In this document: positions 1-64,000 of the stretch, one piece after another
Position numbering within the stretch: position 1 is the stretch's first letter
How the letters are laid out: each line of letters starts with the position of its first letter
Origin: Candidatus Parcubacteria bacterium
GTDB taxonomy: Bacteria; Patescibacteriota; Patescibacteriia; Magasanikbacterales; UBA922
DNA length: 64,000 nucleotides
Direction of reading: 5' to 3'
NCBI GenBank assembly: GCA_002869205.1
Contig: PKTJ01000066.1
Coordinates: forward strand, 187-64,186
Translations under genes and position numbers: made by a program
Notes under the pieces: model-generated
The model's database searches: none
Seen by the model: the letters and a program-made list of their open reading frames with translations, nothing else
What the model was told of the DNA's origin: nothing

Positions 1-1017
1 ATACCCTCTTTCCCCCGTATCTTCTTTGGGTGTATCTTCTTTAGGTTTTGGTTCTTCTTCTTTTTTTGGTTCATCTGTGTCACTAAGAGAATCAGCCATT
101 TGCTTCCATTTTTTGTCGCCCCATAGACTGGCTGGCCCTCGTGGGCCACCTTTTGTGCGCAATGGTTTTTGTGAACCGTCATTATCTTCGGGCTCTGTTG
201 TTTTTTCTTGTGCTTTGTCTCTGGGCGCTGTTTCATTATTTGGTTTATCTTCTGGTTTTCGGTCTTCAGCTCTTTTTGTGTCCGCTACTTTACCCTCTCC
301 TTCTTCGTTTTGATCTTGTTCTGAAGAATTACCATCCTGAGCTTCTGTCTCTGATTCATTTTCTTCGTTATCTCCATATTCATCTTCTGGTGTGTCAACA
401 ATGGATCTGCGATCATCATCAGTGAGAGGCGAATCATCAAGATTGTTGGCGCGATTTGTCCATTTGCTATTATTATCTTGTGTTGGGTCAGCATCTGATT
501 TACGCTCTTCATCGGTAAGAGGATCATCGCTTAGATTGCGATTACGATCTGCCCAATCACCTGTGCCATAATCATCTGAACTTTCTGGCTTCTGTGATTC
601 TTCTGTAGGTTTTATACCTTCTTTCTTTTCTGATTTAGGAGTTTGTTTTGGTTCTGGTTTTTTGTTTTCAGCTTTTTTTGCATCACGTGCATCTTGTTTA
701 TCAGCGCGCTTACTCCATTTATCATCACCTGTATAGTCATCTTCTGGTGAGTCGACAATGGATTTACGGTCATTATTACTCAGAGGTGCATTATCAAGAT
801 TTCTGGCACGTCTGCCCCATTTATTATTATCTTCCGCAGATAGTGGTGTGTCTGTGGAAGAGGATTTTTGTGGTGCATTAGTATTTCTTGATTGCGACGT
901 AGACGATTTCGTTATTTTTCTAGTTTTTTTACTTTTACTATTCTGACTCCTTTTCGCCCTTTGTTGGTCTCTGCGTAATTGCACGGCACGTTGTTTTTGT
1001 TTGCCTTTTTTTGGCAT
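1..1017 (-). CDS. hypothetical low-complexity charged repeat protein, N-terminal 339 codons (C-terminus lies beyond the window start)
   Basis: Manual translation of the minus strand from ATG (rc of 1015-1017) is open to position 1 with no stop. N-terminus MPKKGKQKQRAVQLRR; a ~40-aa motif NNxKWxxRAxNLDxxPLxxxDRxSIVDxPEDxYxGD occurs about three times. The ORF track missed it because it has no in-window stop. The plus-strand ORFs 26..946 are its antisense. Confidence 0.5.
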   Translation of the reverse strand, partial: MPKKGKQKQRAVQLRRDQQRAKRSQNSKSKKTRKITKSSTSQSRNTNAPQKSSSTDTPLSAEDNNKWGRRARNLDNAPLSNNDRKSIVDSPEDDYTGDDKWSKRADKQDARDAKKAENKKPEPKQTPKSEKKEGIKPTEESQKPESSDDYGTGDWADRNRNLSDDPLTDEERKSDADPTQDNNSKWTNRANNLDDSPLTDDDRRSIVDTPEDEYGDNEENESETEAQDGNSSEQDQNEEGEGKVADTKRAEDRKPEDKPNNETAPRDKAQEKTTEPEDNDGSQKPLRTKGGPRGPASLWGDKKWKQMADSLSDTDEPKKEEEPKPKEDTPKEDTGERGY

Positions 1018-1030
1018 ACGGAGGCTTACG

Positions 1031-3565
1031 TTAGTTTAAGCTATATGTATTATCACGGTAACTTAGTTTGTATGCTTCTTTTTTTGTTTTGTCCTGAAGT
1101 GTTTCTACTGCTAATTCGTGTAGTAATTCTTGCACCTTTTTTTCTATATTTCGTGCACCAAGGTCAATATTTGATGTTTCTTTTGTAATTGATTTGAGCG
1201 CAGATGCGTCAGCCGTAATACTAAATTTCTGTGTTTTTTTGAAATGTTTACTTACGCGATCTATGTGTTGTTTGATTATCTTTTCAATATCTTTTTTTCC
1301 TAGTGTGTTGAATACACAAATAGTTCCGAGTCTGCTCAATAGTGCATTACCTAATGTTTCTTTTAATTTATTGTGTATGTTTTTGGTAAAATTAGTATCT
1401 ACATCTCGGTTTTCGTGTGTTTCGTTATCAAATCCAATGCCCTGAGATTTGAATAGTTCATTTCCTACATTAGTTGTGAGAATTATAGTGGTGTGTTTGA
1501 GACTTATCTTGCGTCCATTGCTATCAGAAATTTCTCCTTCATCTAGTATTTGTAATAAGAGTTTAGAAACATCTGGGTGTGCCTTGTCAATTTCATCAAA
1601 GAGAAGCACACAATATGGTCGCTTTTTTAATTTTTCTATAAACGGATTTCTATCCTTGTATCCAATATATCCAGCAGGGGAGCCAAGGATTTTTGACACG
1701 CTATGACTCTCACTAAATTCTCCCATATCGAGTTTTATAAGTGCTTGTTTGTCATGATAAAGTTCTTCTGCAAGACGTTTTGTTAGTTCAGTTTTCCCTA
1801 CACCACTTGGGCCAACAAAAAGAAAAGAGCCAAATGGTTTGTTTTGGTTTTGTATACCAAGTTCAGCACGTTTGAGTGATGCAATAACTTCTTGAATGGT
1901 TTGTTTTTGCCCCACAATATGTTTACTCAATCGCTTTTCGAGTGTCTTGAGATTTTCCCATTCATTTTGTGAAAGAATTGTTTCGTCGATGTGCATTTTT
2001 TTACTCAGCACACTGCGAACATGCTGTTCTGTGACGCGGAGTTTTTTCTTAGTTTTATTTTGCGTTGTTTTGCTCAAGTCAGTTATTTGTGTGTCTAACT
2101 TTTCTATTTTCTTTTTGAGTTCCAGAGCATCTTTGAGTCGTTCTTGTGAAATTGCTTTATCTTTTTCTTCTATGTATTCTTCTTGTTTTTGCTCTAGTGC
2201 AAATAGGCGTGTTGTGTGTTCACTTGTTTTTCTACTTGTCTTTACTGAGCTCGCAGCTTCGTCTATTAAGTCTATAGTTTTGTCTGGTTGAAAATTGTCG
2301 TGAATGTATTTATTACTCAACCTCAACGCTTCTTTGAGCGCGTTTTCAGTAATTGAGACATGATGAAATGATTCGTAGTATTTTTTTATACCTTGCAAGA
2401 TCGTGAGTGTTTCTTTGTCATTTGGTTCTTCTACATCGATCATTTGAAATCGGCGTTCAAGTGCAGGGTCGCTGGTAATATATTTTTTATACTCATCATA
2501 TGTTGTTGCTCCAATACAGCGTAGTTGTCCGCGTGCAAGAGCGGGTTTGAGTATGTTGGCTGCATCCATAGTTCCTTGGTTGGATCCAGCTCCGATAATG
2601 TTGTGAAGTTCGTCAATAAATAAAATATAATTTGGATTGGCACTGCACTCGTCTACAATTTGTTTGAGTCGTGCTTCAAATTCTCCACGATATATGGTTC
2701 CTGCAACGAGCAGTGTAAGGTCAAGTGATAATATTTTTTTGCGTTTCAATACATCTGGCACGTCACCTGACGCAATTTTTTTGGCAAGTCCTTCTACGAT
2801 TGCAGTCTTACCAACACCTGGTTCACCAACAAGAATAGGATTGTTTTTTGTCCTACGTGCCAAGATATTTATAATACGTTCAATTTCCTCATCTCTTCCC
2901 ACAACAGGATCAATTTTTTGTTGACTTTGTTTCGATGTGAGATTGGTAGTAAATTGTGTGGTGGCATTTATTTTTTTATTTCCTTTCATGTGTGGCGGCA
3001 TTGGCATACTAGATGGGGGAGGTGGCATAGATCCTGGTGCAGGCATGTCCCCTAGATTGTCAAAAACTTCACTCACATCTCCCATCTGTGAAAAACGGGT
3101 TGTGTTTTGAAATGAAGTATCTAGCTGATCTTTTATGTGCTCATATTCAATATTGAGAGATACAAATACTTCGGTTATATCTTTGTTTTGTGCGTGTACC
3201 AATCCAAACAGGAGGTGTTCAGTTCCTACGTACGTGTGTTCTTGATCATGTGCAAGGACAAGTCCTTTTTCCAATACTTTTCGTGATGTCGGACTTAGTT
3301 CTGGTAGATTTTCTGGTCCTGTTGTTTTTGATGATTGGTTAAGCGTTTGTATATCTAGTGAAGAAATATTTTTTATAAATTCTGGTGTGATACCAAATTT
3401 TTTCAAAATCTCTCCTGCAACACATCCTTGTTCTTCTGACAAAGCAAGAAATAAATGGATAGGTTCCACTTGTTTGGAATTATAATGTGAAGCGAGGGAA
3501 ATAGCTCGCGCAATGACATTTTTTAGGTGGGTGGAAAAATTATCAATGAGTTTTTGTGCGTCCAT
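1031..3565 (-). CDS. Clp/Hsp100 family AAA+ chaperone (ClpB/ClpC-like), two AAA domains plus Clp_N
   Basis: Clp_N repeats ([22 protein letters not shown]), Walker A GEPGVGKT and GPSGVGKT, and a coiled-coil middle region. Start placed at MDAQKL (Met 26 of the track ORF). There is a Pro/Met-rich linker after the N-domain. Confidence 0.9.
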
Positions 3566-3691
3566 ATTTTGGTTATATATCAAAACAAATAGTTGCTTTA
3601 GAACTACGCTTATTATATAATAAATGTCCCTTTTTATCAATTACTTTGAATTATAAAATTATATATTAGTTTAGCTATTTATTTTGCATTG

Positions 3692-3739
3692 AACCCTACC
3701 CATTCCCTCCCCTAGTAGGGGAGGGTCGGGGGAGGGGTT
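3692..3739. repeat. GC-rich nested-palindrome intergenic repeat, copy 1 (core CCCTCCCCTAgTAGGGGAGGG)
   Basis: Near-identical ~47-nt elements at 24503-24549 (inverted) and 45384-45430. Sits in the divergent intergenic region between the clp gene and pgm. Confidence 0.6.
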
Positions 3740-3789
3740 GCAAAGCAATAGTATAGTTTTATAATTCGGAATAAATATTTTTATTTTCT

Positions 3790-5154
3790 ATGAGCTTTCC
3801 AGATCACATATTCAAGGCATACGATATTCGTGGGCTATATCCACAAGAATTAGACGAAAAAATGGCATATAACATGGGTCGTGCTTATGCTGAATTTATG
3901 AAAAAAGATACTGGAAAAGACGATCTGAAACTCGTGGTCTGTCAGGATATGAGAGACTCTTCTATTCCGCTCAAAAAAGAGTTGGTTCGCGGTATGCTTG
4001 AGCAAGGAGTCGATATTGTTGACATTGGTCTTGCCTCCACCCCAACGTTTTATTTTGGTGTGAGTTTTTATGGGTATGATGGAGGTGTCCAGGTTACGGC
4101 ATCGCATAATCCAGGAGAGTATAATGGATTCAAGATTGTGCGTGCTCGCGCAGTGCCTATTAGTGGTGAGACAGGAATTCATGAGATCCGAGATATGGTT
4201 AGAGGTGCTCAATTTGATCCAGTGGAAAAACAAGGGCAGATTGAAACACGAGAAGGGGTTCTCGAAGAGCAGATTGCTTATGCACTCAAACATATTGATT
4301 ACAAATCAATCAAACCATTGAAAGTCGTGGTAGACACTGGGAATGGTATGGGCGCTCCTATTATTGAGGAGTTGTTTAAACATTTGCCATGTGAACTTGA
4401 TAAAATGTACTTTGAGCTTGATGGTAGTTTTCCAAATCATGAATCAAATCCGTTTAAGGAAGAAAATAACGTAGATATTCAAAATAGAATTAGGGAGACG
4501 GGGGCTGATTTAGGTATTGGGCTTGATGGAGATGGAGATCGCGTATTCTTTTTTGATGAGACAGGTAGAACAATTGATCCAGGTATTATTCGTGGTATTT
4601 TGGCACAGCTTGTGTTGCGCGATCATCCGGGTGCCGCAATTGGATACGATATTCGTCCGGGTAGAATTACACGCGATATGATCGAAGAAGGTGGTGGTAA
4701 ACCATTTGTAACACGTGTCGGTCATTCATTGATTAAAATGAAGGGTATTGAAATGAAAGCACCATTTTCAGGTGAATCATCTGGTCATTTCTTTTACAAT
4801 GAGCCACATGGGTTTTTTGAGATGCCTGCATTTATCATCCTTAATTTTTTAAAAGAGATATCGCAGAGTGGTAAGACGGTGAGTGAATATACAGCACCAC
4901 TCTATCGTTACTCACATTCTGGTGAAATTAATTTTAATGTGGATGACAAAGAAAAAGTATTGCAATTACTAAAAGAAAAATTTGCCGACTCAAAGATTAA
5001 TGATCTTGATGGATTATCTTTTGAGTACGAGGATTATTGGTTTAATGTGCGACCAAGTAATACTGAGTCTTTACTTCGGTTAAATTTGGAAGCCAAGACA
5101 GACGAGATTATGAAGGAAAAAGTTGAAGAGGTAACACGCGTTATTGAAAGTTAA
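3790..5154 (+). CDS. phosphoglucomutase/phosphomannomutase (alpha-D-phosphohexomutase family)
   Basis: TASHNPGEYNGFK phosphoserine loop, GDGDGDR metal loop, FDIRG N-terminus. Confidence 0.9.
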   Translation: MSFPDHIFKAYDIRGLYPQELDEKMAYNMGRAYAEFMKKDTGKDDLKLVVCQDMRDSSIPLKKELVRGMLEQGVDIVDIGLASTPTFYFGVSFYGYDGGVQVTASHNPGEYNGFKIVRARAVPISGETGIHEIRDMVRGAQFDPVEKQGQIETREGVLEEQIAYALKHIDYKSIKPLKVVVDTGNGMGAPIIEELFKHLPCELDKMYFELDGSFPNHESNPFKEENNVDIQNRIRETGADLGIGLDGDGDRVFFFDETGRTIDPGIIRGILAQLVLRDHPGAAIGYDIRPGRITRDMIEEGGGKPFVTRVGHSLIKMKGIEMKAPFSGESSGHFFYNEPHGFFEMPAFIILNFLKEISQSGKTVSEYTAPLYRYSHSGEINFNVDDKEKVLQLLKEKFADSKINDLDGLSFEYEDYWFNVRPSNTESLLRLNLEAKTDEIMKEKVEEVTRVIES

Positions 5155-5200
5155 GAATTACATAATTAAAAAAGACGTGTGCAGCACGTCTTTTTTTGTT

Positions 5201-5968
5201 TTAATTATTTTGTATCCATCCGGTAATCTTTGTCGCCACATTTCTCGGTGCTAGTCTATTTGCAAACGCAAGAAGTTTGTTTCTAAATCCTGGTATCACT
5301 ACACGTTTGTTTTTTATCAGTCCTCGATATCCAACATAGGCGACTTCGTCGGCATTCATAACCTTCATTGTTTTGGGAAAGCGTAGTTCGGCAGCTTTTT
5401 CAAAACCAGTCCGAGTAGGGCCAGGACACAGTGTAGTGACACTCACGCCGGTATTTTTTAATTCTTCTCCAAGAGCTTCTGAGAAATGAAGTACAAATGC
5501 TTTACTTGCATAATATACTGCCATGCCAGGACCTGGTTGGAATGCTGCGGTTGAGGCGATGTTTAAAACTTTTCCACTTTTTTTAGATATCATGTCTGGT
5601 AAGAAAAGTTTTGTAAGTTCTGTCAGTGCAGAGATATTTATTTTGATCATGTCGAGTTCTTTTGCTAGATTTGTTTCTGTAAATTTTCCATATAATCCAA
5701 ACCCAGCATTATTCACTAGTATGTCTATAGTAATATTGTTTTCTTTTATCTCAGCATACAGTTTTTGAGGTGCGTCATCGTCAGTAAGGTCGTGGGTAAA
5801 TACATGGGTTTGAATATCGTGTGTACTCGAAAGTTCTTTTGCAATTGTATCTAGTTTTTCTTTATTACGTGCCACCAAAACGATATTGTGATTGTTTTGT
5901 GCAAAACGTTTACATAGCTCATATCCTATACCACTTGATGCGCCAGTGATGAGTACTGTTTTTTGCAT
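5201..5968 (-). CDS. short-chain dehydrogenase/reductase (SDR) family oxidoreductase
   Basis: TGASSGIG cofactor motif, NNAG, YxxxK (YYASKAF). Confidence 0.85.
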   Translation of the reverse strand: MQKTVLITGASSGIGYELCKRFAQNNHNIVLVARNKEKLDTIAKELSSTHDIQTHVFTHDLTDDDAPQKLYAEIKENNITIDILVNNAGFGLYGKFTETNLAKELDMIKINISALTELTKLFLPDMISKKSGKVLNIASTAAFQPGPGMAVYYASKAFVLHFSEALGEELKNTGVSVTTLCPGPTRTGFEKAAELRFPKTMKVMNADEVAYVGYRGLIKNKRVVIPGFRNKLLAFANRLAPRNVATKITGWIQNN

Positions 5969-5978
5969 AATATATCTA

Positions 5979-6632
5979 TTAGATTTCTATGTCTTTGAGA
6001 GATTCTGACAAGAAAATAGTATCAAAATTTCCATTAAAAAATTCTTTTGGATGAAGTGCGCGAGTTACCATGAGGAGGTTTTTTTCAATAACATTTTCAG
6101 CTTTCTTGTGATTTGCGAGTCCTGTGTTGAATCCTGCTTGATGGTATGCATCGTTCACAAGTTGTGAACAAAAAAATTGTTGTTGTTTTGATGCAAAAAA
6201 GAAATCAAAAGGTTTGCCAATTTGTTTTCGTGCATAGCGCACAGTTTTCTTTATTATTGTTTTTTTGTGTTTTTTGAGACGTGGTCTGAGAATAGCGAGC
6301 GTATCATATTCTGAAAAGAAATTTCTAAATTTTTCTCTTACAACACCATCTGAAACTGCATGTATGACACGTCCGCCACCGGTATAGATACATGCATGCG
6401 TGACAGGACCGCGTATGAATAAGCCACTTGCCCTTCTGTGGTTTCCGACCAAGAGCATGTCTCCTTTTTGGATTATTTTTAGTGCATTTTTATAATCTTG
6501 TGGAGTAAGATTATTTTTTCGCCACGTAACTTTTGTAACCCCAATCAAAAAAATAATATTTCCAAATATTTTTTTGAATACTGAAGCATTCTCTTCAAAA
6601 TTTTTTATGAGATGATATCTATAGGATTTCAT
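5979..6632 (-). CDS. YiiX/YaeF-like permuted papain-fold (NlpC/P60-related) putative amidase
   Basis: FFCSQLV cysteine motif and HAV/HACIY histidines; family assignment made from memory of motifs only. Confidence 0.45.
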   Translation of the reverse strand: MKSYRYHLIKNFEENASVFKKIFGNIIFLIGVTKVTWRKNNLTPQDYKNALKIIQKGDMLLVGNHRRASGLFIRGPVTHACIYTGGGRVIHAVSDGVVREKFRNFFSEYDTLAILRPRLKKHKKTIIKKTVRYARKQIGKPFDFFFASKQQQFFCSQLVNDAYHQAGFNTGLANHKKAENVIEKNLLMVTRALHPKEFFNGNFDTIFLSESLKDIEI

Positions 6633-6639
6633 TTTTTGT

Positions 6640-7509
6640 TTATACTAGTCCACGAAGTTTTTTAATACGATCTTCTGCTGGTGGATGTGTAGAAAAGAAT
6701 TTTGAAAAGCCCTTTCCTTTGAGAGGGTTTGAAATGAAGAGGTGGGCTGTCGCAGTGCTTGCGGTAGGGAGAGCTGAAGATTTGGAAATTTTTTCAAGCG
6801 CTCGCGCAAGACCTTCTGGATATCTTGTTAGAAGTGCGCCAGATGCATCTGCAAGGTATTCGCGTTTTCGTGAGATAGCGAGTTTGATGAGTTCGGCGAT
6901 AATAGGGGAGAGTATGAGTAAAATCAGTCCGATAATCGCAAAATATCCACTTCCTTTACTATCACTTTTTCCACCACCATACCATCGTGCACGGAAAAAC
7001 CAATTACTAATCAGAGATATTGTTCCGACAAGGACGACTACAATGGTCATGAGTCTAATGTCGAAATTTTTGATATGAGATATTTCATGTGCGATCACTC
7101 CTTCGAGTTCTTCGTTTTCGAGTGCTTTTACAATTCCTGTGGTGACAGCTACTGATGCGTGCTCTGGATCTCTACCTGTGGCAAATGCATTCATGGCAGG
7201 GGAGTCTATAATATATACTTTTGGGGTCGGGATTCCGGCGGTAATAGCCATGTTTTCTACCATGCGATATACATATGGATCAGCTTCCTTCGTTGTTTCT
7301 CTGGCGCCGGTAGAGCGTAGTGCGATTTTGTCTCCCTTGTAGTAGCTTATGAGTGTCATGAGAACAGAAATAACCATAGCACCCACGACCATAGCGTATC
7401 CACCGCCATAATATACATCGAGTGCCCAGCCGATTGCGAGAATGATTATCATAAACACAAAGATGAGAATCTTTGTCTTGCGTTTGTTTGAGTCTATTTG
7501 AGAATACAT
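6640..7509 (-). CDS. htpX: protease HtpX (M48 zinc metalloprotease)
   Basis: HEISH zinc motif, N-terminal TM helices, typical HtpX length; adjacent LemA as in many genomes. Confidence 0.9.
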   Translation of the reverse strand: MYSQIDSNKRKTKILIFVFMIIILAIGWALDVYYGGGYAMVVGAMVISVLMTLISYYKGDKIALRSTGARETTKEADPYVYRMVENMAITAGIPTPKVYIIDSPAMNAFATGRDPEHASVAVTTGIVKALENEELEGVIAHEISHIKNFDIRLMTIVVVLVGTISLISNWFFRARWYGGGKSDSKGSGYFAIIGLILLILSPIIAELIKLAISRKREYLADASGALLTRYPEGLARALEKISKSSALPTASTATAHLFISNPLKGKGFSKFFSTHPPAEDRIKKLRGLV

Positions 7510-7597
7510 ATTATTTAGTATTTAGTTCGTAGCCAATAGCCAATAGAAAATTTACAAAAGGTATTCCTATTGGTTGTAAATTATTGGTTGTGAACTT

Positions 7598-8164
7598 TTA
7601 GAGTTTTACTTCGATATTCTCACGTTCAGTTGCATCTTCAATTTCGAAGAATACAAATTTCTCAAATCGTTTAAACATTCCTGCAATAACATTGTTTGGG
7701 AATGATTCAATTTTGATATTGAAATCACGTACATTGCCGTTGTAAAATCTACGTGCTGCCATGATTTTGTTTTCAGTATCAGAAAGTTCGTCCATGAGCT
7801 GCATAACATTTTGATTTGCTTTCAAATCTGGATATGCTTCCATAGCTACTTTCAAATCACGCATCATTGAGTTGATTTGTGTTTCTGATTTTGCAAGACC
7901 TTCTGTGTCACCAGCTTCTTGTGCTTTCATAGCATCAGCACGAGATTTGGTAATGTTTTCGAGTAGTTCACGCTCGTGTTTCATGTATCCTTTCACACTA
8001 TTGACCAAATTTGGAATGAGGTCGTGACGACGCTTGAGTTGTACATCAATATCACTCCAAGATTCTTTCGTGCGATTTTGGAGTTTGATAAGTACGTTGT
8101 AGACACCAATAATCCAAAAGAGGACAACGGCGAGGATAATAAGGATCGCGAATAATACTGGCAT
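7598..8164 (-). CDS. lemA: LemA family membrane protein
   Basis: N-terminal TM helix followed by the conserved LemA core (KESWSDIDVQLKRRHDLIPNLV...RRFYNG). Confidence 0.85.
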   Translation of the reverse strand: MPVLFAILIILAVVLFWIIGVYNVLIKLQNRTKESWSDIDVQLKRRHDLIPNLVNSVKGYMKHERELLENITKSRADAMKAQEAGDTEGLAKSETQINSMMRDLKVAMEAYPDLKANQNVMQLMDELSDTENKIMAARRFYNGNVRDFNIKIESFPNNVIAGMFKRFEKFVFFEIEDATERENIEVKL

Positions 8165-8271
8165 AATATAAACGGTTACGTGGATAAGTTTCCACTATTG
8201 ATTAAGATACTACATTATGAGATAATGATACTGTTATTTTACGCTAATTTATAGCTTTTCGTCAATATATT

Positions 8272-9477
8272 ATGATTACTGTACTACTTTTTATACTTAT
8301 CTTAGGGGTTTTAGTAATTGCTCATGAATTTGGACATTTTATTACCGCACGTATGAGTGGTATGAAGGTCTATGAATTTGGTTTTGGGTATCCGCCGAGG
8401 GTATTTAGTTTCTATAGAGATCCAGAGACAAAGAAAATTAAAATTATCTGGGGCAAAGGAAAGAGTAATTTGAAGAAGACTGTTTCAGGAGATGAGCAAC
8501 AAGATGAGTTTCCTGGTATGCTTTGGTCAATTAACCTTTTACCAATTGGTGGTTTTGTACGTATTAAGGGAGAGAATGGTGAGGAAGCTCAAGATCCTGA
8601 TAGTTTTGGTGCTCACAAAGCGTGGAAACGTATTGTTGTTTTGGTTGCCGGCGTTACCATGAATGTAATTTTGGCTGGTATTGTGCTTGGTGTTGGATTC
8701 ATGATCGGATTACCTACAGACATGTCCCAAGGTGTTGATAAACATGCTCAGGTTTTAGAAAGTCCGAGTATTATTGTTCAGCAAGTTCAGCCTCATACTC
8801 CAGCAGAGGAGGCAGGTGTAAAATTTGGAGACAAAATTTTGCGTGTTGGTGAAGGAGATACAGAGTGGACAAAAGAAAAAGAGTGGAATGGTGAGTCTGT
8901 AGATTCGATGTCTTTTATATCATTTGTAAATGAGCGTGAAGGAGAAGAGATTTCTCTTGTTATTGCTCGTGGTGAAGAAGAGTTTATTACCACGTTAGTG
9001 CCTGAGGTTTTTGAAGGAGAAGAGGTGGCGAAAATAGGTGTTGCATTGGCTGACGCAGGCATTGTTCGTTATCCGTGGTTTATTGCAATTTACAAAGGTT
9101 TTGTCGCAGCAGTGTTTGGTCTCATGAATATCTTTATCGCTTTTTATTACTTGATTAAGAATCTGATGTTGGGGCAAGGTCTGTTGTTTGATGTCGCAGG
9201 ACCAGTAGGTATTGCAAATATTGTGGGACAGAGCGCTAAGCTCGGAATTAATTATCTTTTGAATGTGACAGCCATGCTTTCTCTTAGTTTGGCGGCTATC
9301 AATATTTTGCCAATTCCTGCTCTTGATGGTGGTCGTATATTGTTTATTTTGATAGAAAAAATAATTCGTCGTCCTGTCCCTATAAAGTATGAACAACTTG
9401 CTCATACTATTGGATTTATGTTGCTTATGTTACTTGTGGTTGTGGTCACATGGCGCGATGTGGTAGGGTTATTTTAA
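8272..9477 (+). CDS. rseP: RIP metalloprotease RseP (site-2 protease, M50) with PDZ domain
   Basis: HEFGH near the N-terminus, PDZ-like middle, LDGG motif near the C-terminus, multiple TM helices. Confidence 0.9.
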   Translation: MITVLLFILILGVLVIAHEFGHFITARMSGMKVYEFGFGYPPRVFSFYRDPETKKIKIIWGKGKSNLKKTVSGDEQQDEFPGMLWSINLLPIGGFVRIKGENGEEAQDPDSFGAHKAWKRIVVLVAGVTMNVILAGIVLGVGFMIGLPTDMSQGVDKHAQVLESPSIIVQQVQPHTPAEEAGVKFGDKILRVGEGDTEWTKEKEWNGESVDSMSFISFVNEREGEEISLVIARGEEEFITTLVPEVFEGEEVAKIGVALADAGIVRYPWFIAIYKGFVAAVFGLMNIFIAFYYLIKNLMLGQGLLFDVAGPVGIANIVGQSAKLGINYLLNVTAMLSLSLAAINILPIPALDGGRILFILIEKIIRRPVPIKYEQLAHTIGFMLLMLLVVVVTWRDVVGLF

Positions 9478-9486
9478 GTACGATAT

Positions 9487-9771
9487 ATGACTAATATTCC
9501 TTCATTTAGATTAGCACAAGTTAAAAAAGATCTCAGGGATGGGCGATTGAAGTTTAGTCTCGATTTGGTGGATGCTTTGGCAGATATTATTATTGAAGCA
9601 GAAGATGAAGAAACACATATGGATCCCATGACTCTGGAAACTCGTTTAAAAGATTTAGTGGGTAGCTTGGAAGGTAAAAAAGCTGAACAACAGTACGATT
9701 TTTTATGTGGTATTGTTCGGGATGTGGCCAAACGTACTCCATGGTCTCGCATGGCCCTAGATCGAAGATAA
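9487..9771 (+). CDS. hypothetical protein (94 aa, charged/helical)
   Basis: ORF only; GC slightly above neighbours; no recognisable motif. Confidence 0.4.
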   Translation: MTNIPSFRLAQVKKDLRDGRLKFSLDLVDALADIIIEAEDEETHMDPMTLETRLKDLVGSLEGKKAEQQYDFLCGIVRDVAKRTPWSRMALDRR

Positions 9772-9781
9772 TTATATTTTT

Positions 9782-10195
9782 ATGGATTCCTATACAAGAA
9801 CTCTTACTGATGACGAAAAGAAACGTCTCAAAGAAGCGATTGAGACTAAATTACAAGAGACAATCGTACAAGAAGATAGAGTCAAAGATCCAGAAGCAGC
9901 GACGGAATTGATCGAGCGTATTGTTGGTAGATTGGATCAGGACGGTATGAATATTAGGGATTTCCAAACAGCCATGGCTCAAGAACTCGAACGTCTGTTA
10001 CGTGTTGCAGGTGATATTTTCAAAGAAGGTCCTGAAGGTGAAATGAGAAGAGGTGTCCAGCAACAAATAGGAGTTTTTACAAGGTTTTTACAAGATGAGT
10101 CTCGTGCCATACTTTTTCCCCCAGAGGGTGGGGGCAGGGATGCTTCTACAGAATTTCCTGATAACGTAACAAAAGGACCCTGGTCAAAAAGATAA
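9782..10195 (+). CDS. hypothetical protein (137 aa)
   Basis: ORF only. Upstream context AGATAATTATATTTTTATG nearly identical to that of pheS at 10187-10208. Confidence 0.4.
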   Translation: MDSYTRTLTDDEKKRLKEAIETKLQETIVQEDRVKDPEAATELIERIVGRLDQDGMNIRDFQTAMAQELERLLRVAGDIFKEGPEGEMRRGVQQQIGVFTRFLQDESRAILFPPEGGGRDASTEFPDNVTKGPWSKR

Positions 10196-10205
10196 CTATA
10201 TTTTT

Positions 10206-11237
10206 ATGAAACAAGAACTCGAAAATTTACAAAAAGATTTTAAAAAAGCAGTTGACGACGTCAAAGATGTTTTGAAACTTGATGAAGTATATCAGAGATT
10301 TTTTTCACGCAAGTCTGGTGAGATGACAAACATCATGAAGAATTTGAAAGAGCTCACTGGTGACGCGCGAAAGGAAATTGGTAAACTTGCCAATGAGGTA
10401 AAAGGAGAGCTTGAGGATATATATGGTAAGAAAAAAGACGAGCTTGAAAATCAAAAATGGGATGAGATTGCACAAACGGAAAAAATTGATATCACGCAAC
10501 CAAAATTACCAAAGAAACGAAAAGGTCATTTGCATCCTATGACCATTGTGCACAATGAGTTGGAAGACTTATTTACCAGCATGGGCTTCATGGTGCTTGA
10601 TGGTCCAGAACTTGAGAGTGACTTTTATAATTTTGAAGGATTGAATATTGCGAAGACTCATCCTGCTCGAGATAGCCAGGATACTTTCTTTATAAAAAAT
10701 AAACCAGAGTGGGTGATGCGCACGCATACGTCACCAGTACAAGTTCGTGCTATGCAAAAGTATGGGGCGCCACTTCGTACTGTGGTAACAGGGCGGTGTT
10801 TTCGAAACGAATCAACTGATGCGAGTCACGAACACACGTTTTATCAGATGGAGGGTCTTGTTATAGATCGTGAGATTTCCATAGCAAATCTTATTGGTAC
10901 CATGAAAGAACTTTTGCAAGGTGTGTTAAAACGAGAAGTTGAAGTACGTCTTCGCCCAGGGTATTTTCCATTTGTGGAGCCGGGCTTTGAACTTGATATG
11001 AAATGTCTCGTGTGTGAAGGGCAGGGCTGTGGTGCATGCAAACATAGTGGATGGGTGGAAACACTTCCATGTGGACTTGTAAATCCAAAAGTTATTGAAC
11101 ATGGGGGTCTTGATCCAAAAGAGTGGACTGGATTTGCATTTGGTCTTGGGTCTATGCGACTGTGTATGCAAAAGTATGGAGTGGAAGATATCCGTCATCT
11201 ACATGCGGGGGATATGAAATTTCTTGAACAATTTTAA
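10206..11237 (+). CDS. pheS: phenylalanine--tRNA ligase alpha subunit
   Basis: Class II aaRS motifs (FRNESTDASHEHTFYQMEG, GFAFGLGSMRL) and zinc-ribbon Cys; followed by pheT. Confidence 0.95.
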   Translation: MKQELENLQKDFKKAVDDVKDVLKLDEVYQRFFSRKSGEMTNIMKNLKELTGDARKEIGKLANEVKGELEDIYGKKKDELENQKWDEIAQTEKIDITQPKLPKKRKGHLHPMTIVHNELEDLFTSMGFMVLDGPELESDFYNFEGLNIAKTHPARDSQDTFFIKNKPEWVMRTHTSPVQVRAMQKYGAPLRTVVTGRCFRNESTDASHEHTFYQMEGLVIDREISIANLIGTMKELLQGVLKREVEVRLRPGYFPFVEPGFELDMKCLVCEGQGCGACKHSGWVETLPCGLVNPKVIEHGGLDPKEWTGFAFGLGSMRLCMQKYGVEDIRHLHAGDMKFLEQF

Positions 11238-11248
11238 ATTTTTGAAAT

Positions 11249-13720
11249 ATGTTAGTAAGTTACAATTGGTTAAAATATTACGTTGATCTCCCAGATTCAC
11301 TTACACCCGAAGAGTTGGGATTGAAATTGACTATGGGGGTGGTTGAGGTTGAGGGTGTGGAGAAACTTGGAAATAATCTGGAAAAGATTTTTGTTGGCAA
11401 AGTCTCTGGCGTTCAAGATCACCCAAATGCAGATAAGCTTAAAATCTGTACAGTTGAGTTTGGACAGGACCATCCTGCACAAGTAGTGTGCGGTGGTTCA
11501 AATGTGACAGAAGGAATGCTGTGCGCGTTTGGTTCGCTTGGTGCAAAAGTAAAATGGCATGGAGAAGGTGAATTGGTTGAACTCAAAAAAGCAAAAATTC
11601 GTGACGCAGAAAGTTATGGAATGATTTGTGCCGCAAGTGAGATTGGTCTTGGGGAAATGTTTCCTGCAAAAGACGATGCAGAAATTTTGGATTTGAGCGA
11701 TATGAAATTAAAAGTAGGGGAACCTCTTGCAAAAGCACTAGGGTTAAATGATGTCGTATTTTATATTGATAATAAATCAATGACACATCGTCCAGATCTC
11801 TGGGGTCATTATGGTATGGCACGAGAGGTCGCAGCGGCTTATGGCAAGAAGTTGAAGAAATATGAGCCGGCTGAGATAGGTAAGGCAAAAAAGACCGAAG
11901 GGGCAGCTCTAGAGCTGTCCGTACGGGTTGAGGATGCGCAATTATGTCCACGATATATGGCAGTCGCAATAGATGGTATCAAAGTCGGTCCGTCTCCAGA
12001 TTGGATGCAGACACTATTATTAGCAGCAGGACTTCGTCCGATTAATAATATTGTAGATATCACCAATTTCATTTTGTTGGATCTGGGTCAACCAATGCAT
12101 GCTTTTGATAAGTTAAAAGTAGAAAGTGAAAAGGGAAAAGTAGACATACTCGTGCGTAGAGCAAAAGATGGAGAAAAGTTTACAGCTTTAGATGAGCAAG
12201 AGTATGAATTGACGAGTGATATGCTTGTCATTGCTGATAACAAAAAAGCCGTTGCGCTTGCCGGTGTGATAGGTGGTTTAAATAGTGAAATTTCAGATGA
12301 CACCACCGCTATTGTATTTGAATCAGCAAATTTTGATGCAACAAATGTTCGTAGAACCGCTACGAAATTGGGTTTGAGAACTGATGCGTCAGCTCGTTTT
12401 GAAAAGAGTCTTGATCCAAACAATGCAGAACTTGCACTTCGTCGTGCTGTGGAGCTTACACTTGAAATATGTCCTGAAGCAAAAGTTGTGAGTAAGGTAG
12501 CTGATGAAAAGAATTTTAATTTGAATCAAGGTCCAATTGAATTATCTTTAGAATTTTTAAACAAAAAAATTGGTAAAGAAATTTCTAAAAAAGAAGTTGT
12601 TAAAATTCTCGAAGGTCTTGGGTTTGAAATTAAAGATAAAAAAGATGTATTGTTTGTCACTGTTCCTACGTGGCGTGCGACAAAAGATATTTCTATCCCA
12701 GAAGATCTCGTAGAAGAAGTTTCTCGTGTGTATGGATATGATAATATTGAGACGGTTTTGCCTTCTTTTCCTGTTGCACCGCCAGAACGCAATGAATTAC
12801 GTCTTCTTGAGCGCACGGTAAAGAATGTAATGTCGATGTCTCATGGATATACTGAGAGTATTAATTATTCGTTTATTTCTCCTGATCTCTTGAATGCTGT
12901 TGGTTTAGAGGTTGGTAAACATATTGAGCTTGATAATCCGATTGCAAAAGATCGTCCATATTTGCGCAGAACTCTTTTACCAAATTTATTTGAAAATGTA
13001 GAGAAAAATATTCATGACAGAAATGACCTCTATCTATTTGAAGTAGGTAAGGTTTTCAGGTTGGAAGAATCAGGTGAACGTGTGAGTGGTAATAGTGATG
13101 ATTTGTTACCTCGGCAAGATGTGGTGTTTTCAAATGTATACGCAAGCAAGAATGATAAAAAACCATTTTATGAAATTTCACAAAGCGTAGGGTCTTTACT
13201 CAATGAGTTAGGTGTCCATACCTCGTTTGATATAGTGGGTGAGACACAAGAAAAATATATTCATCCCGGCCGTGTAGCATACATTACTGTCAATGGTGAA
13301 AAGCTTGGTGTAATCGCAGAACTTCATCCTGCCGTCCAAAAAAAGCTTGGTATTGATGTACGCGTTGGTTTTGCTGAAATAAATCTTACTAGACTCCTGG
13401 AATATTCAGCAGAACGTGCCAACTATACGGGTGTACCAGCATATCCACCAGTTTTGCGCGATATTGCTCTTGTCGTGGATGAAGGTGTGATGAATCGTGA
13501 TATGATTAACACTATTAAATCTGTGGACAATCTTGTTTCTGATGTTGAATTATTTGATGTGTTTGAAGGTAGTAAGCTAGGAAAAGGTAAGAAGAGTGTG
13601 GCATATCATATTACATACATGTCAAAGGAAAAAACACTTGAAGCAACTGACGTTGATAAAATCCATGACAAAGTTGTGAAGGTGCTTGAGAAGGAATTTA
13701 AAGCAGAGGTGAGGAAATAG
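11249..13720 (+). CDS. pheT: phenylalanine--tRNA ligase beta subunit
   Basis: tRNA-binding N-terminus, B3/B4, B5 and FDX-ACB-like C-terminus; 823 aa, immediately after pheS. Confidence 0.95.
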   Translation: MLVSYNWLKYYVDLPDSLTPEELGLKLTMGVVEVEGVEKLGNNLEKIFVGKVSGVQDHPNADKLKICTVEFGQDHPAQVVCGGSNVTEGMLCAFGSLGAKVKWHGEGELVELKKAKIRDAESYGMICAASEIGLGEMFPAKDDAEILDLSDMKLKVGEPLAKALGLNDVVFYIDNKSMTHRPDLWGHYGMAREVAAAYGKKLKKYEPAEIGKAKKTEGAALELSVRVEDAQLCPRYMAVAIDGIKVGPSPDWMQTLLLAAGLRPINNIVDITNFILLDLGQPMHAFDKLKVESEKGKVDILVRRAKDGEKFTALDEQEYELTSDMLVIADNKKAVALAGVIGGLNSEISDDTTAIVFESANFDATNVRRTATKLGLRTDASARFEKSLDPNNAELALRRAVELTLEICPEAKVVSKVADEKNFNLNQGPIELSLEFLNKKIGKEISKKEVVKILEGLGFEIKDKKDVLFVTVPTWRATKDISIPEDLVEEVSRVYGYDNIETVLPSFPVAPPERNELRLLERTVKNVMSMSHGYTESINYSFISPDLLNAVGLEVGKHIELDNPIAKDRPYLRRTLLPNLFENVEKNIHDRNDLYLFEVGKVFRLEESGERVSGNSDDLLPRQDVVFSNVYASKNDKKPFYEISQSVGSLLNELGVHTSFDIVGETQEKYIHPGRVAYITVNGEKLGVIAELHPAVQKKLGIDVRVGFAEINLTRLLEYSAERANYTGVPAYPPVLRDIALVVDEGVMNRDMINTIKSVDNLVSDVELFDVFEGSKLGKGKKSVAYHITYMSKEKTLEATDVDKIHDKVVKVLEKEFKAEVRK

Positions 13721-13797
13721 TTTGGTGATGTAATAAATTGTGGTATAATACTTTCACCTTTTAAACTTTTTACTTTATAAACTAACTTGCCTGTCAT

Positions 13798-14148
13798 ATG
13801 TTTGAAACAAGTAAAGATCTACTCTATGTAGTCTTATCACTTTCAATACTCTGGTTTACTGTATTTCTGTGTTGGCTTTTATACCAAGCAGCACGAGCTT
13901 TGCGTAATGCCAATAAGATTATTGAGACGCTTACACAAAAACTCGAACTTATCACTGATGCAGTAGAATTTATCCGTGCGAAGGTCGATAATATGTCGAG
14001 TCACATGGGTGCGGTAAGTGGTGTTGCATCAAGTCTGGTAAATAAATTTGTTTTGGGGAAGATATCAGATAAGCTTGATGAGAAGATGGGTGAAAGGAAG
14101 GCTAAAAAAACACCCAAGAGGAAAACGACCAAGAAAAAGAAAAAATAA
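13798..14148 (+). CDS. hypothetical small membrane protein with lysine-rich tail
   Basis: One TM helix, C-terminal KKTPKRKTTKKKKK. Confidence 0.4.
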   Translation: MFETSKDLLYVVLSLSILWFTVFLCWLLYQAARALRNANKIIETLTQKLELITDAVEFIRAKVDNMSSHMGAVSGVASSLVNKFVLGKISDKLDEKMGERKAKKTPKRKTTKKKKK

Positions 14149-14156
14149 TACTAATA

Positions 14157-14186
14157 AACCCCGCTAACGGCGGGGTTATTTTTTTG
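14157..14186 (+). terminator. rho-independent terminator
   Basis: AACCCCGC-taac-GGCGGGGTT hairpin followed by a T7 run. Confidence 0.7.
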
Positions 14187-14813
14187 CATATGCTTACCAG
14201 TTTGAAATTTTATAGTTTTTTCAACAAAGAAATAAAAATTATAAAAAAGAAAGATCTATCAGGGTCTATAAAAGATGTGGTCATGCAGATAGACAGCAGT
14301 GGCTCTGCTGAGGGCTGTGTTTTTCGTCCCACACCAGATGTAAGCAAAGTCATGACTGTAGTTATGGGTTTGTTTTTTATCATGTTTAGTATACTTGTGT
14401 TTCAAGGGTTGTCTTTCAAGGGTATGTTTACTGCAGAGTTATGGTGGTCTTTTCCTGCTGTCTTTTTTGTATTTTTTATTTTATTTTATTATAGTTTTTT
14501 TATTTATTGGATTGGTCCTGTGTATGTGAAAAAAAATATAGATAATTATTTTATTTATATTGGTAAGGAGGGGATTATACGTAAAGAATCAGGTAGGGTT
14601 GCGTTGGTGCCCTGGGAGATTATCACGGGAGTAAGCGTAGTCTTTGGCGTACGTGGTGGAGGTAATTATCTCGAGCTTGAAATAAAAGGACATCAGGTGT
14701 GGACACCCAAGCTTGTGCGAGGTGCAAATGAATCTACTTTGTTTGCCGACTGGGTGGAATATAGCGCACAAGACATGAGAGCGATGAAAGATATAATCCA
14801 AAAATTTTTGTAA
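14184..14813 (+). CDS. hypothetical membrane protein (true start probably an internal Met near 14283)
   Basis: ORF with two predicted TM helices; no known motif. Confidence 0.4.
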   Translation: MHMLTSLKFYSFFNKEIKIIKKKDLSGSIKDVVMQIDSSGSAEGCVFRPTPDVSKVMTVVMGLFFIMFSILVFQGLSFKGMFTAELWWSFPAVFFVFFILFYYSFFIYWIGPVYVKKNIDNYFIYIGKEGIIRKESGRVALVPWEIITGVSVVFGVRGGGNYLELEIKGHQVWTPKLVRGANESTLFADWVEYSAQDMRAMKDIIQKFL

Positions 14814-14828
14814 GTTTTTCATAAAATA

Positions 14829-14860
14829 AAAAATCACCTGTATGGTGATTTTTTATTTTA
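14829..14860. terminator. bidirectional hairpin terminator between convergent genes
   Basis: AAAAAATCACC-tgta-TGGTGATTTTTTATTTT, with an A-run and a T-run on either side. Confidence 0.65.
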
Positions 14861-14879
14861 TCATACAAGACAATATTCA

Positions 14880-16361
14880 CTACATGAGTTGGTATACATA
14901 ATAATCTACAGGAGCATACTCATCAGTGAGTATCGGCATGTCGTTTGGTATTTCTTTTTGCCATACATTATTTAGTCGTGAGTTTGTTTCGATATCATCG
15001 GATTCAAAAGATGGGGGAACGTCTCCCTTGAGCGCGACAAGCATGAGGTTTTGTATATCAGACCCATCGTCTGGGTTTGCAACTGGTATGATATATACGT
15101 AAGGAAATATGCTTTTGTATGTGGCGTACTGTGCGCGAAGAAATTTTCCCTTATCTCCTTCGATCGCAGAAATGATGTTCACCAAAGTAACCCCACCATC
15201 ATTCAAGATATCGTATGTTTTTTGGATGACTTCTTGGGTAGTGAGTTGGTAGGGAAGTGAATAATATGAATCAAATGCGTCTCCAAACACTACATCGTAT
15301 TTTTTCTCTGTCATATTTAGAAATGTCCTTCCATCTTCATGAAAAATGTTTAATCGAGGACTTTCTTCCAAACGAAAATATTTTTTTGCGAGTTCTGTTA
15401 CTTTTGGATCTATCTCAATGACATCCATAGATGCATCAGCGTATTCTCTGAGATAATATTTTGGATAAGAAAATGCAGCTCCACCGAGAAGTAGGCTGGT
15501 TTTGAAATTTGGATTAAAATGTTTTGCGAGATCATAATATTTTGTGTATTCAAATACCAAATCATCATTTTCTAAGAACATGGCAGAACTTGCATTGCCA
15601 TCAATACTCATTCGTCGAATTTCTTTTTTTGTCCGATGATCTATTGTGTCGCGGATAATAACACGACTATATGAGGTGTCTACATCGATAAAATTATGTG
15701 ACAGCTTTTCTGCTTCAACCGTGTTGATGATTAGTAGTGATGATGCAATCAGGGTGAGCATGTAGATTTTCAAGATAATTCCTTTTTGTGTAAATAATAG
15801 GATTGACACCAATATGAGAGTCAAGGATATTAACAAAAGTATTTTGGTTGTACCAAGTGTAGGGATAAGCCAAAAACCAGCAGCAAATGTGCCGACAATG
15901 CTACCAATAGTCGATATGGCGTAAAGATTTCCGACAGTAGAGCCAGATGTTTCTAGTGAATTTATTTTGAGTTTCACTGCATAGGGAGAAACCATTCCAA
16001 GAAATACACTTGGTAGTGAAAATAATGTAATAGTGCTCAAGACAGTACGGAGCTTGAAGTCTCCTATAATGTTTTGTAAGAAAATAAGTGTCGGTTCTTT
16101 TATCAGTGTGATAAAACTAATAAGGATCGCTGAAGTAAAGATGATCCACGAGAGTGTCTTTACATTTGCTTTTTTGTCAGACAGTTTACCACCAAGCCAA
16201 TATCCTAGACTCAGACTTCCGAGAATAATACCGATTAAGCTCGTCCATACAAATATAGAATTTCCAATATAAGGAGAAACGACACGAGATCCAACGACTT
16301 CGAAGACCATGACCACGGCCCCACTAGTAAAAACGACGAGTTCGAGTATATATTTTTTCAT
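14880..16361 (-). CDS. fused polytopic membrane domain / spermidine-synthase-fold protein (fused MFS-spermidine synthase family)
   Basis: N-terminal ~8 TM helices. The C-terminus aligns to SpeE (VIEIDPKVTELAKKYF, PRLNIFHEDGRTF, YDVVFGDAFD, LNDGGVTLVN), but the GGGDGG loop is replaced by GGAAFS. Confidence 0.65.
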   Translation of the reverse strand: MKKYILELVVFTSGAVVMVFEVVGSRVVSPYIGNSIFVWTSLIGIILGSLSLGYWLGGKLSDKKANVKTLSWIIFTSAILISFITLIKEPTLIFLQNIIGDFKLRTVLSTITLFSLPSVFLGMVSPYAVKLKINSLETSGSTVGNLYAISTIGSIVGTFAAGFWLIPTLGTTKILLLISLTLILVSILLFTQKGIILKIYMLTLIASSLLIINTVEAEKLSHNFIDVDTSYSRVIIRDTIDHRTKKEIRRMSIDGNASSAMFLENDDLVFEYTKYYDLAKHFNPNFKTSLLLGGAAFSYPKYYLREYADASMDVIEIDPKVTELAKKYFRLEESPRLNIFHEDGRTFLNMTEKKYDVVFGDAFDSYYSLPYQLTTQEVIQKTYDILNDGGVTLVNIISAIEGDKGKFLRAQYATYKSIFPYVYIIPVANPDDGSDIQNLMLVALKGDVPPSFESDDIETNSRLNNVWQKEIPNDMPILTDEYAPVDYYVYQLM

Positions 16362-16427
16362 AGATATGGGTGATTTGATTTTGTAATGGATATATTATAA
16401 ACTAGTGGAAGCTTTTAGCCAAATACT

Positions 16428-19400
16428 ATGGATTTTGTACATCTCCATGTACATTCACATTATTCACTTTTGAACGGTTTGTCCAAGGTCAAAGCGCTTG
16501 TTAAGGCTGCAAAAAAACGTGGTTTTAAGGCTCTTGCGCTTACTGACTATGGTTCTATGTATGGTGCTATAGAATTTTATCAGGCGTGTCTAGCAGAAGA
16601 TATCAAGCCAATTATTGGGTTTGAGGCATATGTGGCTCCACGGAGTCGGCATGATAAGGATCCAGAAAAAGACAAAGGTGTATACCATATCATGTTGTTG
16701 GCAGAAAATTTTGAGGGATACCAAAATCTAATGCGTCTTTCTTCCATAGGACACTTGGAAGGGTTTTTTAATGATAAGCCTCGTGTTGATAAGGAGCTTT
16801 TAAAAGAGTTTGGAAAAGGAGTGATTGCGTTGTCTGGACCTATAGAAGGGGAAGTGCCTCAATTATTAAAAGATAATAAAGATGATGAGGCAAAAAAGGT
16901 GGTAGCCGAATTTGAAGAGATTTTTGGAAAAGGAAATTTTTATCTTGAACTTCAGGATCATCCAGCAATTGAGGGTCAGATGCAGGTGAACACAAAACTT
17001 ATTCAATTATCAAAAGATGTGAATACACCTTTGGTAGTTACTCGAGATGTACATTATTTAGATTTTAATGAAGCTGAGGCGCAAGATGTCTTGCGTTGTA
17101 TTTCCAATGGATGGAAAGTGGGGCAGTCTGATAGAGAAGATTACCGGCATGTAGATCGTTCATTTAATACTGCTCAAGATATTATTTCACGTTTCAAACA
17201 CGTACCAGAAGCAATTGAGAATACGGTAAAGATTGCAGACAGGGTGGACCTAGATATTCCTCTCAATAATTGGCACTTTGCACCAGTAGATTTGCCAGAA
17301 GGAAAAAATGCAGATGAACATTTGCGCGATGAAGCGTACCGATGTGTCAGTGATTTTTATGGAGATACCACACAAGAACTAAAAGATCGTATTGAGTATG
17401 AACTTGATATTATCAAGACAAAAGGTTACTCACCGTATTTTATTTGTGTTGCAGATTATGTGAGATATGCAAAACGCAATGGTATTGTAGAGTCTACTCG
17501 TGGTTCTGCTGCTGGTTCACTTGTGTCATACATTCTTGGTATTACGACGGTTGATCCTATGCGGTTTAAACTTCCGTTTGAACGTTTCTTGAATCCATAT
17601 CGTCCGAGTCCTCCTGATATTGATACAGATTTTGCTGATGATCGAAGAGAAGAGATGATCGAGTATATGACACGCAAATATGGTGAAGATAAGGTGGCTC
17701 AGATTATTACATTTGGAACAATGGCTGCGCGTGCAAGTGTACGTGATGTCGGTCGTGCTCTTGCGCTTTCATATGGATTTTGTGATCAGGTTGCCAAACT
17801 GATTCCTCAAGGTGCACAAGGATTTCCTATGACTATCGAGCGTGCACTCAAAGAAGAGCCAGATCTCAAAAAACTCTATGAAATGAATGAAGATGTGAAG
17901 CGTCTCCTTGATCTTGCTCAGCAGGTCGAAGGGTGTGCACGTCATACATCTATTCATGCGGCGGGTGTGGTGGTTTCTCCTACACCGCTTACTGATTTTA
18001 GTCCGGTGCAGCGAGAAACAGGAGGAGATAAATTGACTACACAATATGAGATGCATTCAGTCGAAACAGCTGGTGTGCTCAAAAATGATTTTCTCGGGAT
18101 TCGTAATCTCGCAATTTTAGGAAATGCTGTGGTAATTGTAGAAAAAACAACAGGAGATAAAATTGATATTTATAATCTTCCACTTGACGATACAAAAACA
18201 TTTGAAATGCTTGCGCGTGGTGAAACTATGGGTGTGTTTCAGCTCGCGGGAGCAGGTATGACTCGATGGGTCAAAGAGCTTAAACCAAATAGAATTGAAG
18301 ATATTATGGCCATGGTTGCTCTGTATCGTCCTGGTCCGATGGAATCTATTCCAGAATATATTCATCGTAAATATAATCCAGAGACCGTAAGTTATCTTGA
18401 TCCGCGTTTAGAAAAGATTCTGGATGCATCATATGGTCTTCTCGTGTATCAAGATGATGTGATGCTTACTGCTATTGAGCTTGCGGGGTATGATTGGATG
18501 GAAGCTGATAAATTTCGAAAAGCGATGGGAAAGAAAGTTCCCGAAGAAATGGCAAAGCAAAAAATCAAATTTTACGACGGGTGTAAAAATCACGGAAAAG
18601 TACCAAAAAATATTATTGATGAGTTGTGGACTGCTATTGAGCCGTTTGCCGCGTACGGGTTTAATAAGGCTCATGCGGCTAGTTATGGTATTGTGGCGTA
18701 CCAAACGGCTTATATGAAGGCTCATTACCCTGTACAGTACATGACGTCGGTTTTGCAGGCTGAATCAGGTGACGCAGACAAGATTTCTGCTATTGTAGGG
18801 GAATGTCGTAGAATCAATATCGAAGTGTTGCCGCCTGATGTAAATGAGAGTTTTAAGTCTTTTGCTATGGTGTCAAAACCAGGCGAAAAAGGACGTATCC
18901 GTTTTGGTTTGACTGCAATTAAAAATGTTGGAGATCATATTTGTGATGTTATCTACCGTGAAAGAAAAGCAAATGGTCAATACAAAGATTTGGAAGATTT
19001 TCTTGACCGTATTGATGACAAGGATTTAAATAAGAAATCTGTAGAGAGTTTGGCCCAAGCTGGTGCGCTTGATTGTTTTGGGTATGATCGAGGAGTACTA
19101 ATGGCCAATAGTGAAAATATTTTGGGTTATATAAAACAGATAAAAGAAAAACGTACCACCAATCAGGATTCTCTCTTTGCTGGCACAGACATCGCACTTG
19201 ATTCAAAGGTGCGTATAGATGATACAGAGCCTGCTACGCTTGAACAAAAGCTGGTGTGGGAAAAAACATTGCTTGGTATTTATGTTTCTTCGCATCCGTT
19301 TGCTTATTATGAAAAATTTTTGGGAAATAAAGTTGTGCCTGTTGCAGAAGTAGAAGAAAAAGATCGGGATTCGTGGGTGGTTGTTGGTGGTGTGATCGAT

Positions 19401-19904
19401 GCAGCCAAGAAAAAAATAACAAAAAAAGGTTCTGTCATGATGTTTGCGACAATTCAAGATATGACAGGTCGTATTGAAATGTTGGTTTTTCCAAAAGCAT
19501 ATGAAGTAAGTAAAGAAGTTTGGGAAGCGGGTAATGTTGTGTGTGTGGTAGGAAAAACTCCGCGCGAAGATGGAGACAATAAGATATTTGTAGAAAAGGC
19601 ATATGTATTAACGAAAGAAAATATTGAACAAATTAGTGGGTATCTATCTTTTAATACAAGTGGTGTAGAAAAAAAGAAGAAAGAAGAAAATAGTAAGTAT
19701 ATTACAATAGGTTTGACTCAAGATGAGGTCAAGGAATATACCAATGATCTAAAAGTATTGTTAGAAGAATATCCGGGTAATTACGATGTATATGTTCGTG
19801 TTGGTATGAACACAATTCGTGCTCAATCACAAGTTGACTGGAACGAAGAGTTGAAGGATAGACTTGAGTCACTGATAGGTCCAGGTAAGGTAGAAGTGCG
19901 GTAA
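16428..19904 (+). CDS. dnaE: DNA polymerase III alpha subunit
   Basis: PHP domain start (HLHVHSHYSLLNG), polymerase core motifs, OB-fold C-terminus; 1158 aa. Confidence 0.95.
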   Translation: MDFVHLHVHSHYSLLNGLSKVKALVKAAKKRGFKALALTDYGSMYGAIEFYQACLAEDIKPIIGFEAYVAPRSRHDKDPEKDKGVYHIMLLAENFEGYQNLMRLSSIGHLEGFFNDKPRVDKELLKEFGKGVIALSGPIEGEVPQLLKDNKDDEAKKVVAEFEEIFGKGNFYLELQDHPAIEGQMQVNTKLIQLSKDVNTPLVVTRDVHYLDFNEAEAQDVLRCISNGWKVGQSDREDYRHVDRSFNTAQDIISRFKHVPEAIENTVKIADRVDLDIPLNNWHFAPVDLPEGKNADEHLRDEAYRCVSDFYGDTTQELKDRIEYELDIIKTKGYSPYFICVADYVRYAKRNGIVESTRGSAAGSLVSYILGITTVDPMRFKLPFERFLNPYRPSPPDIDTDFADDRREEMIEYMTRKYGEDKVAQIITFGTMAARASVRDVGRALALSYGFCDQVAKLIPQGAQGFPMTIERALKEEPDLKKLYEMNEDVKRLLDLAQQVEGCARHTSIHAAGVVVSPTPLTDFSPVQRETGGDKLTTQYEMHSVETAGVLKNDFLGIRNLAILGNAVVIVEKTTGDKIDIYNLPLDDTKTFEMLARGETMGVFQLAGAGMTRWVKELKPNRIEDIMAMVALYRPGPMESIPEYIHRKYNPETVSYLDPRLEKILDASYGLLVYQDDVMLTAIELAGYDWMEADKFRKAMGKKVPEEMAKQKIKFYDGCKNHGKVPKNIIDELWTAIEPFAAYGFNKAHAASYGIVAYQTAYMKAHYPVQYMTSVLQAESGDADKISAIVGECRRINIEVLPPDVNESFKSFAMVSKPGEKGRIRFGLTAIKNVGDHICDVIYRERKANGQYKDLEDFLDRIDDKDLNKKSVESLAQAGALDCFGYDRGVLMANSENILGYIKQIKEKRTTNQDSLFAGTDIALDSKVRIDDTEPATLEQKLVWEKTLLGIYVSSHPFAYYEKFLGNKVVPVAEVEEKDRDSWVVVGGVIDAAKKKITKKGSVMMFATIQDMTGRIEMLVFPKAYEVSKEVWEAGNVVCVVGKTPREDGDNKIFVEKAYVLTKENIEQISGYLSFNTSGVEKKKKEENSKYITIGLTQDEVKEYTNDLKVLLEEYPGNYDVYVRVGMNTIRAQSQVDWNEELKDRLESLIGPGKVEVR

Positions 19905-19922
19905 TAAAAATATATAAAAAAT

Positions 19923-19958
19923 TCCCTCTGGCAAAAACCAGAGGGATTTATTTTTCTT
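19923..19958 (+). terminator. rho-independent terminator after dnaE
   Basis: TCCCTCTGG-caaaaa-CCAGAGGGA followed by a T-run. Confidence 0.7.
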
Positions 19959-20034
19959 TGGAGGCGCCGTCAAGAAACGACGCCTGTCGGGGAGGGGAAC
20001 GCCCCGCCGCCCGAAGGCGGCGGGAGTAGAGCGT

Positions 20035-21078
20035 TCAGCGAGTTGTGCGGATCGAGGTGTCCCAGTGGTGGTGGTAGATGATGTGACCGAGGTCTGTGAG
20101 CCACGAGACGACACGGATCTTGCCCGACTTGACGAAGGGGTTCAAGAACTGTCGATTCACGAGCGGGACCGTGTCTGCGACGTAGAGGCGATCGAGCGGC
20201 GAGTGATCGAGCTGCAGGTTCTCCACCGCGTCACCACACAGAATGGCGTGCGTAACGATTGCCCAGAATTCGTGGATCTCGGCACGTTCTCGGACGGTGT
20301 TAGCTGTCCTCAGATTCGTGCTGACTGTCGCCGCTTCATCGTCCACAGACAGAACCAGTGCACCTTCGAGTTCATCGACATCTCGATAGATGTCTTTGAT
20401 CTCGACGTCGCGGCTGTTTCCACGACGTTTGTCACCAAACGTCGTGAAGATGTCACAGTCGAGCTCGTCGGCCACGTTCGTGACAGCTTCCTCATAGCGC
20501 TTCTTGGCGCCGTTGTCTGGGTAGTGTACGACGATCTTGTCGTGAGTTTGCAGCGCTTCTTCGAGCGCCTGCTTGAATACGCGCTTGAACATACTCACTT
20601 CGGTGATGAGACCAGGGTCACCGGCCATCACAACCTGCGAAGCGTGGAGATCGACGGAGATGATTCTGTCGAGTCTGCCTTGCGCGGCCGTCTTCATCAG
20701 CGAGACGATGAGGGGTGGAAGAGCGAACTCGTCGTCAGCTTCGTCTCTGTCGGATCGCGAGAGCGGGAAGTAGGCGGTGATGACGGTGATTCGGGCGGCT
20801 CTTCTGCCTGCCACGTGGTTGAGCAAGAAGAATAGGTTCACGAGCATGTCGGGGGTGCCAGGGCCACTGGTCAAGATCACGCAGTCGTGACCGCCGATGT
20901 GCTTCTTCTTCAGCTTGATGAAGGGTTCTTTGCTGCTGCGCCGACCGAAGATCGGAGACGCGATGTCGACAGGCGTCTCTTTCCTTTCGATCTGCTCTTT
21001 GAGAAGGGTGGCGATGTCTTCGAATCCGGGCATGGGAACGAGCGTGAGCGCGCCGTGCTGGCTGTGTCTGTCTTTCAT
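20035..21078 (-). CDS. divergent ribose-phosphate pyrophosphokinase (PRPP synthetase) family protein, second copy
   Basis: Aligns along its whole length to Prs (HDCVILTSG..RITVITAYFPLSRSDRD..DLHASQ..KRRGNSRDVE..SVDDEAATVST). Signature loops are altered: GYARQDRK becomes PLSRSDRD and DTGGT becomes EAATVST. GAGGG ribosome-binding site 8 nt before the ATG. Confidence 0.7.
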   Translation of the reverse strand: MKDRHSQHGALTLVPMPGFEDIATLLKEQIERKETPVDIASPIFGRRSSKEPFIKLKKKHIGGHDCVILTSGPGTPDMLVNLFFLLNHVAGRRAARITVITAYFPLSRSDRDEADDEFALPPLIVSLMKTAAQGRLDRIISVDLHASQVVMAGDPGLITEVSMFKRVFKQALEEALQTHDKIVVHYPDNGAKKRYEEAVTNVADELDCDIFTTFGDKRRGNSRDVEIKDIYRDVDELEGALVLSVDDEAATVSTNLRTANTVRERAEIHEFWAIVTHAILCGDAVENLQLDHSPLDRLYVADTVPLVNRQFLNPFVKSGKIRVVSWLTDLGHIIYHHHWDTSIRTTR

Positions 21079-21158
21079 AACGAAACCCTCGTAATTAGAT
21101 CAAGAAAACGACCTCCCCGGCCGTCTCCTCGATGTGTGAAATGAGCAAACATGTCACC

Positions 21159-21188
21159 ATAATAATTGTTTTGAGTTGTCATGTCAAC
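21159..21188 (-). promoter_or_regulatory. sigma70-like promoter for the prs-like gene (TTGACA-17-TATTAT)
   Basis: Minus-strand -35 at 21183-21188 and -10 at 21159-21164, between the udk terminator and the prs-like ribosome-binding site. Confidence 0.55.
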
Positions 21189-21202
21189 CATAAAAAAAAC
21201 GA

Positions 21203-21233
21203 ACACCCCGAGGCCGAAGCCACCGGGGTTTTA
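21203..21233 (-). terminator. rho-independent terminator downstream of udk
   Basis: Minus strand AAAACCCCGGTGGC-ttcg-GCCTCGGGGTGTT followed by T8. Confidence 0.65.
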
Positions 21234-21239
21234 GTTCGC

Positions 21240-21863
21240 TCAGGATGGGTGGAATCCGTTGAGCATCTGTTCGAGTCCTGCCTGAATGAACAGGCGTGCG
21301 ATCTCGTTGTTCCCGCCGTGTGGCACGATCAGGTTCGCGTGTCTGCGGGTCGGGTGACAGAATTCGTCGTGCATGGGTGCGACAGTGCCTTCCCATTGCT
21401 CGAGGATACCTTCGAGTTTGCGTCCTCGTTCCAGAACGTCTCGTTTGATACGACGCGCGAGACGTGTGTCTCCGGGCGTGTCGACGTAGATCTTGATCTT
21501 GGCGAGGCTTACCAATTCAGGTACAGCGAGCGCGAGTATTCCTTCGGCGATGATGAACGTTTTTGGGTCCACCTGGACACGCTCAGGTTCACGCGAATGC
21601 GTGTTGTAGTCCCAGCGCGGGGTCTGGACCGATACACCATCGACGAGCTCGCGAACGTGTGACACCATTAGGATGTTGTCGAAAGACCCTGGGTGGTCGA
21701 AGTTGCCGTTCTGGACGTAGGGAGACTCGGGGTCGTAATAGAAGTCGTGGCAGATTCGACAGCACTTGTCATCGCCGAGCATTCGGATGATTTCACGCGC
21801 GAGCGTTGTCTTACCAGAACCAGTGCCACCAGCGACGATGATCACGACAGGCGTGTTTTCCAT
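21240..21863 (-). CDS. udk: uridine/cytidine kinase
   Basis: P-loop GGTGSGKTT, NFDHPGSFD, FIIAEGIL, YVDTPGDTRLARRIKRDVLERGR, ANLIVPHGGNN; near colinear with E. coli Udk. Start placed at MENTPVV, which has GGAGG 9 nt upstream. Confidence 0.85.
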   Translation of the reverse strand: MENTPVVIIVAGGTGSGKTTLAREIIRMLGDDKCCRICHDFYYDPESPYVQNGNFDHPGSFDNILMVSHVRELVDGVSVQTPRWDYNTHSREPERVQVDPKTFIIAEGILALAVPELVSLAKIKIYVDTPGDTRLARRIKRDVLERGRKLEGILEQWEGTVAPMHDEFCHPTRRHANLIVPHGGNNEIARLFIQAGLEQMLNGFHPS

Positions 21864-21959
21864 CTTGAGCTTCCTCCAATTTGCAACAAAGCAGGCCATC
21901 GGCCTGCTCCTTTGTTGTATTTCAGAAATATTGTAACGCTACTTTTGTAGTTTGTCAAA

Positions 21960-22220
21960 TTATTCTACATCTCCATTTTCTTTGATTTTTTCGTCTTCGT
22001 ATGGAGCGATGTGTTTTCTATAGAGTTCGAGTTTACATGATTCAAGTGCACCAACAAGTTCGTTCCAGTCTTTATATCTTCCCTCACCTTTGTTCAATAA
22101 AAGAAGTTTTGTGATGGTGTAATTTAGGTCACCAGCACGCTGGTCTGTGCTTATGAGCTTTGCAAGTTCTGTTATTGTTGGATCAAGACGTTCGCGGTCT
22201 TGTGGTAGGATGTATGGCAT
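21960..22220 (-). CDS. hypothetical protein (86 aa)
   Basis: AT-rich, host-like ORF between island A and prs. Confidence 0.4.
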   Translation of the reverse strand: MPYILPQDRERLDPTITELAKLISTDQRAGDLNYTITKLLLLNKGEGRYKDWNELVGALESCKLELYRKHIAPYEDEKIKENGDVE

Positions 22221-22225
22221 ACAAT

Positions 22226-22317
22226 GAGTTTATAAAGTTTAAAAGTTTAAAAAGTATACAAACTAACTATATGTAAAATACTTTACAAACTTTATAACTT
22301 TAGTAACTTTCGAACTC
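22226..22317. repeat. AAAGTT-motif inverted-repeat element (MITE-like), overlaps the 3' end of prs
   Basis: Left arm GAGTTTATAAAGTTTAAAAGTTTAAAAAG and right arm CTTTACAAACTTTATAACTTTAGTAACTTTCGAACTC are imperfect inverted copies; related elements at 53854-53931 and 54097-54183. Confidence 0.5.
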
Positions 22318-23250
22318 ATTAATAGATTTTACACTTTCATTTTTATGGATTTTTGAAATAATTTCAGCAAATCGTTTGCTCACTGACACTATTTCCAAAT
22401 CTCGTAGGTTGTGATGGTCACTTGGAATTGTGTCAGTAGTAATGAATTTGGTGATAGGGGAGTTGTTTAGTTTTTCACTTGCGCCTACACCCAAATTCGC
22501 GTGTATGAAACATGCATCTACACTCACTGCTCCTGCAGAATTGAGGAGAAATTCAGCATCTTCAATCAATGTTCCACCACTAAGTGTTTCGTCATCAATG
22601 ATAAGACATTTTTTATTTTGTACATCACCAATAACACCTTTGATTTTTACTTTTTCATCATTACCAATTCTACGTTTATCCATCATAGCAACAGGTAAGT
22701 CGAGACTGTCGGCATACGATTCCATCATTTTTGCTGCGCCGCTGTCTCCAGCTACGAGAACATAATTAGATAAATCCCAATTCTGTTTTAGGTGTTTGAT
22801 AATATCTGGTGCCGCAATGAGATGATCACACGGTACGCCGAAGAAGCCATGGAGTTGTGCCGAGTGCATCTCCATGATGAGGACACGGTTTGCACCAGCT
22901 GTCTGTAGCATGTCGGCTATGAGTTTGGCAGTAATACAAATTCGTGGTTGATCTTTTTTGTCTGATCGTGCATATGAAAAGTAGGGGAGAACTGCGGTAA
23001 TTCTTTTTGCAGAAGCATCTCTGAGTGTTCTGATATACATGAGAAGTTCCATGATATGGATGTGTACCGGTGTTGTGTGAGTTTGTATAACAAACACATC
23101 ATCTCCTCGCACAGCCTCATCAACAGTCACAAATTTATCTCCATTACTAAATGTTATAGAAGATGTTTGTGTCTCTTCTATATCCAAGTGTTCACAGATT
23201 TTCTTTACAAATCCTTTGTGGCTGCTACCACCAATAATTTTGAGGGACAT
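22300..23250 (-). CDS. prs: ribose-phosphate pyrophosphokinase (host copy)
   Basis: Canonical motifs DDVFVIQTHT, RITAVLPYFSYARSDKK, MEMHSAQ, IIDDETLSGGTL; AT-rich codon usage. Confidence 0.9.
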   Translation of the reverse strand: MSLKIIGGSSHKGFVKKICEHLDIEETQTSSITFSNGDKFVTVDEAVRGDDVFVIQTHTTPVHIHIMELLMYIRTLRDASAKRITAVLPYFSYARSDKKDQPRICITAKLIADMLQTAGANRVLIMEMHSAQLHGFFGVPCDHLIAAPDIIKHLKQNWDLSNYVLVAGDSGAAKMMESYADSLDLPVAMMDKRRIGNDEKVKIKGVIGDVQNKKCLIIDDETLSGGTLIEDAEFLLNSAGAVSVDACFIHANLGVGASEKLNNSPITKFITTDTIPSDHHNLRDLEIVSVSKRFAEIISKIHKNESVKSINEFESY

Positions 23251-23253
23251 ATG

Positions 23254-24453
23254 CTATATATGTGTTAGTTTCATTTTTATAGATCTCATGAAGAGTGTTT
23301 GTATCAGTATACCGCATGCCATGATACCAAGTACAGTCTGTAGATGAGTGCTCGATAAACTCGGTACGAAAAACAGGAGGCTGTAGCTTGCGATTCTACT
23401 CATAATTACGTATACCCATTCTCGAATGACAATATATTCCACACGATGATTTTTGTAATTTGGTAACGTGTGAAGGAGATTGTCTCGGTATGTTTTGGCT
23501 GGGATTTCCATCATTGGTAGGAAGAATTGTCGTGCAAAACCGTAGAGGATATACGTCGCAAACAGAGGGGCGCCAACAACCGACATACTTGCAAGAAAGA
23601 ATATTGATCCACCAAATGTAAGCAAGCTTCTGTAATGTTTGTAATCTATTTTTTTGCCAATGAGCCAGACACTTACAATAGCAAGTATTGAAAACACAGA
23701 AAACCATGTGCCTAATTCTAACTCACTGTTTAATACATCAAAAATAAATATAGGAAGTAGACGTTCAAACGCTCCCTTGAACGCAAGGTTGCCAAAAAAC
23801 CGAGAAGCAAGAAGCTTCGTAATATCTTTGTGGGACCATAGAGCCTTGATAGTTTTTTTGTAATGAAGCGGTGTATTGGTATATTTTTCAATTTTTACAT
23901 TTCCAATGATAGCTGAGAGTACATAGGAGATTGTACCGATGATAAAAATATTTCCATAGCCTAGATTGAATATATTGAGACCGATGGCTGCACCTCCAAC
24001 AATTGGTGCAATAAGATTCACAAAGTTTCGTGTTGCCTCTATCATCCCATTATAATTGCCTCTGTTTTGTTTGTTTGTGGTGGCGAATTGTATGAATAGA
24101 TAACTGAGCCAATACATACCATTGAAAAAACCAAGTGCAAGTCCTGTGATGATAAGGTGGCTTGGTATGTATTCTTTGAATACAAATAGCACAATATAGA
24201 GAATAGATGATCCCACAAGACTCAAAAGACGTGGAATGTGGGGGCGTCCTCTATTTACTATACCTGCAAGCGAGGTGAATGATATTCCGTGTCCAATGAT
24301 TAACGCAATTGAATATGTGGCGATAGCTTGCAGGGAGTTAGTCTGTGTCCACACAAAAACCGCAAAAAATATATTAAATACGGTTCTCCCAAACATGGTT
24401 AAATTGTGTGAAATAATGAGACGTTTTATTTCCTGTGTGTTTATGCGATTCAT
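23254..24453 (-). CDS. MFS-type transporter-like polytopic membrane protein
   Basis: About 12 predicted TM helices in a 6+6 arrangement; no specific substrate motif. Confidence 0.5.
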   Translation of the reverse strand: MNRINTQEIKRLIISHNLTMFGRTVFNIFFAVFVWTQTNSLQAIATYSIALIIGHGISFTSLAGIVNRGRPHIPRLLSLVGSSILYIVLFVFKEYIPSHLIITGLALGFFNGMYWLSYLFIQFATTNKQNRGNYNGMIEATRNFVNLIAPIVGGAAIGLNIFNLGYGNIFIIGTISYVLSAIIGNVKIEKYTNTPLHYKKTIKALWSHKDITKLLASRFFGNLAFKGAFERLLPIFIFDVLNSELELGTWFSVFSILAIVSVWLIGKKIDYKHYRSLLTFGGSIFFLASMSVVGAPLFATYILYGFARQFFLPMMEIPAKTYRDNLLHTLPNYKNHRVEYIVIREWVYVIMSRIASYSLLFFVPSLSSTHLQTVLGIMACGILIQTLFMRSIKMKLTHI

Positions 24454-24502
24454 GCGTTACTTGCTTTGAGTTAAAAATATAAATACTTAGATCATTACCA
24501 TA

Positions 24503-24549
24503 CACCCCTCCCTAACCCTCCCCTAATAGGGGAGGGAATGGGTGGGGTT
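24503..24549. repeat. GC-rich nested-palindrome intergenic repeat, copy 2 (inverted orientation)
   Basis: Its reverse complement matches copy 3 nearly base for base. Confidence 0.6.
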
Positions 24550-24582
24550 TAGCACAAAATAAATAAACAAACATCCTCATCA

Positions 24583-25611
24583 TCATCTAAAATTATTATA
24601 AATTTTCCAACTTGGGTCTGCCTGAATTTTGTTCCAAGCAGTAAATTTTTTATTTTTTGCATGATTGTATGCAGCTACAGCAATCATTGTAGCGTTATCC
24701 ATACAATAGGGTAGAAGAGGAAAAGTAAAAGTAGGCTGTGGTGAAACTTTTTTAATTTCTTTTTCTAATGTGTTTCTGAGTTTTTTGTTTGCTGATACAC
24801 CGCCAGCTAGAATAATAGTTTTTGGATTATATTTTTTTGTGGCTTTGAGTGTTTTTGAAACCAATAAGTCGACAATTGCTTGCTCAAAGCTTGCGCAAAA
24901 ATCATTTTTATCGGTATTAGGATGATCTCGTAAATGATAGAGCGCCGCAGTCTTTAATCCTGAAAAACTCATATCAAAATCTTTTGAATGTATCATGGGG
25001 CGAGGAAAGTCTATTGCTTTTGGATTTCCGGCTTCGGCAAACTTGGAAATCTTTGGTCCACCAGGATAATCGAACTCCAAGAGTTTGGCAACTTTGTCAA
25101 AACATTCTCCTGCAGCGTCGTCTCGTGTGCCACCAACTTTTTTATAGCGTCCTTGTTCTTTGCTTAATATAATTTCTGTATGTCCACCAGACACAACTAA
25201 AGATAATACTGGAAAATTTATATTTCTTTTTCTTCCCTCTTTTTCATTTTCTATTAATACAGAATGTATATGACCTTCGATATGGTTCATGCCAACTATA
25301 GGTATGTCCCATAGATACGAAAGTGTTTTTGCTGTTTCTACGCCCACGATGAGCCCGGTGATGAGCCCGGGTCCCGAAGTAACTGCAATAATATCAGGCT
25401 TTTCAAAATCTTTCATAATTTCTTCTACAACGGGCGTTATTTGTTCTGCATGTTTTCGTCCGGCAATCTCTGGCACGACACCACCATACTTTTTGTGTAT
25501 TTCAATTTGACTTGCAGTTTTTTCTGCAAGTATGTTTATTTTATTGCCTGTTATATCAATCAGCGCGACTGATGTGTCATCACACGATGATTCTATGCCG
25601 AGTATTTTCAC
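24583..25611 (-). CDS. tsaD: tRNA N6-adenosine threonylcarbamoyltransferase
   Basis: Kae1/TsaD motifs: GIESSCDDTSVAL, HIEGH metal site, GGVSAN. Confidence 0.9.
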   Translation of the reverse strand: MKILGIESSCDDTSVALIDITGNKINILAEKTASQIEIHKKYGGVVPEIAGRKHAEQITPVVEEIMKDFEKPDIIAVTSGPGLITGLIVGVETAKTLSYLWDIPIVGMNHIEGHIHSVLIENEKEGRKRNINFPVLSLVVSGGHTEIILSKEQGRYKKVGGTRDDAAGECFDKVAKLLEFDYPGGPKISKFAEAGNPKAIDFPRPMIHSKDFDMSFSGLKTAALYHLRDHPNTDKNDFCASFEQAIVDLLVSKTLKATKKYNPKTIILAGGVSANKKLRNTLEKEIKKVSPQPTFTFPLLPYCMDNATMIAVAAYNHAKNKKFTAWNKIQADPSWKIYNNFR

Positions 25612-25614
25612 AAA

Positions 25615-25899
25615 TTATATTTTAATAGCATTTTTGAGTAATAATTTTATGTCTTTTGCGCTAATACCAAATTGATCCTGTATTTTTTCGATTGATTCTA
25701 TTAAAAAATGAATATTTTGTATACCAAACTCACCGTCTCTTAATTTCATTTTTTCATTTACCCAACTCTCTATCGTGTCATGGTCACTGACCATACATTC
25801 AACAAGTATTTTGTACTCTTGAGGACGCAATGATTGTATAAATTGTGACAAAGCCTCTTTTATTCCCTCCAACCTCTCTCTTTCTCTGTCGTGATTCAT
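25615..25899 (-). CDS. hypothetical protein (94 aa)
   Basis: ORF only. Confidence 0.35.
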   Translation of the reverse strand: MNHDRERERLEGIKEALSQFIQSLRPQEYKILVECMVSDHDTIESWVNEKMKLRDGEFGIQNIHFLIESIEKIQDQFGISAKDIKLLLKNAIKI

Positions 25900-25964
25900 A
25901 TAAGTGTATTATGTGAAATATGATTTTATTTTAGCAAAGAAATAGCAATTTGAACACCTTTAAA

Positions 25965-26204
25965 TTATGTAACCAAGAAGTGTGTTCCTACACTTTCTTT
26001 TCTATCTAGAGCCGACTGAGTAATCAATTTTGCTACAGTATGTAAGTTTTTAAGTTCAAGAATTTCTTTGTTTATACCATCGTTTAATATCTCTTTAAGT
26101 TCTATATTGTATTTATTTAATTCTTCAAGTGTTTTTTTCATATTTTCTTCTTTTCGAATAATGCCAACATTATTCCACATCAATTTTTGAATTGATGATT
26201 TCAT
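25965..26204 (-). pseudogene. nadB: L-aspartate oxidase C-terminal helical-domain fragment, separated from the nadB body by an in-frame TAA
   Basis: Sequence LELKNLHTVAKLITQSALDRKESVGTHF matches the NadB/flavoprotein C-terminal domain. It lies in the same frame as 26247-27485, and the only interruption is a TAA inside the 8-bp tandem repeat. Confidence 0.7.
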
Positions 26205-26230
26205 TTTTTTAATTTTTGGATCATTATTTT

Positions 26231-26274
26231 TTCCAACTTTCCAACTTTACAACTTTCCAACTTTCCAACTTTTT
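26231..26274. repeat. 8-bp tandem repeat (CCAACTTT)x5, i.e. AAAGTTGG on the coding strand; the third unit reads AAAGTTGT and creates TAA
   Basis: Read directly from the sequence. Confidence 0.9.
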
Positions 26275-27485
26275 TCTTTTTCAATATATGTTTTTGTTGC
26301 GTCAACTGCTCTCCCACTAAATACCATACACTCTAGCAAAGAGTTTGATGCGAGACGGTTTGCGCCGTGTACTCCTGTGTGTGCGACTTCGCCAAATGCG
26401 AAGAGTCCAGGAATGTTCGTCCGTCCATCGAGGTCTGTATGAATACCGCCGCATATAAAATGTGCAGCAGGGGATATAGGAATCAAATCTTTGTCCATTT
26501 TGATATCATGCCACCAGAGATTTTCATAGAGGTATGGGAAACGTTTTTTTATATAAGCACTTCCTTTGTGTCTAATATCTAAATATACGGTACCATGCTT
26601 CATTTCTTCCAAAATTGCTCGAGCAACTATATCGCGGGGCGCCAAATCTTTCAATTCATGATAGTTTTTCATGAATTGTTCGCCTTTGCTATTTACAAGA
26701 ACACCGCCTTCACCGCGAACTGTTTCTGATATAAGTAACGACGGCGCACCTTTTTTATTAAGAGCAGTTGGGTGAAACTGAATAAATTCCATATCTTTAA
26801 TTTCAGCACGTGCTTTGTATGCCATCGCGACACCATCACCTGTGGCGATTTTTGGATTTGAATTTCTTTCATATACTTGTCCTGCACCGCCGGTTGCAAG
26901 AATTGTTGCCTTTGCAGAGAAATTGAGAATCTTGTTATTATCAGTGTCCAGGACGAATGCACCTATGCATTGTCTTGGTGTTGAGACGCGATCAATCGCG
27001 TCTTTACTTTCGGCTAATTTAAATGCGACATGCGATTCAAATATGGTTATGCGCTTATGGTGGCGCACTTGGTGAATGAGGGCTCGCTCTATTTCTTTGC
27101 CAGTTGTATCGTGTGCATGAGCGATCCTGCGCTCAGAATGTCCACCTTCTTTGGATAGACATAGCTCGTCTTGTTTTTTGCTAAAGCCAACACCGACGTC
27201 GATGAGTCGCTTGATTTGATTTGGTGCTTCTTTGATCATTATCTCTACTGCTTCTTTATCATTCAGATGGCACCCAGCTTTCATAGTATCTTCGATATGT
27301 TTATCAAAACTATCCATCTTATCTAGTACCGCAGCAATACCACCTTGTGCATAGTTGCTGTTGCTTTCCATAAGCTCTTTTTTGGTCACAATAGCGACAG
27401 TTCCATACTCACTTGCTTGCAAGGCAAAATTCAGGCCTGCAATGCCGCTGCCTATTACTAAGAAGTCAAAACTGTTTTTAAACAT
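26247..27485 (-). CDS. nadB: L-aspartate oxidase, FAD-binding and capping domains (412 aa, truncated by a stop inside the repeat)
   Basis: FAD motifs (VIGSGIAGL, RHHK, HYxxGG), in the nadA/nadC neighbourhood. Confidence 0.85.
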   Translation of the reverse strand: MFKNSFDFLVIGSGIAGLNFALQASEYGTVAIVTKKELMESNSNYAQGGIAAVLDKMDSFDKHIEDTMKAGCHLNDKEAVEIMIKEAPNQIKRLIDVGVGFSKKQDELCLSKEGGHSERRIAHAHDTTGKEIERALIHQVRHHKRITIFESHVAFKLAESKDAIDRVSTPRQCIGAFVLDTDNNKILNFSAKATILATGGAGQVYERNSNPKIATGDGVAMAYKARAEIKDMEFIQFHPTALNKKGAPSLLISETVRGEGGVLVNSKGEQFMKNYHELKDLAPRDIVARAILEEMKHGTVYLDIRHKGSAYIKKRFPYLYENLWWHDIKMDKDLIPISPAAHFICGGIHTDLDGRTNIPGLFAFGEVAHTGVHGANRLASNSLLECMVFSGRAVDATKTYIEKEKSWKVGKL

Positions 27486-27495
27486 ATAATATGCT

Positions 27496-27549
27496 GATTT
27501 CCAGATAACCCAGATTTACGGATATCTGAATTATCTGGAAATCCGAATC
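27496..27549. repeat. palindromic intergenic repeat family P (core GGATTTCCAGATAATCCAGATTTACGGATATC), copy 1
   Basis: 13-bp perfect arms GATTTCCAGATAA/TTATCTGGAAATC; 5 copies in the window. Confidence 0.65.
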
Positions 27550-27558
27550 TTAAAATGA

Positions 27559-28422
27559 TTAAAGAATGTCTAAGCTTATATCCAAAGACTTAACCGAGTG
27601 GGTGAGACTTCCAAGAGAAATTACGTTTACACCACTCTTTGCATAAGAAATAATATTTTTTTCTGTAATACCACCGGATGCTTCAAAAATAATATTTGTT
27701 TTTCCAATTTGTTTTATTATTTTTTTAATATCTTGTGGTTTGAAATTGTCGAACATTATTGCGTCTGGTTTTTGTTTTACAAAGTCTAATATTTGTTTTT
27801 TTGTTTTGCATTCTACTTCTGTGAAGTAACTAGTTACTGGTAACTTGTTACTAGTTACTAATTTGAGATGGTTATCTTTTATCAAAATCCAATCATATAG
27901 ACCAAGTCGGTGGGTGCCTCCGCCGCCGAGTGTCACTGCTTTTTTGTCTACCAATCCCCATTGTGTCTTGCGTGTTGGTACCACAAGTACATGTTTTCCA
28001 ACTTTTTTTACAAGTTTATCAGTTTGCGTTGCAATACCAGACATGCGTTGCATCAAGTTTAGAATCGTGCGTTCAATCTTTAAAATATCTTTTATGCCTC
28101 CTGTTAGTTTTAAAATCTTATCTCCTTTTTTTACTCTCGCTCCGTCTCGCTTGTATCTTGTAATTTGTATCTTGTATCTTTTTAAGAACCATTTTGTTTC
28201 TTCAAGACCAGCGAGTGTGCCAGATTCTTTTGCTTTTAGTATAGCAGTAACTTTTGGATTTCCTTTTATTGTTGCGTCGCTTGTGACGTCACCTTGGCTA
28301 TCCAAATCCTCAATCAAAAAATCCTCAGTTAATCTTTTTACCTGCCTCAAGTACTTACGATTTTTCAAGGTAAGTTTTTCTCTTTGGTTATAATATTTTT
28401 TGATTTTTTGTTGCTTGGTCAT
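27559..28422 (-). CDS. nadC: nicotinate-nucleotide pyrophosphorylase (quinolinate phosphoribosyltransferase)
   Basis: NadC core (LLNLMQRMSGIAT, TRKT, GGGGTHRLGLYD, LIKDNH). Confidence 0.85.
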   Translation of the reverse strand: MTKQQKIKKYYNQREKLTLKNRKYLRQVKRLTEDFLIEDLDSQGDVTSDATIKGNPKVTAILKAKESGTLAGLEETKWFLKRYKIQITRYKRDGARVKKGDKILKLTGGIKDILKIERTILNLMQRMSGIATQTDKLVKKVGKHVLVVPTRKTQWGLVDKKAVTLGGGGTHRLGLYDWILIKDNHLKLVTSNKLPVTSYFTEVECKTKKQILDFVKQKPDAIMFDNFKPQDIKKIIKQIGKTNIIFEASGGITEKNIISYAKSGVNVISLGSLTHSVKSLDISLDIL

Positions 28423-28482
28423 ATTGACTATAAAAATTTATTGTGATATGTTTTATAAGTTACACAACGGAAGGAGAGCCCT

Positions 28483-28701
28483 ATGACGTCAAAGGATGTG
28501 GTTGTCACCATCACGATCGGAGATGCAGAAGGTGATCAAGGTATCAAGGTGTCCGGAGATGTTCACCTGACTCACAACGTCGCGAACAGGGCGCTGAATC
28601 TGTTCGCCAGCACGATGCTTCATGCGCTCGGAGAGAGTAGCATGCTCGCGCGTAACTTCTGGAGTGCGATCTCGAATCTCGCATCAACGGTCCGTAAGTA
28701 G
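28483..28701 (+). CDS. GC-rich island B: hypothetical 72-aa protein inserted inside the NAD operon
   Basis: GC-rich codons in an AT-rich operon. GGAAGGAG ribosome-binding site 6 nt upstream; TTGACT-17-TATGTT promoter 2 bp from the nadC start. A tiny ORF (MPMEVQYI, 28737-28763) with its own GGAGGA site follows. Confidence 0.55.
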   Translation: MTSKDVVVTITIGDAEGDQGIKVSGDVHLTHNVANRALNLFASTMLHALGESSMLARNFWSAISNLASTVRK

Positions 28702-28830
28702 GACTAGTGAGGTTCGGTGACCATGGAGGAAAGGACATGCCCATGGAAGTACAGTATATATGAATTTCGTTTATACTGTTCTATCATGGGTAAATAATTT
28801 TGAAAAGGACTGTAGAGATACGGTTCTTTT

Positions 28831-30180
28831 TTATTTACTTAATTCCATCATTTTATCTAAACTTATTTTTGCTTTTTGTAATACTTCTTTACCAAGATTA
28901 ATAATTTGATCTTTACGTGGATTCTTAAGTGCAGTGAGAATATCTTCTAACTTTATTTTTTTCATATACGGACAGAGCTGGCAGCTACCAACAATGTGTT
29001 TATTCGGGAATTCTGTTTGTACCCTGTCGGTAATACCGCATTCAGTAATTAGCATGTAGTGCTCAGAAGGGTTGTCTTTTACATAGTTCAACATATCACT
29101 CGTGCTACCAACTAGATCAACCGAGTCAATGACAGAGGGGGTGCATTCATAATGTGCTAATATTTTTGTATGAGGAAATTGAGCTCTAATTTTTTTTACT
29201 GCGCGTTTATCAAATTGTTCATGCACTATGCATACACCATCCCATAAAATTAACTTTTTTTTCGTCAATTTTTGTAAGTTATGCCCCATAAGCATGTCGG
29301 GAATAAAAATAATTTCATCGTTTGGAAGACTTTCGATAATTTTGAGTGCATTTGAACTGGTGACACATATATCACTTTGAGCTTTTACTTCCGCACTCGT
29401 GTTTACATATGTCAAAATAGGAACTCCTGGATGTTTTTCTTTTAGATTTTGTACATCTTTGGCAGTGATTGAGTCAGCGAGTGAACATCCTGCAACTGCA
29501 GGAATAAGGACTTCTTTTTCTGGACTCAAGATTTTTGCAGTCTCACCCATGAAGTGTACTGAGCAAAAAATAATTTTCTTTGCGCTGTGTTCTGCCGCAA
29601 TTTTACTAAGCCCATATGAATCTCCAAGGAAGTCTGCTACACCATACATAATGTCTGTTGTTTGGTAAGAGTGGGCGAGTATGATGGCATCTTGTTCACG
29701 CTTTAATTTATTTATTTCAAGTGTTGTTGGTGCAATGCTTAGACAGTAGCCAAATGTCCTTTTTGTTTTTTTTAATTTTTCAAATAGACGTGCAGCTTCT
29801 TCACGTATCTCGGTTGCGCTGATGTTAATATTTTTTTTAATCATTTTTACGTTGTAATTTTTTTCTTCAAATAATTTTTTTACTACATCATTTCCTGTAT
29901 ATACTGTGTCAAATTCTCCAACAGTATTTTTGACATGATTAACCCATTCATTTTCGTTATGAATATCAGGAATGGCGATGATTTGATAATTTAAATTTAA
30001 TCCATCTAGATTAGATTCTATGTTTTTTTTACGCTCCTCAAAACTTTGTGGATTGTCATCGGTTTCACTATATTGTGAGCTACCAACACCAATAATAATC
30101 TCACTTTCTGAGATTTGTTTAATGGCATCTAAATGCCCATCATGAAATGGCTGGAATCGTCCGATGAATAGTGCTTTCAT
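28831..30180 (-). CDS. nadA: fusion protein: N-terminal NadM-type NMN adenylyltransferase plus C-terminal quinolinate synthase
   Basis: N-terminus GRFQPFHDGH..ISATEIR (cytidylyltransferase, NadM-like). C-terminus ILAHSYQ, VADFLGDS, CSVHFMGETAKIL, TYVNTS, VTSSNA and Cys ligands of NadA. Confidence 0.8.
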   Translation of the reverse strand: MKALFIGRFQPFHDGHLDAIKQISESEIIIGVGSSQYSETDDNPQSFEERKKNIESNLDGLNLNYQIIAIPDIHNENEWVNHVKNTVGEFDTVYTGNDVVKKLFEEKNYNVKMIKKNINISATEIREEAARLFEKLKKTKRTFGYCLSIAPTTLEINKLKREQDAIILAHSYQTTDIMYGVADFLGDSYGLSKIAAEHSAKKIIFCSVHFMGETAKILSPEKEVLIPAVAGCSLADSITAKDVQNLKEKHPGVPILTYVNTSAEVKAQSDICVTSSNALKIIESLPNDEIIFIPDMLMGHNLQKLTKKKLILWDGVCIVHEQFDKRAVKKIRAQFPHTKILAHYECTPSVIDSVDLVGSTSDMLNYVKDNPSEHYMLITECGITDRVQTEFPNKHIVGSCQLCPYMKKIKLEDILTALKNPRKDQIINLGKEVLQKAKISLDKMMELSK

Positions 30181-30184
30181 GGCA

Positions 30185-30227
30185 GAGTTAGAAAGTTTAT
30201 AAAGTGAAAAAGTTTTAAAGTTTACAG
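30185..30227. repeat. AAAGTT-motif repeat (GAGTTAGAAAGTTTATAAAGTGAAAAAGTTTTAAAGTTTACAG) in the nadE-nadA gap
   Basis: Shares GAGTTAGAAAGTTTA-AAAGT with the in-frame repeat at 42577-42616. Confidence 0.5.
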
Positions 30228-31012
30228 ATAGGAGGTATTTTGTTTTTGTGAGTGGCTTTGTTCATCAACTTTCTTACTTTTTCTACATCATTTGTTTCAA
30301 ATTTATCTAGACTTTTATTTTGTTCAAGTGACGTCAAAATTTTATCGAGTGTTTCATATGTCATTCCAATCTCATCTTCATCAGTTTGCCCATCCCATAG
30401 TCCAGCCGTTGGTGGGCGATCGATTATTTCCTGCGGTACACCTATGTATTTTGCAAGCTCTCGTTCTTCGGTCTTGTATAAGTCACCAATGGGAAGGAGG
30501 TCTGCGCCGCCGTCACCATGTTTTGTAAAGTATCCAATTGAGAGTTCAGTCCTGTTTCCTGTACCGAGCACGAGTCCGTCTAGTTCGTTTGCTTTTCCAT
30601 ACAGAAGTGACATGCGAATGCGTGCTTTCAGATTTCCCAAAGATTGTTTTGAGGTATAAAGGTTATCTGTAGATTTTTGGAAGCTTTCAATAATAGTATC
30701 AATATTGAATATTGAATATTTAATATCTAGATTTTCACATATATTTTTTGCATATTCCAAATCTTGATCAGTATTTGTTTCAGAAGGGGATATGATTGTA
30801 TGAATTTTATTGCTCCCGAGTGCTTCTGCTGCTAAATATGCAACGACAGAAGAGTCTAATCCGCCACTTAATCCCAAGACGGCAGGCTTGTCTTCACAGT
30901 ACTTTTGCAAGAAGGAAATAATCGATTTTTTGGAGTGTTCTGAGTTCATGTGATAGGTATTATGATCGACAGGTATTCTAGCACAAGGATCCACAGTTGT
31001 CATTATTGACAA
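30215..31012 (-). CDS. nadE: NH3-dependent NAD+ synthetase
   Basis: PP-loop SGGLDSS, about 265 aa, NAD cluster context. Confidence 0.9.
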   Translation of the reverse strand: MSIMTTVDPCARIPVDHNTYHMNSEHSKKSIISFLQKYCEDKPAVLGLSGGLDSSVVAYLAAEALGSNKIHTIISPSETNTDQDLEYAKNICENLDIKYSIFNIDTIIESFQKSTDNLYTSKQSLGNLKARIRMSLLYGKANELDGLVLGTGNRTELSIGYFTKHGDGGADLLPIGDLYKTEERELAKYIGVPQEIIDRPPTAGLWDGQTDEDEIGMTYETLDKILTSLEQNKSLDKFETNDVEKVRKLMNKATHKNKIPPICKL

Positions 31013-31048
31013 ACTTGCCTGATTTATGTATAATTTTCTCGTCCTTAA

Positions 31049-31120
31049 GGCCCCATCGTCTAGTGGTTAGGACATCTGGTTTTCATCCAGAAAACAGGGG
31101 TTCGATTCCCCTTGGGGCTA
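31049..31120 (+). tRNA. tRNA-Glu (anticodon TTC)
   Basis: Manual cloverleaf: acceptor GGCCCCA/TGGGGCT, anticodon stem-loop TCTGG-TTTTCAT-CCAGA, T-loop GGGGTTCGATTCCCC; CCA not encoded. Confidence 0.75.
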
Positions 31121-31135
31121 CGAATTATCGTACTA

Positions 31136-31164
31136 TTGACATATATGTGTTTATATAGTACTAT
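31136..31164 (+). promoter_or_regulatory. sigma70-like promoter upstream of rplJ (TTGACA-17-TACTAT)
   Basis: Read directly from the sequence. Confidence 0.5.
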
Positions 31165-31189
31165 ATTCACATCCATAGACAGCAGGTGC

Positions 31190-31295
31190 CATAAGGCTTA
31201 ATTTCCTGCCGAGGTAACTCTTAGCTAATTTTAGCTAAAATAAGGTCGAAGAGTACCGAAAAGTCTGTGGTTAAAAACCACAGTTTTATTTTTTC
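31190..31295 (+). promoter_or_regulatory. rplJ (L10) leader with intrinsic terminator/attenuator
   Basis: Structured leader ending in CTGTGG-ttaaaaa-CCACAG plus a T-run 6 nt before the rplJ ATG; analogous to L10-leader autoregulatory elements. Confidence 0.45.
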
Positions 31296-31300
31296 AAGTT

Positions 31301-31822
31301 ATGGCAAAAACAAAACAAACTAAAGAACAAGCCGTTCAAGAGTTGGTGGAGAGCCTAAAAAACTCAAAATCAGCTGTTTTTGCAAATTTTCAAGGACTCA
31401 AAGTTTCTGAGTCTGAAGAGCTTCGCGCACTTTGTCGTGAACAAAACGTGAAGTATGTGGCTACCAAAAAGACATTGCTCAAGCGTGCACTCGCTGAACT
31501 TGATCTCGAAGTAGACACAAAAGCATTTGAAGGTGGTCCTGCTATCGTCCTCGGAGTAGAAGACGAAGTTGCTCCAGCTCAAATTCTTGCAAAATTTGCA
31601 AAAGATCATGAACTCGCAACTATGTTTGGTGGAATTTTAGAAGGAAACTATATTGACGGAGAAAAAGTCAGTGAACTTTCAAAACTTCCAAGCAAAGACG
31701 AGCTTCTTGCGAAAATGGTTGGTTCTCTCAATGCACCGGTATCTGGATTTGTAAATGTCCTTGCTGGTAATTTGCGTGGACTTGTAAGTGTACTAAACAA
31801 TATTAAAGACGCAAAAGCGTAG
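31301..31822 (+). CDS. rplJ: 50S ribosomal protein L10
   Basis: Typical L10 N-terminus (KEQAVQELVESLKNSKSAVFANFQGLKV) and position before rplL. Confidence 0.95.
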   Translation: MAKTKQTKEQAVQELVESLKNSKSAVFANFQGLKVSESEELRALCREQNVKYVATKKTLLKRALAELDLEVDTKAFEGGPAIVLGVEDEVAPAQILAKFAKDHELATMFGGILEGNYIDGEKVSELSKLPSKDELLAKMVGSLNAPVSGFVNVLAGNLRGLVSVLNNIKDAKA

Positions 31823-31830
31823 GTAATATA

Positions 31831-31894
31831 CGGATTTCCGGATAATCCAGATTTACAGATATCTGTCGATCAGGATTATCCGGAGATAAGGATC
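31831..31894. repeat. palindromic intergenic repeat family P, copy 2 (between rplJ and rplL)
   Basis: CGGATTTCCGGATAATCCAGATTTACAGATATCTGTCGATCAGGATTATCCGGAGATAAGGATC. Confidence 0.65.
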
Positions 31895-31933
31895 TAAAAG
31901 ATTAAGTTAAATTATCATAAATTTACAAAACGT

Positions 31934-32347
31934 ATGTCAGAAGAAACAAAAACAGAGGTAGTAGTACCAGAAAAATTTAAATCTCTTGTAGAAGAGGTTG
32001 AAAAAATGTCTGTACTTGACCTCGCAGAACTTGTAAAAGTTCTTGAAGACAAATTTGGTGTTTCAGCTGCTGCTCCTGCAATGATGATGGCAGGCGGTGC
32101 TGCTGCTGGCGGTGACGCTCAAGCTGCAGAAGAGAAGACTGAATTCACTGTTGAGCTTACTGCTGCTGGAGATAACAAAATTGGTGTTATCAAAGCTGTA
32201 AAAGCTGCAACTGGACTTGGTCTTGCTGATGCAAAGGCACTCGTAGACGGAGCTCCAAAAGCTATCAAAGAAAATATCGCAAAAGCTGAAGCTGAAGAGC
32301 TTCAAAAAGCTTTAGAAGAAGCAGGTGGTTCTGTAGAACTCAAATAA
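31934..32347 (+). CDS. rplL: 50S ribosomal protein L7/L12
   Basis: Ala/Gly-rich hinge and conserved C-terminal domain ([30 protein letters not shown]). Confidence 0.95.
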
Positions 32348-32351
32348 ATCG

Positions 32352-32716
32352 TTTGTCATCCTGAGCGTAGCGAAGGATCTTTCGAAAATAAGACCGGTGT
32401 TGATTCACCGGTTTTTATTTTTGTGATACACTACTAGTAGTATTCACTAACAAATTCATGTAATATGCATTTAAGTTGGGTTTTTGTTTTGATCTCTTTA
32501 ATTATTTTATACGGATTTTATGCATATAAGATGTATAAGAAAGATCAGGAGATAGAAAGGTGGAGATCAGAGTCTGAGAAATGGCATAGACGGTATAAAG
32601 AAAAAGGTGAAGAATAAAAAACTGACATTCTGCTGTCAGTTTTTCTTTTTAAAACATTTGTGGTCAGAAAGATCCCTCGACTTCGCTGCGCTCCGCTCGG
32701 GATGACAATTACATAT
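32352..32716. mobile_element. MITE-like element: ~35-bp imperfect terminal inverted repeats (TTGTCATCCYGAGCG..AGCGAAG..GGATCTTTC) flanking a ~290-bp AT-rich core with hairpin terminators at both ends and a 28-codon ORF
   Basis: The left repeat 32352-32386 and the reverse complement of the right repeat 32674-32716 align. Internal hairpins ACCGGTG-ttgat-CACCGGT+T-run and CTGACA-ttctg-CTGTCAG+T-run. Confidence 0.45.
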
Positions 32717-34955
32717 TAAATCTGTAGACTTTGTTTTCGTCTAGAAGATAGACTGATTTTTCAGATTCTTGTACCACTATGCTTGTCGGGTTTTGCCAAG
32801 CATCAGATGTGTACTGTCCTACGAAATTACCTTCCTTATCAATTGCTACAACACGCTTGTGTGTTGGTTCGAGAATGTATACATTGTTTACATCTGCATA
32901 GGTCCAGATCTCACGTGGATTTTCTAGTACTGGGTCAAGTCCTCGAATTTCAAATCCTTGTTGTGTTCCTGCAAAGAATTTAAGTATGGTATTGTCTGTC
33001 AGCACATATATGTCACCATCCACGGTAAGTGAACGTGCATTACTCAGTGAGTCTGTTTTGCTGGTTATCCATTCACTACCACGATCATATCCTGTTTGTA
33101 TTGGGTTGTGTTTGTAGATTTGATCATTTTCTGAACTCAATAGATATGTACGTCTGTTGTAAATTGATATATCAGTAAGAGGTGGGTCATCTACTGGATA
33201 TGTTATATCTTTGTTTGCAAATCCATTTGATTCCTTTTCAAGCTCAACTATATTGTTGTTGCTAGAAATAAATACCGCTTTGTCATCTTCTTTTGGTACA
33301 TCAGCCGCTGATAATTGCGCGATGGTTTCGTGCTTTTTTTGTTCTACATTTTTTGTTATTGGGTCTACGGTGTAAAGGATTTCGTCTTCAGGGCCGTATG
33401 CAAGTATTTTTTCATTAAATAATATAATGTTTGTGGTGTTTGCCTGCCCGTTTGAAACAGATAGGTCTGTGATGAGTTCAGCGTCAACAACAGTTATGTT
33501 TCGCAATGTCTGTAGTAGAGTTTCAATGCTTTGTTTTAAATTGTCGCTTGTTTCTCTTTCACTATCTTTTTTTGTAGGAAGCGTGCTTGCGAGCTCTGAT
33601 GCTTCGTTGAGAAGTTCAAGTGCTTTCTCATCTTCTCCATACAAGAGTCTACTTTCTGCTTCATCTCTTTTTTCTTCAATCGTTTCAATAAGGGTCGTGT
33701 ATTGTGCCTGTTTTATTTCACGGTTTTCTCGCACCTTTATATAGGTAATACTTCCAATAAATAGTATTACAAATACAAGTAAGGCAATAAACAATACTTT
33801 ACTTACCATGCCCATATGTCTTACTTGGTGCTTTTTGTTATCAATATATGATTTTGAACTGTCGATAGTTAGTGTTCTCTTTCCGTTCTTATTGGTAATA
33901 AAATAAAAGCTGTGTTGTAAAAATAAAGCTGTCCATTCAAGTATCTTTTTTGAAACAATAAATAATCCGGTTCCGAGAATCACAATACCTCGTCCAAGTA
34001 GGATAAGTAATTTTCCTGTCCAATTTTCTTGAGATTGGACAGAAGATGTGCGGTGGTTAGTTTCTATATTTCCATGTCGTGTTGTCTTTGTCTCTGTTGC
34101 ACGTTTTTTTGCTTTTTCTACTCGTTTATTCTTTCCTGAGGTAAATTTTTGAAATACGTCTTTTACCTTACCTTTGGCATGCTTCATGATGGGTGGAGAA
34201 AGCGTTTCTTCTGTTGCTTTTGCCGTACCAAGAAAGTTATCAAGAGATGCTTGTGAACCAACATGCTCTTTTTCGTCTTCTTCTATAAGTGGTTGTATAG
34301 ATTTTGGTGTGTGAAATAATATACCACCAAAGGAGTATTCATTTTTTAGACTTTCAAGTACCTTGCCGATATGCATGGCACTTTGTCTTGTGGTGCGCGA
34401 CTGCAGTATCTTTCGTACACGATCAGAAGAGAAGAAATCATTGACATGCGGTGTTGCAATATACACGAAATCTCCTTTGCTTATATTTCCTTCCACTACA
34501 GCTGAAAAAAGTTGGTGTGAATTGTTGGTATCTCCGTCTATAATAGATGTCTCTCTGAGTCCGTCTGGTGTTGTGTAGTAGAGTAGTGCTTGTGGTGCAC
34601 CGTGATAGGCGAGCACTAGTCGTGAATTATTGAGTGTGCCAACGAGTGCATTTATTTCACTTTCTTTGTATCCGAGTATATGGTGACTTTTGCGATTGAT
34701 ATCCTGGATGATGTGTTCAAATGTTTCATCATCAACATCTTCGGTTTCATAGTATTCAGTTTCTATCTCATCAATGATTTGTTGGAGTTGTGTGATCTGT
34801 TCATGGTGGCTCTCGTTTATTTCGATGAGTGCAAAAAAATAACCCTTTTCTTTCTCCTCTTGGGTTACGGGTTCTGCAAGGTGGAGGAGTACATGAGAAG
34901 TCTGTTGATCATTTCCTTCAACAAAAAATTCTTGAATTTCGAGTTTATTGTTCAT
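32709..34955 (-). CDS. hypothetical large membrane protein (748 aa): N-terminal cytoplasmic domain, two TM helices, coiled coil, C-terminal beta-rich domain
   Basis: ORF plus hydrophobic segments; no confident family assignment. Confidence 0.5.
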   Translation of the reverse strand: MNNKLEIQEFFVEGNDQQTSHVLLHLAEPVTQEEKEKGYFFALIEINESHHEQITQLQQIIDEIETEYYETEDVDDETFEHIIQDINRKSHHILGYKESEINALVGTLNNSRLVLAYHGAPQALLYYTTPDGLRETSIIDGDTNNSHQLFSAVVEGNISKGDFVYIATPHVNDFFSSDRVRKILQSRTTRQSAMHIGKVLESLKNEYSFGGILFHTPKSIQPLIEEDEKEHVGSQASLDNFLGTAKATEETLSPPIMKHAKGKVKDVFQKFTSGKNKRVEKAKKRATETKTTRHGNIETNHRTSSVQSQENWTGKLLILLGRGIVILGTGLFIVSKKILEWTALFLQHSFYFITNKNGKRTLTIDSSKSYIDNKKHQVRHMGMVSKVLFIALLVFVILFIGSITYIKVRENREIKQAQYTTLIETIEEKRDEAESRLLYGEDEKALELLNEASELASTLPTKKDSERETSDNLKQSIETLLQTLRNITVVDAELITDLSVSNGQANTTNIILFNEKILAYGPEDEILYTVDPITKNVEQKKHETIAQLSAADVPKEDDKAVFISSNNNIVELEKESNGFANKDITYPVDDPPLTDISIYNRRTYLLSSENDQIYKHNPIQTGYDRGSEWITSKTDSLSNARSLTVDGDIYVLTDNTILKFFAGTQQGFEIRGLDPVLENPREIWTYADVNNVYILEPTHKRVVAIDKEGNFVGQYTSDAWQNPTSIVVQESEKSVYLLDENKVYRFNM

Positions 34956-35058
34956 AGTTAAAATACGTTGACTTTTATGGTCATACTTATTATACTATAA
35001 CTCGCAAAAGCTTGGAAGAGCTGGTAGGCCAAAAAAGCCCACAGGGCCTTGAATAGTA

Positions 35059-35721
35059 ATGGAGGATTTTTTAGAAAGATGTCAGTTTATCGGCATTTTA
35101 AAATATCAGTATATGCTTGAACAACTATTTGGTTCAAAGACCAGATTAAAAATTTTACGTGTTTTCTTTCGTGATCCCCAGGAATCTTTCTTTGTTCGGG
35201 AGTTGTCACGGCAAGTAGGTGTTCAGATCAATGCCGTTCGTCGCGAATTAGAGCTACTTCTGAGGCTGGATATTATCCAGGAAAAAGAAGAGAAAGAAAA
35301 AAAGGCAGAGGAGATAACGAGTGGTAAGGCAGGTGCGGGATTACGTAAATATTACCAACTTAACCCTGAGTCAATTATTTACTCAGAGCTTCAGGCACTT
35401 CTTTTGAAAGACACCATCATTGGTCAAAAAGAATTTATAAAAGAACTTGAACAAAAGTCAGGGGATGTAAAATTGCTTGTTTTGACAGGGGAGTTTACCG
35501 GCACAAGAAAAGCACCAACTGACTTACTTATTGTTGGAAAAATAAAACCACGGTCACTTTCAAAAATTATAGAACAGTATGAGAAGGATTTGGGATTTGA
35601 TATTCGCTATACCGTGATGAGCGATGGTGAGTTTGCTGATCGTAGATATGTGATGGATAAATTTATATATGGAGTCTTTGAGGCAGAACATTTGAAGGTG
35701 GTAAACAAACTAGGTGTATAA
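35059..35721 (+). CDS. winged-helix (ArsR/MarR-like) transcriptional regulator with C-terminal domain
   Basis: wHTH segment TRLKILRVFFRDPQESFFVRELSRQVGVQINAVRRELELL. Confidence 0.5.
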   Translation: MEDFLERCQFIGILKYQYMLEQLFGSKTRLKILRVFFRDPQESFFVRELSRQVGVQINAVRRELELLLRLDIIQEKEEKEKKAEEITSGKAGAGLRKYYQLNPESIIYSELQALLLKDTIIGQKEFIKELEQKSGDVKLLVLTGEFTGTRKAPTDLLIVGKIKPRSLSKIIEQYEKDLGFDIRYTVMSDGEFADRRYVMDKFIYGVFEAEHLKVVNKLGV

Positions 35722-35735
35722 AACCTACAAAATAT

Positions 35736-36122
35736 ATGTTTTTGTTAATCGACATGTCAGAGCTAGACCAGATTCATCTGGCTCTTTTTGATTCAGAAAA
35801 GCGGTTTGACAAAACATTTGAAGGAAGAAATCGTGAGCTTCTAGCATCGATCGACACATTAACGAAAAACCATGGAGCATGGAGCATGGAGCAGTTGGAA
35901 GGTGTTATGGTTGTGGTGGGTGCGGGGAGTTTTACGAGTACCAGGATTGCATGTGTGGTGGCGAATACGTTTGCTTATGCAAAGCAGATTTCATTACTCG
36001 CTATTTCAGTTGACCAAGTTGATCAAGTGCAGGATTTAATCCCAGAACTTTTGAAACAACCAAAGGGGCAGTATATTTCAGCAACTTATTCAGCTGAGCC
36101 AAATATTGGGAAGAAAAAGTAA
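35736..36122 (+). CDS. tsaB: tRNA threonylcarbamoyladenosine biosynthesis protein TsaB-like (inactive Kae1 homolog, short form)
   Basis: N-terminal ASKHA fold pattern with GAGSFTSTRIACVVANTFAYA matching the YeaZ/TsaB GPGSFTGVRIGIG region. Confidence 0.6.
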   Translation: MFLLIDMSELDQIHLALFDSEKRFDKTFEGRNRELLASIDTLTKNHGAWSMEQLEGVMVVVGAGSFTSTRIACVVANTFAYAKQISLLAISVDQVDQVQDLIPELLKQPKGQYISATYSAEPNIGKKK

Positions 36123-36123
36123 T

Positions 36124-36399
36124 ATGAAACGTCTCACACTAAAAATTTATGGAGATGTACAAAATGTCTTTTTTCGTCAAAACGTGCTTGAAGTTGCCAA
36201 GAGACTGCAACTAACTGGTTGGGTGAGAAATGATAAAGACGGATGTGTGTCTGTTGTTGCAGAAGGTGAAGAAGATAAACTTATTGAGTTATTGGGTTAT
36301 TGTAGTGAAGGACCAAAGATGTCTGTGGTAGAAGATGTCGTAGAAAAGTGGGAACATATAAAATCTAATAAGTTTGAGGAGTTTAAAATCATGTATTAG
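36124..36399 (+). CDS. acyP: acylphosphatase
   Basis: VQNVFFRQ..A..LQLTGWVRNDKDGCVSVVAEGEE matches the acylphosphatase signatures; start placed at MKRLTL. Confidence 0.8.
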   Translation: MKRLTLKIYGDVQNVFFRQNVLEVAKRLQLTGWVRNDKDGCVSVVAEGEEDKLIELLGYCSEGPKMSVVEDVVEKWEHIKSNKFEEFKIMY

Positions 36400-37891
36400 C
36401 ATTATGCTTACTGACTATCAACGGTACAGACTATATGAGATATTGCCAGGGTTGACTATCTGGCTTACTTTGATACTCGGGATTTTATTTTCGTTTATAA
36501 AACCATTATGGATGATATATTTTATCATTCTTTTTGATATATATTGGGTACTCAAGGTTATTAATTTTGCGTTTTATCTTGTCACTGCGTGGTTTCGGTT
36601 TCGTCGTGTCAAACGTGTTGACTGGAAAGACGCTCTTCATCATGAAATTACAGATTATGATACCAAGCGTCATATTGTATTTTTGACCGTATATAATGAA
36701 TCTTGGGATGTGGTACGAAGTGCCATGCAAAGTGTGTGTGATGCATGCTATGATCATACTAAATTCACTATTGTTGTGGCGGGTGAAGAAAAAAACAAAG
36801 AACATTGTGAACAGATTTTTAGACATGTTGAACAAACATTTGGTGATTGTTTTGCTGACACCGTATTTACATTACATCCGTCAGACTCAGACGGAGAAAT
36901 CCCGGGCAAAGGATCAAACCTTCATTTTGCAGAGACACAGATGAAAGTATATGTTGATAAGAAAGGTTGGAATTATGATGATATTATCGTGACTGTCTTT
37001 GATATCGATACCGTGTGTCACTCAGGATACTTTGCATATCTCACATACTTATATTGTACACATCCAAATCCTACACGATCATCATTTCAGCCAATTGCTC
37101 TATATAATAACAATATGTGGGAATCTCCATCGATCTTGCGTATTATGGCATTTAGTACCACGTTTTGGACCATGATGAGTCTGGCTCGACAAGATTCGCT
37201 GGTTACATTTTCGTCACACTCTATGAGCTTCCGTGCATTGGTTGATGCAGGATTTCATGAAAAGCGTATTGTGAGTGAGGATTCTCGTATTTTTTATCAG
37301 TGTTTGCTCAAGTATGATGGTGAATATGAAGTAACACCAATGTACATGCCTGTATCTATGGATACGGTGCGTGATGATAATTGGTGGCAAAGTATTAAGA
37401 ATTTATATGGGCAACAACGTCGATGGGCATGGGGTGTTGAGCATGTACCTTACTTGTTGTGGGAATTTCGTAAAAAAGGAAACAAGATTCCACTTTGGAA
37501 AAAATTTAAATGGGTTTTTATAGAATGGGAAGGTAAGTGGTCGTGGTGTCTGGCAGCTCTTATTATTACTATTTTGGGGAGACTGCCTTTGTGGGTTGCC
37601 GGACCTGAGGTTCGTCAAAGTGCGTTGTTTTTTAATGCACCACATTTACTCGAAGTACTCATGCTTACCGCTATGACAGGGCTCATGCTTTCTGCTATAC
37701 TAAGTATTCCTATACTACCAAAACGTCCCGAAGTACATTCAAAACACATGTACATCATCATGCTGTTGCAATGGATTCTTTTGCCTATTGCAATGATCCT
37801 CGTTGCAGCTATTCCTGCGATTGATGCAGTCACACATTTAATGTTTGGTAAGTATCTAGGCTTTAATGTTTCACAAAAGAAAAGAAATTGA
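36374..37891 (+). CDS. family 2 glycosyltransferase, processive (cellulose-synthase-like) membrane enzyme
   Basis: DxD-type motifs (FDIDT), QQRRWAWG (QxxRW) motif, multiple TM helices. Confidence 0.7.
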   Translation: MRSLKSCISIMLTDYQRYRLYEILPGLTIWLTLILGILFSFIKPLWMIYFIILFDIYWVLKVINFAFYLVTAWFRFRRVKRVDWKDALHHEITDYDTKRHIVFLTVYNESWDVVRSAMQSVCDACYDHTKFTIVVAGEEKNKEHCEQIFRHVEQTFGDCFADTVFTLHPSDSDGEIPGKGSNLHFAETQMKVYVDKKGWNYDDIIVTVFDIDTVCHSGYFAYLTYLYCTHPNPTRSSFQPIALYNNNMWESPSILRIMAFSTTFWTMMSLARQDSLVTFSSHSMSFRALVDAGFHEKRIVSEDSRIFYQCLLKYDGEYEVTPMYMPVSMDTVRDDNWWQSIKNLYGQQRRWAWGVEHVPYLLWEFRKKGNKIPLWKKFKWVFIEWEGKWSWCLAALIITILGRLPLWVAGPEVRQSALFFNAPHLLEVLMLTAMTGLMLSAILSIPILPKRPEVHSKHMYIIMLLQWILLPIAMILVAAIPAIDAVTHLMFGKYLGFNVSQKKRN

Positions 37892-37907
37892 AATATTGAG
37901 ATACGGA

Positions 37908-37972
37908 TTTCCAGATACCCTAAGGGCATCCATCTTCGGGGATAATCCAGATTTACGGATTTTGTATCTGTA
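37908..37972. repeat. palindromic intergenic repeat family P, copy 3 (with a 23-nt ACCCTAAGGGCATCCATCTTCGGGG insert)
   Basis: Read directly from the sequence; copy 5 carries the same insert. Confidence 0.6.
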
Positions 37973-37989
37973 TATCAGAATATTATTTT

Positions 37990-39489
37990 ATGAATAATCA
38001 GTACAAACCAATTCAACTTCATAAACCACGTAAATGGCCATGGGTATTATTTGTGATTGTTTCGATATTGTTTGGTACTGGTTGGTATGCATATACATGG
38101 CTCAAACAGTTGGATCCCGCAGATATATTTGAATCTGAATTTGTACGTGATCAGGTTGAGCGTCAGCTCGGAGAGGATAAGGCTGAGTTGTTTGACCTCT
38201 TGCCAGGATTGCTTGGGTTTACTGAGAAAAAAACATACCTTGTACTACTATTGAATAATACAGAGATGAGACCAGGCGGAGGATTTATTGGAACCTATGC
38301 AGTTGTGGAGGCCAATAAAGGAAGTGTAAATGTGCTCGAGGTAGAAGGAACAGAGCGTATTGATGGGCGTACTCCTGCGAGTTGGAATCCGAAACCAATT
38401 CCTGTTTTGGAAGAGCATTTACATGTTGATAAATGGTATTTTCGTGATAGTAATTGGTCACCCGATTTTCCTACGGGCGCACAAAAGGCACTTGAACTAT
38501 ACAAAGGAGAGAGTGGTGTTGCGGCAGAAAGAATTGATACGGTAGTAGCAATTACTACGACTGTTTTAGAAGAGTTGTTAGAAATCACTGGCCCTATTGA
38601 AATACAGGGGATTACATTTGATGCTCAGACAGGTATTGAAACACTTGAGTATGAGGTAGAATATGGGTTCAAAAAGAGGGGTATTTCTTTTGCTGAAAGA
38701 AAACAAATTATTGAGCCGTTTATGAGTGAGCTTATGGATAGGTTAACTGATGATGTTTTTCAAAATCTGGATATTTATGAAGAGGCGTTGAACAAGATGA
38801 CTGAAGAAAAACATTTGTTTGTATATTCCAAAGATGAGGATTTTCAAAAAAAGATGGATGAGTATGATTGGTCTGGTCGTATGCATGAGTCAACAGGTGA
38901 TTATCTTTTGTGGACAGACGCAAACTTGGCTGCACTGAAGACTGACCATGCAATGGAGCGCACACTTTCGTATTCTCTTTCAAAGCGTCCTCCTGCTCAC
39001 GAGTTAGAAGATTTTCATTATTTGGCAGCTGCAACAATGACATATACCAATAATGGTTCATTTGATTGGCGTACGACGAGATATCGCACATACGCACGTG
39101 TATTTGTTCCACTTGGATCCAAGCTTGTTTCTGTAGTTGGGTCGATGAAGTGGGATCGCACGGATGAGGAAGGTGTTGTCGATGAGGGTATTGAGAATGG
39201 TAGACAATGGTTTGGCACCTTTATTGCAATCGAGCCAGGAGAAACAAAGTCACTTGAATTTATTTACAGATTACCAGCACATGTGACTGATGATATAGAA
39301 AATGATTCGTATACACTTTTTGTTCAAAAGCAGTTAGGAACTATTAATCATGGTTTGACGCTTGGTCTGGATTTTGGTAAAACTATTACAGTGGCCAAGC
39401 CTGCAGAAGATGAGCAGGAGTGGTTTGATACATCATATACATATAGTACAGATTTACATATAGACAGAGAGTTTCATGTGAGCTTTTAA
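37990..39489 (+). CDS. hypothetical membrane-anchored protein (possibly DUF4012-like)
   Basis: N-terminal TM helix, LLLNNTEMRPGGGFIGTYAV segment; family assignment tentative. Confidence 0.4.
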   Translation: MNNQYKPIQLHKPRKWPWVLFVIVSILFGTGWYAYTWLKQLDPADIFESEFVRDQVERQLGEDKAELFDLLPGLLGFTEKKTYLVLLLNNTEMRPGGGFIGTYAVVEANKGSVNVLEVEGTERIDGRTPASWNPKPIPVLEEHLHVDKWYFRDSNWSPDFPTGAQKALELYKGESGVAAERIDTVVAITTTVLEELLEITGPIEIQGITFDAQTGIETLEYEVEYGFKKRGISFAERKQIIEPFMSELMDRLTDDVFQNLDIYEEALNKMTEEKHLFVYSKDEDFQKKMDEYDWSGRMHESTGDYLLWTDANLAALKTDHAMERTLSYSLSKRPPAHELEDFHYLAAATMTYTNNGSFDWRTTRYRTYARVFVPLGSKLVSVVGSMKWDRTDEEGVVDEGIENGRQWFGTFIAIEPGETKSLEFIYRLPAHVTDDIENDSYTLFVQKQLGTINHGLTLGLDFGKTITVAKPAEDEQEWFDTSYTYSTDLHIDREFHVSF

Positions 39490-39511
39490 TTGAAGATTAA
39501 ATCGTTATAGT

Positions 39512-40513
39512 ATGAAAAAGGTAGGAATTGACCTCGGTACAACTAATATACTTGTTTTCGTTCCTAAGCGAGGTATTGTTATTAATGAGCCATCGGTGGT
39601 AGCAATCTCAAAAGGAGACGGAAAAATTCTTGCAGTTGGTGGTGAAGCAAAAGAAATGATTGGACGTACTCCCGATACTATTATTGCAGAGAGACCACTC
39701 AAAGATGGTGTGATTGCAAGTTATAAAACAACAGAAGCTATGCTTCGTTATTTTATCAACAAGGCAATCGGTGGTATGCGACTTTTTCGACCAGAAGTAA
39801 TGGTTGCTGTTCCTGCAGGTATTACATCTACTGAACGTCGTGCGGTTATTGACGCTGCGATGGCAGCAGGTGCAAAAGCAGCTTACATTATAAAAGAACC
39901 TATTGTTGCGGCAATCGGAGCTGATATTCCTATTGGTAGTGCGTCAGGTCATATGATTATTGATATTGGTGGAGGTACAGCAGAAATCGCTGTGATTTCA
40001 CTCGGCGGTATTGTATCAGTAGGATCTGTGAGGATCGGTGGAAATAAATTTGATCAATCAATTGCAGAATATGTTCGTAGAAAATATGGTTTGGCAATAG
40101 GGGACAGAAGTGCCGAAGAGGCAAAAATTAGTGTTGGTTCTGCTATGTTTATGGATCAGCCTCTGAGTATGGAAGTAAAAGGACGAGATATGATCTCAGG
40201 ACTTCCGCGGACTATCAAAATTACTTCTGATGATACTACTGAAGCATTGCAACATGACCTTGAGGGTTTGGTAGAAGCAGTAAAAGATGTACTTCATAAG
40301 ACACCACCAGAATTGTCAGCTGATGTTATGGATAAAGGCATTATTATGTCCGGTGGTTCAAGTCAGCTGAGAAACCTAGATGAACTCATTGCTCAGGCGA
40401 TTGGTGTGGCAACATATGTGGCAGAAGAACCATTGCTTTGTGTGGCAAAAGGAACAGGTATTGCACTTGAAAATTTAGATAATTACAAACGGTCAGTTTT
40501 GGCCACAAAATAA
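39512..40513 (+). CDS. mreB: rod shape-determining protein MreB
   Basis: Actin-fold phosphate motifs (GIDLGTTN, DIGGGT) and typical length. Confidence 0.95.
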   Translation: MKKVGIDLGTTNILVFVPKRGIVINEPSVVAISKGDGKILAVGGEAKEMIGRTPDTIIAERPLKDGVIASYKTTEAMLRYFINKAIGGMRLFRPEVMVAVPAGITSTERRAVIDAAMAAGAKAAYIIKEPIVAAIGADIPIGSASGHMIIDIGGGTAEIAVISLGGIVSVGSVRIGGNKFDQSIAEYVRRKYGLAIGDRSAEEAKISVGSAMFMDQPLSMEVKGRDMISGLPRTIKITSDDTTEALQHDLEGLVEAVKDVLHKTPPELSADVMDKGIIMSGGSSQLRNLDELIAQAIGVATYVAEEPLLCVAKGTGIALENLDNYKRSVLATK

Positions 40514-40672
40514 TTTATTAACCTGGGTGGCGTGTAATTCGCCAACTGGACGTGAGCCCAGTACCGTATGGTACAGGGTATAGCCGTCGATCCACATTTA
40601 GTGGAATGATTCCGTGCAACTCGGAAGCCAACCGTATAGTCGGGACCCTGACGTTAGTCGGGGTATCACATT
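40514..40672 (+). ncRNA. candidate structured RNA / cis-regulatory leader (GC-rich, multi-hairpin) between mreB and the EamA transporter
   Basis: About 52% GC in an AT-rich genome, with at least five local hairpins (TGGCG-tgtaatt-CGCCA, GTACC-gtat-GGTAC, CCAC-attta-GTGG, GGAA-tga-TTCC, CTGGG...CCCAG). The track ORFs on the minus strand here look spurious. Identity unknown. Confidence 0.35.
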
Positions 40673-41680
40673 GTGTTCCTGCATAGTGTGATAATAAGGA
40701 AATATATGAAGAAAACATATGTTGGTGCTTTGAGCATCATGCTCGCAGCTTTTTTGTGGGCGTTTGATGGTGTGGTTCTCACACCATGGATTATGAAATT
40801 GGGTCTCTATGACGTCCCAATTTTTGTTTTTATGTTCCACGCAGTAGGATCATTATTTTTGTCCTACTTTTTTATTACCAAGAGACAAGAACTAAAAAAG
40901 CTTGATTGGAAAGATTGGGGCGCATTTGTTTTGGTTGGTGTATTTGGAGGAGCGCTCGGAACCATGGGAATTGTTGGGGCAATTATTTTTGTACATAGTC
41001 ATCATCTAAATATTTCGGTTGTATTATTACTCCAAAAATTACAGCCTATTTTTGCTATTTTGCTTGCTATCTTAATTCTCAAAGAGCGTCCAAAGATACA
41101 ATTTTATGTACTGGCGGCTTTTGCATTGGTTGGTAGTTACTTTTTAACATTTGGATTTGGTATGCCAGATTTGAGTGCGGGTGGTATGTTGATACCTGCA
41201 CTTCTTGCGCTACTTGCTGCGTTTTCATTTGGTTCATCAACTGTATTTTCCAAACGTGCGATTACAAAGGTGAGTCACGGCACAGGAACTATGCTTAGAT
41301 TTTATATCACTACACTTGTCATGATTGTGATTATCGCAGCCGTGTCATTGTTGAAAGCTTTCGGGATGGAGATATCGTATGCAGGGTTTGGTGGATTTAG
41401 TATTGTTGGCTGGAAATTGATTGGTGCATTTGTTGTAGTTGCTCTAACAACAGGAATTTTTGGTATTTTTATCTATTATTATGGACTTAAGCGTATCATG
41501 GCTTCACGTTCGACTATTTACGAACTTATGTTTCCTGTAAGTTCTATCTTTCTTGAATGGCTCATTCATGACAAGACATTGAACATAGGGCAATGGTTTG
41601 GTACTATAGTACTGTTCACTGCAATGATTTTTATTGCACGTCTAAGTAAATCATATGAAAAAAACAGTGAAATTATATAA
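40673..41680 (+). CDS. EamA/DMT family transporter (likely start at MKKTYVG, 40706)
   Basis: Ten TM helices in a duplicated 5+5 EamA pattern. Confidence 0.7.
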   Translation: MFLHSVIIRKYMKKTYVGALSIMLAAFLWAFDGVVLTPWIMKLGLYDVPIFVFMFHAVGSLFLSYFFITKRQELKKLDWKDWGAFVLVGVFGGALGTMGIVGAIIFVHSHHLNISVVLLLQKLQPIFAILLAILILKERPKIQFYVLAAFALVGSYFLTFGFGMPDLSAGGMLIPALLALLAAFSFGSSTVFSKRAITKVSHGTGTMLRFYITTLVMIVIIAAVSLLKAFGMEISYAGFGGFSIVGWKLIGAFVVVALTTGIFGIFIYYYGLKRIMASRSTIYELMFPVSSIFLEWLIHDKTLNIGQWFGTIVLFTAMIFIARLSKSYEKNSEII

Positions 41681-42128
41681 TGTATTTTTTCCAATCTATG
41701 TAATGGTTTTTTTTCCACCAATAATTTTTTTGGTACTCATTGGGAACTTTGTAATTGACGCGGTTGTCATAGTGTCTGTTCTTTATTTCAGTAAAGCATT
41801 GTCTACTATAAAGCATAAAAGAAAATACATTACAAAGGCTTGGGGCTATGGTTTTTTGGCGGATATTTGTGCGGCGTTGCTTTTGCTTGTGCTAGAATGG
41901 GCTGGTCTTGTATATTCTTACAAACCATTTGAATCAGTATCTAACGTAATGTTTATATTTTTTGCTATTGTTGTTGGCGGTGTGTTTGTTGGAATATTCA
42001 ATTATAGATTAGCTCTTCGAAATGGTCTTAATAAAAAGATTGCTTTGCGTCAAGCATTGTTTATGGGGATTATTACTGCACCATGGATGTTTTTATTACC
42101 TCTAAGTTTATTTGGTTTTAATATTTGA
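41655..42128 (+). CDS. hypothetical small membrane protein
   Basis: Four predicted TM helices; TGA stop overlapping the next ATG (ATGA). Confidence 0.45.
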   Translation: MKKTVKLYNVFFPIYVMVFFPPIIFLVLIGNFVIDAVVIVSVLYFSKALSTIKHKRKYITKAWGYGFLADICAALLLLVLEWAGLVYSYKPFESVSNVMFIFFAIVVGGVFVGIFNYRLALRNGLNKKIALRQALFMGIITAPWMFLLPLSLFGFNI

Positions 42129-42129
42129 T

Positions 42130-43233
42130 ATGAAAATAGGGATAGACGCATCACGAGCTAATGAAACACAAAAGACCGGTGTAGGTTGGTATGCTTATCA
42201 TGTGATACAAGAATTGAAAAAACAAACACCTCGCGATGTCGAGGTTGTTTTGTATACGAATAAACCACTTCAAGGTGACCTTGCTGACTTGCCAAGTGGA
42301 TGGACACAAAAAGTACTCAAATGGTCACCAAAAAGATTGTGGACGCAGGTGAGGTTGAGTTGGGAGATGTTATTACATCGACCAGATGTTTTGTTTATTC
42401 CAGCTCATGTGTTCCCATTGATTCATCCCAAGAAAACAGTAATGACAGTGCATGATATTGCAGCTATAACATTTCCTGGGAGCTATAGTTGGTTTGAGAG
42501 GTGGTACAGTGTGTGGTCTGCACGCGTAGCTTTGAAAAAGTTATGGAAAATAATTACGCCGTCAGAGTTTACGAAGAGTGAGTTAGAAAGTTTAAAAGTT
42601 AGAAAGTTTAAAAGTGATAAAATTCATGTGATTCATCATGGGTATGATAAGAGGTATAGTGAGAATGAGAATAAGGTTGAGATTGAAAAGGCGTTAGACA
42701 AGTACGGATTGAAGAAACCATTTCTCATGAGTATTGGTCGTCTTGAAGAAAAGAAAAACACGGTAAGAATTATCAAAGCATTTGAGAAATTACGGCTTAC
42801 GACTGAAAACTTGCAGCTCATTCTTATCGGTAATCCAGGTCATGGTTATGACAAAGTGAAAAAGGTGATTGACAATTCAAAATATAAAGAGGATATTATT
42901 ACACCTGGTTGGGTAGACAATAATGATCTACCAATCTTGATGAGCGGTGCAGAAGTATTTGTTTTCCCGAGTCTCTATGAAGGGTTTGGAATCCCTGTAC
43001 TTGAATCCCTGGCAAGTGGCACACCTGTCGTTACCTCAAAAGGTAGTTGTCTAGAAGAAGTTGGTGGAGACGTGTGTATATATGTTGATCCAGCCGATGT
43101 TGATAGTATTGTGCATGGTATTTCAGACGCTTTTGATGCATCAGAGATTAGAATTCAACAGGGCTTGAAACATACAGAAGGTTTTTCGTGGGAAAAGTGT
43201 GCTAAAAAGACACTTGAGACATTATTGTCTTGA
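42130..43233 (+). CDS. family 4 (GT-B) glycosyltransferase
   Basis: C-terminal EX7E region (EGFGIPVLESLASGTPVVTS) and GT4 N-terminal domain. Start placed at MKIGIDAS. Contains an in-frame 16-bp tandem duplication. Confidence 0.8.
   Translation: MKIGIDASRANETQKTGVGWYAYHVIQELKKQTPRDVEVVLYTNKPLQGDLADLPSGWTQKVLKWSPKRLWTQVRLSWEMLLHRPDVLFIPAHVFPLIHPKKTVMTVHDIAAITFPGSYSWFERWYSVWSARVALKKLWKIITPSEFTKSELESLKVRKFKSDKIHVIHHGYDKRYSENENKVEIEKALDKYGLKKPFLMSIGRLEEKKNTVRIIKAFEKLRLTTENLQLILIGNPGHGYDKVKKVIDNSKYKEDIITPGWVDNNDLPILMSGAEVFVFPSLYEGFGIPVLESLASGTPVVTSKGSCLEEVGGDVCIYVDPADVDSIVHGISDAFDASEIRIQQGLKHTEGFSWEKCAKKTLETLLS
42577..42616 (+). repeat. in-frame tandem duplication (TTAGAAAGTTTAAAAG)x2 inside the GT4 CDS
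   Basis: Encodes SELESLKVRKFKS. Same motif family as the intergenic AAAGTT repeats. Confidence 0.8.
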
Positions 43234-43262
43234 GGTTAAAATTATGCTATCCTTAGACATAT

Positions 43263-44156
43263 ATGTCAGATATCATAGGTCATCAGAGAATCCTACAATT
43301 TTTCGATTCGGTCATAACGCATGGTAATTTGAGTCATGCATATTGTTTTGTAGGTCCAAAATCTGTTGGTAAGAAGGCTGTTGCCGAACGTCTGGCGTCT
43401 CAGATTTTGAATATTGATTATAATAAATTATACACCTCTCCAGATTTTAGTCTGGTAGAGCGTTCAATAAACGAAAAGACAGGTAAGACTCGAAAAGATA
43501 TTAGTATCGATCAAATTCGTAATTTAATTTCTATACTTTCTCAAAGTGCGTTTGCAAAAGATGGTTACAAGGTTGCAGTTGTCGATGAAGCGGATATCAT
43601 GAGTGTGGGTGCATCAAATGCATTACTCAAGACACTCGAAGAACCAAAAAAGAATACTGTACTTTTTATTATTACAGACGACGAATCAAAATTATTACCA
43701 ACGATCCAGTCCAGGTGTCAGATGATTTATTTTTCACCTGTTGCAAATAAGGAGATTCAAAAACACATGAAAGATGGTAGTACTGATGAAATTATTGAGT
43801 GTGCACATGGATTACCGGGAAAAGCAATTACTTGGAGTCGGGACGCAGGTAATTTTCAAGAATATAAACATGAGGTAAGTCGTTTCCAAAGTTTGTTTGG
43901 AAAAAACTTTTATGAAAAATTGGCACTAGTGGAGGAACTGTTTGGAGACAAAACTGATCACATATTAGCAAGAAGTCGTCTACAAGAAGTGCTAAATATT
44001 TGGCAGATAGAATTGCATAACAGTATCAAGCAAGAAAAAATTGCTGCACAAAATTTTGTTCAGATTAGTAAGAACATCAAACAAGCACGTACGTTACTTG
44101 GAAAAAACGTACATCCACGACTTTTGGTTGAACACATTTTATTACAATTACCATAG
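43263..44156 (+). CDS. holB: DNA polymerase III delta-prime subunit (clamp-loader AAA+)
   Basis: HAYCFVGPKSVGKK Walker-A-like, SRC-like region, typical length. Confidence 0.8.
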   Translation: MSDIIGHQRILQFFDSVITHGNLSHAYCFVGPKSVGKKAVAERLASQILNIDYNKLYTSPDFSLVERSINEKTGKTRKDISIDQIRNLISILSQSAFAKDGYKVAVVDEADIMSVGASNALLKTLEEPKKNTVLFIITDDESKLLPTIQSRCQMIYFSPVANKEIQKHMKDGSTDEIIECAHGLPGKAITWSRDAGNFQEYKHEVSRFQSLFGKNFYEKLALVEELFGDKTDHILARSRLQEVLNIWQIELHNSIKQEKIAAQNFVQISKNIKQARTLLGKNVHPRLLVEHILLQLP

Positions 44157-44160
44157 GTCA

Positions 44161-44243
44161 GTTATAAGTCATAAGCTGTAAGTCGTAGTTTCCAATATCG
44201 ATATTTAATCTAAGGCTTACAGCTTAATATTTATAACTTATAA
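44161..44243. repeat. imperfect inverted repeat element (GTTATAAGTCATAAGCTGTAAG ... CTTACAGCTTAATATTTATAACTTATAAC)
   Basis: Read directly from the sequence; intergenic between holB and the BNR protein. Confidence 0.45.
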
Positions 44244-44252
44244 CTTTTATAT

Positions 44253-45335
44253 ATGAGAAAATATCTTATATCATTTTCCCTTGTATTTGCTGTTCTGTTG
44301 TTTACGGGGCAGAGTTGTGTCTTGGGACAAGATAATAAACCAAAGACTACTGGTCCTGCTGGTATGTTTGTTAGTGTTGATAAAGGTGAGACCTGGAAGG
44401 TCATTTCATCTATGCCTACTGTTGAGGGTGTAAAACAACTTACTAGTGTGAATGTCTATAGAGTCATAGAGGATCCTCAGGATCCAAAAGCTCTCTATTG
44501 GGCATCACGTGCCAATGGATTGTTCTATAGTTTTGATGATGGTAAGTCTTGGCAACGGCCAAGTGCTCCGGTGAACAGTTCGTTTATCTATGATGTAGCA
44601 ATTCATCCAGAAGATAGATGTACTATATATACGACTAAAGCACGTATTGTGTACAAAACTGAAGATTGTGGTCGTTCATGGGAAGAGGTGTATCAAGAGG
44701 GTAGACCAGCTGATATTATTACTTCAGTATCTTTTGATCCTCATGATTCACACCATATTTATCTTACTGAAACAAATGGAGATTTGCTCAAAAGTACAGA
44801 TCTAGGTAAGACGTGGTCAGTGGTGAATCGTTTTGGTGTATATGTGCGTGATGTTGAGTTCGATCCAAATAAAAATGATTTGATGTATGTCGTGACACGA
44901 GAAAAAGGACTGCGTCGTTCTAGAGACGGAGGAGCGACTTGGGAAGATCTCTCGGAAAAACTCAAGGTGTACCCTGGTTCACTTACGTATAGAAGATTTC
45001 TTGTGTATCCTAGCAACCCAGACCAAATTTATTGGGTTTCAAAATATGGTGTACTTATGTCACGTAACGCAGGGGATGACTGGGAACCTATTAATCTTGT
45101 GACGCCTCCAGGAAGTGTAGATATTTATGGATTTACCGTGAGTCCGCTCAATGATAAGGAAATATATTACACAGGTAGTATTGATTACAAATCTACATTC
45201 TATCGTAGTATGGACGGTGGTCAAACATGGGAAACACGCAGACTTCCTTCTGGACAATTGCCTACAGAGCTTCGTGCACATGGTGAGAATGATGGATGGT
45301 TGTATCTTGGATTTACCAATCCTGCATCTATTTAA
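44253..45335 (+). CDS. secreted BNR/Asp-box repeat beta-propeller protein
   Basis: Signal peptide and seven SxDxGxTW Asp-box repeats (SVDKGETW, SFDDGKSW, TEDCGRSW, STDLGKTW, SRDGGATW, SRNAGDDW, SMDGGQTW). Confidence 0.8.
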   Translation: MRKYLISFSLVFAVLLFTGQSCVLGQDNKPKTTGPAGMFVSVDKGETWKVISSMPTVEGVKQLTSVNVYRVIEDPQDPKALYWASRANGLFYSFDDGKSWQRPSAPVNSSFIYDVAIHPEDRCTIYTTKARIVYKTEDCGRSWEEVYQEGRPADIITSVSFDPHDSHHIYLTETNGDLLKSTDLGKTWSVVNRFGVYVRDVEFDPNKNDLMYVVTREKGLRRSRDGGATWEDLSEKLKVYPGSLTYRRFLVYPSNPDQIYWVSKYGVLMSRNAGDDWEPINLVTPPGSVDIYGFTVSPLNDKEIYYTGSIDYKSTFYRSMDGGQTWETRRLPSGQLPTELRAHGENDGWLYLGFTNPASI

Positions 45336-45383
45336 CTAGGACTAGTCGTAAAATTATTTGTTTGGATTTTGCTTTTTGTAACT

Positions 45384-45430
45384 AACCCCACCCGTTCCCT
45401 CCCCTAATAGGGGAGGGTCAGGGAGGGGTG
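45384..45430. repeat. GC-rich nested-palindrome intergenic repeat, copy 3
   Basis: AACCCCACCCGTTCCCTCCCCTAATAGGGGAGGGTCAGGGAGGGGTG. Confidence 0.6.
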
Positions 45431-45480
45431 TAATAGCTGAGAAGCAGATTATCTGATTTATTATTAACACATAGTATTGT

Positions 45481-46032
45481 ATGGATTTAATCGCACCACA
45501 TAAGGAGCAGTTTGAAAAAACTATTGAACACTTACGATCTGAAATTTCTGGATTACGTACCGGTCGTGCAACACCTGCGCTTGTCGAAGATATTGTTGTT
45601 GAAGCATATGGTGTCAAACAACAGCTCAAAGCAGTTGCGTCTATTGCCGTTGCTGATGCCAAAACACTTACGGTTGATCCGTGGGACAAAGGCCTTATCC
45701 AGTCAGTTGAGTCAGCTATTAGCCATTCTGATTTGGGGATTAATCCGGTGAATGATGGCAAACTTATTCGTCTACCATTACCTGAACTAACTCAGGATCG
45801 TCGTCAAGAGCTTATCAAAGTTTTACACAAGAAATTAGAAGAGGCACGTGTGGCTATTCGTAAAATTAGAGAAGAAGCACGAAAAGAAATTGATAACAAA
45901 GAGAAAGCAAAAGAAATTGGAGAAGATGAAAAATATAATTTACAAGATGATTTAGATAAGGTAGTCAAAAGTTACAATGAAAAAGCAAAAGAAATTGGAG
46001 ATGAAAAGGAGAAAGAGATAACTACTGTGTAG
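45481..46032 (+). CDS. frr: ribosome recycling factor
   Basis: RRF signature (LRTGRATPALVEDIVVEAYG..LTQDRRQELIK). Confidence 0.95.
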   Translation: MDLIAPHKEQFEKTIEHLRSEISGLRTGRATPALVEDIVVEAYGVKQQLKAVASIAVADAKTLTVDPWDKGLIQSVESAISHSDLGINPVNDGKLIRLPLPELTQDRRQELIKVLHKKLEEARVAIRKIREEARKEIDNKEKAKEIGEDEKYNLQDDLDKVVKSYNEKAKEIGDEKEKEITTV

Positions 46033-46037
46033 TGAGA

Positions 46038-46070
46038 TTCGGATTTCCAGATAATTCAGATTTACGGATA
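46038..46070. repeat. palindromic intergenic repeat family P, copy 4 (half element abutting the dtd start codon)
   Basis: TTCGGATTTCCAGATAATTCAGATTTACGGATATG, where the final ATG is the dtd start. Confidence 0.6.
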
Positions 46071-46507
46071 TGAAAATTATACTACAGCGAGTAACACAAT
46101 CTCAGGTTGATGTAGATAATCAAACCGTTGGAAAAATTTCTAACGGTTTCTTGGTCTTACTTGGTGTAGGTCAAGGAGATACAACTCTTCATGCAGGTAG
46201 TTTGGTTGAAAAGATAATAAAATTGAGAATCTTTGAAGATGAAGATGGAAAAATGAATAAAGATATTACAGAAGTGGGTGGTGAAATGTTGGTTGTGTCC
46301 CAATTTACATTGTATGCAAATTGTAAAAAAGGGAATAGACCTAGTTTCGTAGAAGCTGCACCGCCAGATGAAGCAAAAAAACTATACGAATATTTTGTTA
46401 AAAAAATAAAAGAAAAGGGCATAAGTGTTGCGACGGGTCAGTTTGCAGCACATATGTATGTAGAGCTTGTCAATGACGGGCCTGTCACATTAATTTTAGA
46501 ATCTTAA
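46070..46507 (+). CDS. dtd: D-aminoacyl-tRNA deacylase
   Basis: MKIILQRV, SQFTLYA and GNRPSF motifs; 145 aa. Confidence 0.9.
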   Translation: MKIILQRVTQSQVDVDNQTVGKISNGFLVLLGVGQGDTTLHAGSLVEKIIKLRIFEDEDGKMNKDITEVGGEMLVVSQFTLYANCKKGNRPSFVEAAPPDEAKKLYEYFVKKIKEKGISVATGQFAAHMYVELVNDGPVTLILES

Positions 46508-46512
46508 TTTTT

Positions 46513-47085
46513 ATGAAAAAAACAATCGTACTCATAGGGGTTTTATTTGCAGTGACTTTTATTTTTACCGGTTGTACAAAAACTGATGTAGAAAATGATC
46601 TTGAACAGTCGCGTGAAGGAGAAGAACTTATGACACAAGATGAAGCTGATGTATTGCACCAGGAAGACCAAGAATTTCAAGAAGACTATATGCGTGAACT
46701 CGCTGACGCGACAGAGGAAAAACATCTTGATGAATCTATTGCGCTCATCGATGAGCTCGAAGATGGGTATGCAAAGAAAAAAGAAGGTGGCCACGCAAAA
46801 GGAAGTTGTGATGCAATTGCCGAGAGTTCTACATGTATGGAATATTATGGATCTTTCTGGAATGAAGCAGAGATGAAATTACACTGTTCTGATTCTGGTA
46901 CGTTTTCATTTGATGGATGTCCTTCTGACATGTCGGGTGGGTGTAATACTGGCACTGGTACTTCAGCAGACATGGTTGCGTGGATGTATACACGTGGTGG
47001 CGGGGGTATTACCGTAGAGTCTCTCAAATATGCCAAAATGGCGTGTGATGCAACGATGGCATCGCAGTGGATCATGACTAAATAG
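46513..47085 (+). CDS. acidic lipoprotein, hypothetical
   Basis: Signal peptide with lipobox FTGC, Cys-containing C-terminal region. Confidence 0.5.
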   Translation: MKKTIVLIGVLFAVTFIFTGCTKTDVENDLEQSREGEELMTQDEADVLHQEDQEFQEDYMRELADATEEKHLDESIALIDELEDGYAKKKEGGHAKGSCDAIAESSTCMEYYGSFWNEAEMKLHCSDSGTFSFDGCPSDMSGGCNTGTGTSADMVAWMYTRGGGGITVESLKYAKMACDATMASQWIMTK

Positions 47086-47103
47086 GTTGTCATCGATTAT
47101 GAT

Positions 47104-48417
47104 ATGCCAAAAAAAGCTTCTAAAGAAAGAAAAACAATTTTTGACACTACAGATCTTGAGATAACTAAGGAAATCAAAAAAGCCTTGGGTATAATGGAAA
47201 ATACCAGAGACAATGTGTATGTGACAGGGAAAGCTGGAACAGGTAAGTCTACGCTGCTTAAGCATTTTTGTAATAACACGACAAAAAATATTGCCATAGT
47301 GGCACCAACTGGCGTGTCTGCTATTAACGTTGAAGGAGTGACGATTCATTCCTTTTTTAAATTTCCTTTTGGAATACTCGAGGAAAAAGATGTTGAATAT
47401 CATTTTTTCAAGCAGGATATTTTTAAAAATTTACAGACATTGGTTATAGACGAGGTTTCTATGATTCGATCAGACTTAATGAATGCGATAGACCTCGCAC
47501 TGCGAAAAAATACTGGAAAGAAAAATCTTCCATTTGGTGGAGTACAGGTTGTTATGTTTGGCGATCTTTATCAGTTGCCACCGGTGGTAACGAGCAGAGA
47601 AGAGCGAGATTATCTAAAAGAAACATTTGGAGGAATATATTTTTTTTATGCACCAGTTTTTAAAAAGATGAAGCTTAAGAAAATTAATTTGACCAAAATC
47701 TTTCGACAAAAGGACGATAAAAAATTTGTACAACTTTTGAATAGTATTCGTGAAAAAAAAGTATCAACACAAGATTTGAAAAATATCAACGAACGCGTAG
47801 TACCTTACAATAAGAAAAAAGAACCAGCCATAGTGTTGGCTACGGTAAATAAAACTGTAGATAATATCAATGAAGAAAAATTAGCGCAGATAAAACAAAA
47901 AGAATATACATTTCACCACACATTAACAGGAGATTTTGATGAAAAAAAGTCACCAGCTGATACTGAGCTGAAGTTAAAGAAAGGTGCTCAGATAATGATG
48001 ATTAGAAATGATAACCAAATACCACGTCGTTGGGCCAACGGCACTCTTGGTACAGTCACTACATTGTCAAAAGATAGAATTGTAGTAACAATTGGGGTAG
48101 AAAAATATGAGATAGAAAAAGCAACTTGGGATGATATGGAATATGAGTATGATGAAGAGGAAAAGATAATTGATCGTTTTTCAAAAGGTTCTTTTATACA
48201 ATATCCTCTCAAGCTTGCATGGGCGGTGACCATACACAAGAGTCAGGGTAAAACTTTTGATCGTGTTATTTTGGATTTGGGGCGCGGTGCGTTTACCCAT
48301 GGTCAAACGTATGTTGCATTTAGTAGGTGTACCACTCTTGATGAGATTTATCTCAAACAACCTGTGAGATTTTCAGATATTATTTTGGATAGCGAAGTAA
48401 AGGAATTTCATGAATAA
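47104..48417 (+). CDS. PIF1/RecD-family 5'-3' DNA helicase
   Basis: Walker A GKAGTGKST, DEVSM, GDLYQLPPV and C-terminal ITIHKSQGKTFD motifs. Confidence 0.8.
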   Translation: MPKKASKERKTIFDTTDLEITKEIKKALGIMENTRDNVYVTGKAGTGKSTLLKHFCNNTTKNIAIVAPTGVSAINVEGVTIHSFFKFPFGILEEKDVEYHFFKQDIFKNLQTLVIDEVSMIRSDLMNAIDLALRKNTGKKNLPFGGVQVVMFGDLYQLPPVVTSREERDYLKETFGGIYFFYAPVFKKMKLKKINLTKIFRQKDDKKFVQLLNSIREKKVSTQDLKNINERVVPYNKKKEPAIVLATVNKTVDNINEEKLAQIKQKEYTFHHTLTGDFDEKKSPADTELKLKKGAQIMMIRNDNQIPRRWANGTLGTVTTLSKDRIVVTIGVEKYEIEKATWDDMEYEYDEEEKIIDRFSKGSFIQYPLKLAWAVTIHKSQGKTFDRVILDLGRGAFTHGQTYVAFSRCTTLDEIYLKQPVRFSDIILDSEVKEFHE

Positions 48418-48423
48418 TGTGGC

Positions 48424-48595
48424 TTGACATATACATTGTTTTTAAGTACCATAGATATATCATTTATGAAACATATATGGCGTATGTGGAGATGATACAA
48501 ATCTAACGAGAGATCTGGCAACCAGTCAGATAACTTGGGTGGAACCCCCCGACGCACATCGGGGCCCGAGACCGTTTTTATGGTCTTTTTTTAAT
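48424..48595 (+). promoter_or_regulatory. promoter (TTGACA-17-TACCAT) plus candidate glycine T-box leader with terminator upstream of glyQS
   Basis: AGAGA box, specifier-candidate GGC within ATCTGGCAACC, T-box-like AACTTGGGTGGAACC (UGGA fits the tRNA-Gly discriminator U), then hairpins and a T7 run 45 nt before the glyQS start. Confidence 0.5.
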
Positions 48596-48637
48596 GTAAC
48601 ATATCAGGTATAATTAACATACACATAATATAAATAT

Positions 48638-49948
48638 ATGACTTTAGATAGTTTAGAACCAGTCGTTTCTTTAGCAAAACGTCGTGGTTTTATTTTTCCT
48701 GGATCAGACATCTACGGAGGGCTTGCTAATAGTTGGGACTATGGTCCTCTTGGTGCACAAATGCGCATGAATATTAAGACTGACTGGTGGAAGAAAATTG
48801 TAGAACAGCGCGCAGACATGGTTGGGCTTGATGGTGCCATCATGATGAACCCAAAAGTATGGGAAGCAAGTGGACACGTGGACACGTTTAATGATCCTTT
48901 GGTGGAATGTAAGAAATGTAACAAGCGTTTCCGAGCTGATACTATGACAGGTGAAGAAAAATGTCTCAAAGGAAAAGATCATGAACTGTCAGAACCACGC
49001 ACTTTTAATCTCATGTTTCAGACAAGTCTCGGGAAGACAGGAGAAGACAAAGGAATGGTGTATCTTCGTCCCGAAACAGCTCAAGCAATGTTTGTAAATT
49101 TTAAACATGTATTAGATACAACACGCAAACGTCTGCCATTTGGTATCGCTCAGATTGGAAAAGCATTTCGTAATGAAATTACGCCAGGTAATTTCACGTT
49201 TCGTACGCTTGAATTTGAACAGATGGAAATTGAATATTTTCTTGAGGAAGAAGATTGGAAAGAATCTTTTGAGTCGTGGGCAAATTGGATGGAAGAATGG
49301 GCAGCGTCAGTTGGTATCAATCCAGACATGCTACATCGCTTAGAAGTTCCCGAGGAAGAGCTTGCACATTATTCCAAACGTACGCTCGATTTTGAATTTG
49401 ATTTTCCATTTGGAACAAAAGAATTGTGGGGCCTTGCATATCGCACTGATTTTGATTTGAAAAATCATGAAAAACATTCAGGAGAATCTCTCGTATATTC
49501 TGATCCGGCTGACAATAAGAGAAAAGTAGTGCCGCATGTGGTAGAGCCAACATTTGGTGTTGATCGTACACTTCTAGCAATGCTTGTGAGTGCGTATAGT
49601 GAAGAAGAAGTAAAAGATGGTGACACACGTGTGGTAATGCAATTCAAACCACATATGGCACCATATCACATTGCGGTATTACCGTTATCAAAAAAAGAAG
49701 AGCTTTCAGGTGTAACACACGAAATTTTTGAAGATCTCATAAAGACATATCGATGTGAGTATGATGACACCGGAAGTATTGGTAAGCGTTATCGTCGTCA
49801 AGACGAAATTGGTACACCATATTGTGTTACGGTTGACTTTGACTCACTCGAGGACAAGGCAGTGACTGTACGTGACCGTGATACTATGGAACAGGAGAGG
49901 ATCTCTATTGAAGAGTTAAAAAATTATTTTGAAAATAAATTTAATTAA
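48638..49948 (+). CDS. glyQS: glycine--tRNA ligase (alpha2 type)
   Basis: Class II motifs, WDYGPLG, Zn-ribbon-like CKKC, 436 aa. Confidence 0.9.
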   Translation: MTLDSLEPVVSLAKRRGFIFPGSDIYGGLANSWDYGPLGAQMRMNIKTDWWKKIVEQRADMVGLDGAIMMNPKVWEASGHVDTFNDPLVECKKCNKRFRADTMTGEEKCLKGKDHELSEPRTFNLMFQTSLGKTGEDKGMVYLRPETAQAMFVNFKHVLDTTRKRLPFGIAQIGKAFRNEITPGNFTFRTLEFEQMEIEYFLEEEDWKESFESWANWMEEWAASVGINPDMLHRLEVPEEELAHYSKRTLDFEFDFPFGTKELWGLAYRTDFDLKNHEKHSGESLVYSDPADNKRKVVPHVVEPTFGVDRTLLAMLVSAYSEEEVKDGDTRVVMQFKPHMAPYHIAVLPLSKKEELSGVTHEIFEDLIKTYRCEYDDTGSIGKRYRRQDEIGTPYCVTVDFDSLEDKAVTVRDRDTMEQERISIEELKNYFENKFN

Positions 49949-49959
49949 ATTTAATATTT

Positions 49960-50454
49960 TTGTTGCGTATGGGTGGTGTGGGATTTGGAAAAACAAGAGA
50001 AATAAATAGAACAATAGTAGAAGATGATACGCTAGATACAGAGCCCTGTACTCTTGGCGGAGCGTCTTTGTCACAAGAAGAAAGTTCACCTGATGTGTCT
50101 TCACACGAAGTAGTTACACAGGAGCACGATATCCCAACATCTATTGAAAAAGCGAAAAAGCAGAAAGAGGAATTCGAGTGTGCTTTTAAGAAAGAATTTC
50201 CAACAATGTTTGAAGGTAGAGAGAGAACGGTCTTTGATTGTATTCAGATGTTTGTGGATCAAGATGGTGCTGGTAATCATGAGTTCAAAAAAAGAGGTGA
50301 ACTTACGAAAGCAGACTTGGATAGACGAGAGGAATATGAAAGTGATCTTCTTGAAATATATAAGAGTGGGAGAGGGAGAGATTATGAAGATGCACTTCTA
50401 GAATATCAAGGTATAATCCTTTGTTTGAGAGATTTAACTACTCGAAAGAAATAA
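49960..50454 (+). CDS. hypothetical protein (164 aa)
   Basis: ORF only. Confidence 0.35.
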   Translation: MLRMGGVGFGKTREINRTIVEDDTLDTEPCTLGGASLSQEESSPDVSSHEVVTQEHDIPTSIEKAKKQKEEFECAFKKEFPTMFEGRERTVFDCIQMFVDQDGAGNHEFKKRGELTKADLDRREEYESDLLEIYKSGRGRDYEDALLEYQGIILCLRDLTTRKK

Positions 50455-50747
50455 TCTTTAATATAACACATATGAAACCAGGTAATCCATCTATGGAGGC
50501 AATGCGTGAACAAAGGGCGTTTCGCATAGAGGCTATCGAAGGACAATTAGGTATCGTCAGGGCAAAGTTAGATACTTTGTTTAAAGATAAAGGAGGTTAT
50601 GATATTAATTCTGAAGGGCTCATCTTACAAAAAGAGAGCGAAGTTGTGTTTGAGGGAGATGAGACTGAGGTTTTAAGAGAATCTCAAGAACAATTATTTT
50701 CTTTATATAGAGAACTGAATATACTCAAATCTCAAGAACAAAAATAA
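50421..50747 (+). CDS. hypothetical protein (probable start at MKPGNPS, 50472)
   Basis: ORF only. Confidence 0.35.
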   Translation: MFERFNYSKEIIFNITHMKPGNPSMEAMREQRAFRIEAIEGQLGIVRAKLDTLFKDKGGYDINSEGLILQKESEVVFEGDETEVLRESQEQLFSLYRELNILKSQEQK

Positions 50748-50750
50748 ATT

Positions 50751-52010
50751 ATGTACGAAACATATACATTGAATAATAAAGCACAAGTAATATTTGTCCC
50801 TGTTGAAGGTACGAAATCCGTGACCACGCTTGTTATGTATCCTGTTGGTTCACGCTATGAATCTGAAAAAATGTCCGGTGTATCACACTACGTAGAACAC
50901 CTTATGTTCAAGGGGACAAAGAAGCGCCCAAACACACTCAAACTGACACGAGAAATTGATCGTCTTGGTGCACACTATAATGCGTTTACGGGGAAAGAAT
51001 ATACTGGTTACTATATTACGACTGATGCTGGTTATACCCAGACTGCAATTGATATTTTGTCAGACATGCTTTTTGATTCTCTCTACGATCCAAAAGAAAT
51101 GGAACGTGAAAAAGGGGTAATTGTCGAAGAGATTAGAATGTACAAAGATAATCCACTCATGAACATTGATAATATTTTTGAAGATCTCATGTACGAAGGG
51201 TCTCCGCTTGGTAGAGATATTGCCGGTACTGAGAAACATGTACTTGGGTACAAGCGCAAAGATGTTCTTAATTATCGAGACAAATATTATGAACCTCAAA
51301 ACATGATTATTGCAGTGGCAGGCGCGGTGGATGATAAGACAAAAGAATTAGTAAAAGAATATTTTGGCTCAAGGAAAAATAAAAAGTCATCATCAAAATC
51401 ATTTAAGCCATATTGTTTTGGTTCAGAAAAAAAAGAAGACAGGATTTTGGTTGAGCACAAAGAAACAGACCAAGCGCAGCTTATGCTCGGATTTCCTGGA
51501 TTTAAATATGATGACAAACGAAATGTTGTAGAAGGTGTAATGAATACTATACTTGGTGGTTCCATGAGTTCTCGTTTGTTTATTCAAATTCGTGAGCGCA
51601 GAGGCTTGGCATATATGATTCGTAGCGGATCTGATAATTTTCGTGACACCGGGTACGCATACATACGTGCAGGACTTGATGCAAAAAATATAAACAAAGC
51701 AATTAGTGTAATTAAAAAGGAAATAGAAAAGATTGTAAAAAATGGTGTGACAAAAAAAGAATTAGAAGATGCAAAAACGCATATTCGTGGATCACTCACA
51801 CTGTCTCTTGAAGATTCTGGTGCACAAGCTAGTTGGTATGCGCGCCAAGTGATGTTTGTGCCGACAATTAAGACACCAGAACAAAGACTTGCAGAAATTG
51901 ATAACGTGACAAATGAAGATATTAAACGTGTAGCAAAACAAATTTTCAAATGGAATAAAATGCGTATCTCTGTGATTGGAAATGTCCAAAAAGAAGATAT
52001 TAAATTTTAA
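50751..52010 (+). CDS. M16 family (pitrilysin/insulinase-like) zinc peptidase
   Basis: Inverted zinc motif HxxEH (HYVEHLMFKGT) and downstream E. Confidence 0.85.
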   Translation: MYETYTLNNKAQVIFVPVEGTKSVTTLVMYPVGSRYESEKMSGVSHYVEHLMFKGTKKRPNTLKLTREIDRLGAHYNAFTGKEYTGYYITTDAGYTQTAIDILSDMLFDSLYDPKEMEREKGVIVEEIRMYKDNPLMNIDNIFEDLMYEGSPLGRDIAGTEKHVLGYKRKDVLNYRDKYYEPQNMIIAVAGAVDDKTKELVKEYFGSRKNKKSSSKSFKPYCFGSEKKEDRILVEHKETDQAQLMLGFPGFKYDDKRNVVEGVMNTILGGSMSSRLFIQIRERRGLAYMIRSGSDNFRDTGYAYIRAGLDAKNINKAISVIKKEIEKIVKNGVTKKELEDAKTHIRGSLTLSLEDSGAQASWYARQVMFVPTIKTPEQRLAEIDNVTNEDIKRVAKQIFKWNKMRISVIGNVQKEDIKF

Positions 52011-52013
52011 TTA

Positions 52014-52100
52014 AGATCCTGATATTCGGATACCCTTAGGGCATTTCTCTCCGGGAATAATCCAGATTTACAGATATCACATCCGTAGATCTGGATTATC
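52014..52100. repeat. palindromic intergenic repeat family P, copy 5 (with an ACCCTTAGGGCATTTCTCTCCGGG insert)
   Basis: ATTCGGATACCC...AATCCAGATTTACAGATATC...ATCTGGATTATCCGGAAATCAG. Confidence 0.65.
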
Positions 52101-52126
52101 CGGAAATCAGTATATAAAATAGTTTT

Positions 52127-52867
52127 ATGAAATATATATTTGGTAATTGGAAAATGTATTTAAACACACAACAGAGTATTGATCTTGCTCGTGAATTTGC
52201 ACAACTCGTCCAAGATGGTGATGGGGTTGAATACGCTGTATTTCCAAACACACTTGCATTTTATGACGTAGCCGCAGAACTAAAGAACAGTCCAGTAGCA
52301 ACAGGAGCGCAAAATGTTGGTTGGACACCGCAAGGTGCTTATACAGGTTCTACGTCTGCATTTATGTTTAGTGATGCTGGTGCCAAATATGCTTTGGTAG
52401 GGCACTCAGAACGACGCCATGTATTTGGAGAGACAAATGAAGATGTGAGAAAGAGGCTTGAGGCAAGTATTGATGTGGGGCTTACACCTGTGTTATGTAT
52501 TGGTGAGACAAAAGAGGATCGAGATGCTGATAAGACTGAATATAGGCTCAAAAAACAGCTTTTGAAGGCATTTGAGAACCTTTCGTTGAATGGCAATCGT
52601 GTGATCGTCGCTTATGAGCCTGTATGGGCAATTGGTACAGGTGATGCTTGTGTGCCAGAAGAGGCACAACGTGTAATTAATCTTATAAAACAGGAGATCA
52701 AACAGTATGTAGATACAGATGTTCCTGTGCTGTATGGAGGTAGCGTTTCTGCTGACAATGTGGTATCATATGTTTCGCTTCCAGATATCGACGGTGTGTT
52801 GGTTGGTGGAGCATCTAGCAAGGCTGAATCATTTATGACATTAATTAATAATGCGATTTCTGCATAG
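52127..52867 (+). CDS. tpiA: triosephosphate isomerase
   Basis: NWKM, VGHSERR, AYEPVWAIGTG, GGSV motifs. Confidence 0.95.
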   Translation: MKYIFGNWKMYLNTQQSIDLAREFAQLVQDGDGVEYAVFPNTLAFYDVAAELKNSPVATGAQNVGWTPQGAYTGSTSAFMFSDAGAKYALVGHSERRHVFGETNEDVRKRLEASIDVGLTPVLCIGETKEDRDADKTEYRLKKQLLKAFENLSLNGNRVIVAYEPVWAIGTGDACVPEEAQRVINLIKQEIKQYVDTDVPVLYGGSVSADNVVSYVSLPDIDGVLVGGASSKAESFMTLINNAISA

Positions 52868-52870
52868 TGT

Positions 52871-53767
52871 ATGACGGTTATACTACCATTTATACTTATC
52901 GCGGTTTCACTTGGAGTGATTATCGTTATTATTGTACGCAAATATCCACAATTATTGTTGCTTGATATTGATTCCCTTCCTGAAATCCAACAATCAAGGA
53001 AAAAAGATATCATTATAAAAAAACGTGCTGAAAAAGAAAGTAAACACTTGTATACCAAACTTTTTGAATCACTAAAACCAGCAATACAAAAATTAAAAGA
53101 TATACAGCTTTTGTTTCGTAAGTTTGTCGGTCGTATTGAGCGAAAATCTGCAATGGAGGATGGTAAGCGTGCAAAATCTGGAAGTCAAGAATATAAAAAA
53201 CAAAAAGAAAAAGAATCTCTCACTCTTGTCCAGGATGCATCTCAAGATGTAGATCAGGATGATTTTGCTACAGCTGAGAAGAAGTATCTGGCAGCACTCA
53301 AGGCAGATGCTAAGAATAAGGATGCGTACAAAGGTTTGGCCCATGTTTATTATCAGCAAGGTCAAAAACAAGAAGCAAAAGAGACATATAAATTTATATT
53401 ACAACTTGATGATAATGATGAAGAGACTCATTTGAAACTTGGAGAAATGGCGGAAGAAGAAGGAGATATTCAGGAAGCTGTGGAATGTTATCAACAGGCA
53501 GTGATTCTCAACCCTCACAATCCACAACGGTTTGTTAAGATCTATGATCTGTTATTTGGGATAGAACAGTATGAGACGGCACTTGAGGCCATAGAGCAGG
53601 CTCTGGAGCTTGAGCCTCAAAATCCCAAATATCTTGACAATTTCGTAGAAACGAGTATAATAATCGGGCGTAAAGATCTCGCAGAAGAGGGAATACAGCG
53701 TTTACGTATGATAAATCCAGAAAATCAGAAGCTCCAGACGTTTAAACAGCGTATTGAGGAACTGTAA
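52871..53767 (+). CDS. TPR-repeat protein with N-terminal TM anchor
   Basis: N-terminal TM helix and multiple TPR-like 34-residue repeats (AxxxYxxxGxxxEA patterns). Confidence 0.6.
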   Translation: MTVILPFILIAVSLGVIIVIIVRKYPQLLLLDIDSLPEIQQSRKKDIIIKKRAEKESKHLYTKLFESLKPAIQKLKDIQLLFRKFVGRIERKSAMEDGKRAKSGSQEYKKQKEKESLTLVQDASQDVDQDDFATAEKKYLAALKADAKNKDAYKGLAHVYYQQGQKQEAKETYKFILQLDDNDEETHLKLGEMAEEEGDIQEAVECYQQAVILNPHNPQRFVKIYDLLFGIEQYETALEAIEQALELEPQNPKYLDNFVETSIIIGRKDLAEEGIQRLRMINPENQKLQTFKQRIEEL

Positions 53768-53775
53768 AAATTTAT

Positions 53776-53849
53776 GCCAACTTAGCTCAGCTGGTTAGAG
53801 CAACTGTTTTGTAAACAGTAGGTCCGGGGTTCGAATCCCCGAGTTGGCT
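53776..53849 (+). tRNA. tRNA-Thr (anticodon TGT)
   Basis: Manual cloverleaf: acceptor GCCAACT/AGTTGGC, D-arm GCTCAGCTGGTTAGAGC, anticodon loop TTTGTAA, T-loop GGGGTTCGAATCCCC. Confidence 0.75.
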
Positions 53850-53853
53850 CGAA

Positions 53854-53931
53854 GAGAGTTTGAAAGTTTATAAAGTAAAAAGTTAAAAGAATTCCTTTTA
53901 AACTTTCTGACTTTAGAAACTTTAAGAACTG
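53854..53931. repeat. AAAGTT-motif inverted-repeat element between the two tRNAs (centre GAATTCC)
   Basis: GAGTTTGAAAGTTTATAAAGTAAAAAGTTAAAAG / CTTTTAAACTTTCTGACTTTAGAAACTTTAAGAAC. Confidence 0.5.
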
Positions 53932-53937
53932 TTTCAC

Positions 53938-54019
53938 GGGTCGGTTCCCGAGCGGTCAAAGGGGGCAGACTGTAAATCTGCTGGCTCCGCCTTCGAAGGT
54001 TCGAATCCTTCCCGGCCCA
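53938..54019 (+). tRNA. tRNA-Tyr (anticodon GTA), long variable arm
   Basis: Manual fold: acceptor GGGTCGG/CCGGCCC, anticodon stem-loop GCAGA-CTGTAAA-TCTGC, variable arm GGCTCCGCC, T-loop GAAGGTTCGAATCCTTC. Confidence 0.75.
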
Positions 54020-54096
54020 CAAAATCCTTGTGTGAAATACATGAGGATTTTTTTATTGTTTAGATGTTTTTTTTAAGGTATACTTTCTTTGAATAT

Positions 54097-54183
54097 AGTT
54101 TTTAAAGTTTCTAAAGTTGAAAAGTTCATAAAGAGTAAAATGTGTATGGAACTTTTAACTTTATGAACTTTATAACTTTTTAC
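54097..54183. repeat. AAAGTT-motif inverted-repeat element upstream of pyk
   Basis: TTTTTAAAGTTTCTAAAGTTGAAAAGTTCATAAAG ... GAACTTTTAACTTTATGAACTTTATAACTTTTTAC. Confidence 0.5.
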
Positions 54184-54190
54184 TTGTGTT

Positions 54191-55627
54191 ATGACAAAAC
54201 AAACAAAAATTGTATGTACCATAGGTCCAGCATGTGAAACCGTGGAGACGCTCGAAAAAATGGTGAAAGCGGGGATGAATGTTGCACGATTGAATTTTTC
54301 TCATGGTTCATACGAGCACCATAAAAAACTTATAGCCAATATTCGTGAAGTAGAAAAACGTACAGGCGAACCTGTCGCAATTGTGCAGGATTTGCAAGGA
54401 CCAAAAATTCGTATTGGGGATTTGGGTGAAAAGGGTATCAAGCTTATACCGGGTGAAGATATATATTTTTCTACTGACATGACCGATAGGCAATCTATTC
54501 CTATTCAGTATGAACACTTGCATGAATATATAAAACGCGGCGAGAAGATGTTGCTCGACGATGGAAAAATGGAAGTAAAAATTTTGGATGTAGAAGGAAA
54601 GAAAATAAGAACAAAAATTATCGTAGGTGGTCTGTTGCTCGCGCACAAGGGAATCAATATTCCCGAATCCGATTTGTCTCAAATGCAAGTGCTTACATCA
54701 AAAGACAAAAGTGATGTGCGCTTTGGTGTGGAAAATGGTGTGGATATGATTGCGTTGTCCTTTGTCATGAAGCCAGATGATATTTTGGATCTACGTTTTC
54801 ATGTAAAACAAGTGGAATCAGAATTAGATATTGTAGGCAATCAGCCAATTCGACTTATTGCTAAAATAGAAAAACCAGAAGCAGTAGAACGTATGGAGGA
54901 GATTGTTCAGGTGGTAGATGGAATCATGGTGGCTCGTGGAGATCTAGGACTTGAGATCCCAGCCGAAGAAGTTCCTCTTGTGCAGAAAAAACTAATTGAC
55001 ACAGCGATGGAAGCTGGAAAGCCAGTGATTGTTGCTACGCAGATGCTTGATTCTATGCAGCATAATCCACGTCCAACGCGTGCTGAGGTGTCTGATGTAT
55101 CAAATGCCGTTATTGATCATACTGATGCAGTCATGCTTTCCAATGAGACGGCAGCAGGGGAATATCCTGTTGAGACTGTCGCAACTATGGCACGAATCAT
55201 TGCAGAGACTGAAAAATCTCATTATGATGATTTGCCATTTCGAGAACCAAAGACAAAGATTCACAAGATCGACGATACTATTAGTGGATTGTCTCGAGTC
55301 ATGGCAGAAAAGATTGGTGCAAAACTTATTTTGGCTGCTTCCATCTCTGGTGAAACAGGCCGACTCATTTCTCGTTATCGTCCCGAGTTTCCTATTGTTG
55401 TTGCGACAAGTACAGATCGTGTGCAACGTCAATTGAATTTATCATGGGGTGTACGACCGTTTATCCTCATGCCGTGTAATTCTATTGAAGAGCTTGTGGA
55501 TCGTGCAGTGATACATCTAAAAAAAGAAGATTTGGTCAAAATTAATGACAAAATTATTGTGGTAGCAGGGGAGCCAGTCGGACATGCAGGACATGTGAAT
55601 TTATTGGAAGTTAGAGAAGTAAAGTAG
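54191..55627 (+). CDS. pyk: pyruvate kinase
   Basis: KIVCTIGPA, MNVARLNFSHG, MVARGDLG motifs; 478 aa. Confidence 0.95.
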   Translation: MTKQTKIVCTIGPACETVETLEKMVKAGMNVARLNFSHGSYEHHKKLIANIREVEKRTGEPVAIVQDLQGPKIRIGDLGEKGIKLIPGEDIYFSTDMTDRQSIPIQYEHLHEYIKRGEKMLLDDGKMEVKILDVEGKKIRTKIIVGGLLLAHKGINIPESDLSQMQVLTSKDKSDVRFGVENGVDMIALSFVMKPDDILDLRFHVKQVESELDIVGNQPIRLIAKIEKPEAVERMEEIVQVVDGIMVARGDLGLEIPAEEVPLVQKKLIDTAMEAGKPVIVATQMLDSMQHNPRPTRAEVSDVSNAVIDHTDAVMLSNETAAGEYPVETVATMARIIAETEKSHYDDLPFREPKTKIHKIDDTISGLSRVMAEKIGAKLILAASISGETGRLISRYRPEFPIVVATSTDRVQRQLNLSWGVRPFILMPCNSIEELVDRAVIHLKKEDLVKINDKIIVVAGEPVGHAGHVNLLEVREVK

Positions 55628-55711
55628 TGCGTAGTAGGGGGTGTGCCTGCCCGTCCGAAGCCTCGGCGTAGGAGGGTGAATATGCTTGAGGTGAGAGAGG
55701 TGGGGTAAATA
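55628..55711 (+). pseudogene. GC-rich relic of a second pyruvate kinase C-terminus (..VVGGVPARPKPRRRRVNMLEVREVG*) immediately after the pyk stop
   Basis: In-frame translation matches the host pyk tail VVAGEPVGHAGHVNLLEVREVK, with G/C at the synonymous positions. Confidence 0.5.
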
Positions 55712-55727
55712 ATATTTTAAACAAAAA

Positions 55728-55756
55728 AACATCGCCTGTATGGCGGTGTTTTTAAT
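55728..55756 (+). terminator. rho-independent terminator
   Basis: CATCGCC-tgta-TGGCGGTG followed by a T-run. Confidence 0.6.
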
Positions 55757-55864
55757 TATACTAACTTCGCTCTGTTTGGACTCATTATCTTCGTCTTTTA
55801 ACAAAGCTAATGAATCGGGCGGGAGCGAAGGTAGCATGGTTGTGAGTAGCAGTCGCGCCGTCCG

Positions 55865-56575
55865 CTAGTTCACGGTGTGGTCGTCGCGCCACCTGGCACA
55901 GATGTCGTCCGGGTACTTCCACGTACCGTCGTCTCGGGTGTCGAGACAGTGGATCATCGGATCTTCCTGTGAGGTAGAGATGTTGTAGGATGTGCCATCT
56001 GGTGTGATGATGATGACCGTCGAGGTGATCGGCTTGTCACCTTCATGTTTCCAGTCAGTCGGTCCACGATACGGGCGAGGGGAGATGTCGAGGTGGGTGT
56101 TTTCATCGCAGTTCTTACCCTCGATGTAGAAGCAGCGACCGTATTCCGGGATGGGATAGATGCCGTGAAACTCTATGTGACAGACCGCGTGCGTGATGCA
56201 CTCGTGAGGAAGTTCCTCACCGAGACAGTCACTCACGGTGGCGCACTCGTAGTTGTCGTAGTCTGGCGCGGGGAGCTCCGACGCTTCGATCGAATCGACG
56301 TAGATGAACGAGTCGACTTCGATTTCACCCACGAGAACCCACTCGTAGATGGATCCGTCCGGCGTCCAGAAGGGGCCGTCGAGCCAGATGACTTCATCAC
56401 GCTTGGGTTGTGCCGCCATCGTGGCGGCCTTGTCCAGCGTCTTCATCTTATCCGTCGAGTCCTGCTGCTCGGCTTCCAGGGACGCGCCGAATCCGATCGC
56501 GATCGACGCGAACAGGACGAGGGTCATCATAGGGACGTTGACGATGGTTCTGATGCTGGCCGCTCGGTTGCTCAT
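55865..56575 (-). CDS. secreted/membrane-anchored cysteine-rich hypothetical protein (~236 aa)
   Basis: Signal/TM segment MMTLVLFASIAIGFGASLEA and 10 Cys. Start placed at MSNRAAS, which has AGGAG 7 nt upstream. The plus-strand ORFs 56045-56710 and 56349-56807 are Arg-rich antisense artefacts. Confidence 0.6.
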   Translation of the reverse strand: MSNRAASIRTIVNVPMMTLVLFASIAIGFGASLEAEQQDSTDKMKTLDKAATMAAQPKRDEVIWLDGPFWTPDGSIYEWVLVGEIEVDSFIYVDSIEASELPAPDYDNYECATVSDCLGEELPHECITHAVCHIEFHGIYPIPEYGRCFYIEGKNCDENTHLDISPRPYRGPTDWKHEGDKPITSTVIIITPDGTSYNISTSQEDPMIHCLDTRDDGTWKYPDDICARWRDDHTVN

Positions 56576-56626
56576 TTTCGAGCTCCTCATTGTGTCCGTG
56601 GGCTTTTTCGAGCCCTGTTGCGATTC

Positions 56627-56818
56627 TTATCTTCCGAGACTGCAGGTGCCACAGTGCTTGCCGCAGTATCCTCCGCCCTGGCAAATGCCACGAGGTTCTT
56701 TGGGAGGTAGTGGCGGAAGGTCCTTGAACCTTTCTTCCATCGGAAGCAGCGGAGCTTTCTCCTGGTCTCCTTCCGGAACTGCGATTTCTTCTGGGTCTGT
56801 GGTATGACGAGAGGTCAT
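56627..56818 (-). CDS. small Cys-rich protein (63 aa from MTSRHTT; C-terminal CQGGGYCGKHCGTCSLGR)
   Basis: AGAGGAG 6 nt before the internal ATG; four Cys in a C-x5-C-x3-C-x2-C arrangement; sits 50 bp upstream of the secreted protein gene. Confidence 0.5.
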   Translation of the reverse strand: MTSRHTTDPEEIAVPEGDQEKAPLLPMEERFKDLPPLPPKEPRGICQGGGYCGKHCGTCSLGR

Positions 56819-56963
56819 CGGTGACTCCTCTATGCTGGAGAGTACGTTAATCATTTTTTACCAAAAAAACGGTATTTTGTCAATGTTATGTAAGAATAGT
56901 GGGACGTTTTGATTCCCGATTATTTTATGGTATACTTATGACCACTATTTCTAACCTTATTTT

Positions 56964-59900
56964 ATGGTTGCAAAGGGGGCGAAAAAATCTCGAAAAGACA
57001 AACATATTTTGTGGTTCAAAGAAATCGGCATCAAGGATGTTCCACTTGTTGGTGGAAAGAATGCAAGTCTTGGAGAGATGTATAACACGGTTACAAAAAA
57101 AGGCATCAATGTCCCAAATGGTTTTGCAGTTACCGCTGCGGCATATTGGGATTTTTTGGATAAAACAAATCTGAAAGCAAAGATAAAAAAAGAATTAAAA
57201 GATCTCGATGTAACAAATGTTCGTGAGCTTGCACGTGTAGGAAAAAAAGTTCGCAACATGGTTCTTGCAGCAAAATTTCCTGCACATTTGGAAAAGGAAG
57301 TGGAAAAAGCATATGCAGAATTATCTAAACTAGAAAAAACAAAAAATATCGCAGTTGCTGTGCGATCTAGTGCAACTGCAGAAGATTTGCCTGATGCGAG
57401 TTTTGCTGGTCAGCAAGAAACATATTTGAATATAAAAGGCGTCAAGTCACTTCAGACTGCAGTAAAAAAGTGTGTCGCGTCGCTCTTTACGAATCGCGCC
57501 ATCTCATATCGTGAGACAAAAGGATTTGACCATCTCACTGTTGCCCTGTCAGTTACGGTTCAGGTGATGGTTCGTTCAGATGTGGGTTCTTCTGGAGTAC
57601 TCTTTACACTCGATACAGAATCAGGTTTTCCTGGAGTGGTACTCATCAATTCATCCTACGGTCTTGGAGAATACGTGGTAAAGGGTCGGGTAACACCAGA
57701 TCAATTTTATGTTTTCAAAGAAGGAATAAAACAAGGCAAAAAATCTATTATTAGTAAAATTATTGGTTCAAAAGAAGTAAAACTTGTATATGGAGCCACT
57801 AGTGGTACGAAGCAACTTGCAGTAAAGAAAGCTGATCAAAATAAATTTTCTATTACACCAGATGAGGTTATTAAATTGACGAAATGGGGAATGCAGATTG
57901 AAGAGCACTATAAACGACCTCAAGATATTGAATGGGCAAAAGATGGTAAGACAGGAAAGCTCTATATTGTCCAAGCTCGACCTGAGACAGTAAAATCTCA
58001 TACAAATAAATCGGTGATTGAGACATATATTCTCAAGAAAAAGGGTAAACAAGCACTTACCGGTATTTCAGTAGGACAAAAGATTGGTGCAGGAAAAGTT
58101 CGTGTGATTGACAATCCAAAGCAGATGAAACAGTTCAAAAAAGGCGAAGTGCTCGTGACTCGTATCACTGATCCAGACTGGGAACCAATCATGCGTATTG
58201 CAAGTGCTATTGTCACAGAGCAGGGTGGTAAGACAAGTCATGCTGCTATTGTAAGTCGTGAGCTTGGTGTGCCATGTGTTGTTGGTGCGCGTGCTGCACG
58301 CAAGACTTTGAAAACAGGGAAACAGGTTACCGTGAGTTGTGCTGAGGGCGATGAGGGTATTATTTATAATGGTATTCTTCCGTTTGAAGTCAAGAAAACT
58401 GAAATTAAAAAAGTAGAAAAAACAAAAACAAAAATCATGATGAATGTTGGTGATCCTGACAATGCATTTAGTTTGTCATTTTTACCAAATAATGGCGTAG
58501 GTCTGGCACGTGAAGAATTTATTTTTTCCAATTTTATCCGTATTCATCCACTTGCGCTCGTTCACTACAATAAGCTCAAGGATAAGAAAGCCAAGAAAAA
58601 GATTGCTGAGATGACAAAAGGGTATAAGAAAAAGACTGACTATGCAGTAGATAAGCTTGCGGAAGGTATTGCACGAATTGCAACAGCATTTTATCCAAAT
58701 GAAGTAATTGTTCGCTTGTCTGACTTCAAAACAAATGAATATGCAACACTTCTTGGTGGAAAAGAATTTGAACCAAAAGAAGAAAACCCAATGATTGGAT
58801 GGCGTGGGGCAAGTCGTTATTATTCAAAAGAATATAAGCCAGGATTTAAGATTGAGTGTGAAGCACTCAAGAAAGTTCGTAATGAATGGGGTCTGACCAA
58901 TGTGATTACTATGGTGCCATTTTGTCGTACACCAGAAGAAGGAAAAAACGTGCTCAAGACTATGGCAGACTTTGGGCTCAAACAAGGTGAGAATGACCTC
59001 AAAGTATACGTAATGTGTGAAATCCCAAGTAATGTTATCTTGGCAGAAGAGTTTGCAAAATTATTTGACGGATTTAGTATTGGGTCAAATGATTTGACTC
59101 AGCTTACTTTGGGTGTTGATCGTGATTCATCTCTAGTGAGTCATGTGTATAGTGAAAAAAATAAGGCAGTAACTAAATTGATTCGTGATGTGATTCGTGT
59201 TGCCCACAAACATAAGCGAAAAGTAGGTATTTGTGGACAAGCTCCGAGTGATTATCCTGAATTTGCAGAGTTTTTGGTACGTGAAGGTATTGATAGTATT
59301 TCTCTTAATCCTGATACCGTTGTTTCTACGCGTGAACGTATTGCCTATGTAGAAAAAACTCTAGGAAAGAAAGGTAAGAAGACACACAAATCATATCTTG
59401 GTCTTGTTGCCGGTCTTGCTGTCCTTTCTGCTAGTCTGATGATGGTGGGTGGTGGCTGTGATTCAATTCGAGGTGATTTACCAACCCCTCATACCGACCT
59501 CATCGATATGAGCCCTGCAGAGATTCGTGAACGTGTAGAGAAAAAATTAAATGAAACACAGGAATTAGAAAAACAAAAACCAACACAAGAATTAAAAGTA
59601 AATAGTTTTGAACATTTTTCAATCAAATATCCACAAGAATGGTCTGTAGAAAATTGGAATGGTGGTGTCACGATGAGAAATAATGAGACAGGGGAGTATG
59701 TGAGTTTGTTTGATCAGCTTGTTGGTCACCCTGTGGCAGAAGGTGTGAAGGAGATTGTTACAGTTGGTGGAAAAGATGCAACGAGGTATGTAGAAGATTA
59801 TAAGGGTGACGATACAGAGTCAGCATCATTTACCGTAGTTGAGATTGATATGGAAGGATATGTTTTTGAAATCAACAGCAATGCAGATAATTTTGATGAT

Positions 59901-60098
59901 ATCTTAGACACGTTGGTATTTGTCTCAGAAGATTCGCCAGACAGACCACTAACACACTGGGATGTGAGAGAGAAGCGTGTGTGTATACAGATGATCACCT
60001 ATGCTCGCCAAGGAAGTGAGGGTATGTGTGAAGTATTTCCTACACCGTGTGACGTACCTGATGGGTGGAATGTCTGTGACGCAACAGACCTAGAATAA
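56964..60098 (+). CDS. ppsA: phosphoenolpyruvate synthase (pyruvate, water dikinase) with ~240-aa C-terminal extension
   Basis: VGGKNASLGEM start and PEP-utilizing His domain (GGKTSHAAIVSRELGVPCVVG). The canonical end near SLNPDTVV is followed in-frame by KKGKKTHKS-YLGLVAGLAVLSASLMMVGGGC (a lipoprotein-like signal peptide) and a Cys-containing domain. Confidence 0.85.
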   Translation: MVAKGAKKSRKDKHILWFKEIGIKDVPLVGGKNASLGEMYNTVTKKGINVPNGFAVTAAAYWDFLDKTNLKAKIKKELKDLDVTNVRELARVGKKVRNMVLAAKFPAHLEKEVEKAYAELSKLEKTKNIAVAVRSSATAEDLPDASFAGQQETYLNIKGVKSLQTAVKKCVASLFTNRAISYRETKGFDHLTVALSVTVQVMVRSDVGSSGVLFTLDTESGFPGVVLINSSYGLGEYVVKGRVTPDQFYVFKEGIKQGKKSIISKIIGSKEVKLVYGATSGTKQLAVKKADQNKFSITPDEVIKLTKWGMQIEEHYKRPQDIEWAKDGKTGKLYIVQARPETVKSHTNKSVIETYILKKKGKQALTGISVGQKIGAGKVRVIDNPKQMKQFKKGEVLVTRITDPDWEPIMRIASAIVTEQGGKTSHAAIVSRELGVPCVVGARAARKTLKTGKQVTVSCAEGDEGIIYNGILPFEVKKTEIKKVEKTKTKIMMNVGDPDNAFSLSFLPNNGVGLAREEFIFSNFIRIHPLALVHYNKLKDKKAKKKIAEMTKGYKKKTDYAVDKLAEGIARIATAFYPNEVIVRLSDFKTNEYATLLGGKEFEPKEENPMIGWRGASRYYSKEYKPGFKIECEALKKVRNEWGLTNVITMVPFCRTPEEGKNVLKTMADFGLKQGENDLKVYVMCEIPSNVILAEEFAKLFDGFSIGSNDLTQLTLGVDRDSSLVSHVYSEKNKAVTKLIRDVIRVAHKHKRKVGICGQAPSDYPEFAEFLVREGIDSISLNPDTVVSTRERIAYVEKTLGKKGKKTHKSYLGLVAGLAVLSASLMMVGGGCDSIRGDLPTPHTDLIDMSPAEIRERVEKKLNETQELEKQKPTQELKVNSFEHFSIKYPQEWSVENWNGGVTMRNNETGEYVSLFDQLVGHPVAEGVKEIVTVGGKDATRYVEDYKGDDTESASFTVVEIDMEGYVFEINSNADNFDDILDTLVFVSEDSPDRPLTHWDVREKRVCIQMITYARQGSEGMCEVFPTPCDVPDGWNVCDATDLE

Positions 60099-60135
60099 AT
60101 AAGACTACAGAGCCTCACAGAGGCTCTTTTATATA

Positions 60136-61173
60136 ATGCATATGATGTTATCTCAAAAAGAAAAATTATTTTTAATACCTCTTGGGCTTGTTGCTATTGT
60201 GGTAGCTGCGGTTGGTGGGTATGTTATTTCTGAAGTGGGTTTTTCTGGAGGTGGTGAGGAAAGACAAATAGTTTCATATAGTGAAGAATCACCTGATCAA
60301 GATGAAAATAAGATCGATACTAAAGTGGAGGATCAGATGATTTCGTGTGTCATGGTAGACAAAAGTTTGGATATTGTTCCAGACGAAGGTCTGGGTGTGT
60401 ATTACAAGACACGCTTGTTTCCTGTAGAGACAAATGTTAGGCATGATATTTTTGTAAATGATTCAGCAATTATTGCGTTTAAACATTTTAATGGAGGAGG
60501 GGACCCCTATAATTATGATGAGGAAAAGTGGAGTAAGTTTGCTGGACAAGGACCTTCTTATTTTGTCGAAATGCTAGATTTTTCTGCACCTAGGAATGTT
60601 TCTGTTATCCCAACTTTTTCTATTCCTCATGAGGTTATTACCAATGACAATTTTATGGGTAATATCACAAATGTGAGTTATGGTGATAGTTGGTTTATTT
60701 TCTCTCGGGGGTTTGCAGCGTTTACTGGTTCGGTGGTGGATCAGAGATTGACAGAGGTTGCCTATGATCGTAAGTTTCGAGAGATTGTTATTCCAGAAGA
60801 ATACACTGCTGATCCAGAATTTCGTTCTGGTCCGGTTCATGGTTTTACTGTTAATAATAATACGTCAACCATAGGAGACATGCTTGGTCTTTTGCGTGAT
60901 GATACCATTGTGTTTTCTTTGCAAAAAAATACTAGTACATATATTGGTTATGAAATAAAAAATGACTCATGGATAGAAGTTTCTGTAGATGAGATATATG
61001 ATGTTGATATGACAGTCTATGAAGAGGTTGGTGGACCACGTATATACAAACCCCTTGATCTTATCAAGGAGTATGGTTGTTTTGCACTTCCAACACCGCG
61101 TGGTGATATGGTTTTTACGTCGCATGAGCTTGGTAATCTGAATGACGAGATGGATGTGTGGTTTGCTCGATAG
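60136..61173 (+). CDS. hypothetical membrane-anchored protein (345 aa)
   Basis: N-terminal TM helix; no known motif. Confidence 0.45.
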   Translation: MHMMLSQKEKLFLIPLGLVAIVVAAVGGYVISEVGFSGGGEERQIVSYSEESPDQDENKIDTKVEDQMISCVMVDKSLDIVPDEGLGVYYKTRLFPVETNVRHDIFVNDSAIIAFKHFNGGGDPYNYDEEKWSKFAGQGPSYFVEMLDFSAPRNVSVIPTFSIPHEVITNDNFMGNITNVSYGDSWFIFSRGFAAFTGSVVDQRLTEVAYDRKFREIVIPEEYTADPEFRSGPVHGFTVNNNTSTIGDMLGLLRDDTIVFSLQKNTSTYIGYEIKNDSWIEVSVDEIYDVDMTVYEEVGGPRIYKPLDLIKEYGCFALPTPRGDMVFTSHELGNLNDEMDVWFAR

Positions 61174-61292
61174 GAATATAACATAATATCAAAAAATGAT
61201 CCGGAGAGGGTCATTTTTTATTTGCTTTTTATTTTTGGTCGTGTTAGGTTTTATATATTGTCAACAATGTTCTCCACCAGATGAGGTCTGAT

Positions 61293-62045
61293 ATGAGCAT
61301 CAGGTTTACGTGTGAAGTCGAGACGCCTGACGGTGTCGTGCGATTCGTTCTTGATTCGTGGCGTTCTTCGTCGGAGGATGATCGAACCATCGAGCCGGAG
61401 TTCTATGTGGATTACTGTGCGGATGGTCAGATCCCGCAGGGTCCTCATCACGAGGTCGAGATCCTCGAGCCGGCGAAGATCGGTGGTCACGAGCACGAAG
61501 AAGTCATCCACTATCACATCAATCGTGGTGGTGGGCAGTTCGTGTGCTGGACCGGTTCTCTGCCGTCGCTCAGTGCGGTCAGTACCATGCTTCGCGTGTG
61601 GTGTGCTGGGACTGCCTTCACCATGGCGACTGGTAAGGACTTCACGGTCGAGTTCGAGGGTGATTTCGATCAGATCGTACGCGGCCTTTCTGAGGCCGGA
61701 TACAAGGTAGTTCTGTGTCGTAACGACCTGCAGCAGTTCGAAATTAGTATGACGTTTTCTCATAACGTGACATGGTCTGCTTTCAGCTCACCGCTGGTCA
61801 AGGAGATCGTGGCGCGGCTGCCGCGTGAGCAAGAAGACGTCTTGCGTGCAGTAGTAGAACACTTGCGTTCTCGCACACCACACGAGAACGGCGCGATCGA
61901 AGACAGTCTCATGGTTGCCTGGGGTGTGTTCTGTCAGAGGCTTCGGGGTAATTTGGACCTCAGCGAGCCTATCGCGACGCCATTGGCGATCGGTGATCTG
62001 AGCGGGTGGGTTCTGTGGGCTGAAGAAAGCGCCAACATGTGCTGA
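61293..62045 (+). CDS. hypothetical cytoplasmic protein (250 aa)
   Basis: ORF with GC-rich codon usage; start placed at MSIRFT, which has GAGGT upstream. Confidence 0.5.
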   Translation: MSIRFTCEVETPDGVVRFVLDSWRSSSEDDRTIEPEFYVDYCADGQIPQGPHHEVEILEPAKIGGHEHEEVIHYHINRGGGQFVCWTGSLPSLSAVSTMLRVWCAGTAFTMATGKDFTVEFEGDFDQIVRGLSEAGYKVVLCRNDLQQFEISMTFSHNVTWSAFSSPLVKEIVARLPREQEDVLRAVVEHLRSRTPHENGAIEDSLMVAWGVFCQRLRGNLDLSEPIATPLAIGDLSGWVLWAEESANMC

Positions 62046-62118
62046 AGGGAGGGTGTTGTGGCACGTTCACCACCAAGGGGAAGCCCTGACTGATCGCACC
62101 GAACAGTCGGGGACAGTC

Positions 62119-62190
62119 AAAAACAGTCTAGTTTATAGACTGTTTTTTTGTGTTTTTACCCTTGACATAAGGGTTTTTTTGTGATACAAC
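62119..62190 (+). promoter_or_regulatory. terminator hairpin (AAAAACAGTCTA-gttta-TAGACTGTTTTT) followed by sigma70-like promoter TTGACA-17-TACAAC
   Basis: Perfect palindrome 62119-62150; -35 at 62162-62167, -10 at 62185-62190; AGGAG at 62227-62231 before the ATG at 62239. Confidence 0.6.
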
Positions 62191-62238
62191 TCGAGCAGGT
62201 TTGAGAAAGCGAAACCAGGAAACAACAGGAGTGACATC

Positions 62239-63060
62239 ATGTCGCATAAGAATAGTTCGCGTTCGTTCATGCAGAACCTCGGTACGTACCGTGTGCAGCG
62301 TAGAATCTTCATTTTTTCGACACTTATCTCTCTGATCGTGATGTGTTCACTGCGTTCGGATAGCAGCGACGACCAAGAACAAGAGGTCGCTGTGTCAGCC
62401 ACTCCTGTCATCGTGCCGACGCAGTCCGGTCGTCCGGCGATTCCTGGACCGCTCGAGATTCCGAGCGATGAATTCAGGAAGTGGTCGGCCAAAGAGCTTG
62501 ATCGAATCGTGCGTACACACCCGAGTGAATTGATCTCTCGAGATCTGCTCGGACATGTCGAGGCACGTCCTCGCCGAGTTCATCCGAGTTTCGCTCTCGT
62601 CGAGACACCGGTACCACGCATGGCACAAGCGTTTTGCGATCTTCTGCCAAGCAGTGGAACTCGCGTGGGCTTCACCATCTTTCCGAGACTGTTCTTTGCA
62701 GACAATGTCTCGGATGTGGATCGTTACACCGCGCTTTACCATGAGTATGACCATATCGCCGAGATGCTGGCAGACCCATCCCTGTGTCCGTTTTTCTCAG
62801 AGACATGGGTCGGCACGTCTCTCGAGGTCCGTAGGTTTTTTGACCTCGAGATGCAGGCCTACAGCGCGGCATGTGAATTCGAGATCGTACATGAGCTTGT
62901 GGACCGGGCGCACCAGTCGGGCTGTCGCATATATCGCGATCAGGGTCCGGAGACTTATCTGAGGCTCACCTCTACACGTCTCGAAGCTATGCCGATCTTC
63001 GCGCCGTACCGGAACAAGCTTCTGGGATGGGCGCGTGAGTACATCGAACATAATCGTTAG
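62239..63060 (+). CDS. membrane-anchored HExxH-motif protein (putative zinc metallopeptidase-like)
   Basis: N-terminal hydrophobic segment IFIFSTLISLIVMC and a YHEYDH (HExxH) motif; otherwise unknown. Confidence 0.5.
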   Translation: MSHKNSSRSFMQNLGTYRVQRRIFIFSTLISLIVMCSLRSDSSDDQEQEVAVSATPVIVPTQSGRPAIPGPLEIPSDEFRKWSAKELDRIVRTHPSELISRDLLGHVEARPRRVHPSFALVETPVPRMAQAFCDLLPSSGTRVGFTIFPRLFFADNVSDVDRYTALYHEYDHIAEMLADPSLCPFFSETWVGTSLEVRRFFDLEMQAYSAACEFEIVHELVDRAHQSGCRIYRDQGPETYLRLTSTRLEAMPIFAPYRNKLLGWAREYIEHNR

Positions 63061-63147
63061 GCTGAGGAGGTGCCTCAAGAACCCGACGCCCAAAGCGTCT
63101 GGCTGGTCCCGCAGGGATCATTCAGCGAGCGTGCATCGGGATCAGTC

Positions 63148-63209
63148 AAAAACAGCTTTTTCTAAAAGGCTGTTTTTGTTTTGACCCACTCACAAAAACA
63201 TGTTAAAAT
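63148..63209 (+). promoter_or_regulatory. second copy of the terminator-promoter spacer module (hairpin, then TTGACC-17-TAAAAT)
   Basis: CAGTCAAAAACAGC...GCTGTTTTTGTTTTGACCC parallels the module at 62110-62167. Confidence 0.55.
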
Positions 63210-63350
63210 AATCCACCTGTGATAAGGCGCGTGAGCGTTTTGTCACGGTTTTTTGTAATGTTGAGACAGAGGAGTGGGTTTGATAGCTTTGTTTGTGTCG
63301 GGATTGGCCCGTCGCTGGCAAGGTGTCTAACTCACTTTTCGAGGTAGTCC

Positions 63351-63974
63351 ATGCGCGTTTGTAGCTTGTTCTCGATCCTGGTTCTCAGTGTCTCTTTCTC
63401 CTTCCTCGCTGCGTGCAACGATGATTCGTCTGGCGGCAGCGGTACGGTGGAGGAGACTGAGTACATCTCCTGCAATCCGGCTATGGGAGGTGACTGCCCG
63501 GATGGATCCTCGTGCGCTCGTCTCGAAGGCGATGCGCACACGCTCTCGGTATGCGTCCAGGACGAGCACGTGCCCTGTGTCGCCGACTTCGAGTGCGATG
63601 GCGGGCAGTGTATCTCCGTCCAGGGTCTTCAGCAGACCATCTGCACTCAGTCCTTGGCTGAAGATATCGGCTGTCCGTTCTACGGCTTTGATGAGCTCGA
63701 GTACGAGGTGAAGGTCGGGAACGAGACGTTCTACTTGCTCACCGAGTATGTCTCGGAATCGTGTGAGCTGTCCATGAGGCTGAAGTCCGACCTTAGCAAC
63801 ATGGCCTGGCATTACGTCTTGTACGTCGATGAGGATGACAGCCTCCGTGGCGTCGTCGGCAATGGCGCCCAGGTCGAAGTCCTTCACCTCAGCTTGGGCT
63901 GGATCCAGGTTCGTGAGACCGATCCGGACGGCGGCGCCGACCCGATCGAATACACCTTCTTCCTCGTACCGTAG
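63351..63974 (+). CDS. cysteine-rich lipoprotein, hypothetical
   Basis: Signal peptide with canonical lipobox FLAAC and about 14 Cys. The minus-strand ORF 63327-63887 is judged antisense. Confidence 0.55.
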   Translation: MRVCSLFSILVLSVSFSFLAACNDDSSGGSGTVEETEYISCNPAMGGDCPDGSSCARLEGDAHTLSVCVQDEHVPCVADFECDGGQCISVQGLQQTICTQSLAEDIGCPFYGFDELEYEVKVGNETFYLLTEYVSESCELSMRLKSDLSNMAWHYVLYVDEDDSLRGVVGNGAQVEVLHLSLGWIQVRETDPDGGADPIEYTFFLVP

Positions 63975-64000
63975 CCCAGCTTCGGTGGCTGAGGATCTTA

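Follow-up and report, generated by a model that had tools for sequence, protein, structure and literature searches.

A Magasanikbacteria protein family encoded downstream of clpC and predicted to join a membrane anchor to a long acidic disordered region

The open frame at the edge of the 64,000-nucleotide stretch of DNA analyzed here (the window) is the 5′ part of a genuine gene, here called gene X, that encodes 782 amino acids (aa) directly downstream of clpC. Profile comparisons indicate that X is a member of a conserved, hitherto unannotated anchor family of Magasanikbacteria whose genes lie downstream of clpC. About 620 aa of the protein are predicted to be acidic and disordered, and its short repeated motifs are under purifying selection. 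Tentatively, and with somewhat less than even confidence, we propose that X is a disordered scaffold anchored in the cytoplasmic membrane, with its motifs as docking sites and ClpC as the most likely partner.

Results

Gene X and its upstream neighbor clpC

Translation of the window from position 1017 to position 1 on the minus strand gave 339 sense codons and zero stops, beginning MPKKGKQKQRAVQLRRDQQRAKR, and the ATG at 1017 is the earliest start codon downstream of the in-frame stop. The first-pass annotation had described this frame as open over at least 339 codons, cut off by the edge, and recoverable by extending the contig. All of this held: an independent ENA assembly (ERZ794998 NODE_356, 47.9 kb; locus L001), found by exact look-up of the ClpC sequence, has 2 mismatches to the window in 13,565 nt, extends past window position 1, and supplies the remaining 443 codons, so that the full gene (L001:12549-14897) ends at a stop. 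Four plus-strand ORFs (26-313, 141-425, 648-881, and 758-946) are antisense shadows of the X frame, as had been supposed. The fragment inside the window is rich in charged residues (D, 13.3%; K, 13.0%; E, 10.3%), and hydrophobic and aromatic residues make up 9%. Feature coordinates are collected in Table 1.

Table 1. Features at the clpC-X end of the window
Feature	Window positions	Strand	Basis
Gene X, codons 1-339	1..1017	minus	Open frame; identical to L001 across 1017 nt
Spacer between clpC stop and X start, 13 nt	1018..1030	minus	Direct sequence read
clpC, 844 aa from ATG 3565; upstream gene of the putative operon	1031..3565	minus	Pfam
Promoter-like TTGATA-17-TATAAT, 11/12 consensus	3612..3640	minus	Consensus match only; converted from L001 9926-9954
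Basic N-terminal block, aa 1-58, pI 12, net charge +16	844..1017	minus	Segment charges
Predicted N-terminal helix, aa 7-26, QKQRAVQLRRDQQRAKRSQN	940..999	minus	AlphaFold2
Trp motif copy 1, aa 64-95, NNKWGRRARNLDNAPLSNNDRKSIVDSPEDDY	733..828	minus	Sequence
Degenerate Trp motif copy, aa 98-112, DDKWSKRADKQDARD	682..726	minus	Sequence
Trp motif copy 3, aa 152-183, TGDWADRNRNLSDDPLTDEERKSDADPTQDNN	469..564	minus	Sequence
Trp motif copy 4, aa 183-214, NSKWTNRANNLDDSPLTDDDRRSIVDTPEDEY	376..471	minus	Sequence
Trp motif copy 5, extended form, aa 291-316, GPRGPASLWGDKKWKQMADSLSDTDE	70..147	minus	Kept in the L009 orthologue
Most of the first copy of the tandem duplication	1..387	minus	Self-BLAST and copy alignment

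The clpC gene ends in a TAA at 1033-1031, and direct reading of the sequence puts 13 nt (cgtaagcctccgt) between this stop and the X start codon, one fewer than the 14 bp first counted. Downstream, the L001 contig shows 30 nt between X and a gene for a propeller-like protein and 4 nt between that gene and one for a DsbA-like protein. No same-strand terminator-like site was found after clpC through the next three genes, up to the DsbA-like gene. Together with the short spacer and the promoter-like site ahead of clpC, this supports the earlier suggestion that X is co-transcribed with clpC. The ClpC product has Pfam Clp_N repeats, AAA, AAA_lid_9, AAA_2, and ClpB_D2-small domains; its Clp_N repeats and AAA+ modules number two each, its middle domain is short, and the D2 module carries a GIGF ClpP-docking loop of the [LIV]-G-[FL] type. 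The NCBIfam equivalog models for ClpB, ClpA, and ClpV scored below their cutoffs, and since the same release gave no ClpC equivalog match, the assignment as ClpC rests on this architecture.

Repeated motifs and a tandem duplication under purifying selection

Where about three copies of a Trp-containing motif had been noticed, we found three full copies plus degenerate and related ones. The pattern W-x3-A-x2-L-x-D occurs six times in the full protein (Trp at 67, 101, 155, 186, 304, and 463). The full copies (aa 64-95, 152-183, and 183-214) are identical at 12 to 20 of 32 residues, and a related copy at aa 291-316 (PRGPASLWGDKKWKQMADSLSD) recurs in its extended form at aa 450-475. The disordered region has eight Trp residues, each of which sits either in the context [K/D/G]-W-x-x-[R/M/A]-[A/N]-x-x-L-x-D or five residues ahead of it, and the hydrophobic residues at positions 0, +4, and +7 are compatible with one face of a short amphipathic helix. 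Two patterns that were chosen after inspecting the sequence, W..R[AN].NL and NL[DS][DN].PL[ST]..[DE]R[KR]S, match three times each, a count reached in none of 5000 residue shuffles. Copies 1 and 4 have 20 of 32 residues in common, and their DNA is only 78% identical. A second motif, DDSPxGxEDxDFGGMxMGP, is present in three copies, which follow the pattern DDSP(H/Y)G-x-(E/N)-(D/Q)-DFGGM-x-MG.

Self-BLAST revealed a 477-nt tandem duplication in gene X (gene nt 631-1107 and 1108-1584), and window position 1, which is gene nt 1017, falls within its first copy. The first 241 nt of the two copies are identical, and the last 236 nt carry 48 differences (∼80% identity) biased toward the third codon position (12, 7, and 29 differences at positions 1, 2, and 3). 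Over the whole 477-nt unit the Nei-Gojobori dN/dS is ∼0.18, and the segments GGPRGPASLWG, KEDTGERGY, and DDSPHG-EDQDFGGMRMGPP are preserved despite several synonymous changes between copies. The motifs of X are thus under purifying selection, and the low dN/dS, the synonymous changes, and the 78% DNA identity of Trp motif copies 1 and 4 mark them as maintained elements and not products of slippage. The 48 differences and the two-copy layout of two related loci (L009 and L042, below) also argue that the duplication is not an assembly artifact.

This duplication accounts for the truncation at the window edge and for an assembly break in the public genome. Our ClpC is identical to PLX26127.1 (C0581_04945) and the product of the gene after X to PLX29100.1 (C0581_00010), both from a metagenome-assembled genome labelled "Candidatus Parcubacteria bacterium"; the locus tags suggest that the two lie on different contigs there, the assembly apparently being broken within X. 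The exact 782-aa sequence is absent from a collection of 15 billion proteins, probably because the public assembly breaks within the gene.

Predicted architecture of the X protein

The basic N-terminus reported by the first-pass annotation was confirmed by its segment charge (Table 1), as was the description of the fragment as highly charged and disordered: in an AlphaFold2 model of the 339-aa window fragment (mean pLDDT, 52), the only helix spans residues 7-26, with a pLDDT of ∼79 for residues 11-20. An acidic stretch follows (residues 59-640), its charges adding up to a net of about -100, and the region between N-terminus and anchor has a pI of 4.36 and a net charge of -85. The C-terminus consists of a Lys-rich coiled coil (641-679), a hydrophobic stretch of 45 residues (680-724), and a basic coiled coil (725-782; net charge, +12), the post-membrane tail having a pI of 10.25.

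AlphaFold2 modeling of a distant homologue, P0004, gave a helix (191-289), a turn (290-297), and a second helix (298-370) with pLDDT mostly >90, a predicted long helical hairpin in which a coiled coil and membrane helix lead through a tight turn into a membrane helix and coiled coil; its Trp motifs were modeled as short helices at low confidence. From this model, the basic flanks on both sides of the hydrophobic stretch, and the lack of a signal peptide, we infer that the hydrophobic stretch of X forms a two-helix membrane hairpin with both protein ends in the cytoplasm and that the flanking coiled coils pair as an antiparallel stalk.

A family with conserved gene order in Magasanikbacteria

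Relatives' loci were collected by a scan seeded with ClpC that took one genome per species and returned about 25 loci, nearly all labelled Magasanikbacteria, with ClpC 50 to 84% identical. The synteny with clp that the first-pass annotation proposed to look for in relatives is present in about 21 Magasanikbacteria loci, where clpC, X, a gene for a membrane-anchored propeller-like protein, and a dsbA-like gene follow one another on the same strand; in 12 loci a small gene for a helical protein of ∼115 aa stands between clpC and X. All loci long enough to judge have the order PGM (opposite strand), clpC, X-like gene, a gene for a 418-aa protein, and a gene for a DsbA-like thioredoxin. The genes are tightly packed across the ∼21 loci: the clpC stop and the following gene are -14 to +13 nt apart except in a single case (56 nt), and X and the propeller gene are -20 to +56 nt apart, again with a single outlier (91 nt). 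The short distance after clpC also favors co-transcription. In the 418-aa protein, conserved at 53 to 86% identity between loci, a Pro-rich linker accompanies an N-terminal transmembrane helix and a propeller-like domain, for which Pfam gave faint Tricorn_2nd and PD40 matches only.

The X-like proteins of relatives have 332 to 714 aa and disordered regions that are all acidic (pI 4.05 to 4.81). All share a C-terminal module made of a coiled coil, 40 to 55 hydrophobic residues with a central turn, and a basic coiled coil. Against profiles of this module X scores 58.2 bits when the profile is built without L001 and 76.0 bits when it is built without both L001 and L009, the best unrelated ORF among 1330 reaching 9 to 11 bits; these leave-one-out scores indicate that X belongs to a real family.

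In the nearest relative, L009 (ClpC, 84% identical), the X-like protein has 714 aa and shares with X the islands PRGPAS-WGDK-W-QxADSLG, KEDTGERGYEKD, and DFGGM, and the Trp motif recurs in it. It has no equivalent of the first ∼215 residues of X, which hold the basic block and Trp motif copies 1-4; a separate small protein and a different N-terminal segment stand in their place. A metagenome scan with the alignment of the L001 and L009 proteins recovered only L042, which has the duplication layout of L009 and, as the gene layouts match, probably comes from the same or a closely related species.

An exhaustive HMMER search with aa 55-216 against 1.84 billion representative proteins gave a single match, P0004 (E = 1.4e-5), in which the best-scoring part of the query was residues 98-150, around Trp motif copy 3. 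In P0004 the family's C-terminal module is preceded by six or more units of the form W-E/A-N/D-R-A-x-x-L-G-D-E-P-A-T-D-x-E-R. Its contig (L041) is 1.6 kb long, with the frame open to the upstream contig edge, and the downstream gene encodes a propeller homologue 39% identical to that of the window organism. It is the only homologue found without ClpC; the propeller neighbor is kept, and the upstream side is lost at the contig end. A metagenome scan with the P0004 repeat unit gave pattern matches and no confirmed relative, the aligned Trp motifs of X varied too much to serve as a seed, and scans of viral contigs gave no match.

The N-terminal helix of X (QRAVQLRRDQQRAKR) resembles by eye that of the first gene after clpC in relatives, for example L019 (QIAAQLYSSKNRARR), with the pattern Q-x-A-x-Q-hydrophobic ... 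R-A-K/R-K/R. A helix profile of the other loci did not lift X above background, and a profile of the ∼115-aa small protein matched neither L001 nor anything in the window. The idea that the N-terminus of X is a remnant of this small protein of 12 relatives is therefore speculative.

That X might be a non-functional or misassembled low-complexity ORF would fit its composition, the public assembly break within it, and the empty result of word-indexed protein searches (with the 339-aa and 782-aa sequences and a 17-sequence C-terminal alignment), which carries little weight because the source proteins were missed too. This reading is extremely improbable and in effect already overturned by the present results: the two independent assemblies agree over their common 13.5 kb, orthologues with the same motifs and anchor occur in other genomes, the leave-one-out profile scores are 58 to 76 bits, and the duplicated copies have diverged at a dN/dS of 0.18.

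Discussion

Comparison with known families and systems

Searches of X against Pfam, NCBIfam, PADLOC, PHROGs, and PDB sequences yielded nothing above threshold, and the matches below it were of the transmembrane or coiled-coil type. The best of these were to DUF4446 (PF14584; gathering threshold, 27.4), for which the C-terminal piece scored 20.1 bits and the full protein 16.6 bits, and to SepX/GlpR (NCBIfam NF050099; curated cutoff, 150), for which the C-terminal 185 aa scored 18.8 bits and the full protein 13.3 bits. No family among the PADLOC-DB anti-phage defense models matched at E ≤ 0.1. Pfam and NCBIfam revealed no similarity of X to any known Clp adaptor, including MecA, McsA/B, ClpS, and SspB, and the MecA domain of MecA/YpbH was not found at E ≤ 1 (Pfam) or E ≤ 0.1 (NCBIfam). 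The Firmicutes ClpC adaptors (MecA/YpbH, McsA/McsB) are encoded near ClpC or work with it, have a flexible linker region, and share with the proposed role of X the idea of an accessory protein steering ClpC activity. They are soluble and folded, whereas X appears to be membrane anchored and almost wholly disordered and has no MecA, McsA, or McsB domain.

Several membrane-tethered proteins resemble X in layout. HubP/FimV of Vibrio and Pseudomonas and ZipA are membrane anchored, with long charged or acidic cytoplasmic disordered repeats that act as multivalent recruitment platforms. HubP/FimV has an N-terminal LysM domain and a transmembrane helix; in ZipA the transmembrane helix is N-terminal, and a folded domain at the C-terminus binds FtsZ. 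X lacks all of these domains and appears to be held by a C-terminal hairpin. Chlamydial Inc proteins carry a bilobed hydrophobic segment of ∼40 to 60 residues that is interpreted as a two-helix hairpin, in many cases with flanking coiled coils that face one compartment. The predicted hairpin of X is comparable, but Inc proteins are type III secreted into the host vacuole membrane, and X has neither a secretion context nor sequence similarity to them. Closest in layout is GlpR (Cgl0885) of Corynebacterium glutamicum, the membrane receptor of the gephyrin-like divisome protein Glp, whose cytoplasmic parts, one acidic (pI 4.05) and one basic (pI 10.87), are disordered and which has a cytosolic binding partner (PMC10522489). 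X likewise combines an acidic disordered region (pI ∼4.4) with a basic post-membrane tail, but GlpR has three transmembrane helices in ∼340 aa and another gene context, whereas the 782 aa of X have one putative coiled-coil-flanked hairpin; at 18.8 bits against a cutoff of 150, the resemblance is an analogy, and homology is without support. X is best described as a lineage-specific variant of the membrane-tethered disordered hub type.

Possible functions of X

If X is the anchored scaffold that we tentatively propose, its motifs would offer multivalent docking at the inner face of the membrane and so enrich one or several cytosolic partners there. Going by gene order only, the co-expressed ClpC unfoldase would be the most likely partner, and X could tether ClpC to the membrane, serve as its adaptor, or be one of its regulated substrates. 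The step to ClpC is weak, since the loci were found by a ClpC search, which biases any count of clpC adjacency, and since synteny extends over the whole neighborhood (pheS, M50, LemA, M48, PGM, clpC, X, propeller, and dsbA) throughout the phylum; the adjacency of clpC and X may simply be conserved gene order.

It is possible, if rather unlikely, that the partners of X are instead the propeller-like protein and the DsbA-like oxidoreductase, and that X serves with them, and not with ClpC, as a landmark of the envelope or the cell cycle. Within the membrane, the hairpin of X would contact the one transmembrane helix of the propeller protein as a pairing partner, and the disordered region would recruit cytosolic division or morphogenesis factors in the manner of GlpR, ZipA, or HubP. 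Consistent with such a role, the propeller gene follows X in every locus examined, including the ClpC-independent P0004 contig, the propeller and DsbA-like genes are separated by only 4 nt, the layout of GlpR is comparable (PMC10522489), and the SepX/GlpR model gives its weak match. That score is far under the cutoff and probably compositional, however, the cluster contains no division gene, and X and the propeller protein have no detectable domain in common. A role mainly as a regulated-proteolysis substrate, degraded by ClpCP so that the level of X is the signal, is distinctly unlikely. The cytoplasmic part would be freed, for example by the nearby M50 site-2 protease, or engaged through the unstructured basic N-terminus; recognition of a mycobacterial ClpC1 substrate reportedly proceeds through a disordered N-terminus. 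The unstructured basic N-terminus of X, its position next to clpC, the ClpP-docking loop of ClpC, and the PDZ-bearing M50 protease, LemA, and M48 protease of the conserved neighborhood all fit degradation, and one study names a mycobacterial ClpC1 substrate (PMC10433963). Yet several internal motifs are under purifying selection, a sign of binding functions in addition to degradation, X has no output domain such as an anti-sigma domain, and the M50 gene lies ∼7 kb away on the opposite strand.

Export of the N-terminal repeat region, which would make X an acidic surface or adhesion protein on a C-terminal anchor, is very improbable. Repeat-rich acidic proteins are common on cell surfaces, many candidate-phyla bacteria are host attached, and the genes downstream of X encode extracytoplasmic proteins. 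Nevertheless, a signal peptide or hydrophobic segment is missing from the N-terminus of X, whose sole hydrophobic stretch comes only after ∼680 highly charged residues and has basic residues on either side, and the hairpin model would set both ends on the same side of the membrane.

A lead toward a more specific role comes from motifs of the type [AP]-A-N-D-N-x-hydrophobic, usually with Ile, Leu, or Phe two residues on, which occur one to three times each in the disordered region of eight family members, spread over three sub-groups. They number 16, where shuffling predicts 0.3, and all 16 found in 93,221 residues of locus ORFs fall in the X family. The ssrA degradation tag is AANDENYALAA in Escherichia coli and AANDNFAEEFAVAA in Caulobacter, and the SspB adaptor reads A-A-N-D-x-x-Y; the [AP]-A-N-D-N string matches the start of these proteobacterial tags and the residues read by SspB. 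No tmRNA gene was found in the window or any locus, and no SmpB signature in the window. X of the window organism contains no ANDN motif; ahead of two of its Trp motifs, however, stand AEDNN and TQDNN, and the Trp motif led by (A/T)(E/Q)DNN may be the local version of the ANDN signal in this organism. It is highly doubtful, though conceivable, that X is on these grounds an AAA+ protease regulator of a new kind, a membrane-tethered multivalent decoy or adaptor hub for ClpC that would titrate, localize, or hand over tagged substrates or the unfoldase at the membrane.

Implications

Our analysis defines the X family with its full architecture, in candidate-phyla bacteria whose tiny genomes retain many conserved genes annotated without function, shows that its gene shares a conserved cluster with those for the ClpC unfoldase and two envelope proteins, and detects purifying selection on short motifs within a seemingly featureless acidic region. 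It also illustrates how repeat-containing genes such as X break assemblies and are thereby lost from annotation and protein databases. Should the link to ClpC hold, these organisms would have in X their first candidate for a ClpC accessory factor, one that is tethered to the membrane. Should X be linked to the propeller protein instead, it would become a candidate landmark of the envelope or of division in a group with a barely described cell biology.

Gene neighborhood of clpC and X

Motifs of the form [AP]ANDN recur in orthologues of X, the acidic, disordered, membrane-anchored protein encoded directly after clpC. We counted 16 across eight members of the family (those of loci L008, L010, L014, L017, L019, L021, L022, and L026), compared with 0.3 expected from shuffling, and they lie in disordered regions. 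In the same loci, no other ORF of at least 150 aa carries the motif, and it was not found in the X protein of the window organism itself. Proteobacterial ssrA tags begin with a matching string.

In 12 loci (L006, L008, L009, L010, L013, L014, L017, L020, L021, L024, L025, and L026), a conserved helical protein of ∼109 to 120 aa is encoded between clpC and X, its gene often overlapping that of X by 8 to 14 nt. It has no match in Pfam or NCBIfam. The window organism lacks it, and the X of this organism begins instead with a basic helix that resembles the small protein by eye. Beyond X, a propeller-like protein with only faint similarity to PD40, Tricorn, or TolB is followed by a DsbA-like thioredoxin; both are well conserved across the phylum and always lie 3′ of X. 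Upstream of clpC, most of a run of protein quality control and envelope genes retains its order across the phylum. In the mechanical ORF list, clpC begins with the TTG at 3640 on the minus strand (869 aa). This TTG belongs to the first hexamer of TTGATA-17-TATAAT, a promoter-like site; public annotation and an exact-match look-up place the start at the ATG at 3565 (844 aa).

Locations of features around clpC and X and elsewhere in the window
Feature	Location	Strand	Content
418-aa protein, first gene after X	L001 (independent assembly of the same population):14928-16184, beyond window position 1		N-terminal transmembrane helix, Pro-rich linker, propeller-like domain
DsbA-like thioredoxin, second gene after X	L001:16189-16614, beyond window position 1
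Stretch from TTG to ATG of clpC, including promoter-like site	3566-3640	−
Genes upstream of clpC	5201-9477		M50 site-2 protease with PDZ domain, LemA, M48 (HtpX-like) protease, C92/NlpC-P60-like amidase, short-chain dehydrogenase
GC-rich island	∼19900-21900		Divergent PRPP-synthetase-like gene, uridine kinase
Native low-GC PRPP synthetase, adjoining this island	22300-23250
De novo NAD synthesis cluster	26247-31012	−	L-aspartate-oxidase-like FAD protein, quinolinate phosphoribosyltransferase, NadA fused to cytidylyltransferase-like domain, NAD synthase
DUF4012 protein	37990-39489	+
MreB	39512-40513	+
GC-rich island	∼55800-56900		ORFs without Pfam match
GC-rich island	∼61200-64000		ORFs without Pfam match

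Other features of the window

Three islands reach 52 to 59% GC against a background of ∼38% and may derive from horizontal transfer or from chimeric assembly. Elsewhere, the genes for MreB and a DUF4012 protein are neighbors, a pairing suggestive of a determinant of rod shape in this small genome. The window also encodes de novo NAD synthesis, an unusual biosynthetic capacity among candidate-phyla bacteria.

Follow-up and report, generated by a model that had tools for sequence, protein, structure and literature searches.

The closest described systems are the intergenic repeats of E. coli and other Proteobacteria that were named first BoxC, then PIT and then TMECO (Hoyne et al. 2000 and Hoyne & Maher 2002, both as cited in PMC4666352; Holder et al. 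2015, PMC4666352). The same loci have been presented as HPG1/HPG2, a 'G4-hairpin-duplex switch' (Kaplan et al. 2016, PMC5100583). In the published layout, a C-stem is followed by a loop of 3-6 nt, a G-stem, a 3-nt loop (commonly TTA) and a mirror G-stem (PMC4666352). The elements are intergenic, have stems that are more conserved than their loops, and frequently form inverted pairs on opposite strands (PMC4666352; PMC5100583; PMC8044849). E. coli K-12 has 23 BoxC/PIT/TMECO copies. PIT elements of E. coli showed neither promoter nor terminator activity, and in vivo work in E. coli did not detect stable triplexes (PMC4666352 for all three statements). A second system, the recurrent potential G-quadruplex sequences (rPQS) of Methanomicrobiaceae, is a repeated intergenic G4 motif for which hairpin, triplex and G4 are in equilibrium in vitro (PMC8044849).

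We analysed a 64,000-nt stretch (the window) of a Candidatus Parcubacteria genome, a Magasanikbacteria-like MAG. The window has a GC content of about 38% and carries three intergenic copies of an element with a G/C-rich core. The core of copy 1 lies at 3692..3739 on the + strand and reads AACCCTACCC-ATT-CCCTCCCCT-AGT-AGGGGAGGG-TCG-GGGGAGGGG-TT. Copy 3, also on the + strand, has its core at 45384..45430, reading AACCCCACCC-GTT-CCCTCCCCT-AAT-AGGGGAGGG-TCA-GGGAGGGG-TG. The middle copy is inverted, and its core (24503..24550, - strand) reads AAACCCCACCC-ATT-CCCTCCCCT-ATT-AGGGGAGGG-TTA-GGGAGGGG-TG on that strand. An earlier note on this DNA had described three near-identical, GC-rich copies in AT-rich DNA, the middle one inverted, and this description holds. 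The three share the architecture CCCTCCCCT-N3-AGGGGAGGG-N3-GGG(A/T)GGGGT, with CCC(C/T)ACCC and GGG(G)AGGGG as core flanks. The core sequence CCCTCCCCTANTAGGGGAGGG occurs three times in the window, compared with 0.00 expected from 100 shuffles.

Each copy carries the signature of an intrastrand triplex on both of its strands. After 3 nt, the G-rich stem is followed by a mirror G-rich stem that obeys the G.G:C / A.A:T / T.A:T rule, with no mismatched triplet in five of the six copy-strands. In copy 1 the motif occupies 3705-3738 (+ strand) and 3693-3725 (- strand), the latter with the single mismatched triplet; copies 2 and 3 are perfect on both strands. A scan of the window for this rule, allowing at most 1 mismatch in the mirror second stem, returned 7 sites against 0.17 in shuffles. 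Six of the 7 are the three elements on both strands, with 9-nt stems and 0-1 mismatch. Every copy also contains a potential G-quadruplex on both strands (four runs of at least 3 G, 1-7 nt apart), and the three sites hold the only G4/C4 motifs of the window. Because mirror strands flank one shared hairpin on both sides, either strand, when single-stranded, could adopt any of three folds (hairpin, purine-motif triplex or G-quadruplex), and the duplex could extrude an imperfect cruciform.

This design mirrors that of the BoxC/PIT/TMECO class in many respects. In both, a 9-nt C-rich stem and its G-rich complement enclose a short loop, and a second loop of 3 nt, often TTA, leads to a mirror G-rich stem; the same triplet rule applies, and the G-rich half is a four-tract G4 motif. 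In both cases, the elements are strictly intergenic and low in copy number, their copy content differs among close relatives, and no transposase is nearby. Loops vary more than stems, and a motif often has a partner of another subtype on the opposite strand. Unlike the E. coli elements, those of the window reside in an AT-rich, small-genome CPR host, have cores set in conserved AT-rich arms and show clear filled and empty orthologous sites. The opposite-strand partners of E. coli are separate motifs tens of nt apart, whereas here they share one hairpin within a 47-nt quasi-palindrome. The stem also differs, being CCCTCCCCT here and CCCTCNCCC there, and the strict TMECO consensus, CCCTCNCCC-N3-6-GGGNGAGGG-N3-GGGNGAGGG, has 0 matches in the window. 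Sequence homology to E. coli, phage or plasmid records was rejected: BLAST gave no similarity to 5,426 E. coli genomes and no match to phage and plasmid records, results to which the low-complexity filter may contribute. Since the strict consensus fails and similarity to E. coli sequence is lacking, membership is by architecture rather than by demonstrated homology, and the elements appear to be a variant of the TMECO class, not TMECO itself.

Our preferred reading, to which we assign a probability of about 0.6, is that the elements are a fused two-stranded form of the BoxC/PIT/TMECO intrastrand-triplex / G4-hairpin class, and constitute a non-autonomous, DNA-level, insertion-polymorphic repeat. 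In the fused form, one central hairpin (CCCTCCCCT/AGGGGAGGG) serves both strands, with GGGAGGGGT following it as the mirror strand on + and GGGTGGGGT on -. Like the elements, the rPQS are G4 motifs that recur between genes, close to gene starts or ends, and a C3TC3-type tract, complementary to two of the G-runs, lies next to them (PMC8044849). They differ in their archaeal host, one-sided layout, longer G-runs and a C-tract 3' of the PQS, and are described without flanking arms or insertion polymorphism (PMC8044849).

The earlier note had spoken of long perfect hairpins, a description that did not survive folding. Only the 9-bp apical stem is perfect; below it, 3 bp separate a 3x3 internal loop from a 1x1 A.A mismatch, after which come 4-5 bp. 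DNA folding energies of the cores range from -17.9 to -19.3 kcal/mol (z -3.3 to -4.9), and as RNA the hairpin is very stable on either strand, at about -35 kcal/mol. A ViennaRNA comparison of hairpin with G4 predicts that the hairpin (-35 kcal/mol) beats the G4 (-19 to -23 kcal/mol) when the C-rich partner is present. That the hairpin is predicted to be much more stable than the G4 in the two-sided form is a counter-point to our preferred reading, and so is the in vivo result for triplexes in E. coli.

A pure hairpin under base-pair selection was also considered for this lineage and rejected. Among 8 lineage copies, the loops vary but the stems do not, and the stems show neither covariation nor compensatory changes. 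Conservation extends to the A.A mismatch and the unpaired spacers. Watson-Crick pairing of the spacers was seen in only 42-54% of 93 two-sided elements. The triplex class explains what the hairpin model does not: the A.A mismatch, the lack of pairing in the 3-nt spacers and the invariance of the G-runs. The sharing of one hairpin by two opposite-strand motifs accounts for the conserved mismatch. With its pyrimidine stem, purine stem and mirror purine strand, the triplex class is a better match than REP/BIME.

The stability of the hairpin on either strand could alternatively point to action at the RNA level, as a U-tract-independent terminator, a stabiliser at the 3' end of the upstream gene's mRNA or a 5'-UTR structure. 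REP-type mRNA stabilisers are an established precedent, and copies 2 and 3 lie 34-49 nt 3' of the stop codon of the upstream gene. We nevertheless regard an RNA-level element as very improbable. Copy 1 is located between predicted divergent promoters and is probably not transcribed. No terminator-like site with a T/U run is predicted at any of the three copies, by which a canonical intrinsic terminator was rejected; together with the copy between divergent promoters, this means that the copies are not simply terminators, as the earlier note had held. A riboswitch or known RNA was rejected too, as a Rfam 15 scan of the elements found no family at gathering thresholds and permissive scans gave only generic hairpin matches that amount to noise (15-23 bits, compared with gathering scores of 37-100). 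Invariance without compensatory change is not what an RNA hairpin predicts, nor would pure hairpin function favour a conserved A.A mismatch and unpaired spacers. Purine-motif triplexes, moreover, do not form in RNA (PMC4666352).

The repeated unit is longer than the roughly 47 nt first proposed. That length fits the core, but AT-rich arms are conserved beyond it, for about 50 nt on the 5' side and 28-52 nt on the 3' side. In copy 1, the left arm (3644..3691, +) contains GAATTATAAAA at 3648-3658 and GTTTAGCTATTTATTTTGC at 3669-3687, and the right arm (3740..3789, +) reaches the PMM/PGM start codon and contains TTTTATAATTC at 3756-3766. TTTTATAATTC is a perfect inverted repeat of 3648-3658, and on each strand this 11-nt repeat gives an outward-reading TATAAT. 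Copy 1 (p<0.005) and a copy of a sister species, L202 (p about 0.01), have a significant arm inverted repeat; the other 6 copies do not. Terminal inverted repeats were accordingly rejected as a general feature. Four of 7 independent copies have TTTTATARY at a similar offset. The arms are lineage-specific, and their sequences were found only adjoining cores.

Gain or absence of the element is seen at orthologous sites. The spacer that holds copy 1 is 224 nt long, compared with a 60-nt clpB-PMM spacer in a relative (L247) that is missing the left-arm stretch. Copy 2 fills a 129-nt tsaD-MFS spacer with its core and arms (24454..24582, -), where tsaD and the MFS gene overlap by 8 nt in another relative (L248); sister species L202 retains the element, and strain L249 has an identical one. 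For copy 3, a 145-nt spacer compares with 20 nt in L239-241 and 62 nt in L242-243. The extra DNA here, about 121-125 nt, begins directly after the stop codon of a BNR-repeat gene (45336..45456, +; edges approximate) and is missing in both groups of relatives. Each of the three sites is thus compact and element-free in at least one relative, a presence/absence pattern of MITE type, with about 125-165 bases of extra spacer DNA per site relative to the genomes compared. Filled and empty orthologous sites, taken together with conserved arms, amount to recent gain of the unit.

Between the window and L202, the core is identical at 47 of 47 positions, compared with 79% nucleotide identity in the aligned flanking genes and about 65-80% in the arms. 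The idea of a dispersed intergenic repeat family is borne out by the three intergenic copies and by alignable copies in related metagenomic genomes, so the refuting condition set by the earlier note (no copies elsewhere, or none that align) does not hold. Copies are single and isolated; the window has 3 in 64 kb, and a sister metagenome population has about 5 in 821 kb. The elements are frequently found at contig ends, as repeats are. Under our preferred reading, the core would be carried in an AT-rich unit of about 120-145 nt that entered short spacers at different times and behaves as a low-copy, non-autonomous, insertion-polymorphic repeat. Its spread might proceed via trans-mobilisation or via structure-induced repair or recombination.

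REP/BIME repeats are marked by a terminal GT[AG]G beside an imperfect palindrome, by clusters of alternating orientation and by hundreds of copies. The elements resemble them in being short, imperfectly palindromic, dispersed and intergenic. The affinity to REP/BIME that the earlier note had raised is not supported, however, as the elements have no GTAG-type terminal tetranucleotide, form no mosaic BIME clusters and occur in far lower copy number. The polypurine/polypyrimidine mirror design is a feature here and not of REP. No cognate RAYT (IS200/IS605-like TnpA) was found among the scanned window ORFs or the precomputed Pfam hits. Likewise, no transposase or integrase domain turned up in the window ORFs tested or, for the remainder of the window, among the precomputed Pfam hits. 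Annotation of window proteins was by Pfam and NCBIfam scans, and two of these proteins have no exact-protein record.

A mobile element of REP or MITE type would have its core hairpin recognised by an HUH/RAYT-like enzyme supplied in trans, or its arm repeats by an IS630-like enzyme, and its structure would be incidental. The compact, element-free sites in relatives agree with this, as do a unit of less than 150 nt, arm inverted repeats in some copies and the frequent contig-end positions. HUH transposases (IS200/IS605, RAYTs) recognise imperfect hairpins, and by analogy the conserved mismatch and internal loop may resemble their targets. We consider such an element quite unlikely. Neither the window nor the DNA flanking the relatives' copies yielded a transposase, inverted repeats are absent or degenerate in most copies, and the low copy number, the missing GTAG-type signature and the lack of a BIME arrangement all weigh against it. 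Comparison of copies 1-3 with the empty sites defines no target-site duplication, because the junctions are AT-rich and ambiguous. For our preferred reading too, clear terminal inverted repeats in only 2 of 8 copies, no target-site duplication and no mobilising enzyme found are a counter-point. Correia-type MITEs of Neisseria have in common with the elements an intergenic unit of about 100-150 bp, inverted-repeat arms, possible outward promoter boxes and strong hairpins. Here, in contrast, most copies have weak terminal repeats or none, a TA duplication is not demonstrable, and the triplex/G4 core is without a Correia counterpart.

The recurrence of the core in other phyla also speaks against a REP or MITE origin. 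Repeats of the BoxC/PIT/TMECO type are widespread, and a core-only scan located at least 120 loci in Cyanobacteria, Chloroflexi, Patescibacteria, Bacteroidota, Proteobacteria, Planctomycetes and viral contigs. Among 143 hairpin cores, drawn from many phyla by searching for the hairpin alone, 77 had a mirror third strand within 2-5 nt, compared with a background of 0.6% per side. The same core architecture with unrelated flanks across phyla indicates constraint on the core, not one transposon family.

Placement within the window is mixed, as the earlier note had recorded, with two copies between co-directional genes and one in a divergent spacer. All three are co-oriented with the downstream gene (PMM/PGM for copy 1, an MFS transporter for copy 2 and frr for copy 3), with 51-52 nt between the end of the outer G-run and the start codon. 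This regularity could mean a regulatory function and is a further counter-point to our preferred reading. It would suit a portable promoter/insulator cassette, in which the core blocks read-through or separates divergent promoters and outward-facing -10/-35 boxes in the arms drive the downstream gene. Copy 1 adjoins a promoter-like TTGCAA(3738)-16-TATAAT(3765) in its right arm (10/12 match), in addition to the outward TATAAT of its arm repeat, and the recurrent TTTTATARY points the same way. Copies 2 and 3 lie at former operon junctions, so the downstream gene would need a new promoter.

At copies 2 and 3, however, a promoter match is missing or weak (9/12), and promoter donation was rejected as a general feature. 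The rule of orientation and distance fails in the sister population, where one copy is antisense to both neighbours (L219), one lies between convergent genes (L166) and one is 115 nt from the next ORF (L195). Insertion of a unit of fixed length into very short spacers would give a constant distance regardless. No functional relationship links the downstream genes, and the E. coli PIT elements showed neither promoter nor terminator activity (PMC4666352). We therefore judge a cassette unlikely. The arms may incidentally supply promoter-like boxes, of which the strong one is in copy 1 only.

On a bolder reading, a portable unit of about 130 nt, with the two-stranded triplex/G4 core as its cis-acting centre, is actively inserting at gene boundaries and bringing outward promoter boxes with it; we hold this to be possible but rather unlikely. 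The same tentative standing applies to its corollary, that the unit inserts directly behind stop codons and even separates genes that once overlapped. If this reading were true, BoxC/PIT/TM-type repeats would be mobile elements or hitch-hikers on them, and this CPR genome would offer clean filled and empty sites with which to work out the mechanism. Practical consequences are modest: the elements break metagenome assemblies and can be confused with regulatory RNAs or terminators.

To our knowledge, no function or mechanism of spread has been accepted for BoxC/PIT/TMECO-type repeats after 25 years, and their origin has been unexplained since the 1990s. On our preferred reading, the elements would act at the DNA level in replication, repair or transcription, as structure-prone sequences without a dedicated regulatory job. 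The class would then include the very small, AT-rich genomes of CPR bacteria, in which each intergenic base has a cost. The compact form is new, in that each strand has its own complete motif and the two are built on one shared hairpin, and the recent gain seen at filled and empty sites goes beyond what the work in E. coli could show.

The three G/C-rich elements lie where an earlier note had placed them, with cores at 3692-3739 (copy 1, + strand), 24503-24550 (copy 2, - strand) and 45384-45430 (copy 3, + strand). They are nearly identical, as had been claimed, sharing a 21-nt core, CCCTCCCCTANTAGGGGAGGG, that occurs three times in the window against 0.00 expected from dinucleotide shuffles. 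The window has a mean GC content of ~38%. Within its 64 kb the G-quadruplex (G4) pattern is satisfied only at the three copy sites, and there on both strands. The copies were described as long perfect hairpins, but folding shows an interrupted stem. The apical stem is 9 bp long and capped by a 3-nt loop; below it come a 3x3 internal loop, another 3 bp, one A.A mismatch and a final 4-5 bp. DNA folding energies are -17.9 to -19.3 kcal/mol (z-scores -3.3 to -4.9), and RNA folding energies are ~-35 kcal/mol.

Each copy reads, 5' to 3', CCCC(A)CCC-N3-CCCTCCCCT-N3-AGGGGAGGG-N3-GGG(A)GGGGT, and AGGGGAGGG-N3-GGGAGGGGT forms an exact mirror repeat. The window was scanned by rule for a pyrimidine stem with its complementary purine stem and for a third strand following the G.G:C, A.A:T, T.A:T rule. 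All three copies obey this triplex rule on both strands, their stems being 9 nt long. Of these six motifs only the - strand one of copy 1 has a mismatch, a single one; the window holds seven such sites, compared with 0.17 in shuffles. The third strand is GGGAGGGGT on the + strand and GGGTGGGGT on the - strand. As a result, the conserved A.A mismatch is left when CCCCACCC pairs with GGGAGGGG. Two overlapping triplex motifs with one common hairpin explain it directly. A plain hairpin model of the core cannot account for it and was rejected for this lineage. In the predictions, the nested hairpin prevails over G4 when the C-rich partner is on the same strand.

This core design is that of the E. 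coli BoxC/PIT/TMECO elements, for which the TMECO consensus is CCCTCNCCC-N3-6-GGGNGAGGG-N3-GGGNGAGGG (PMC4666352). The 23 TMECO copies of E. coli K-12 all lie between genes; their stems are better conserved than their loops, the second loop is TTA or CCG, and five sites have inverted pairs on opposite strands, the partners always being of different subtype. Variation between strains is higher at loci with the motif, the elements showed neither transposon association nor promoter or terminator activity, and the triplex was stable in vitro and not detected in vivo (PMC4666352). The same loci were independently described as a G4-hairpin-duplex switch (PMC5100583), and an archaeal analogue shows a hairpin/triplex/G4 equilibrium (PMC8044849). 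The strict TMECO consensus matches none of the window elements and BLAST against E. coli genomes returned no similarity to them, so we place them in the class as a variant, on the basis of architecture, and do not call them TMECO. Rfam gave no match to the elements at gathering thresholds, and permissive scans gave only noise.

A scan for the hairpin core only, with one genome per species, returned at least 120 loci; among the matches listed, cores occur in Cyanobacteria, Chloroflexi, Patescibacteria, Bacteroidota, Proteobacteria, Planctomycetes and Armatimonadota. A mirror third strand lies 2-5 nt away in 77 of the 143 hairpin cores listed (background 0.6% per side) and on both sides in only 3, which makes the third strand the rule and the two-sided form rare. 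The two-sided pattern was found at 102 metagenome loci that differ widely in GC content, many of them with longer, fully complementary arms (for example, CCCCATCCCCACCC...GGGTGGGGATGGGG). In a set of 93 unique two-sided elements, Watson-Crick pairing of the 3-nt spacers occurs in 42-54%, versus 26-28% by chance, so pairing there is optional. Fourteen IMG/VR viral or proviral contigs (L225-L238, 52-68% GC) carry one-sided triplex-type cores with tails of GGGGTGGGG-ATGGGG; for TMECO, no association with phages was reported in the E. coli study (PMC4666352). Contig ends often carry elements (the start of L122, many of L123-L224), at least 15 of the 102 metagenome matches lie within ~110 nt of an end by eye, and the left edge of copy 3 is the exact end of JGI contig Ga0102541_1104843. 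Such placement suggests that assemblies break where these repeats or hairpins occur.

The window carries housekeeping genes of a candidate-phyla-radiation (CPR) bacterium, entered at NCBI as Candidatus Parcubacteria bacterium, whose closest named relatives are Candidatus Magasanikbacteria. As the earlier note had it, the copies occupy both kinds of spacer: copy 1 the divergent clpB/PMM-PGM spacer (clpB start at 3565, by the gene call in L244), copy 2 (-) the co-directional spacer between tsaD and an MFS transporter gene, and copy 3 (+) that between a BNR-repeat gene and frr. The unit, meaning the core with its AT-rich arms, could alternatively be a promoter/insulator cassette, since all three copies are oriented with the downstream gene, its start codon lies a constant 51-52 nt past the end of the outer G-run, and copy 1 has a strong promoter match. 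Predicted promoters lie on both sides of copy 1, each facing away from the core (TTGCAA-16-TATAAT toward PMM, TTGATA-17-TATAAT toward clpB). However, promoter matches are weak at copies 2 and 3, and the related loci L166, L195 and L219 contradict the cassette. Another rival is an RNA-level terminator or stabiliser. No U-tract terminator was predicted at copies 1, 2 or 3, which agrees with the original view that they are not simply terminators, and purine-motif triplexes form in DNA only (PMC4666352).

Orthologous sites differ in whether they hold a unit. The copy 3 spacer, from the BNR stop codon to the frr ATG, is 145 nt in the window versus 20 nt in the closest relative (Frr 92% identical) and 62 nt in a 76% relative. 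The clpB-PMM spacer with copy 1 is 224 nt versus 60 nt in a relative with PMM 79% identical, the common sequence stopping at ATCAATTA, just ahead of the left arm; a 75% relative has a different GC palindrome there. Copy 2 is kept in the sister species L202 (MFS protein 90% identical), while a relative with MFS protein 60% identical has an 8-nt overlap of tsaD and the MFS gene at this site. These differences in presence indicate that the units were acquired at different times. The 47-nt core of copy 2 is identical in L202 while the aligned flanking genes (79%, nucleotide) and arms (~65-80%) have diverged, so the core is strongly conserved once in place. At 24583-24600 the tsaD frame extends three codons further into the left arm of copy 2 than in L202 (~225-245), whose tsaD stop codon comes immediately before TTTGAATTATAA. 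The inserted unit thus now forms part of the coding end.

The window's exact core and arms are common to five low-GC metagenome loci (L166, L195, L202, L203 and L219), all from sample Ga0233431. The 5' arm of this lineage family is ...TTTGAATTATAAAATTATCT-GTTTGGTTATTTATTTTGCAnTnAA and the 3' arm ...TGTAATGAT...TTTTATARYTCAAAG; within the window, arm sequences are found only beside cores. The five copies lie on four contigs, and a fifth, with the frr orthologue, has none. Five copies over five contigs totalling 821 kb amount to a low copy number, on the assumption, from shared arms and GC content, that these contigs represent one genome. A significant inverted repeat between left and right arms is present in copy 1 (GAATTATAAAA at 3648-3658, TTTTATAATTC at 3756-3766) and L202 only. 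A REP/MITE-type element with mobilisation in trans is a further rival; neither the window ORFs scanned nor precomputed annotations showed a transposase or integrase domain.

Other repeats occur in these genomes. A G/C-rich palindrome, GCCTGCCGGCAGGC, lies in the clpB-PMM spacer of the relative L245 (6010-6040) and directly abuts a triplex-type core in another Patescibacteria MAG (L068, ~2693-2720); several small G/C-rich palindromes seem to have taken hold in CPR spacers. A second intergenic palindromic family in the window, GGATTTCCAGATAATCCAGATTTACGGATATCTG... (27487-27552, 31826-31899, 37895-37981, 46035-46080 and 52010-52119), fills short co-directional spacers (nadB/nadC, rplJ/rplL, frr/dtd, M16 peptidase/TIM), with copies also in L195 (301-364) and L074. 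It too looks inserted, because the frr-dtd spacer is 37 nt in the window versus 2 nt in the relative L239. A third, short AT-rich family, AGAGTTAGAAAGTTTATAAAGT (22234-22260, 30184-30210, 42579-42621, 53855-53881 and 54113-54139; inverted at 13760-13783 and 53893-53930), lies partly around tRNA-Thr and tRNA-Tyr genes; it may mark a promoter or terminator, or be one more repeat. At 26230-26272, the 3' end of nadB has five tandem copies of the 8-nt sequence TTTCCAAC. A 55% GC island at 19950-21900, within the 38% GC genome, encodes a Pribosyltran_N-like protein (20035-21078) and a PRK/uridine-kinase-family protein (21240-21899). G/C-rich hairpins bound the island. The same-species contig L249 has it, the relative L248 lacks it and has prs directly next to dnaE, and it was probably horizontally acquired. 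In a second stretch of ~54% GC, at 61200-64000, ORFs overlap on both strands, with no match to Pfam.

The core is structure-prone, constrained in its G-runs, intergenic, insertion-polymorphic and low-copy, with lineage-specific arms alongside. We consider its most likely reading, with a probability of roughly 0.6, to be a BoxC/PIT/TM-class repeat that is non-autonomous and acts at the DNA level. Either strand, once unwound, could fold into a hairpin, triplex or G4, and the repeat would spread by trans-mobilisation or by structure-induced repair or recombination, with no dedicated regulatory role. Pif1 helicases unwind G-quadruplexes. A Pif1-family helicase gene lies at 47104-48417, 1.7 kb downstream of copy 3 (in two pieces in L121, an ENA assembly of the same strain), and could be relevant to tolerating these motifs. 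The finding is real and non-random, and the elements belong to a published class; what is new is the fused two-strand form, the host group and the unusually clear evidence of recent acquisition.

Follow-up and report, generated by a model that had tools for sequence, protein, structure and literature searches.

Four tracts of GC-rich DNA interrupt an AT-rich bacterial chromosome, which raises the question of whether they are foreign, and, if so, where they came from and how long ago they arrived. The window, meaning the whole stretch of 64,000 nucleotides that was analyzed, belongs to an AT-rich, ultra-small, groundwater-type bacterium, a Magasanikbacteria-like Patescibacterium. A preliminary description claimed four sharply bounded islands, and these are real. 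Their intervals, islands 1 to 4, have GC contents of 56.5, 52.0, 54.9, and 54.5%, and each exceeds all host windows of equal length (z 13.8, 3.8, 9.6, and 14.7). Two-state segmentation delimits 19960-21910 (56.6% GC), 55816-56846 (57.4%), and 61309 to the window end (54.7%) from a host background of 38%. Sliding GC and tetranucleotide profiles, which had been suggested as a check, show a strongly non-uniform composition, with tetranucleotide distances to the host of 0.67-0.79 for the islands and at most 0.25 for host chunks; GC3 is 0.53-0.77 in island genes vs 0.19-0.40 in host genes. Every island occupies a gap between host genes and, as described earlier, host terminators are spared, namely those of dnaE (19916-19955) and of the gene at 60136-61173 (terminator 61191-61219). 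Individual islands span 0.3-2.8 kb. Island 4 extends ∼26 nt beyond the window end, and a fifth GC-rich island lies just past it, after the next host gene.

An assembly chimera or binning artefact, in which reads from a GC-rich organism were joined to an AT-rich contig, was among the options offered at the outset. Coverage in the ENA assembly is low (∼4.5-4.9x according to contig names) and chimeras readily arise in metagenome-assembled genomes (MAGs) of uncultured bacteria. However, contigs from NCBI (one, from a MAG), ENA (two), and JGI (two), as well as a Logan run, have the same junctions at 99.94-100% identity; these represent at least four assemblies or collections, a separate sequencing run among them. 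All junctions fall exactly between intact genes and terminators, only one of 19 inter-assembly SNPs is inside an island, and comparable islets are present in a complete 1.0-Mb genome and, at the orthologous locus, in genomes of other studies. The agreement of junctions rules out a chimera, whose probability is practically nil; an engineered insertion, also suggested, is excluded by the same recurrence together with the like islets at the same locus elsewhere. The islands are insertions, because relatives lack them and have the flanking genes side by side: prs and dnaE are ∼115 nt apart in L090 and L091, nadA and nadC 8 nt apart in L088, and pyk and ppsA <100 nt apart in L006 and L007. This island-free synteny supports horizontal acquisition, as first proposed, and so does a translation signal that is not in use in the rest of the genome. 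No flanking repeats were found at the islands, and no mobility genes at the islands or in the window.

That translation signal is the Shine-Dalgarno (SD) site. An SD-like motif lies 4-18 nt upstream of all eight island genes but of just one of 52 host genes (Fisher p=3.5e-9); in GC-rich sequence, chance alone would give 0.106 per 15-nt window. The same dichotomy is seen at other AT-rich loci, with the motif on 0/23, 0/23, and 0/16 host genes of L006, L007, and L010, respectively. Roughly half of Parcubacteria 16S rRNAs lack the anti-SD motif (PMC9297842). The wider claim of foreign expression signals holds for SD sites but not for the other signals, which the host also uses: it has TTGACA-N17-TATAAT-type promoters at 31006, 31136, and 48424, its terminators include ordinary G+C-stem hairpins, and TGA stops end 3/8 island vs 4/52 host genes (p=0.04). 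All eight cassette genes combine a strong SD and GC-rich codons with a 3′ hairpin or inverted repeat of their own, and seven have their own sigma-70-type promoter-like site, placed in AT-rich spacers. The eighth, I3_236, lies 36 nt below a small ORF in island 3 and probably uses the promoter of that ORF.

Island 1 carries two genes on the minus strand. Its left edge (19960..20034, − strand) consists of two G+C-rich hairpins downstream of PrsL, one with a CUUCGG loop, which begin directly after the intact dnaE terminator, at a segmentation boundary (19960), and fold at −40.8 kcal/mol (z −4.4). PrsL (20035..21078, 347 aa, GC 57%, GC3 0.73, TGA stop) is a divergent ribose-phosphate pyrophosphokinase-like protein, scoring 92 bits against TIGR01251 (cut-off 113) vs 307 for the host Prs (22300-23250), and matching Prs structures in the PDB to E 1e-18 with the DLHA, DKRR, and DT.PL motifs retained. 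Its upstream region (21079..21187, − strand) includes a TTGACA-N17-TATTAT promoter (21159-21187), a leader hairpin with U-run (21099-21133; z −2.9), and the SD GAGGG. The Udk terminator (21188..21239, − strand), a G+C-rich hairpin with a UUCG loop and T8 run, folds at −23.2 kcal/mol (z −4.3) and resembles the hairpin 3′ of the Udk homologue in L092. Uridine kinase Udk (21240..21863, − strand, 207 aa, GC 56%, GC3 0.66, TGA stop, SD GGAGG) matches the NCBIfam equivalog NF004018 (219.5 bits, cut-off 180) and Pfam PRK (E 2.9e-32), and NCBI names an identical protein uridine kinase. The AT-rich right edge (21864..21958, − strand) abuts the stop of a DUF6899 gene and has a leader hairpin (21884-21917; z −3.6) and a TTGACA-N17-TACAAT promoter (21930-21958).

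The search for the same islands in related genomes, also suggested at the outset, found like islets at this locus. The slot 3′ of dnaE is variable in diverged relatives, holding neither, one, or both of the Udk and PrsL cassettes: the order is tsaD-[Udk]-dnaE in L092, tsaD-[PrsL]-dnaE in L099 and L100, and prs-[PrsL]-dnaE in L103. In these four the cassettes have GC3 ∼0.63-0.66 or 58% GC and the flanks GC3 0.34-0.40 or 38-40% GC, and every copy in the slot is GC-rich with an SD. The encoded proteins are just 47-59% identical to those of the window; for PrsL, identity across the slot (47-54%) is similar to that of the neighbouring dnaE C-terminus (54-56%). The claim of very recent acquisition therefore fails for island 1, since relatives share the same slot cassettes at this level of divergence; the acquisitions are not all of recent date and at least one is old. 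If the slot cassettes had been inherited vertically, GC3 should have fallen toward that of the host, as in Yanofskybacteria L096, where PrsL is host-like (GC3 0.34, TAA stop). Import followed by amelioration does not, on its own, account for the persistent GC in this slot.

Island 2 (28424..28790, + strand) is an antisense insert between nadC and nadA, interrupting the junction that spans 8 nt in L088. It comprises a promoter-like TTGACT-N17-TATGTT (28424-28452), the SD GGAAGGAGAG (28469-28478), an orphan ORF of 72 aa (28483-28701, GC3 0.64, annotated by NCBI as C0581_05070) that forms a singleton cluster, and a 25-nt inverted repeat (28740-28790), all on the plus strand.

Island 3 is composite, with an 81-nt GC-rich piece followed by a 30% GC spacer containing a terminator and then by genes. 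The 81-nt piece (55628..55708, + strand) is a ghost of the 3′ end of the pyruvate kinase gene, lying in frame immediately past the stop codon of the host pyk. Its translation reads VVGGVPARPKPRRRRVNMLEVREVG up to the stop, vs VVAGEPVGHAGHVNLLEVREVK at the host pyk end; the DNA alignment scores 47 vs 15.2 ± 6.3 for 2000 shuffles (maximum 38), and GC3 is 0.58 vs 0.35. The motif VNLLEVREV is kept in the Magasanikbacteria relatives L005-L007 and not in L013; the ghost tail has this C-terminal motif of Magasanikbacteria type. The tail duplicates the host pyk end and does not replace it, which plain homologous recombination does not predict. On the minus strand lie two orphans, both with the SD GAGGAG. 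I3_236 (55865..56575), a predicted secreted protein of 236 aa (241 from the first ATG) with 10 Cys and GC3 0.77, has an N-terminal signal or anchor; its frame is backed by GC3 and the 236-aa start is that of NCBI C0581_05225. Among 5.8 billion proteins it matched itself alone, and Pfam, NCBIfam, PHROG, and PADLOC gave no match. The small ORF (56627..56883 including its promoter, 63 or 75 aa, Cys-rich C-terminus GICQGGGYCGKHCGTCSLGR) has a TTGACA-N17-TAAAAA promoter (56854-56883, − strand).

Island 4 holds three plus-strand genes. I4_254 (61281..62045, GC3 0.64, TGA stop) is an orphan cytoplasmic protein of 254 aa, or 250 aa from a start at 61293, whose single-sequence AF2 model has a pLDDT of 34. 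It is followed by a 3′ module, TCGGGnnCAGTCAAAArCAG with hairpin and T-run (62107-62149, + strand), and a TTGACA-N17-TACAAC promoter (62162-62190, + strand) for I4_273. This second gene (62239..63060, 273 aa, GC3 0.59, SD AGGAG) encodes a membrane-anchored candidate zincin-like metallopeptidase with an invariant HExxH (H168, E169, H172) and E204. Its 11 homologues are all distant; the sole named one is from a Parcubacteria group bacterium, and the closest lies in a GC-rich, SD-bearing islet of an unrelated 42% GC contig. A second copy of the module (63136-63178, + strand) precedes a promoter-like TTTGAC-N17-TTAAAAT (region ending at 63209). An exact 13-mer of the module is present only after I4_254, I4_273, and the island-5 gene. 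The third gene (63351..63974, 207 aa, GC3 0.76) encodes a predicted orphan lipoprotein, Cys-rich with lipobox LAAC; ENA calls a gene on the opposite strand here, probably wrongly, and JGI calls the plus-strand ORF. The four island genes other than PrsL, Udk, I3_236, and I4_273 are singletons at 90% clustering.

The direct observations to be explained are thus the contrasts in composition and SD use, insertion into conserved synteny, agreement of independent assemblies, the anatomy of the cassettes, and the sharing of a slot. We consider it quite probable that the islands are natural foreign gene cassettes from GC-richer, SD-using Patescibacteria, placed in intergenic gaps and not all recent. 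Self-contained cassettes of one to three genes would enter gaps in the 38% GC, Magasanikbacteria-like chromosome, bringing their own SD sites to a recipient whose genes have none, and may be expressed. Entry may involve DNA uptake followed by recombination, either illegitimate or assisted by homology, at sites that tolerate insertion (terminator junctions, for example), with neither an integrase nor a transposase involved and with no attachment site or target duplication. The cargo appears accessory: Udk and the divergent Prs-like enzyme, predicted to act in pyrimidine/PRPP salvage, belong to the variable slot beside the dnaE 3′ end, and the remainder encodes a candidate zincin-like protease with a membrane anchor, predicted lipoproteins or secreted proteins, and small orphans.

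The donors are most likely of this phylum, judging from homologues. Every named member among the 264 PrsL homologues is from Patescibacteria, which, with the named I4_273 homologue and the type of the pyk tail, favours such donors, and suitable genomes exist: L085, a 63% GC CPR contig with SD on most genes, carries PrsL at native composition, and L084, a 52% GC Magasanikbacterium, has SD on about one third of genes. No donor genome was identified for the islands, the best matches being 53% (PrsL) and 58% (Udk) identical. Among named homologues, the search pointed to Patescibacteria for PrsL and I4_273 but outside the phylum for Udk, whose top named matches (45-51% identity) are from Acidobacteriota (Thermoanaerobaculia) and Gemmatimonadota. 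Not every cassette need therefore be Patescibacteria-derived, and a non-CPR origin for Udk is possible.

It was initially suggested that the source might, for example, be a high-GC host of the episymbiont. A very recent transfer from such an organism outside the phylum, still un-ameliorated, would fit the Udk matches and the late arrival suggested by the lineage-specific orphans of islands 2-4. The L005 islands also encode secreted Cys-rich-repeat and TSP3-repeat proteins, of a kind we take to be common in high-GC Myxococcota-like bacteria. This reading is nevertheless quite unlikely, and the suggestion stands at most for Udk: the named PrsL family, the pyk ghost edge, and the named I4_273 homologue are patescibacterial, the divergence of the dnaE-slot cassettes is not recent, and no match in any high-GC lineage exceeds 58% identity. 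Alternatively, the genes could be long-term residents whose GC is not left over from import but maintained by selection on a separate SD-dependent expression class or on mRNA stability, or by GC-biased conversion at recombination hot spots. The same cassette recurs in the same slot, PrsL in three diverged lineages and Udk in two, with GC3 0.63-0.73, SD, leader hairpin, and G+C hairpin terminator all retained and PrsL diverging about as much as dnaE; the GC-rich islet around the nearest I4_273 homologue and the GC-rich pyk tail inside the island also fit. Against this, the host-like L096 copy indicates that PrsL itself requires no GC, the closer relatives L090 and L091 are without the cassette, and all four states of slot occupancy are present, suggesting turnover. 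The PrsL tree is star-like, with the L099 copy just 50th in similarity to that of the window, and we know of no mechanism that keeps GC3 0.4 above the genome. Long-term residence is accordingly unlikely.

Remnants of a prophage or mobile element, be they phage morons, integron cassettes, or a miniature integrative element, are highly improbable. The promoter-gene-terminator units of deviant composition resemble phage morons, three cassettes have a 3′ module in common, and PrsL matches a PHROG family of phage Prs (E 2e-18). However, the window has no integrase, transposase, phage structural gene, or attC-like site, and the islands are flanked by core genes (dnaE, prs, nadA/C, pyk, ppsA). None of the tRNAs (31049, 53776, 53938) adjoins an island. 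In 2.9 million viral contigs PrsL had no relatives and the module two matches, about chance by estimate.

Morons, a concept of the Hendrix laboratory, are independent promoter-gene-terminator units of deviant composition inserted between phage genes. The islands similarly are autonomous units with atypical composition and accessory cargo between undisturbed neighbours, but in a cellular chromosome, between core genes and with no phage genes nearby. Integron cassettes are likewise small, mostly single-gene units arranged head to tail, as in island 4; theirs, however, are promoterless, attC-ended, and beside an intI gene, whereas here there is a promoter for each, no integrase, and a 3′ module that is just a terminator hairpin of the ordinary sort. 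Classical genomic islands, in the amelioration model of Lawrence and Ochman, are reportedly marked as foreign by deviant GC and codon usage. Both features, and absence from relatives, are seen here, but tRNA target, integrase, and direct repeat are not, and a GC signature persisting in copies as diverged as host orthologues is not predicted by an amelioration clock. In naturally transformable bacteria, foreign linear DNA can be integrated by homology-facilitated illegitimate recombination, which needs no dedicated recombinase (PMC3240628). The pyk ghost, as incoming DNA homologous to the insertion site, resembles this, although the pyk end is duplicated, the opposite flank has no donor-type tract, and the mechanism here is one that we infer. 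The single-gene promoter-SD-terminator cassettes, the SD contrast, and the recurrent slot cassette do not appear in the portion consulted of a study of Patescibacteria HGT islets (PMC12455944, mSystems 2025), which used IslandViewer and MetaCHIP for detection. According to that portion, foreign genes may occupy much of a small CPR genome, with HGT accounting for as much as 13% of its length; 83% of transfers stay inside the phylum, in line with the origin proposed here, and metabolic and surface functions are brought in, as with these islands.

Four blocks of the window differ sharply in base composition from the surrounding Patescibacteria chromosome. A GC profile in 500-nt windows, combined with a two-state Viterbi segmentation, places GC-rich blocks at 19960-21910 (56.6% GC), at 55816-56846 (57.4%) and from 61309 to the window end (54.7%), against a background of 38%; the short island 2 (28483-28763) has 52.0% GC. 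For islands 1-4, z is 13.8, 3.8, 9.6 and 14.7, and each island lies above every host window of equal length. Tetranucleotide distances to the host are 0.67-0.79 for the islands versus no more than 0.25 for 2-kb chunks of the host, and GC at third codon positions (GC3) is 0.53-0.77 in the 8 island open reading frames (ORFs) versus 0.19-0.40 in about 52 host ORFs. Since the host has GC1/2/3 values of 0.51/0.34/0.29, the island-host difference lies mainly at synonymous sites. The GC-rich islands of the preliminary description (19960-21915, 28483-28763, 55628-56855 and 61262 to the window end) are confirmed: their coordinates match the segmentation nearly to the base. One mark of islets, deviant composition and codon usage, is seen in GC content (52-57% versus 38%), GC3 and tetranucleotides alike. 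Island 4 ends about 26 nt past the window end and is followed by one host gene (patatin) and then by island 5, whose product is a 177-aa lipoprotein.

Exact-protein look-ups recover the islands with the same neighbours in a 74.6-kb contig of an NCBI metagenome-assembled genome (“Candidatus Parcubacteria bacterium”, C0581_*), and the same islands are present in two ENA contigs (ERZ794998), two JGI contigs (3300007102) and the Logan assembly of SRR5894287. These public records, some of which may share one sample, are 99.94-100% identical to the window, and only 1 of 19 SNPs between assemblies falls inside an island. An assembly chimera, proposed earlier as an alternative, was rejected at the assembly level because the junctions recur in the NCBI, ENA, JGI and Logan assemblies and are not unique to one of them; a synthetic or benchmark insertion was dropped, as the sequences are present in public assemblies. 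A stronger argument than this recurrence is that other, unrelated studies yielded genomes with equivalent GC-rich islets at the orthologous locus, and both alternatives are rejected on that ground. The practical upshot is that such islets should not be cut from metagenome-assembled genomes as contamination.

The expression signals of islands and host differ chiefly in their Shine-Dalgarno (SD) sites. GGAGG, GAGGAG, AGGAG or GAGG is found 4-18 nt before the start of 8/8 island genes versus 1/52 host genes (Fisher p = 3.5e-9), the sole host match lying within the stem of a terminator; in island-type sequence, SD tetramers are expected by chance at 0.106 per window. The NCBI or JGI gene callers also picked the SD-preceded start of three island genes. 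This contrast stands, but the promoters, hairpin terminators and TGA stops that had also been described as foreign are all used by the host. TTGACA-N17-TATAAT-type promoters lie before the host tRNA-Glu (31006), before the L10 leader (31136) and at 48424, intrinsic terminators with G+C stems are of the ordinary type that the host employs too, and TGA ends 4 of 52 host genes versus 3 of 8 island genes (p = 0.04). An alternative genetic code was considered and dropped, since translation table 11 yields long host ORFs and the host itself uses TGA stops. Several of the SD-less host genes carry ACTTTATAAACT or near-copies of it 10-30 nt before the start codon, for example at 13772-13783, 22227-22238 (minus strand), 30194-30205 (minus strand) and 54158-54169.

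The island genes are organized as individual units. A predicted TTGACA-N17-TAnnnT site lies 5' of the units in islands 1 and 3, and promoter-like sites likewise precede the ORF of island 2 and the second and third genes of island 4. These island promoters sit in spacers that are AT-rich (41-49% GC). Every cassette gene seen to its 3' end is followed by a hairpin or inverted repeat, and 7/8 island genes combine their own promoter-like site with an SD and a 3' hairpin or inverted repeat. For the gene of the orphan secreted protein I3_236 of island 3, which starts 36 nt below a smaller ORF, no promoter of its own was found; it is probably transcribed from the promoter predicted for that ORF.

The nearest relatives of the host PpsA are from Magasanikbacteria genomes, at 70-74% identity. 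The relatives available for comparison of flanking synteny are distant (about 60-78% amino-acid identity), and their flanking genes are adjacent, without an island: prs lies about 115 nt from the convergent dnaE in L090 and L091, the nadA-nadC gap is 8 nt in L088, and the pyk-ppsA gap is below 100 nt in L006 and L007. It follows that each of the four islands was inserted into a conserved neighbourhood, and these loci display a further mark of islets, absence from relatives with kept flanking synteny. Island 2 splits an apparent nadA-nadC operon junction and is oriented antisense to it. A metagenome scan with the host Prs retrieved just 4 relatives, all at 78% identity or below, so that the insertion boundaries are not exactly definable, and tblastn of the island proteins against loci of 80 relatives found no shared islands.

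Searches for means of mobility were negative. There is no integrase, transposase or phage gene among the island ORFs and annotated flanking ORFs of the window, none of the window tRNAs (31049, 53776 and 53938) lies at an island edge, and no credible direct or inverted repeats were found flanking the island edges. PADLOC returned P-loop noise for the uridine kinase gene only and so indicates no defence system, and PHROGs gave generic Prs and kinase matches with no structural matches. Viral contigs yielded no relatives of PrsL, the divergent Prs-like gene of island 1, and two matches to a 3' module shared by some cassettes, which is about chance by our estimate. Classical mobile genomic islands possess a mobility gene and a tRNA or tmRNA target with direct repeats, both of which are absent here. 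Integron cassette arrays have an attC at each 3' end and an intI gene with attI, unlike the islands, where the 3' module consists of a motif of 13-20 nt and a terminator hairpin, occurs in 3 cassettes only, and lies in a window without an integrase. Phage morons have their own promoter and terminator around a gene of deviant composition, as the island cassettes do, but reside in phage or prophage genomes, whereas the islands are flanked by dnaE, prs, nadA/C, pyk and ppsA. As foreign gene cassettes that resemble morons but lie in a Patescibacteria chromosome, the islands are an unusually clean form of a known phenomenon, the islet acquired by horizontal gene transfer (HGT).

Island 1 holds PrsL (20035-21078, minus strand) and Udk (21240-21863, minus strand). 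With 219.5 bits against the equivalog model NF004018 (cut-off 180) and 196 against TIGR00235, just under the cut-off of 220, Udk is classed as a bona fide uridine kinase. PrsL scores 92.4 bits against TIGR01251, below the cut-off of 113, its Pfam matches are at or below threshold, and its ribose-5-phosphate loop reads DDEAATVST, not DDxxDTxGT; the canonical host Prs, two genes away, scores 307 against TIGR01251. On these profile matches, PrsL is classed as a putative Prs-like paralogue and not as Prs. In both leaders a predicted promoter is followed by a stable hairpin with a U-run and then by the SD. Hairpins of this kind (21099-21133 and 21884-21917, minus strand) are present in every PrsL or Udk cassette examined, and the same order is common to the homologous cassettes of L092 (hairpin at about 239-268), L099 (5954-5978) and L103 (about 1690-1712), with z of -2.9 to -4.1. 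This element resembles an attenuator of transcription, here of nucleotide-salvage genes; searches for Rfam riboswitches or leaders (whole window at the gathering score, island 1 at E up to 5) found none in the islands.

The genes of the other islands are mainly orphans, in part as judged at the level of 90% clusters. The sole match of I3_236 among 5.8 billion proteins is itself, and the small island 3 ORF (56627-56854, minus strand), which ends in GICQGGGYCGKHCGTCSLGR with a Cys-rich C-terminus, has no homologues at the level of 90% clusters; its tail recalls small secreted or modified peptides. The products of island 4 are three proteins, including an orphan 250-aa protein, for which a single-sequence AF2 model was uninformative (pLDDT 34), and a lipoprotein with the lipobox LAAC. 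For its zincin-like candidate, the HExxH protein I4_273 (62239-63060, plus strand), Foldseek comparison of the model with the PDB gave nothing significant, and divergence within the zincin alignment precluded a locus scan. The 3' module TCGGGnnCAGTCAAAArCAG, followed by a hairpin and T-run, ends two cassettes of island 4 (62107-62149 and 63136-63178) and one of island 5 (L093 13429-13470). Its exact 13-mer has no further copy in the window or the other fetched loci, and sharing of the module suggests a common source for the three cassettes.

A ghost gene fragment lies at the edge of island 3. Directly 3' of the host pyk stop lies a GC-rich, in-frame, 81-nt copy of the pyk 3' end, which reads VVGGVPARPKPRRRRVNMLEVREVG versus VVAGEPVGHAGHVNLLEVREVK for the host tail, with an alignment score of 47 versus 15 ± 6 in shuffles. 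The C-terminal motif of this ghost is of the Magasanikbacteria type, which indicates that the incoming DNA started within the pyk of a GC-richer relative. When the islands were screened systematically for other remnants of their flanking genes, nothing above noise emerged apart from this tail. At 55625-55708 the pyk TAG is followed by the 26-codon ghost, and read-through of TAG would append a second, diverged copy of the tail.

Homologues of PrsL number 264 at E ≤ 0.001, with names and identities taken from the best 120 of 264. Among the matches listed, all named homologues are from Patescibacteria (CPR), in which PrsL is widespread, and identities are 44-53%, the best non-self match being 53% identical. 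PrsL has native composition in a 63% GC CPR contig where most genes have an SD (L085) and in a 40% GC Yanofskybacterium (L096, GC3 0.34); it forms a GC-rich islet in a complete 1.0-Mb genome of 44% GC (L086), in Magasanikbacteria GWE2_42_7 (L099/L100), in L103 (flanks 39-44% GC) and in the window (38% GC). Among homologues of the HExxH protein, the sole named one comes from a Parcubacteria group bacterium, and the closest, at 34% identity, is itself a GC-rich, SD-bearing islet in L107, a 198-kb metagenome contig of 42% GC with SD-less host genes. The four single-gene islets of L107 (488-1204, 3309-3977, 8001-8783 and 9083-9724; 56-61% GC, GC3 0.76-0.79) have SD-like sites, one of them merely a G-run, and their cargo includes the HExxH homologue and a SWEET-type transporter. 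The best named matches of Udk are from Acidobacteriota and Gemmatimonadota (45-51% identity), so that a non-CPR origin is possible for this gene. In agreement with a donor inside the phylum, PMC12455944 describes HGT into Patescibacteria as coming mostly from other Patescibacteria. The names of the PrsL homologues and the motif of the pyk ghost argue against a high-GC donor outside the phylum, as initially suggested, for at least two islands.

The same pattern recurs in AT-rich Patescibacteria loci L005, L007, L086, L096, L099 and L107, where one or a few GC3-outlier genes mostly have an SD and the surrounding host genes almost never do; SD-like tetramers precede 0/23 host genes in L006, 0/23 in L007 and 0/16 in L010. 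The anti-SD motif is missing from the 16S rRNA of many Parcubacteria (PMC9297842). L005 (Magasanikbacteria GW2011_GWC2_37_14) has islets of its own at 13151-15490 and 19157-22615 (51-60% GC in a 37% genome), encoding a 729-aa secreted protein with Cys-rich repeats and a thrombospondin-type-3-like protein with DxDxDG repeats, unrelated to the window islands. Next to the PrsL homologue of L105 lies a diversity-generating-retroelement pair (5388-6657; bAvd accessory protein and reverse transcriptase).

The dnaE slot, which is bounded by the tsaD/prs block and the convergent dnaE, is found in every occupancy state among the lineages compared. It is empty in L090 and L091, holds Udk alone in L092 (58% GC between tsaD and dnaE, flanks 38-40%), PrsL alone in L099/L100 (GC3 0.66 versus 0.39) and L103 (0.63 versus 0.34-0.40), and both genes in the window. 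Same-slot copies of PrsL are 47-54% identical, compared with 54-56% for the adjoining dnaE C-termini and 50-70% for other host orthologues, and the Udk copies of the window and L092 are 59% identical. Synonymous sites must be saturated at such divergence, and yet the same-slot cassettes have GC3 0.25-0.45 above the host and retain SD, leader hairpin and terminator. Island 1 can therefore no longer be called a very recent acquisition, since GC-rich cassettes, with proteins as diverged as the neighbouring dnaE C-terminus, occupy its slot in relatives.

Two explanations are possible for this persistence. The cassettes may be old residents whose composition is somehow maintained, consistent with a PrsL divergence congruent with that of host genes and with the conserved regulatory anatomy. 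Alternatively, the slot may be a hot spot of turnover, repeatedly re-supplied from GC-rich relatives; in favour of this are the host-like composition of PrsL in L096, the lack of a cassette in the slot of closer relatives and the star-like PrsL tree. That neighbour-joining tree, built from the best 120 of 264 homologues, does not separate vertical descent from repeated import. We consider it rather unlikely that AT-rich, SD-less Patescibacteria keep a distinct class of long-lived, GC-rich, SD-dependent accessory genes, individually promoted and terminated, whose composition is actively maintained or continually renewed at fixed places in the chromosome, for example 3' of dnaE. If they do, this class would constitute a second regime of expression and composition in one tiny genome and not ordinary un-ameliorated HGT.

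HGT holds as the kind of event, but three parts of the initial reading do not: the recency of island 1, the type of donor for two islands or more, and a chimera or engineering as alternatives. The unexplained feature is the persistence of GC-rich, SD-bearing cassettes in one slot across diverged lineages, of which no published description was found in open-access text. Deviant GC is routinely assumed to mean recent transfer, an assumption built into genomic-island detectors and challenged by recurrent same-slot GC-rich cassettes. The imported cargo comprises nucleotide salvage and surface or secreted functions, and in tiny Patescibacteria genomes that depend on other cells each acquired accessory gene is informative on lifestyle. 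With SD-less host genes around them, the cassettes form a natural experiment: if their SDs are still read by the ribosome, they are a specially controlled gene class; otherwise the SDs are relics.

Several features of the host sequence outside the islands were also observed. The intergenic repeat GGATTTCCAGATAATyCAGATTTACGGAT occurs 3' of several genes, sometimes as an inverted pair (27495-27544, 31832-31860, 46041-46069 and 52081-52109, with degenerate copies near 37895-37985). A second repeat, CCCCACCCrTTCCCTCCCCT, is found at 3694-3713, 24528-24547 (minus strand) and 45386-45405; two copies are followed by ATTAGGGGAGGG, and a hairpin would form. NadB (L-aspartate oxidase; 25965-27485, minus strand) is encoded by two ORFs, one of 412 aa and one of 79 aa for the C-terminal domain, a split common to L088-L090, and is a single 492-aa gene in L099. 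The Pif1-type helicase (47104-48417) is one 437-aa ORF in the window and the JGI contig; the ENA assembly, with a SNP relative to the window at 47941, calls it as two ORFs (279 and 140 aa). PEP synthase (56964-60098) is extended at its C-terminus by about 250 aa, which include a transmembrane segment and an additional domain; Magasanikbacteria L005 has this extension too. The gene after PEP synthase (60136-61173) is an orphan whose product carries an anchor at its N-terminus.
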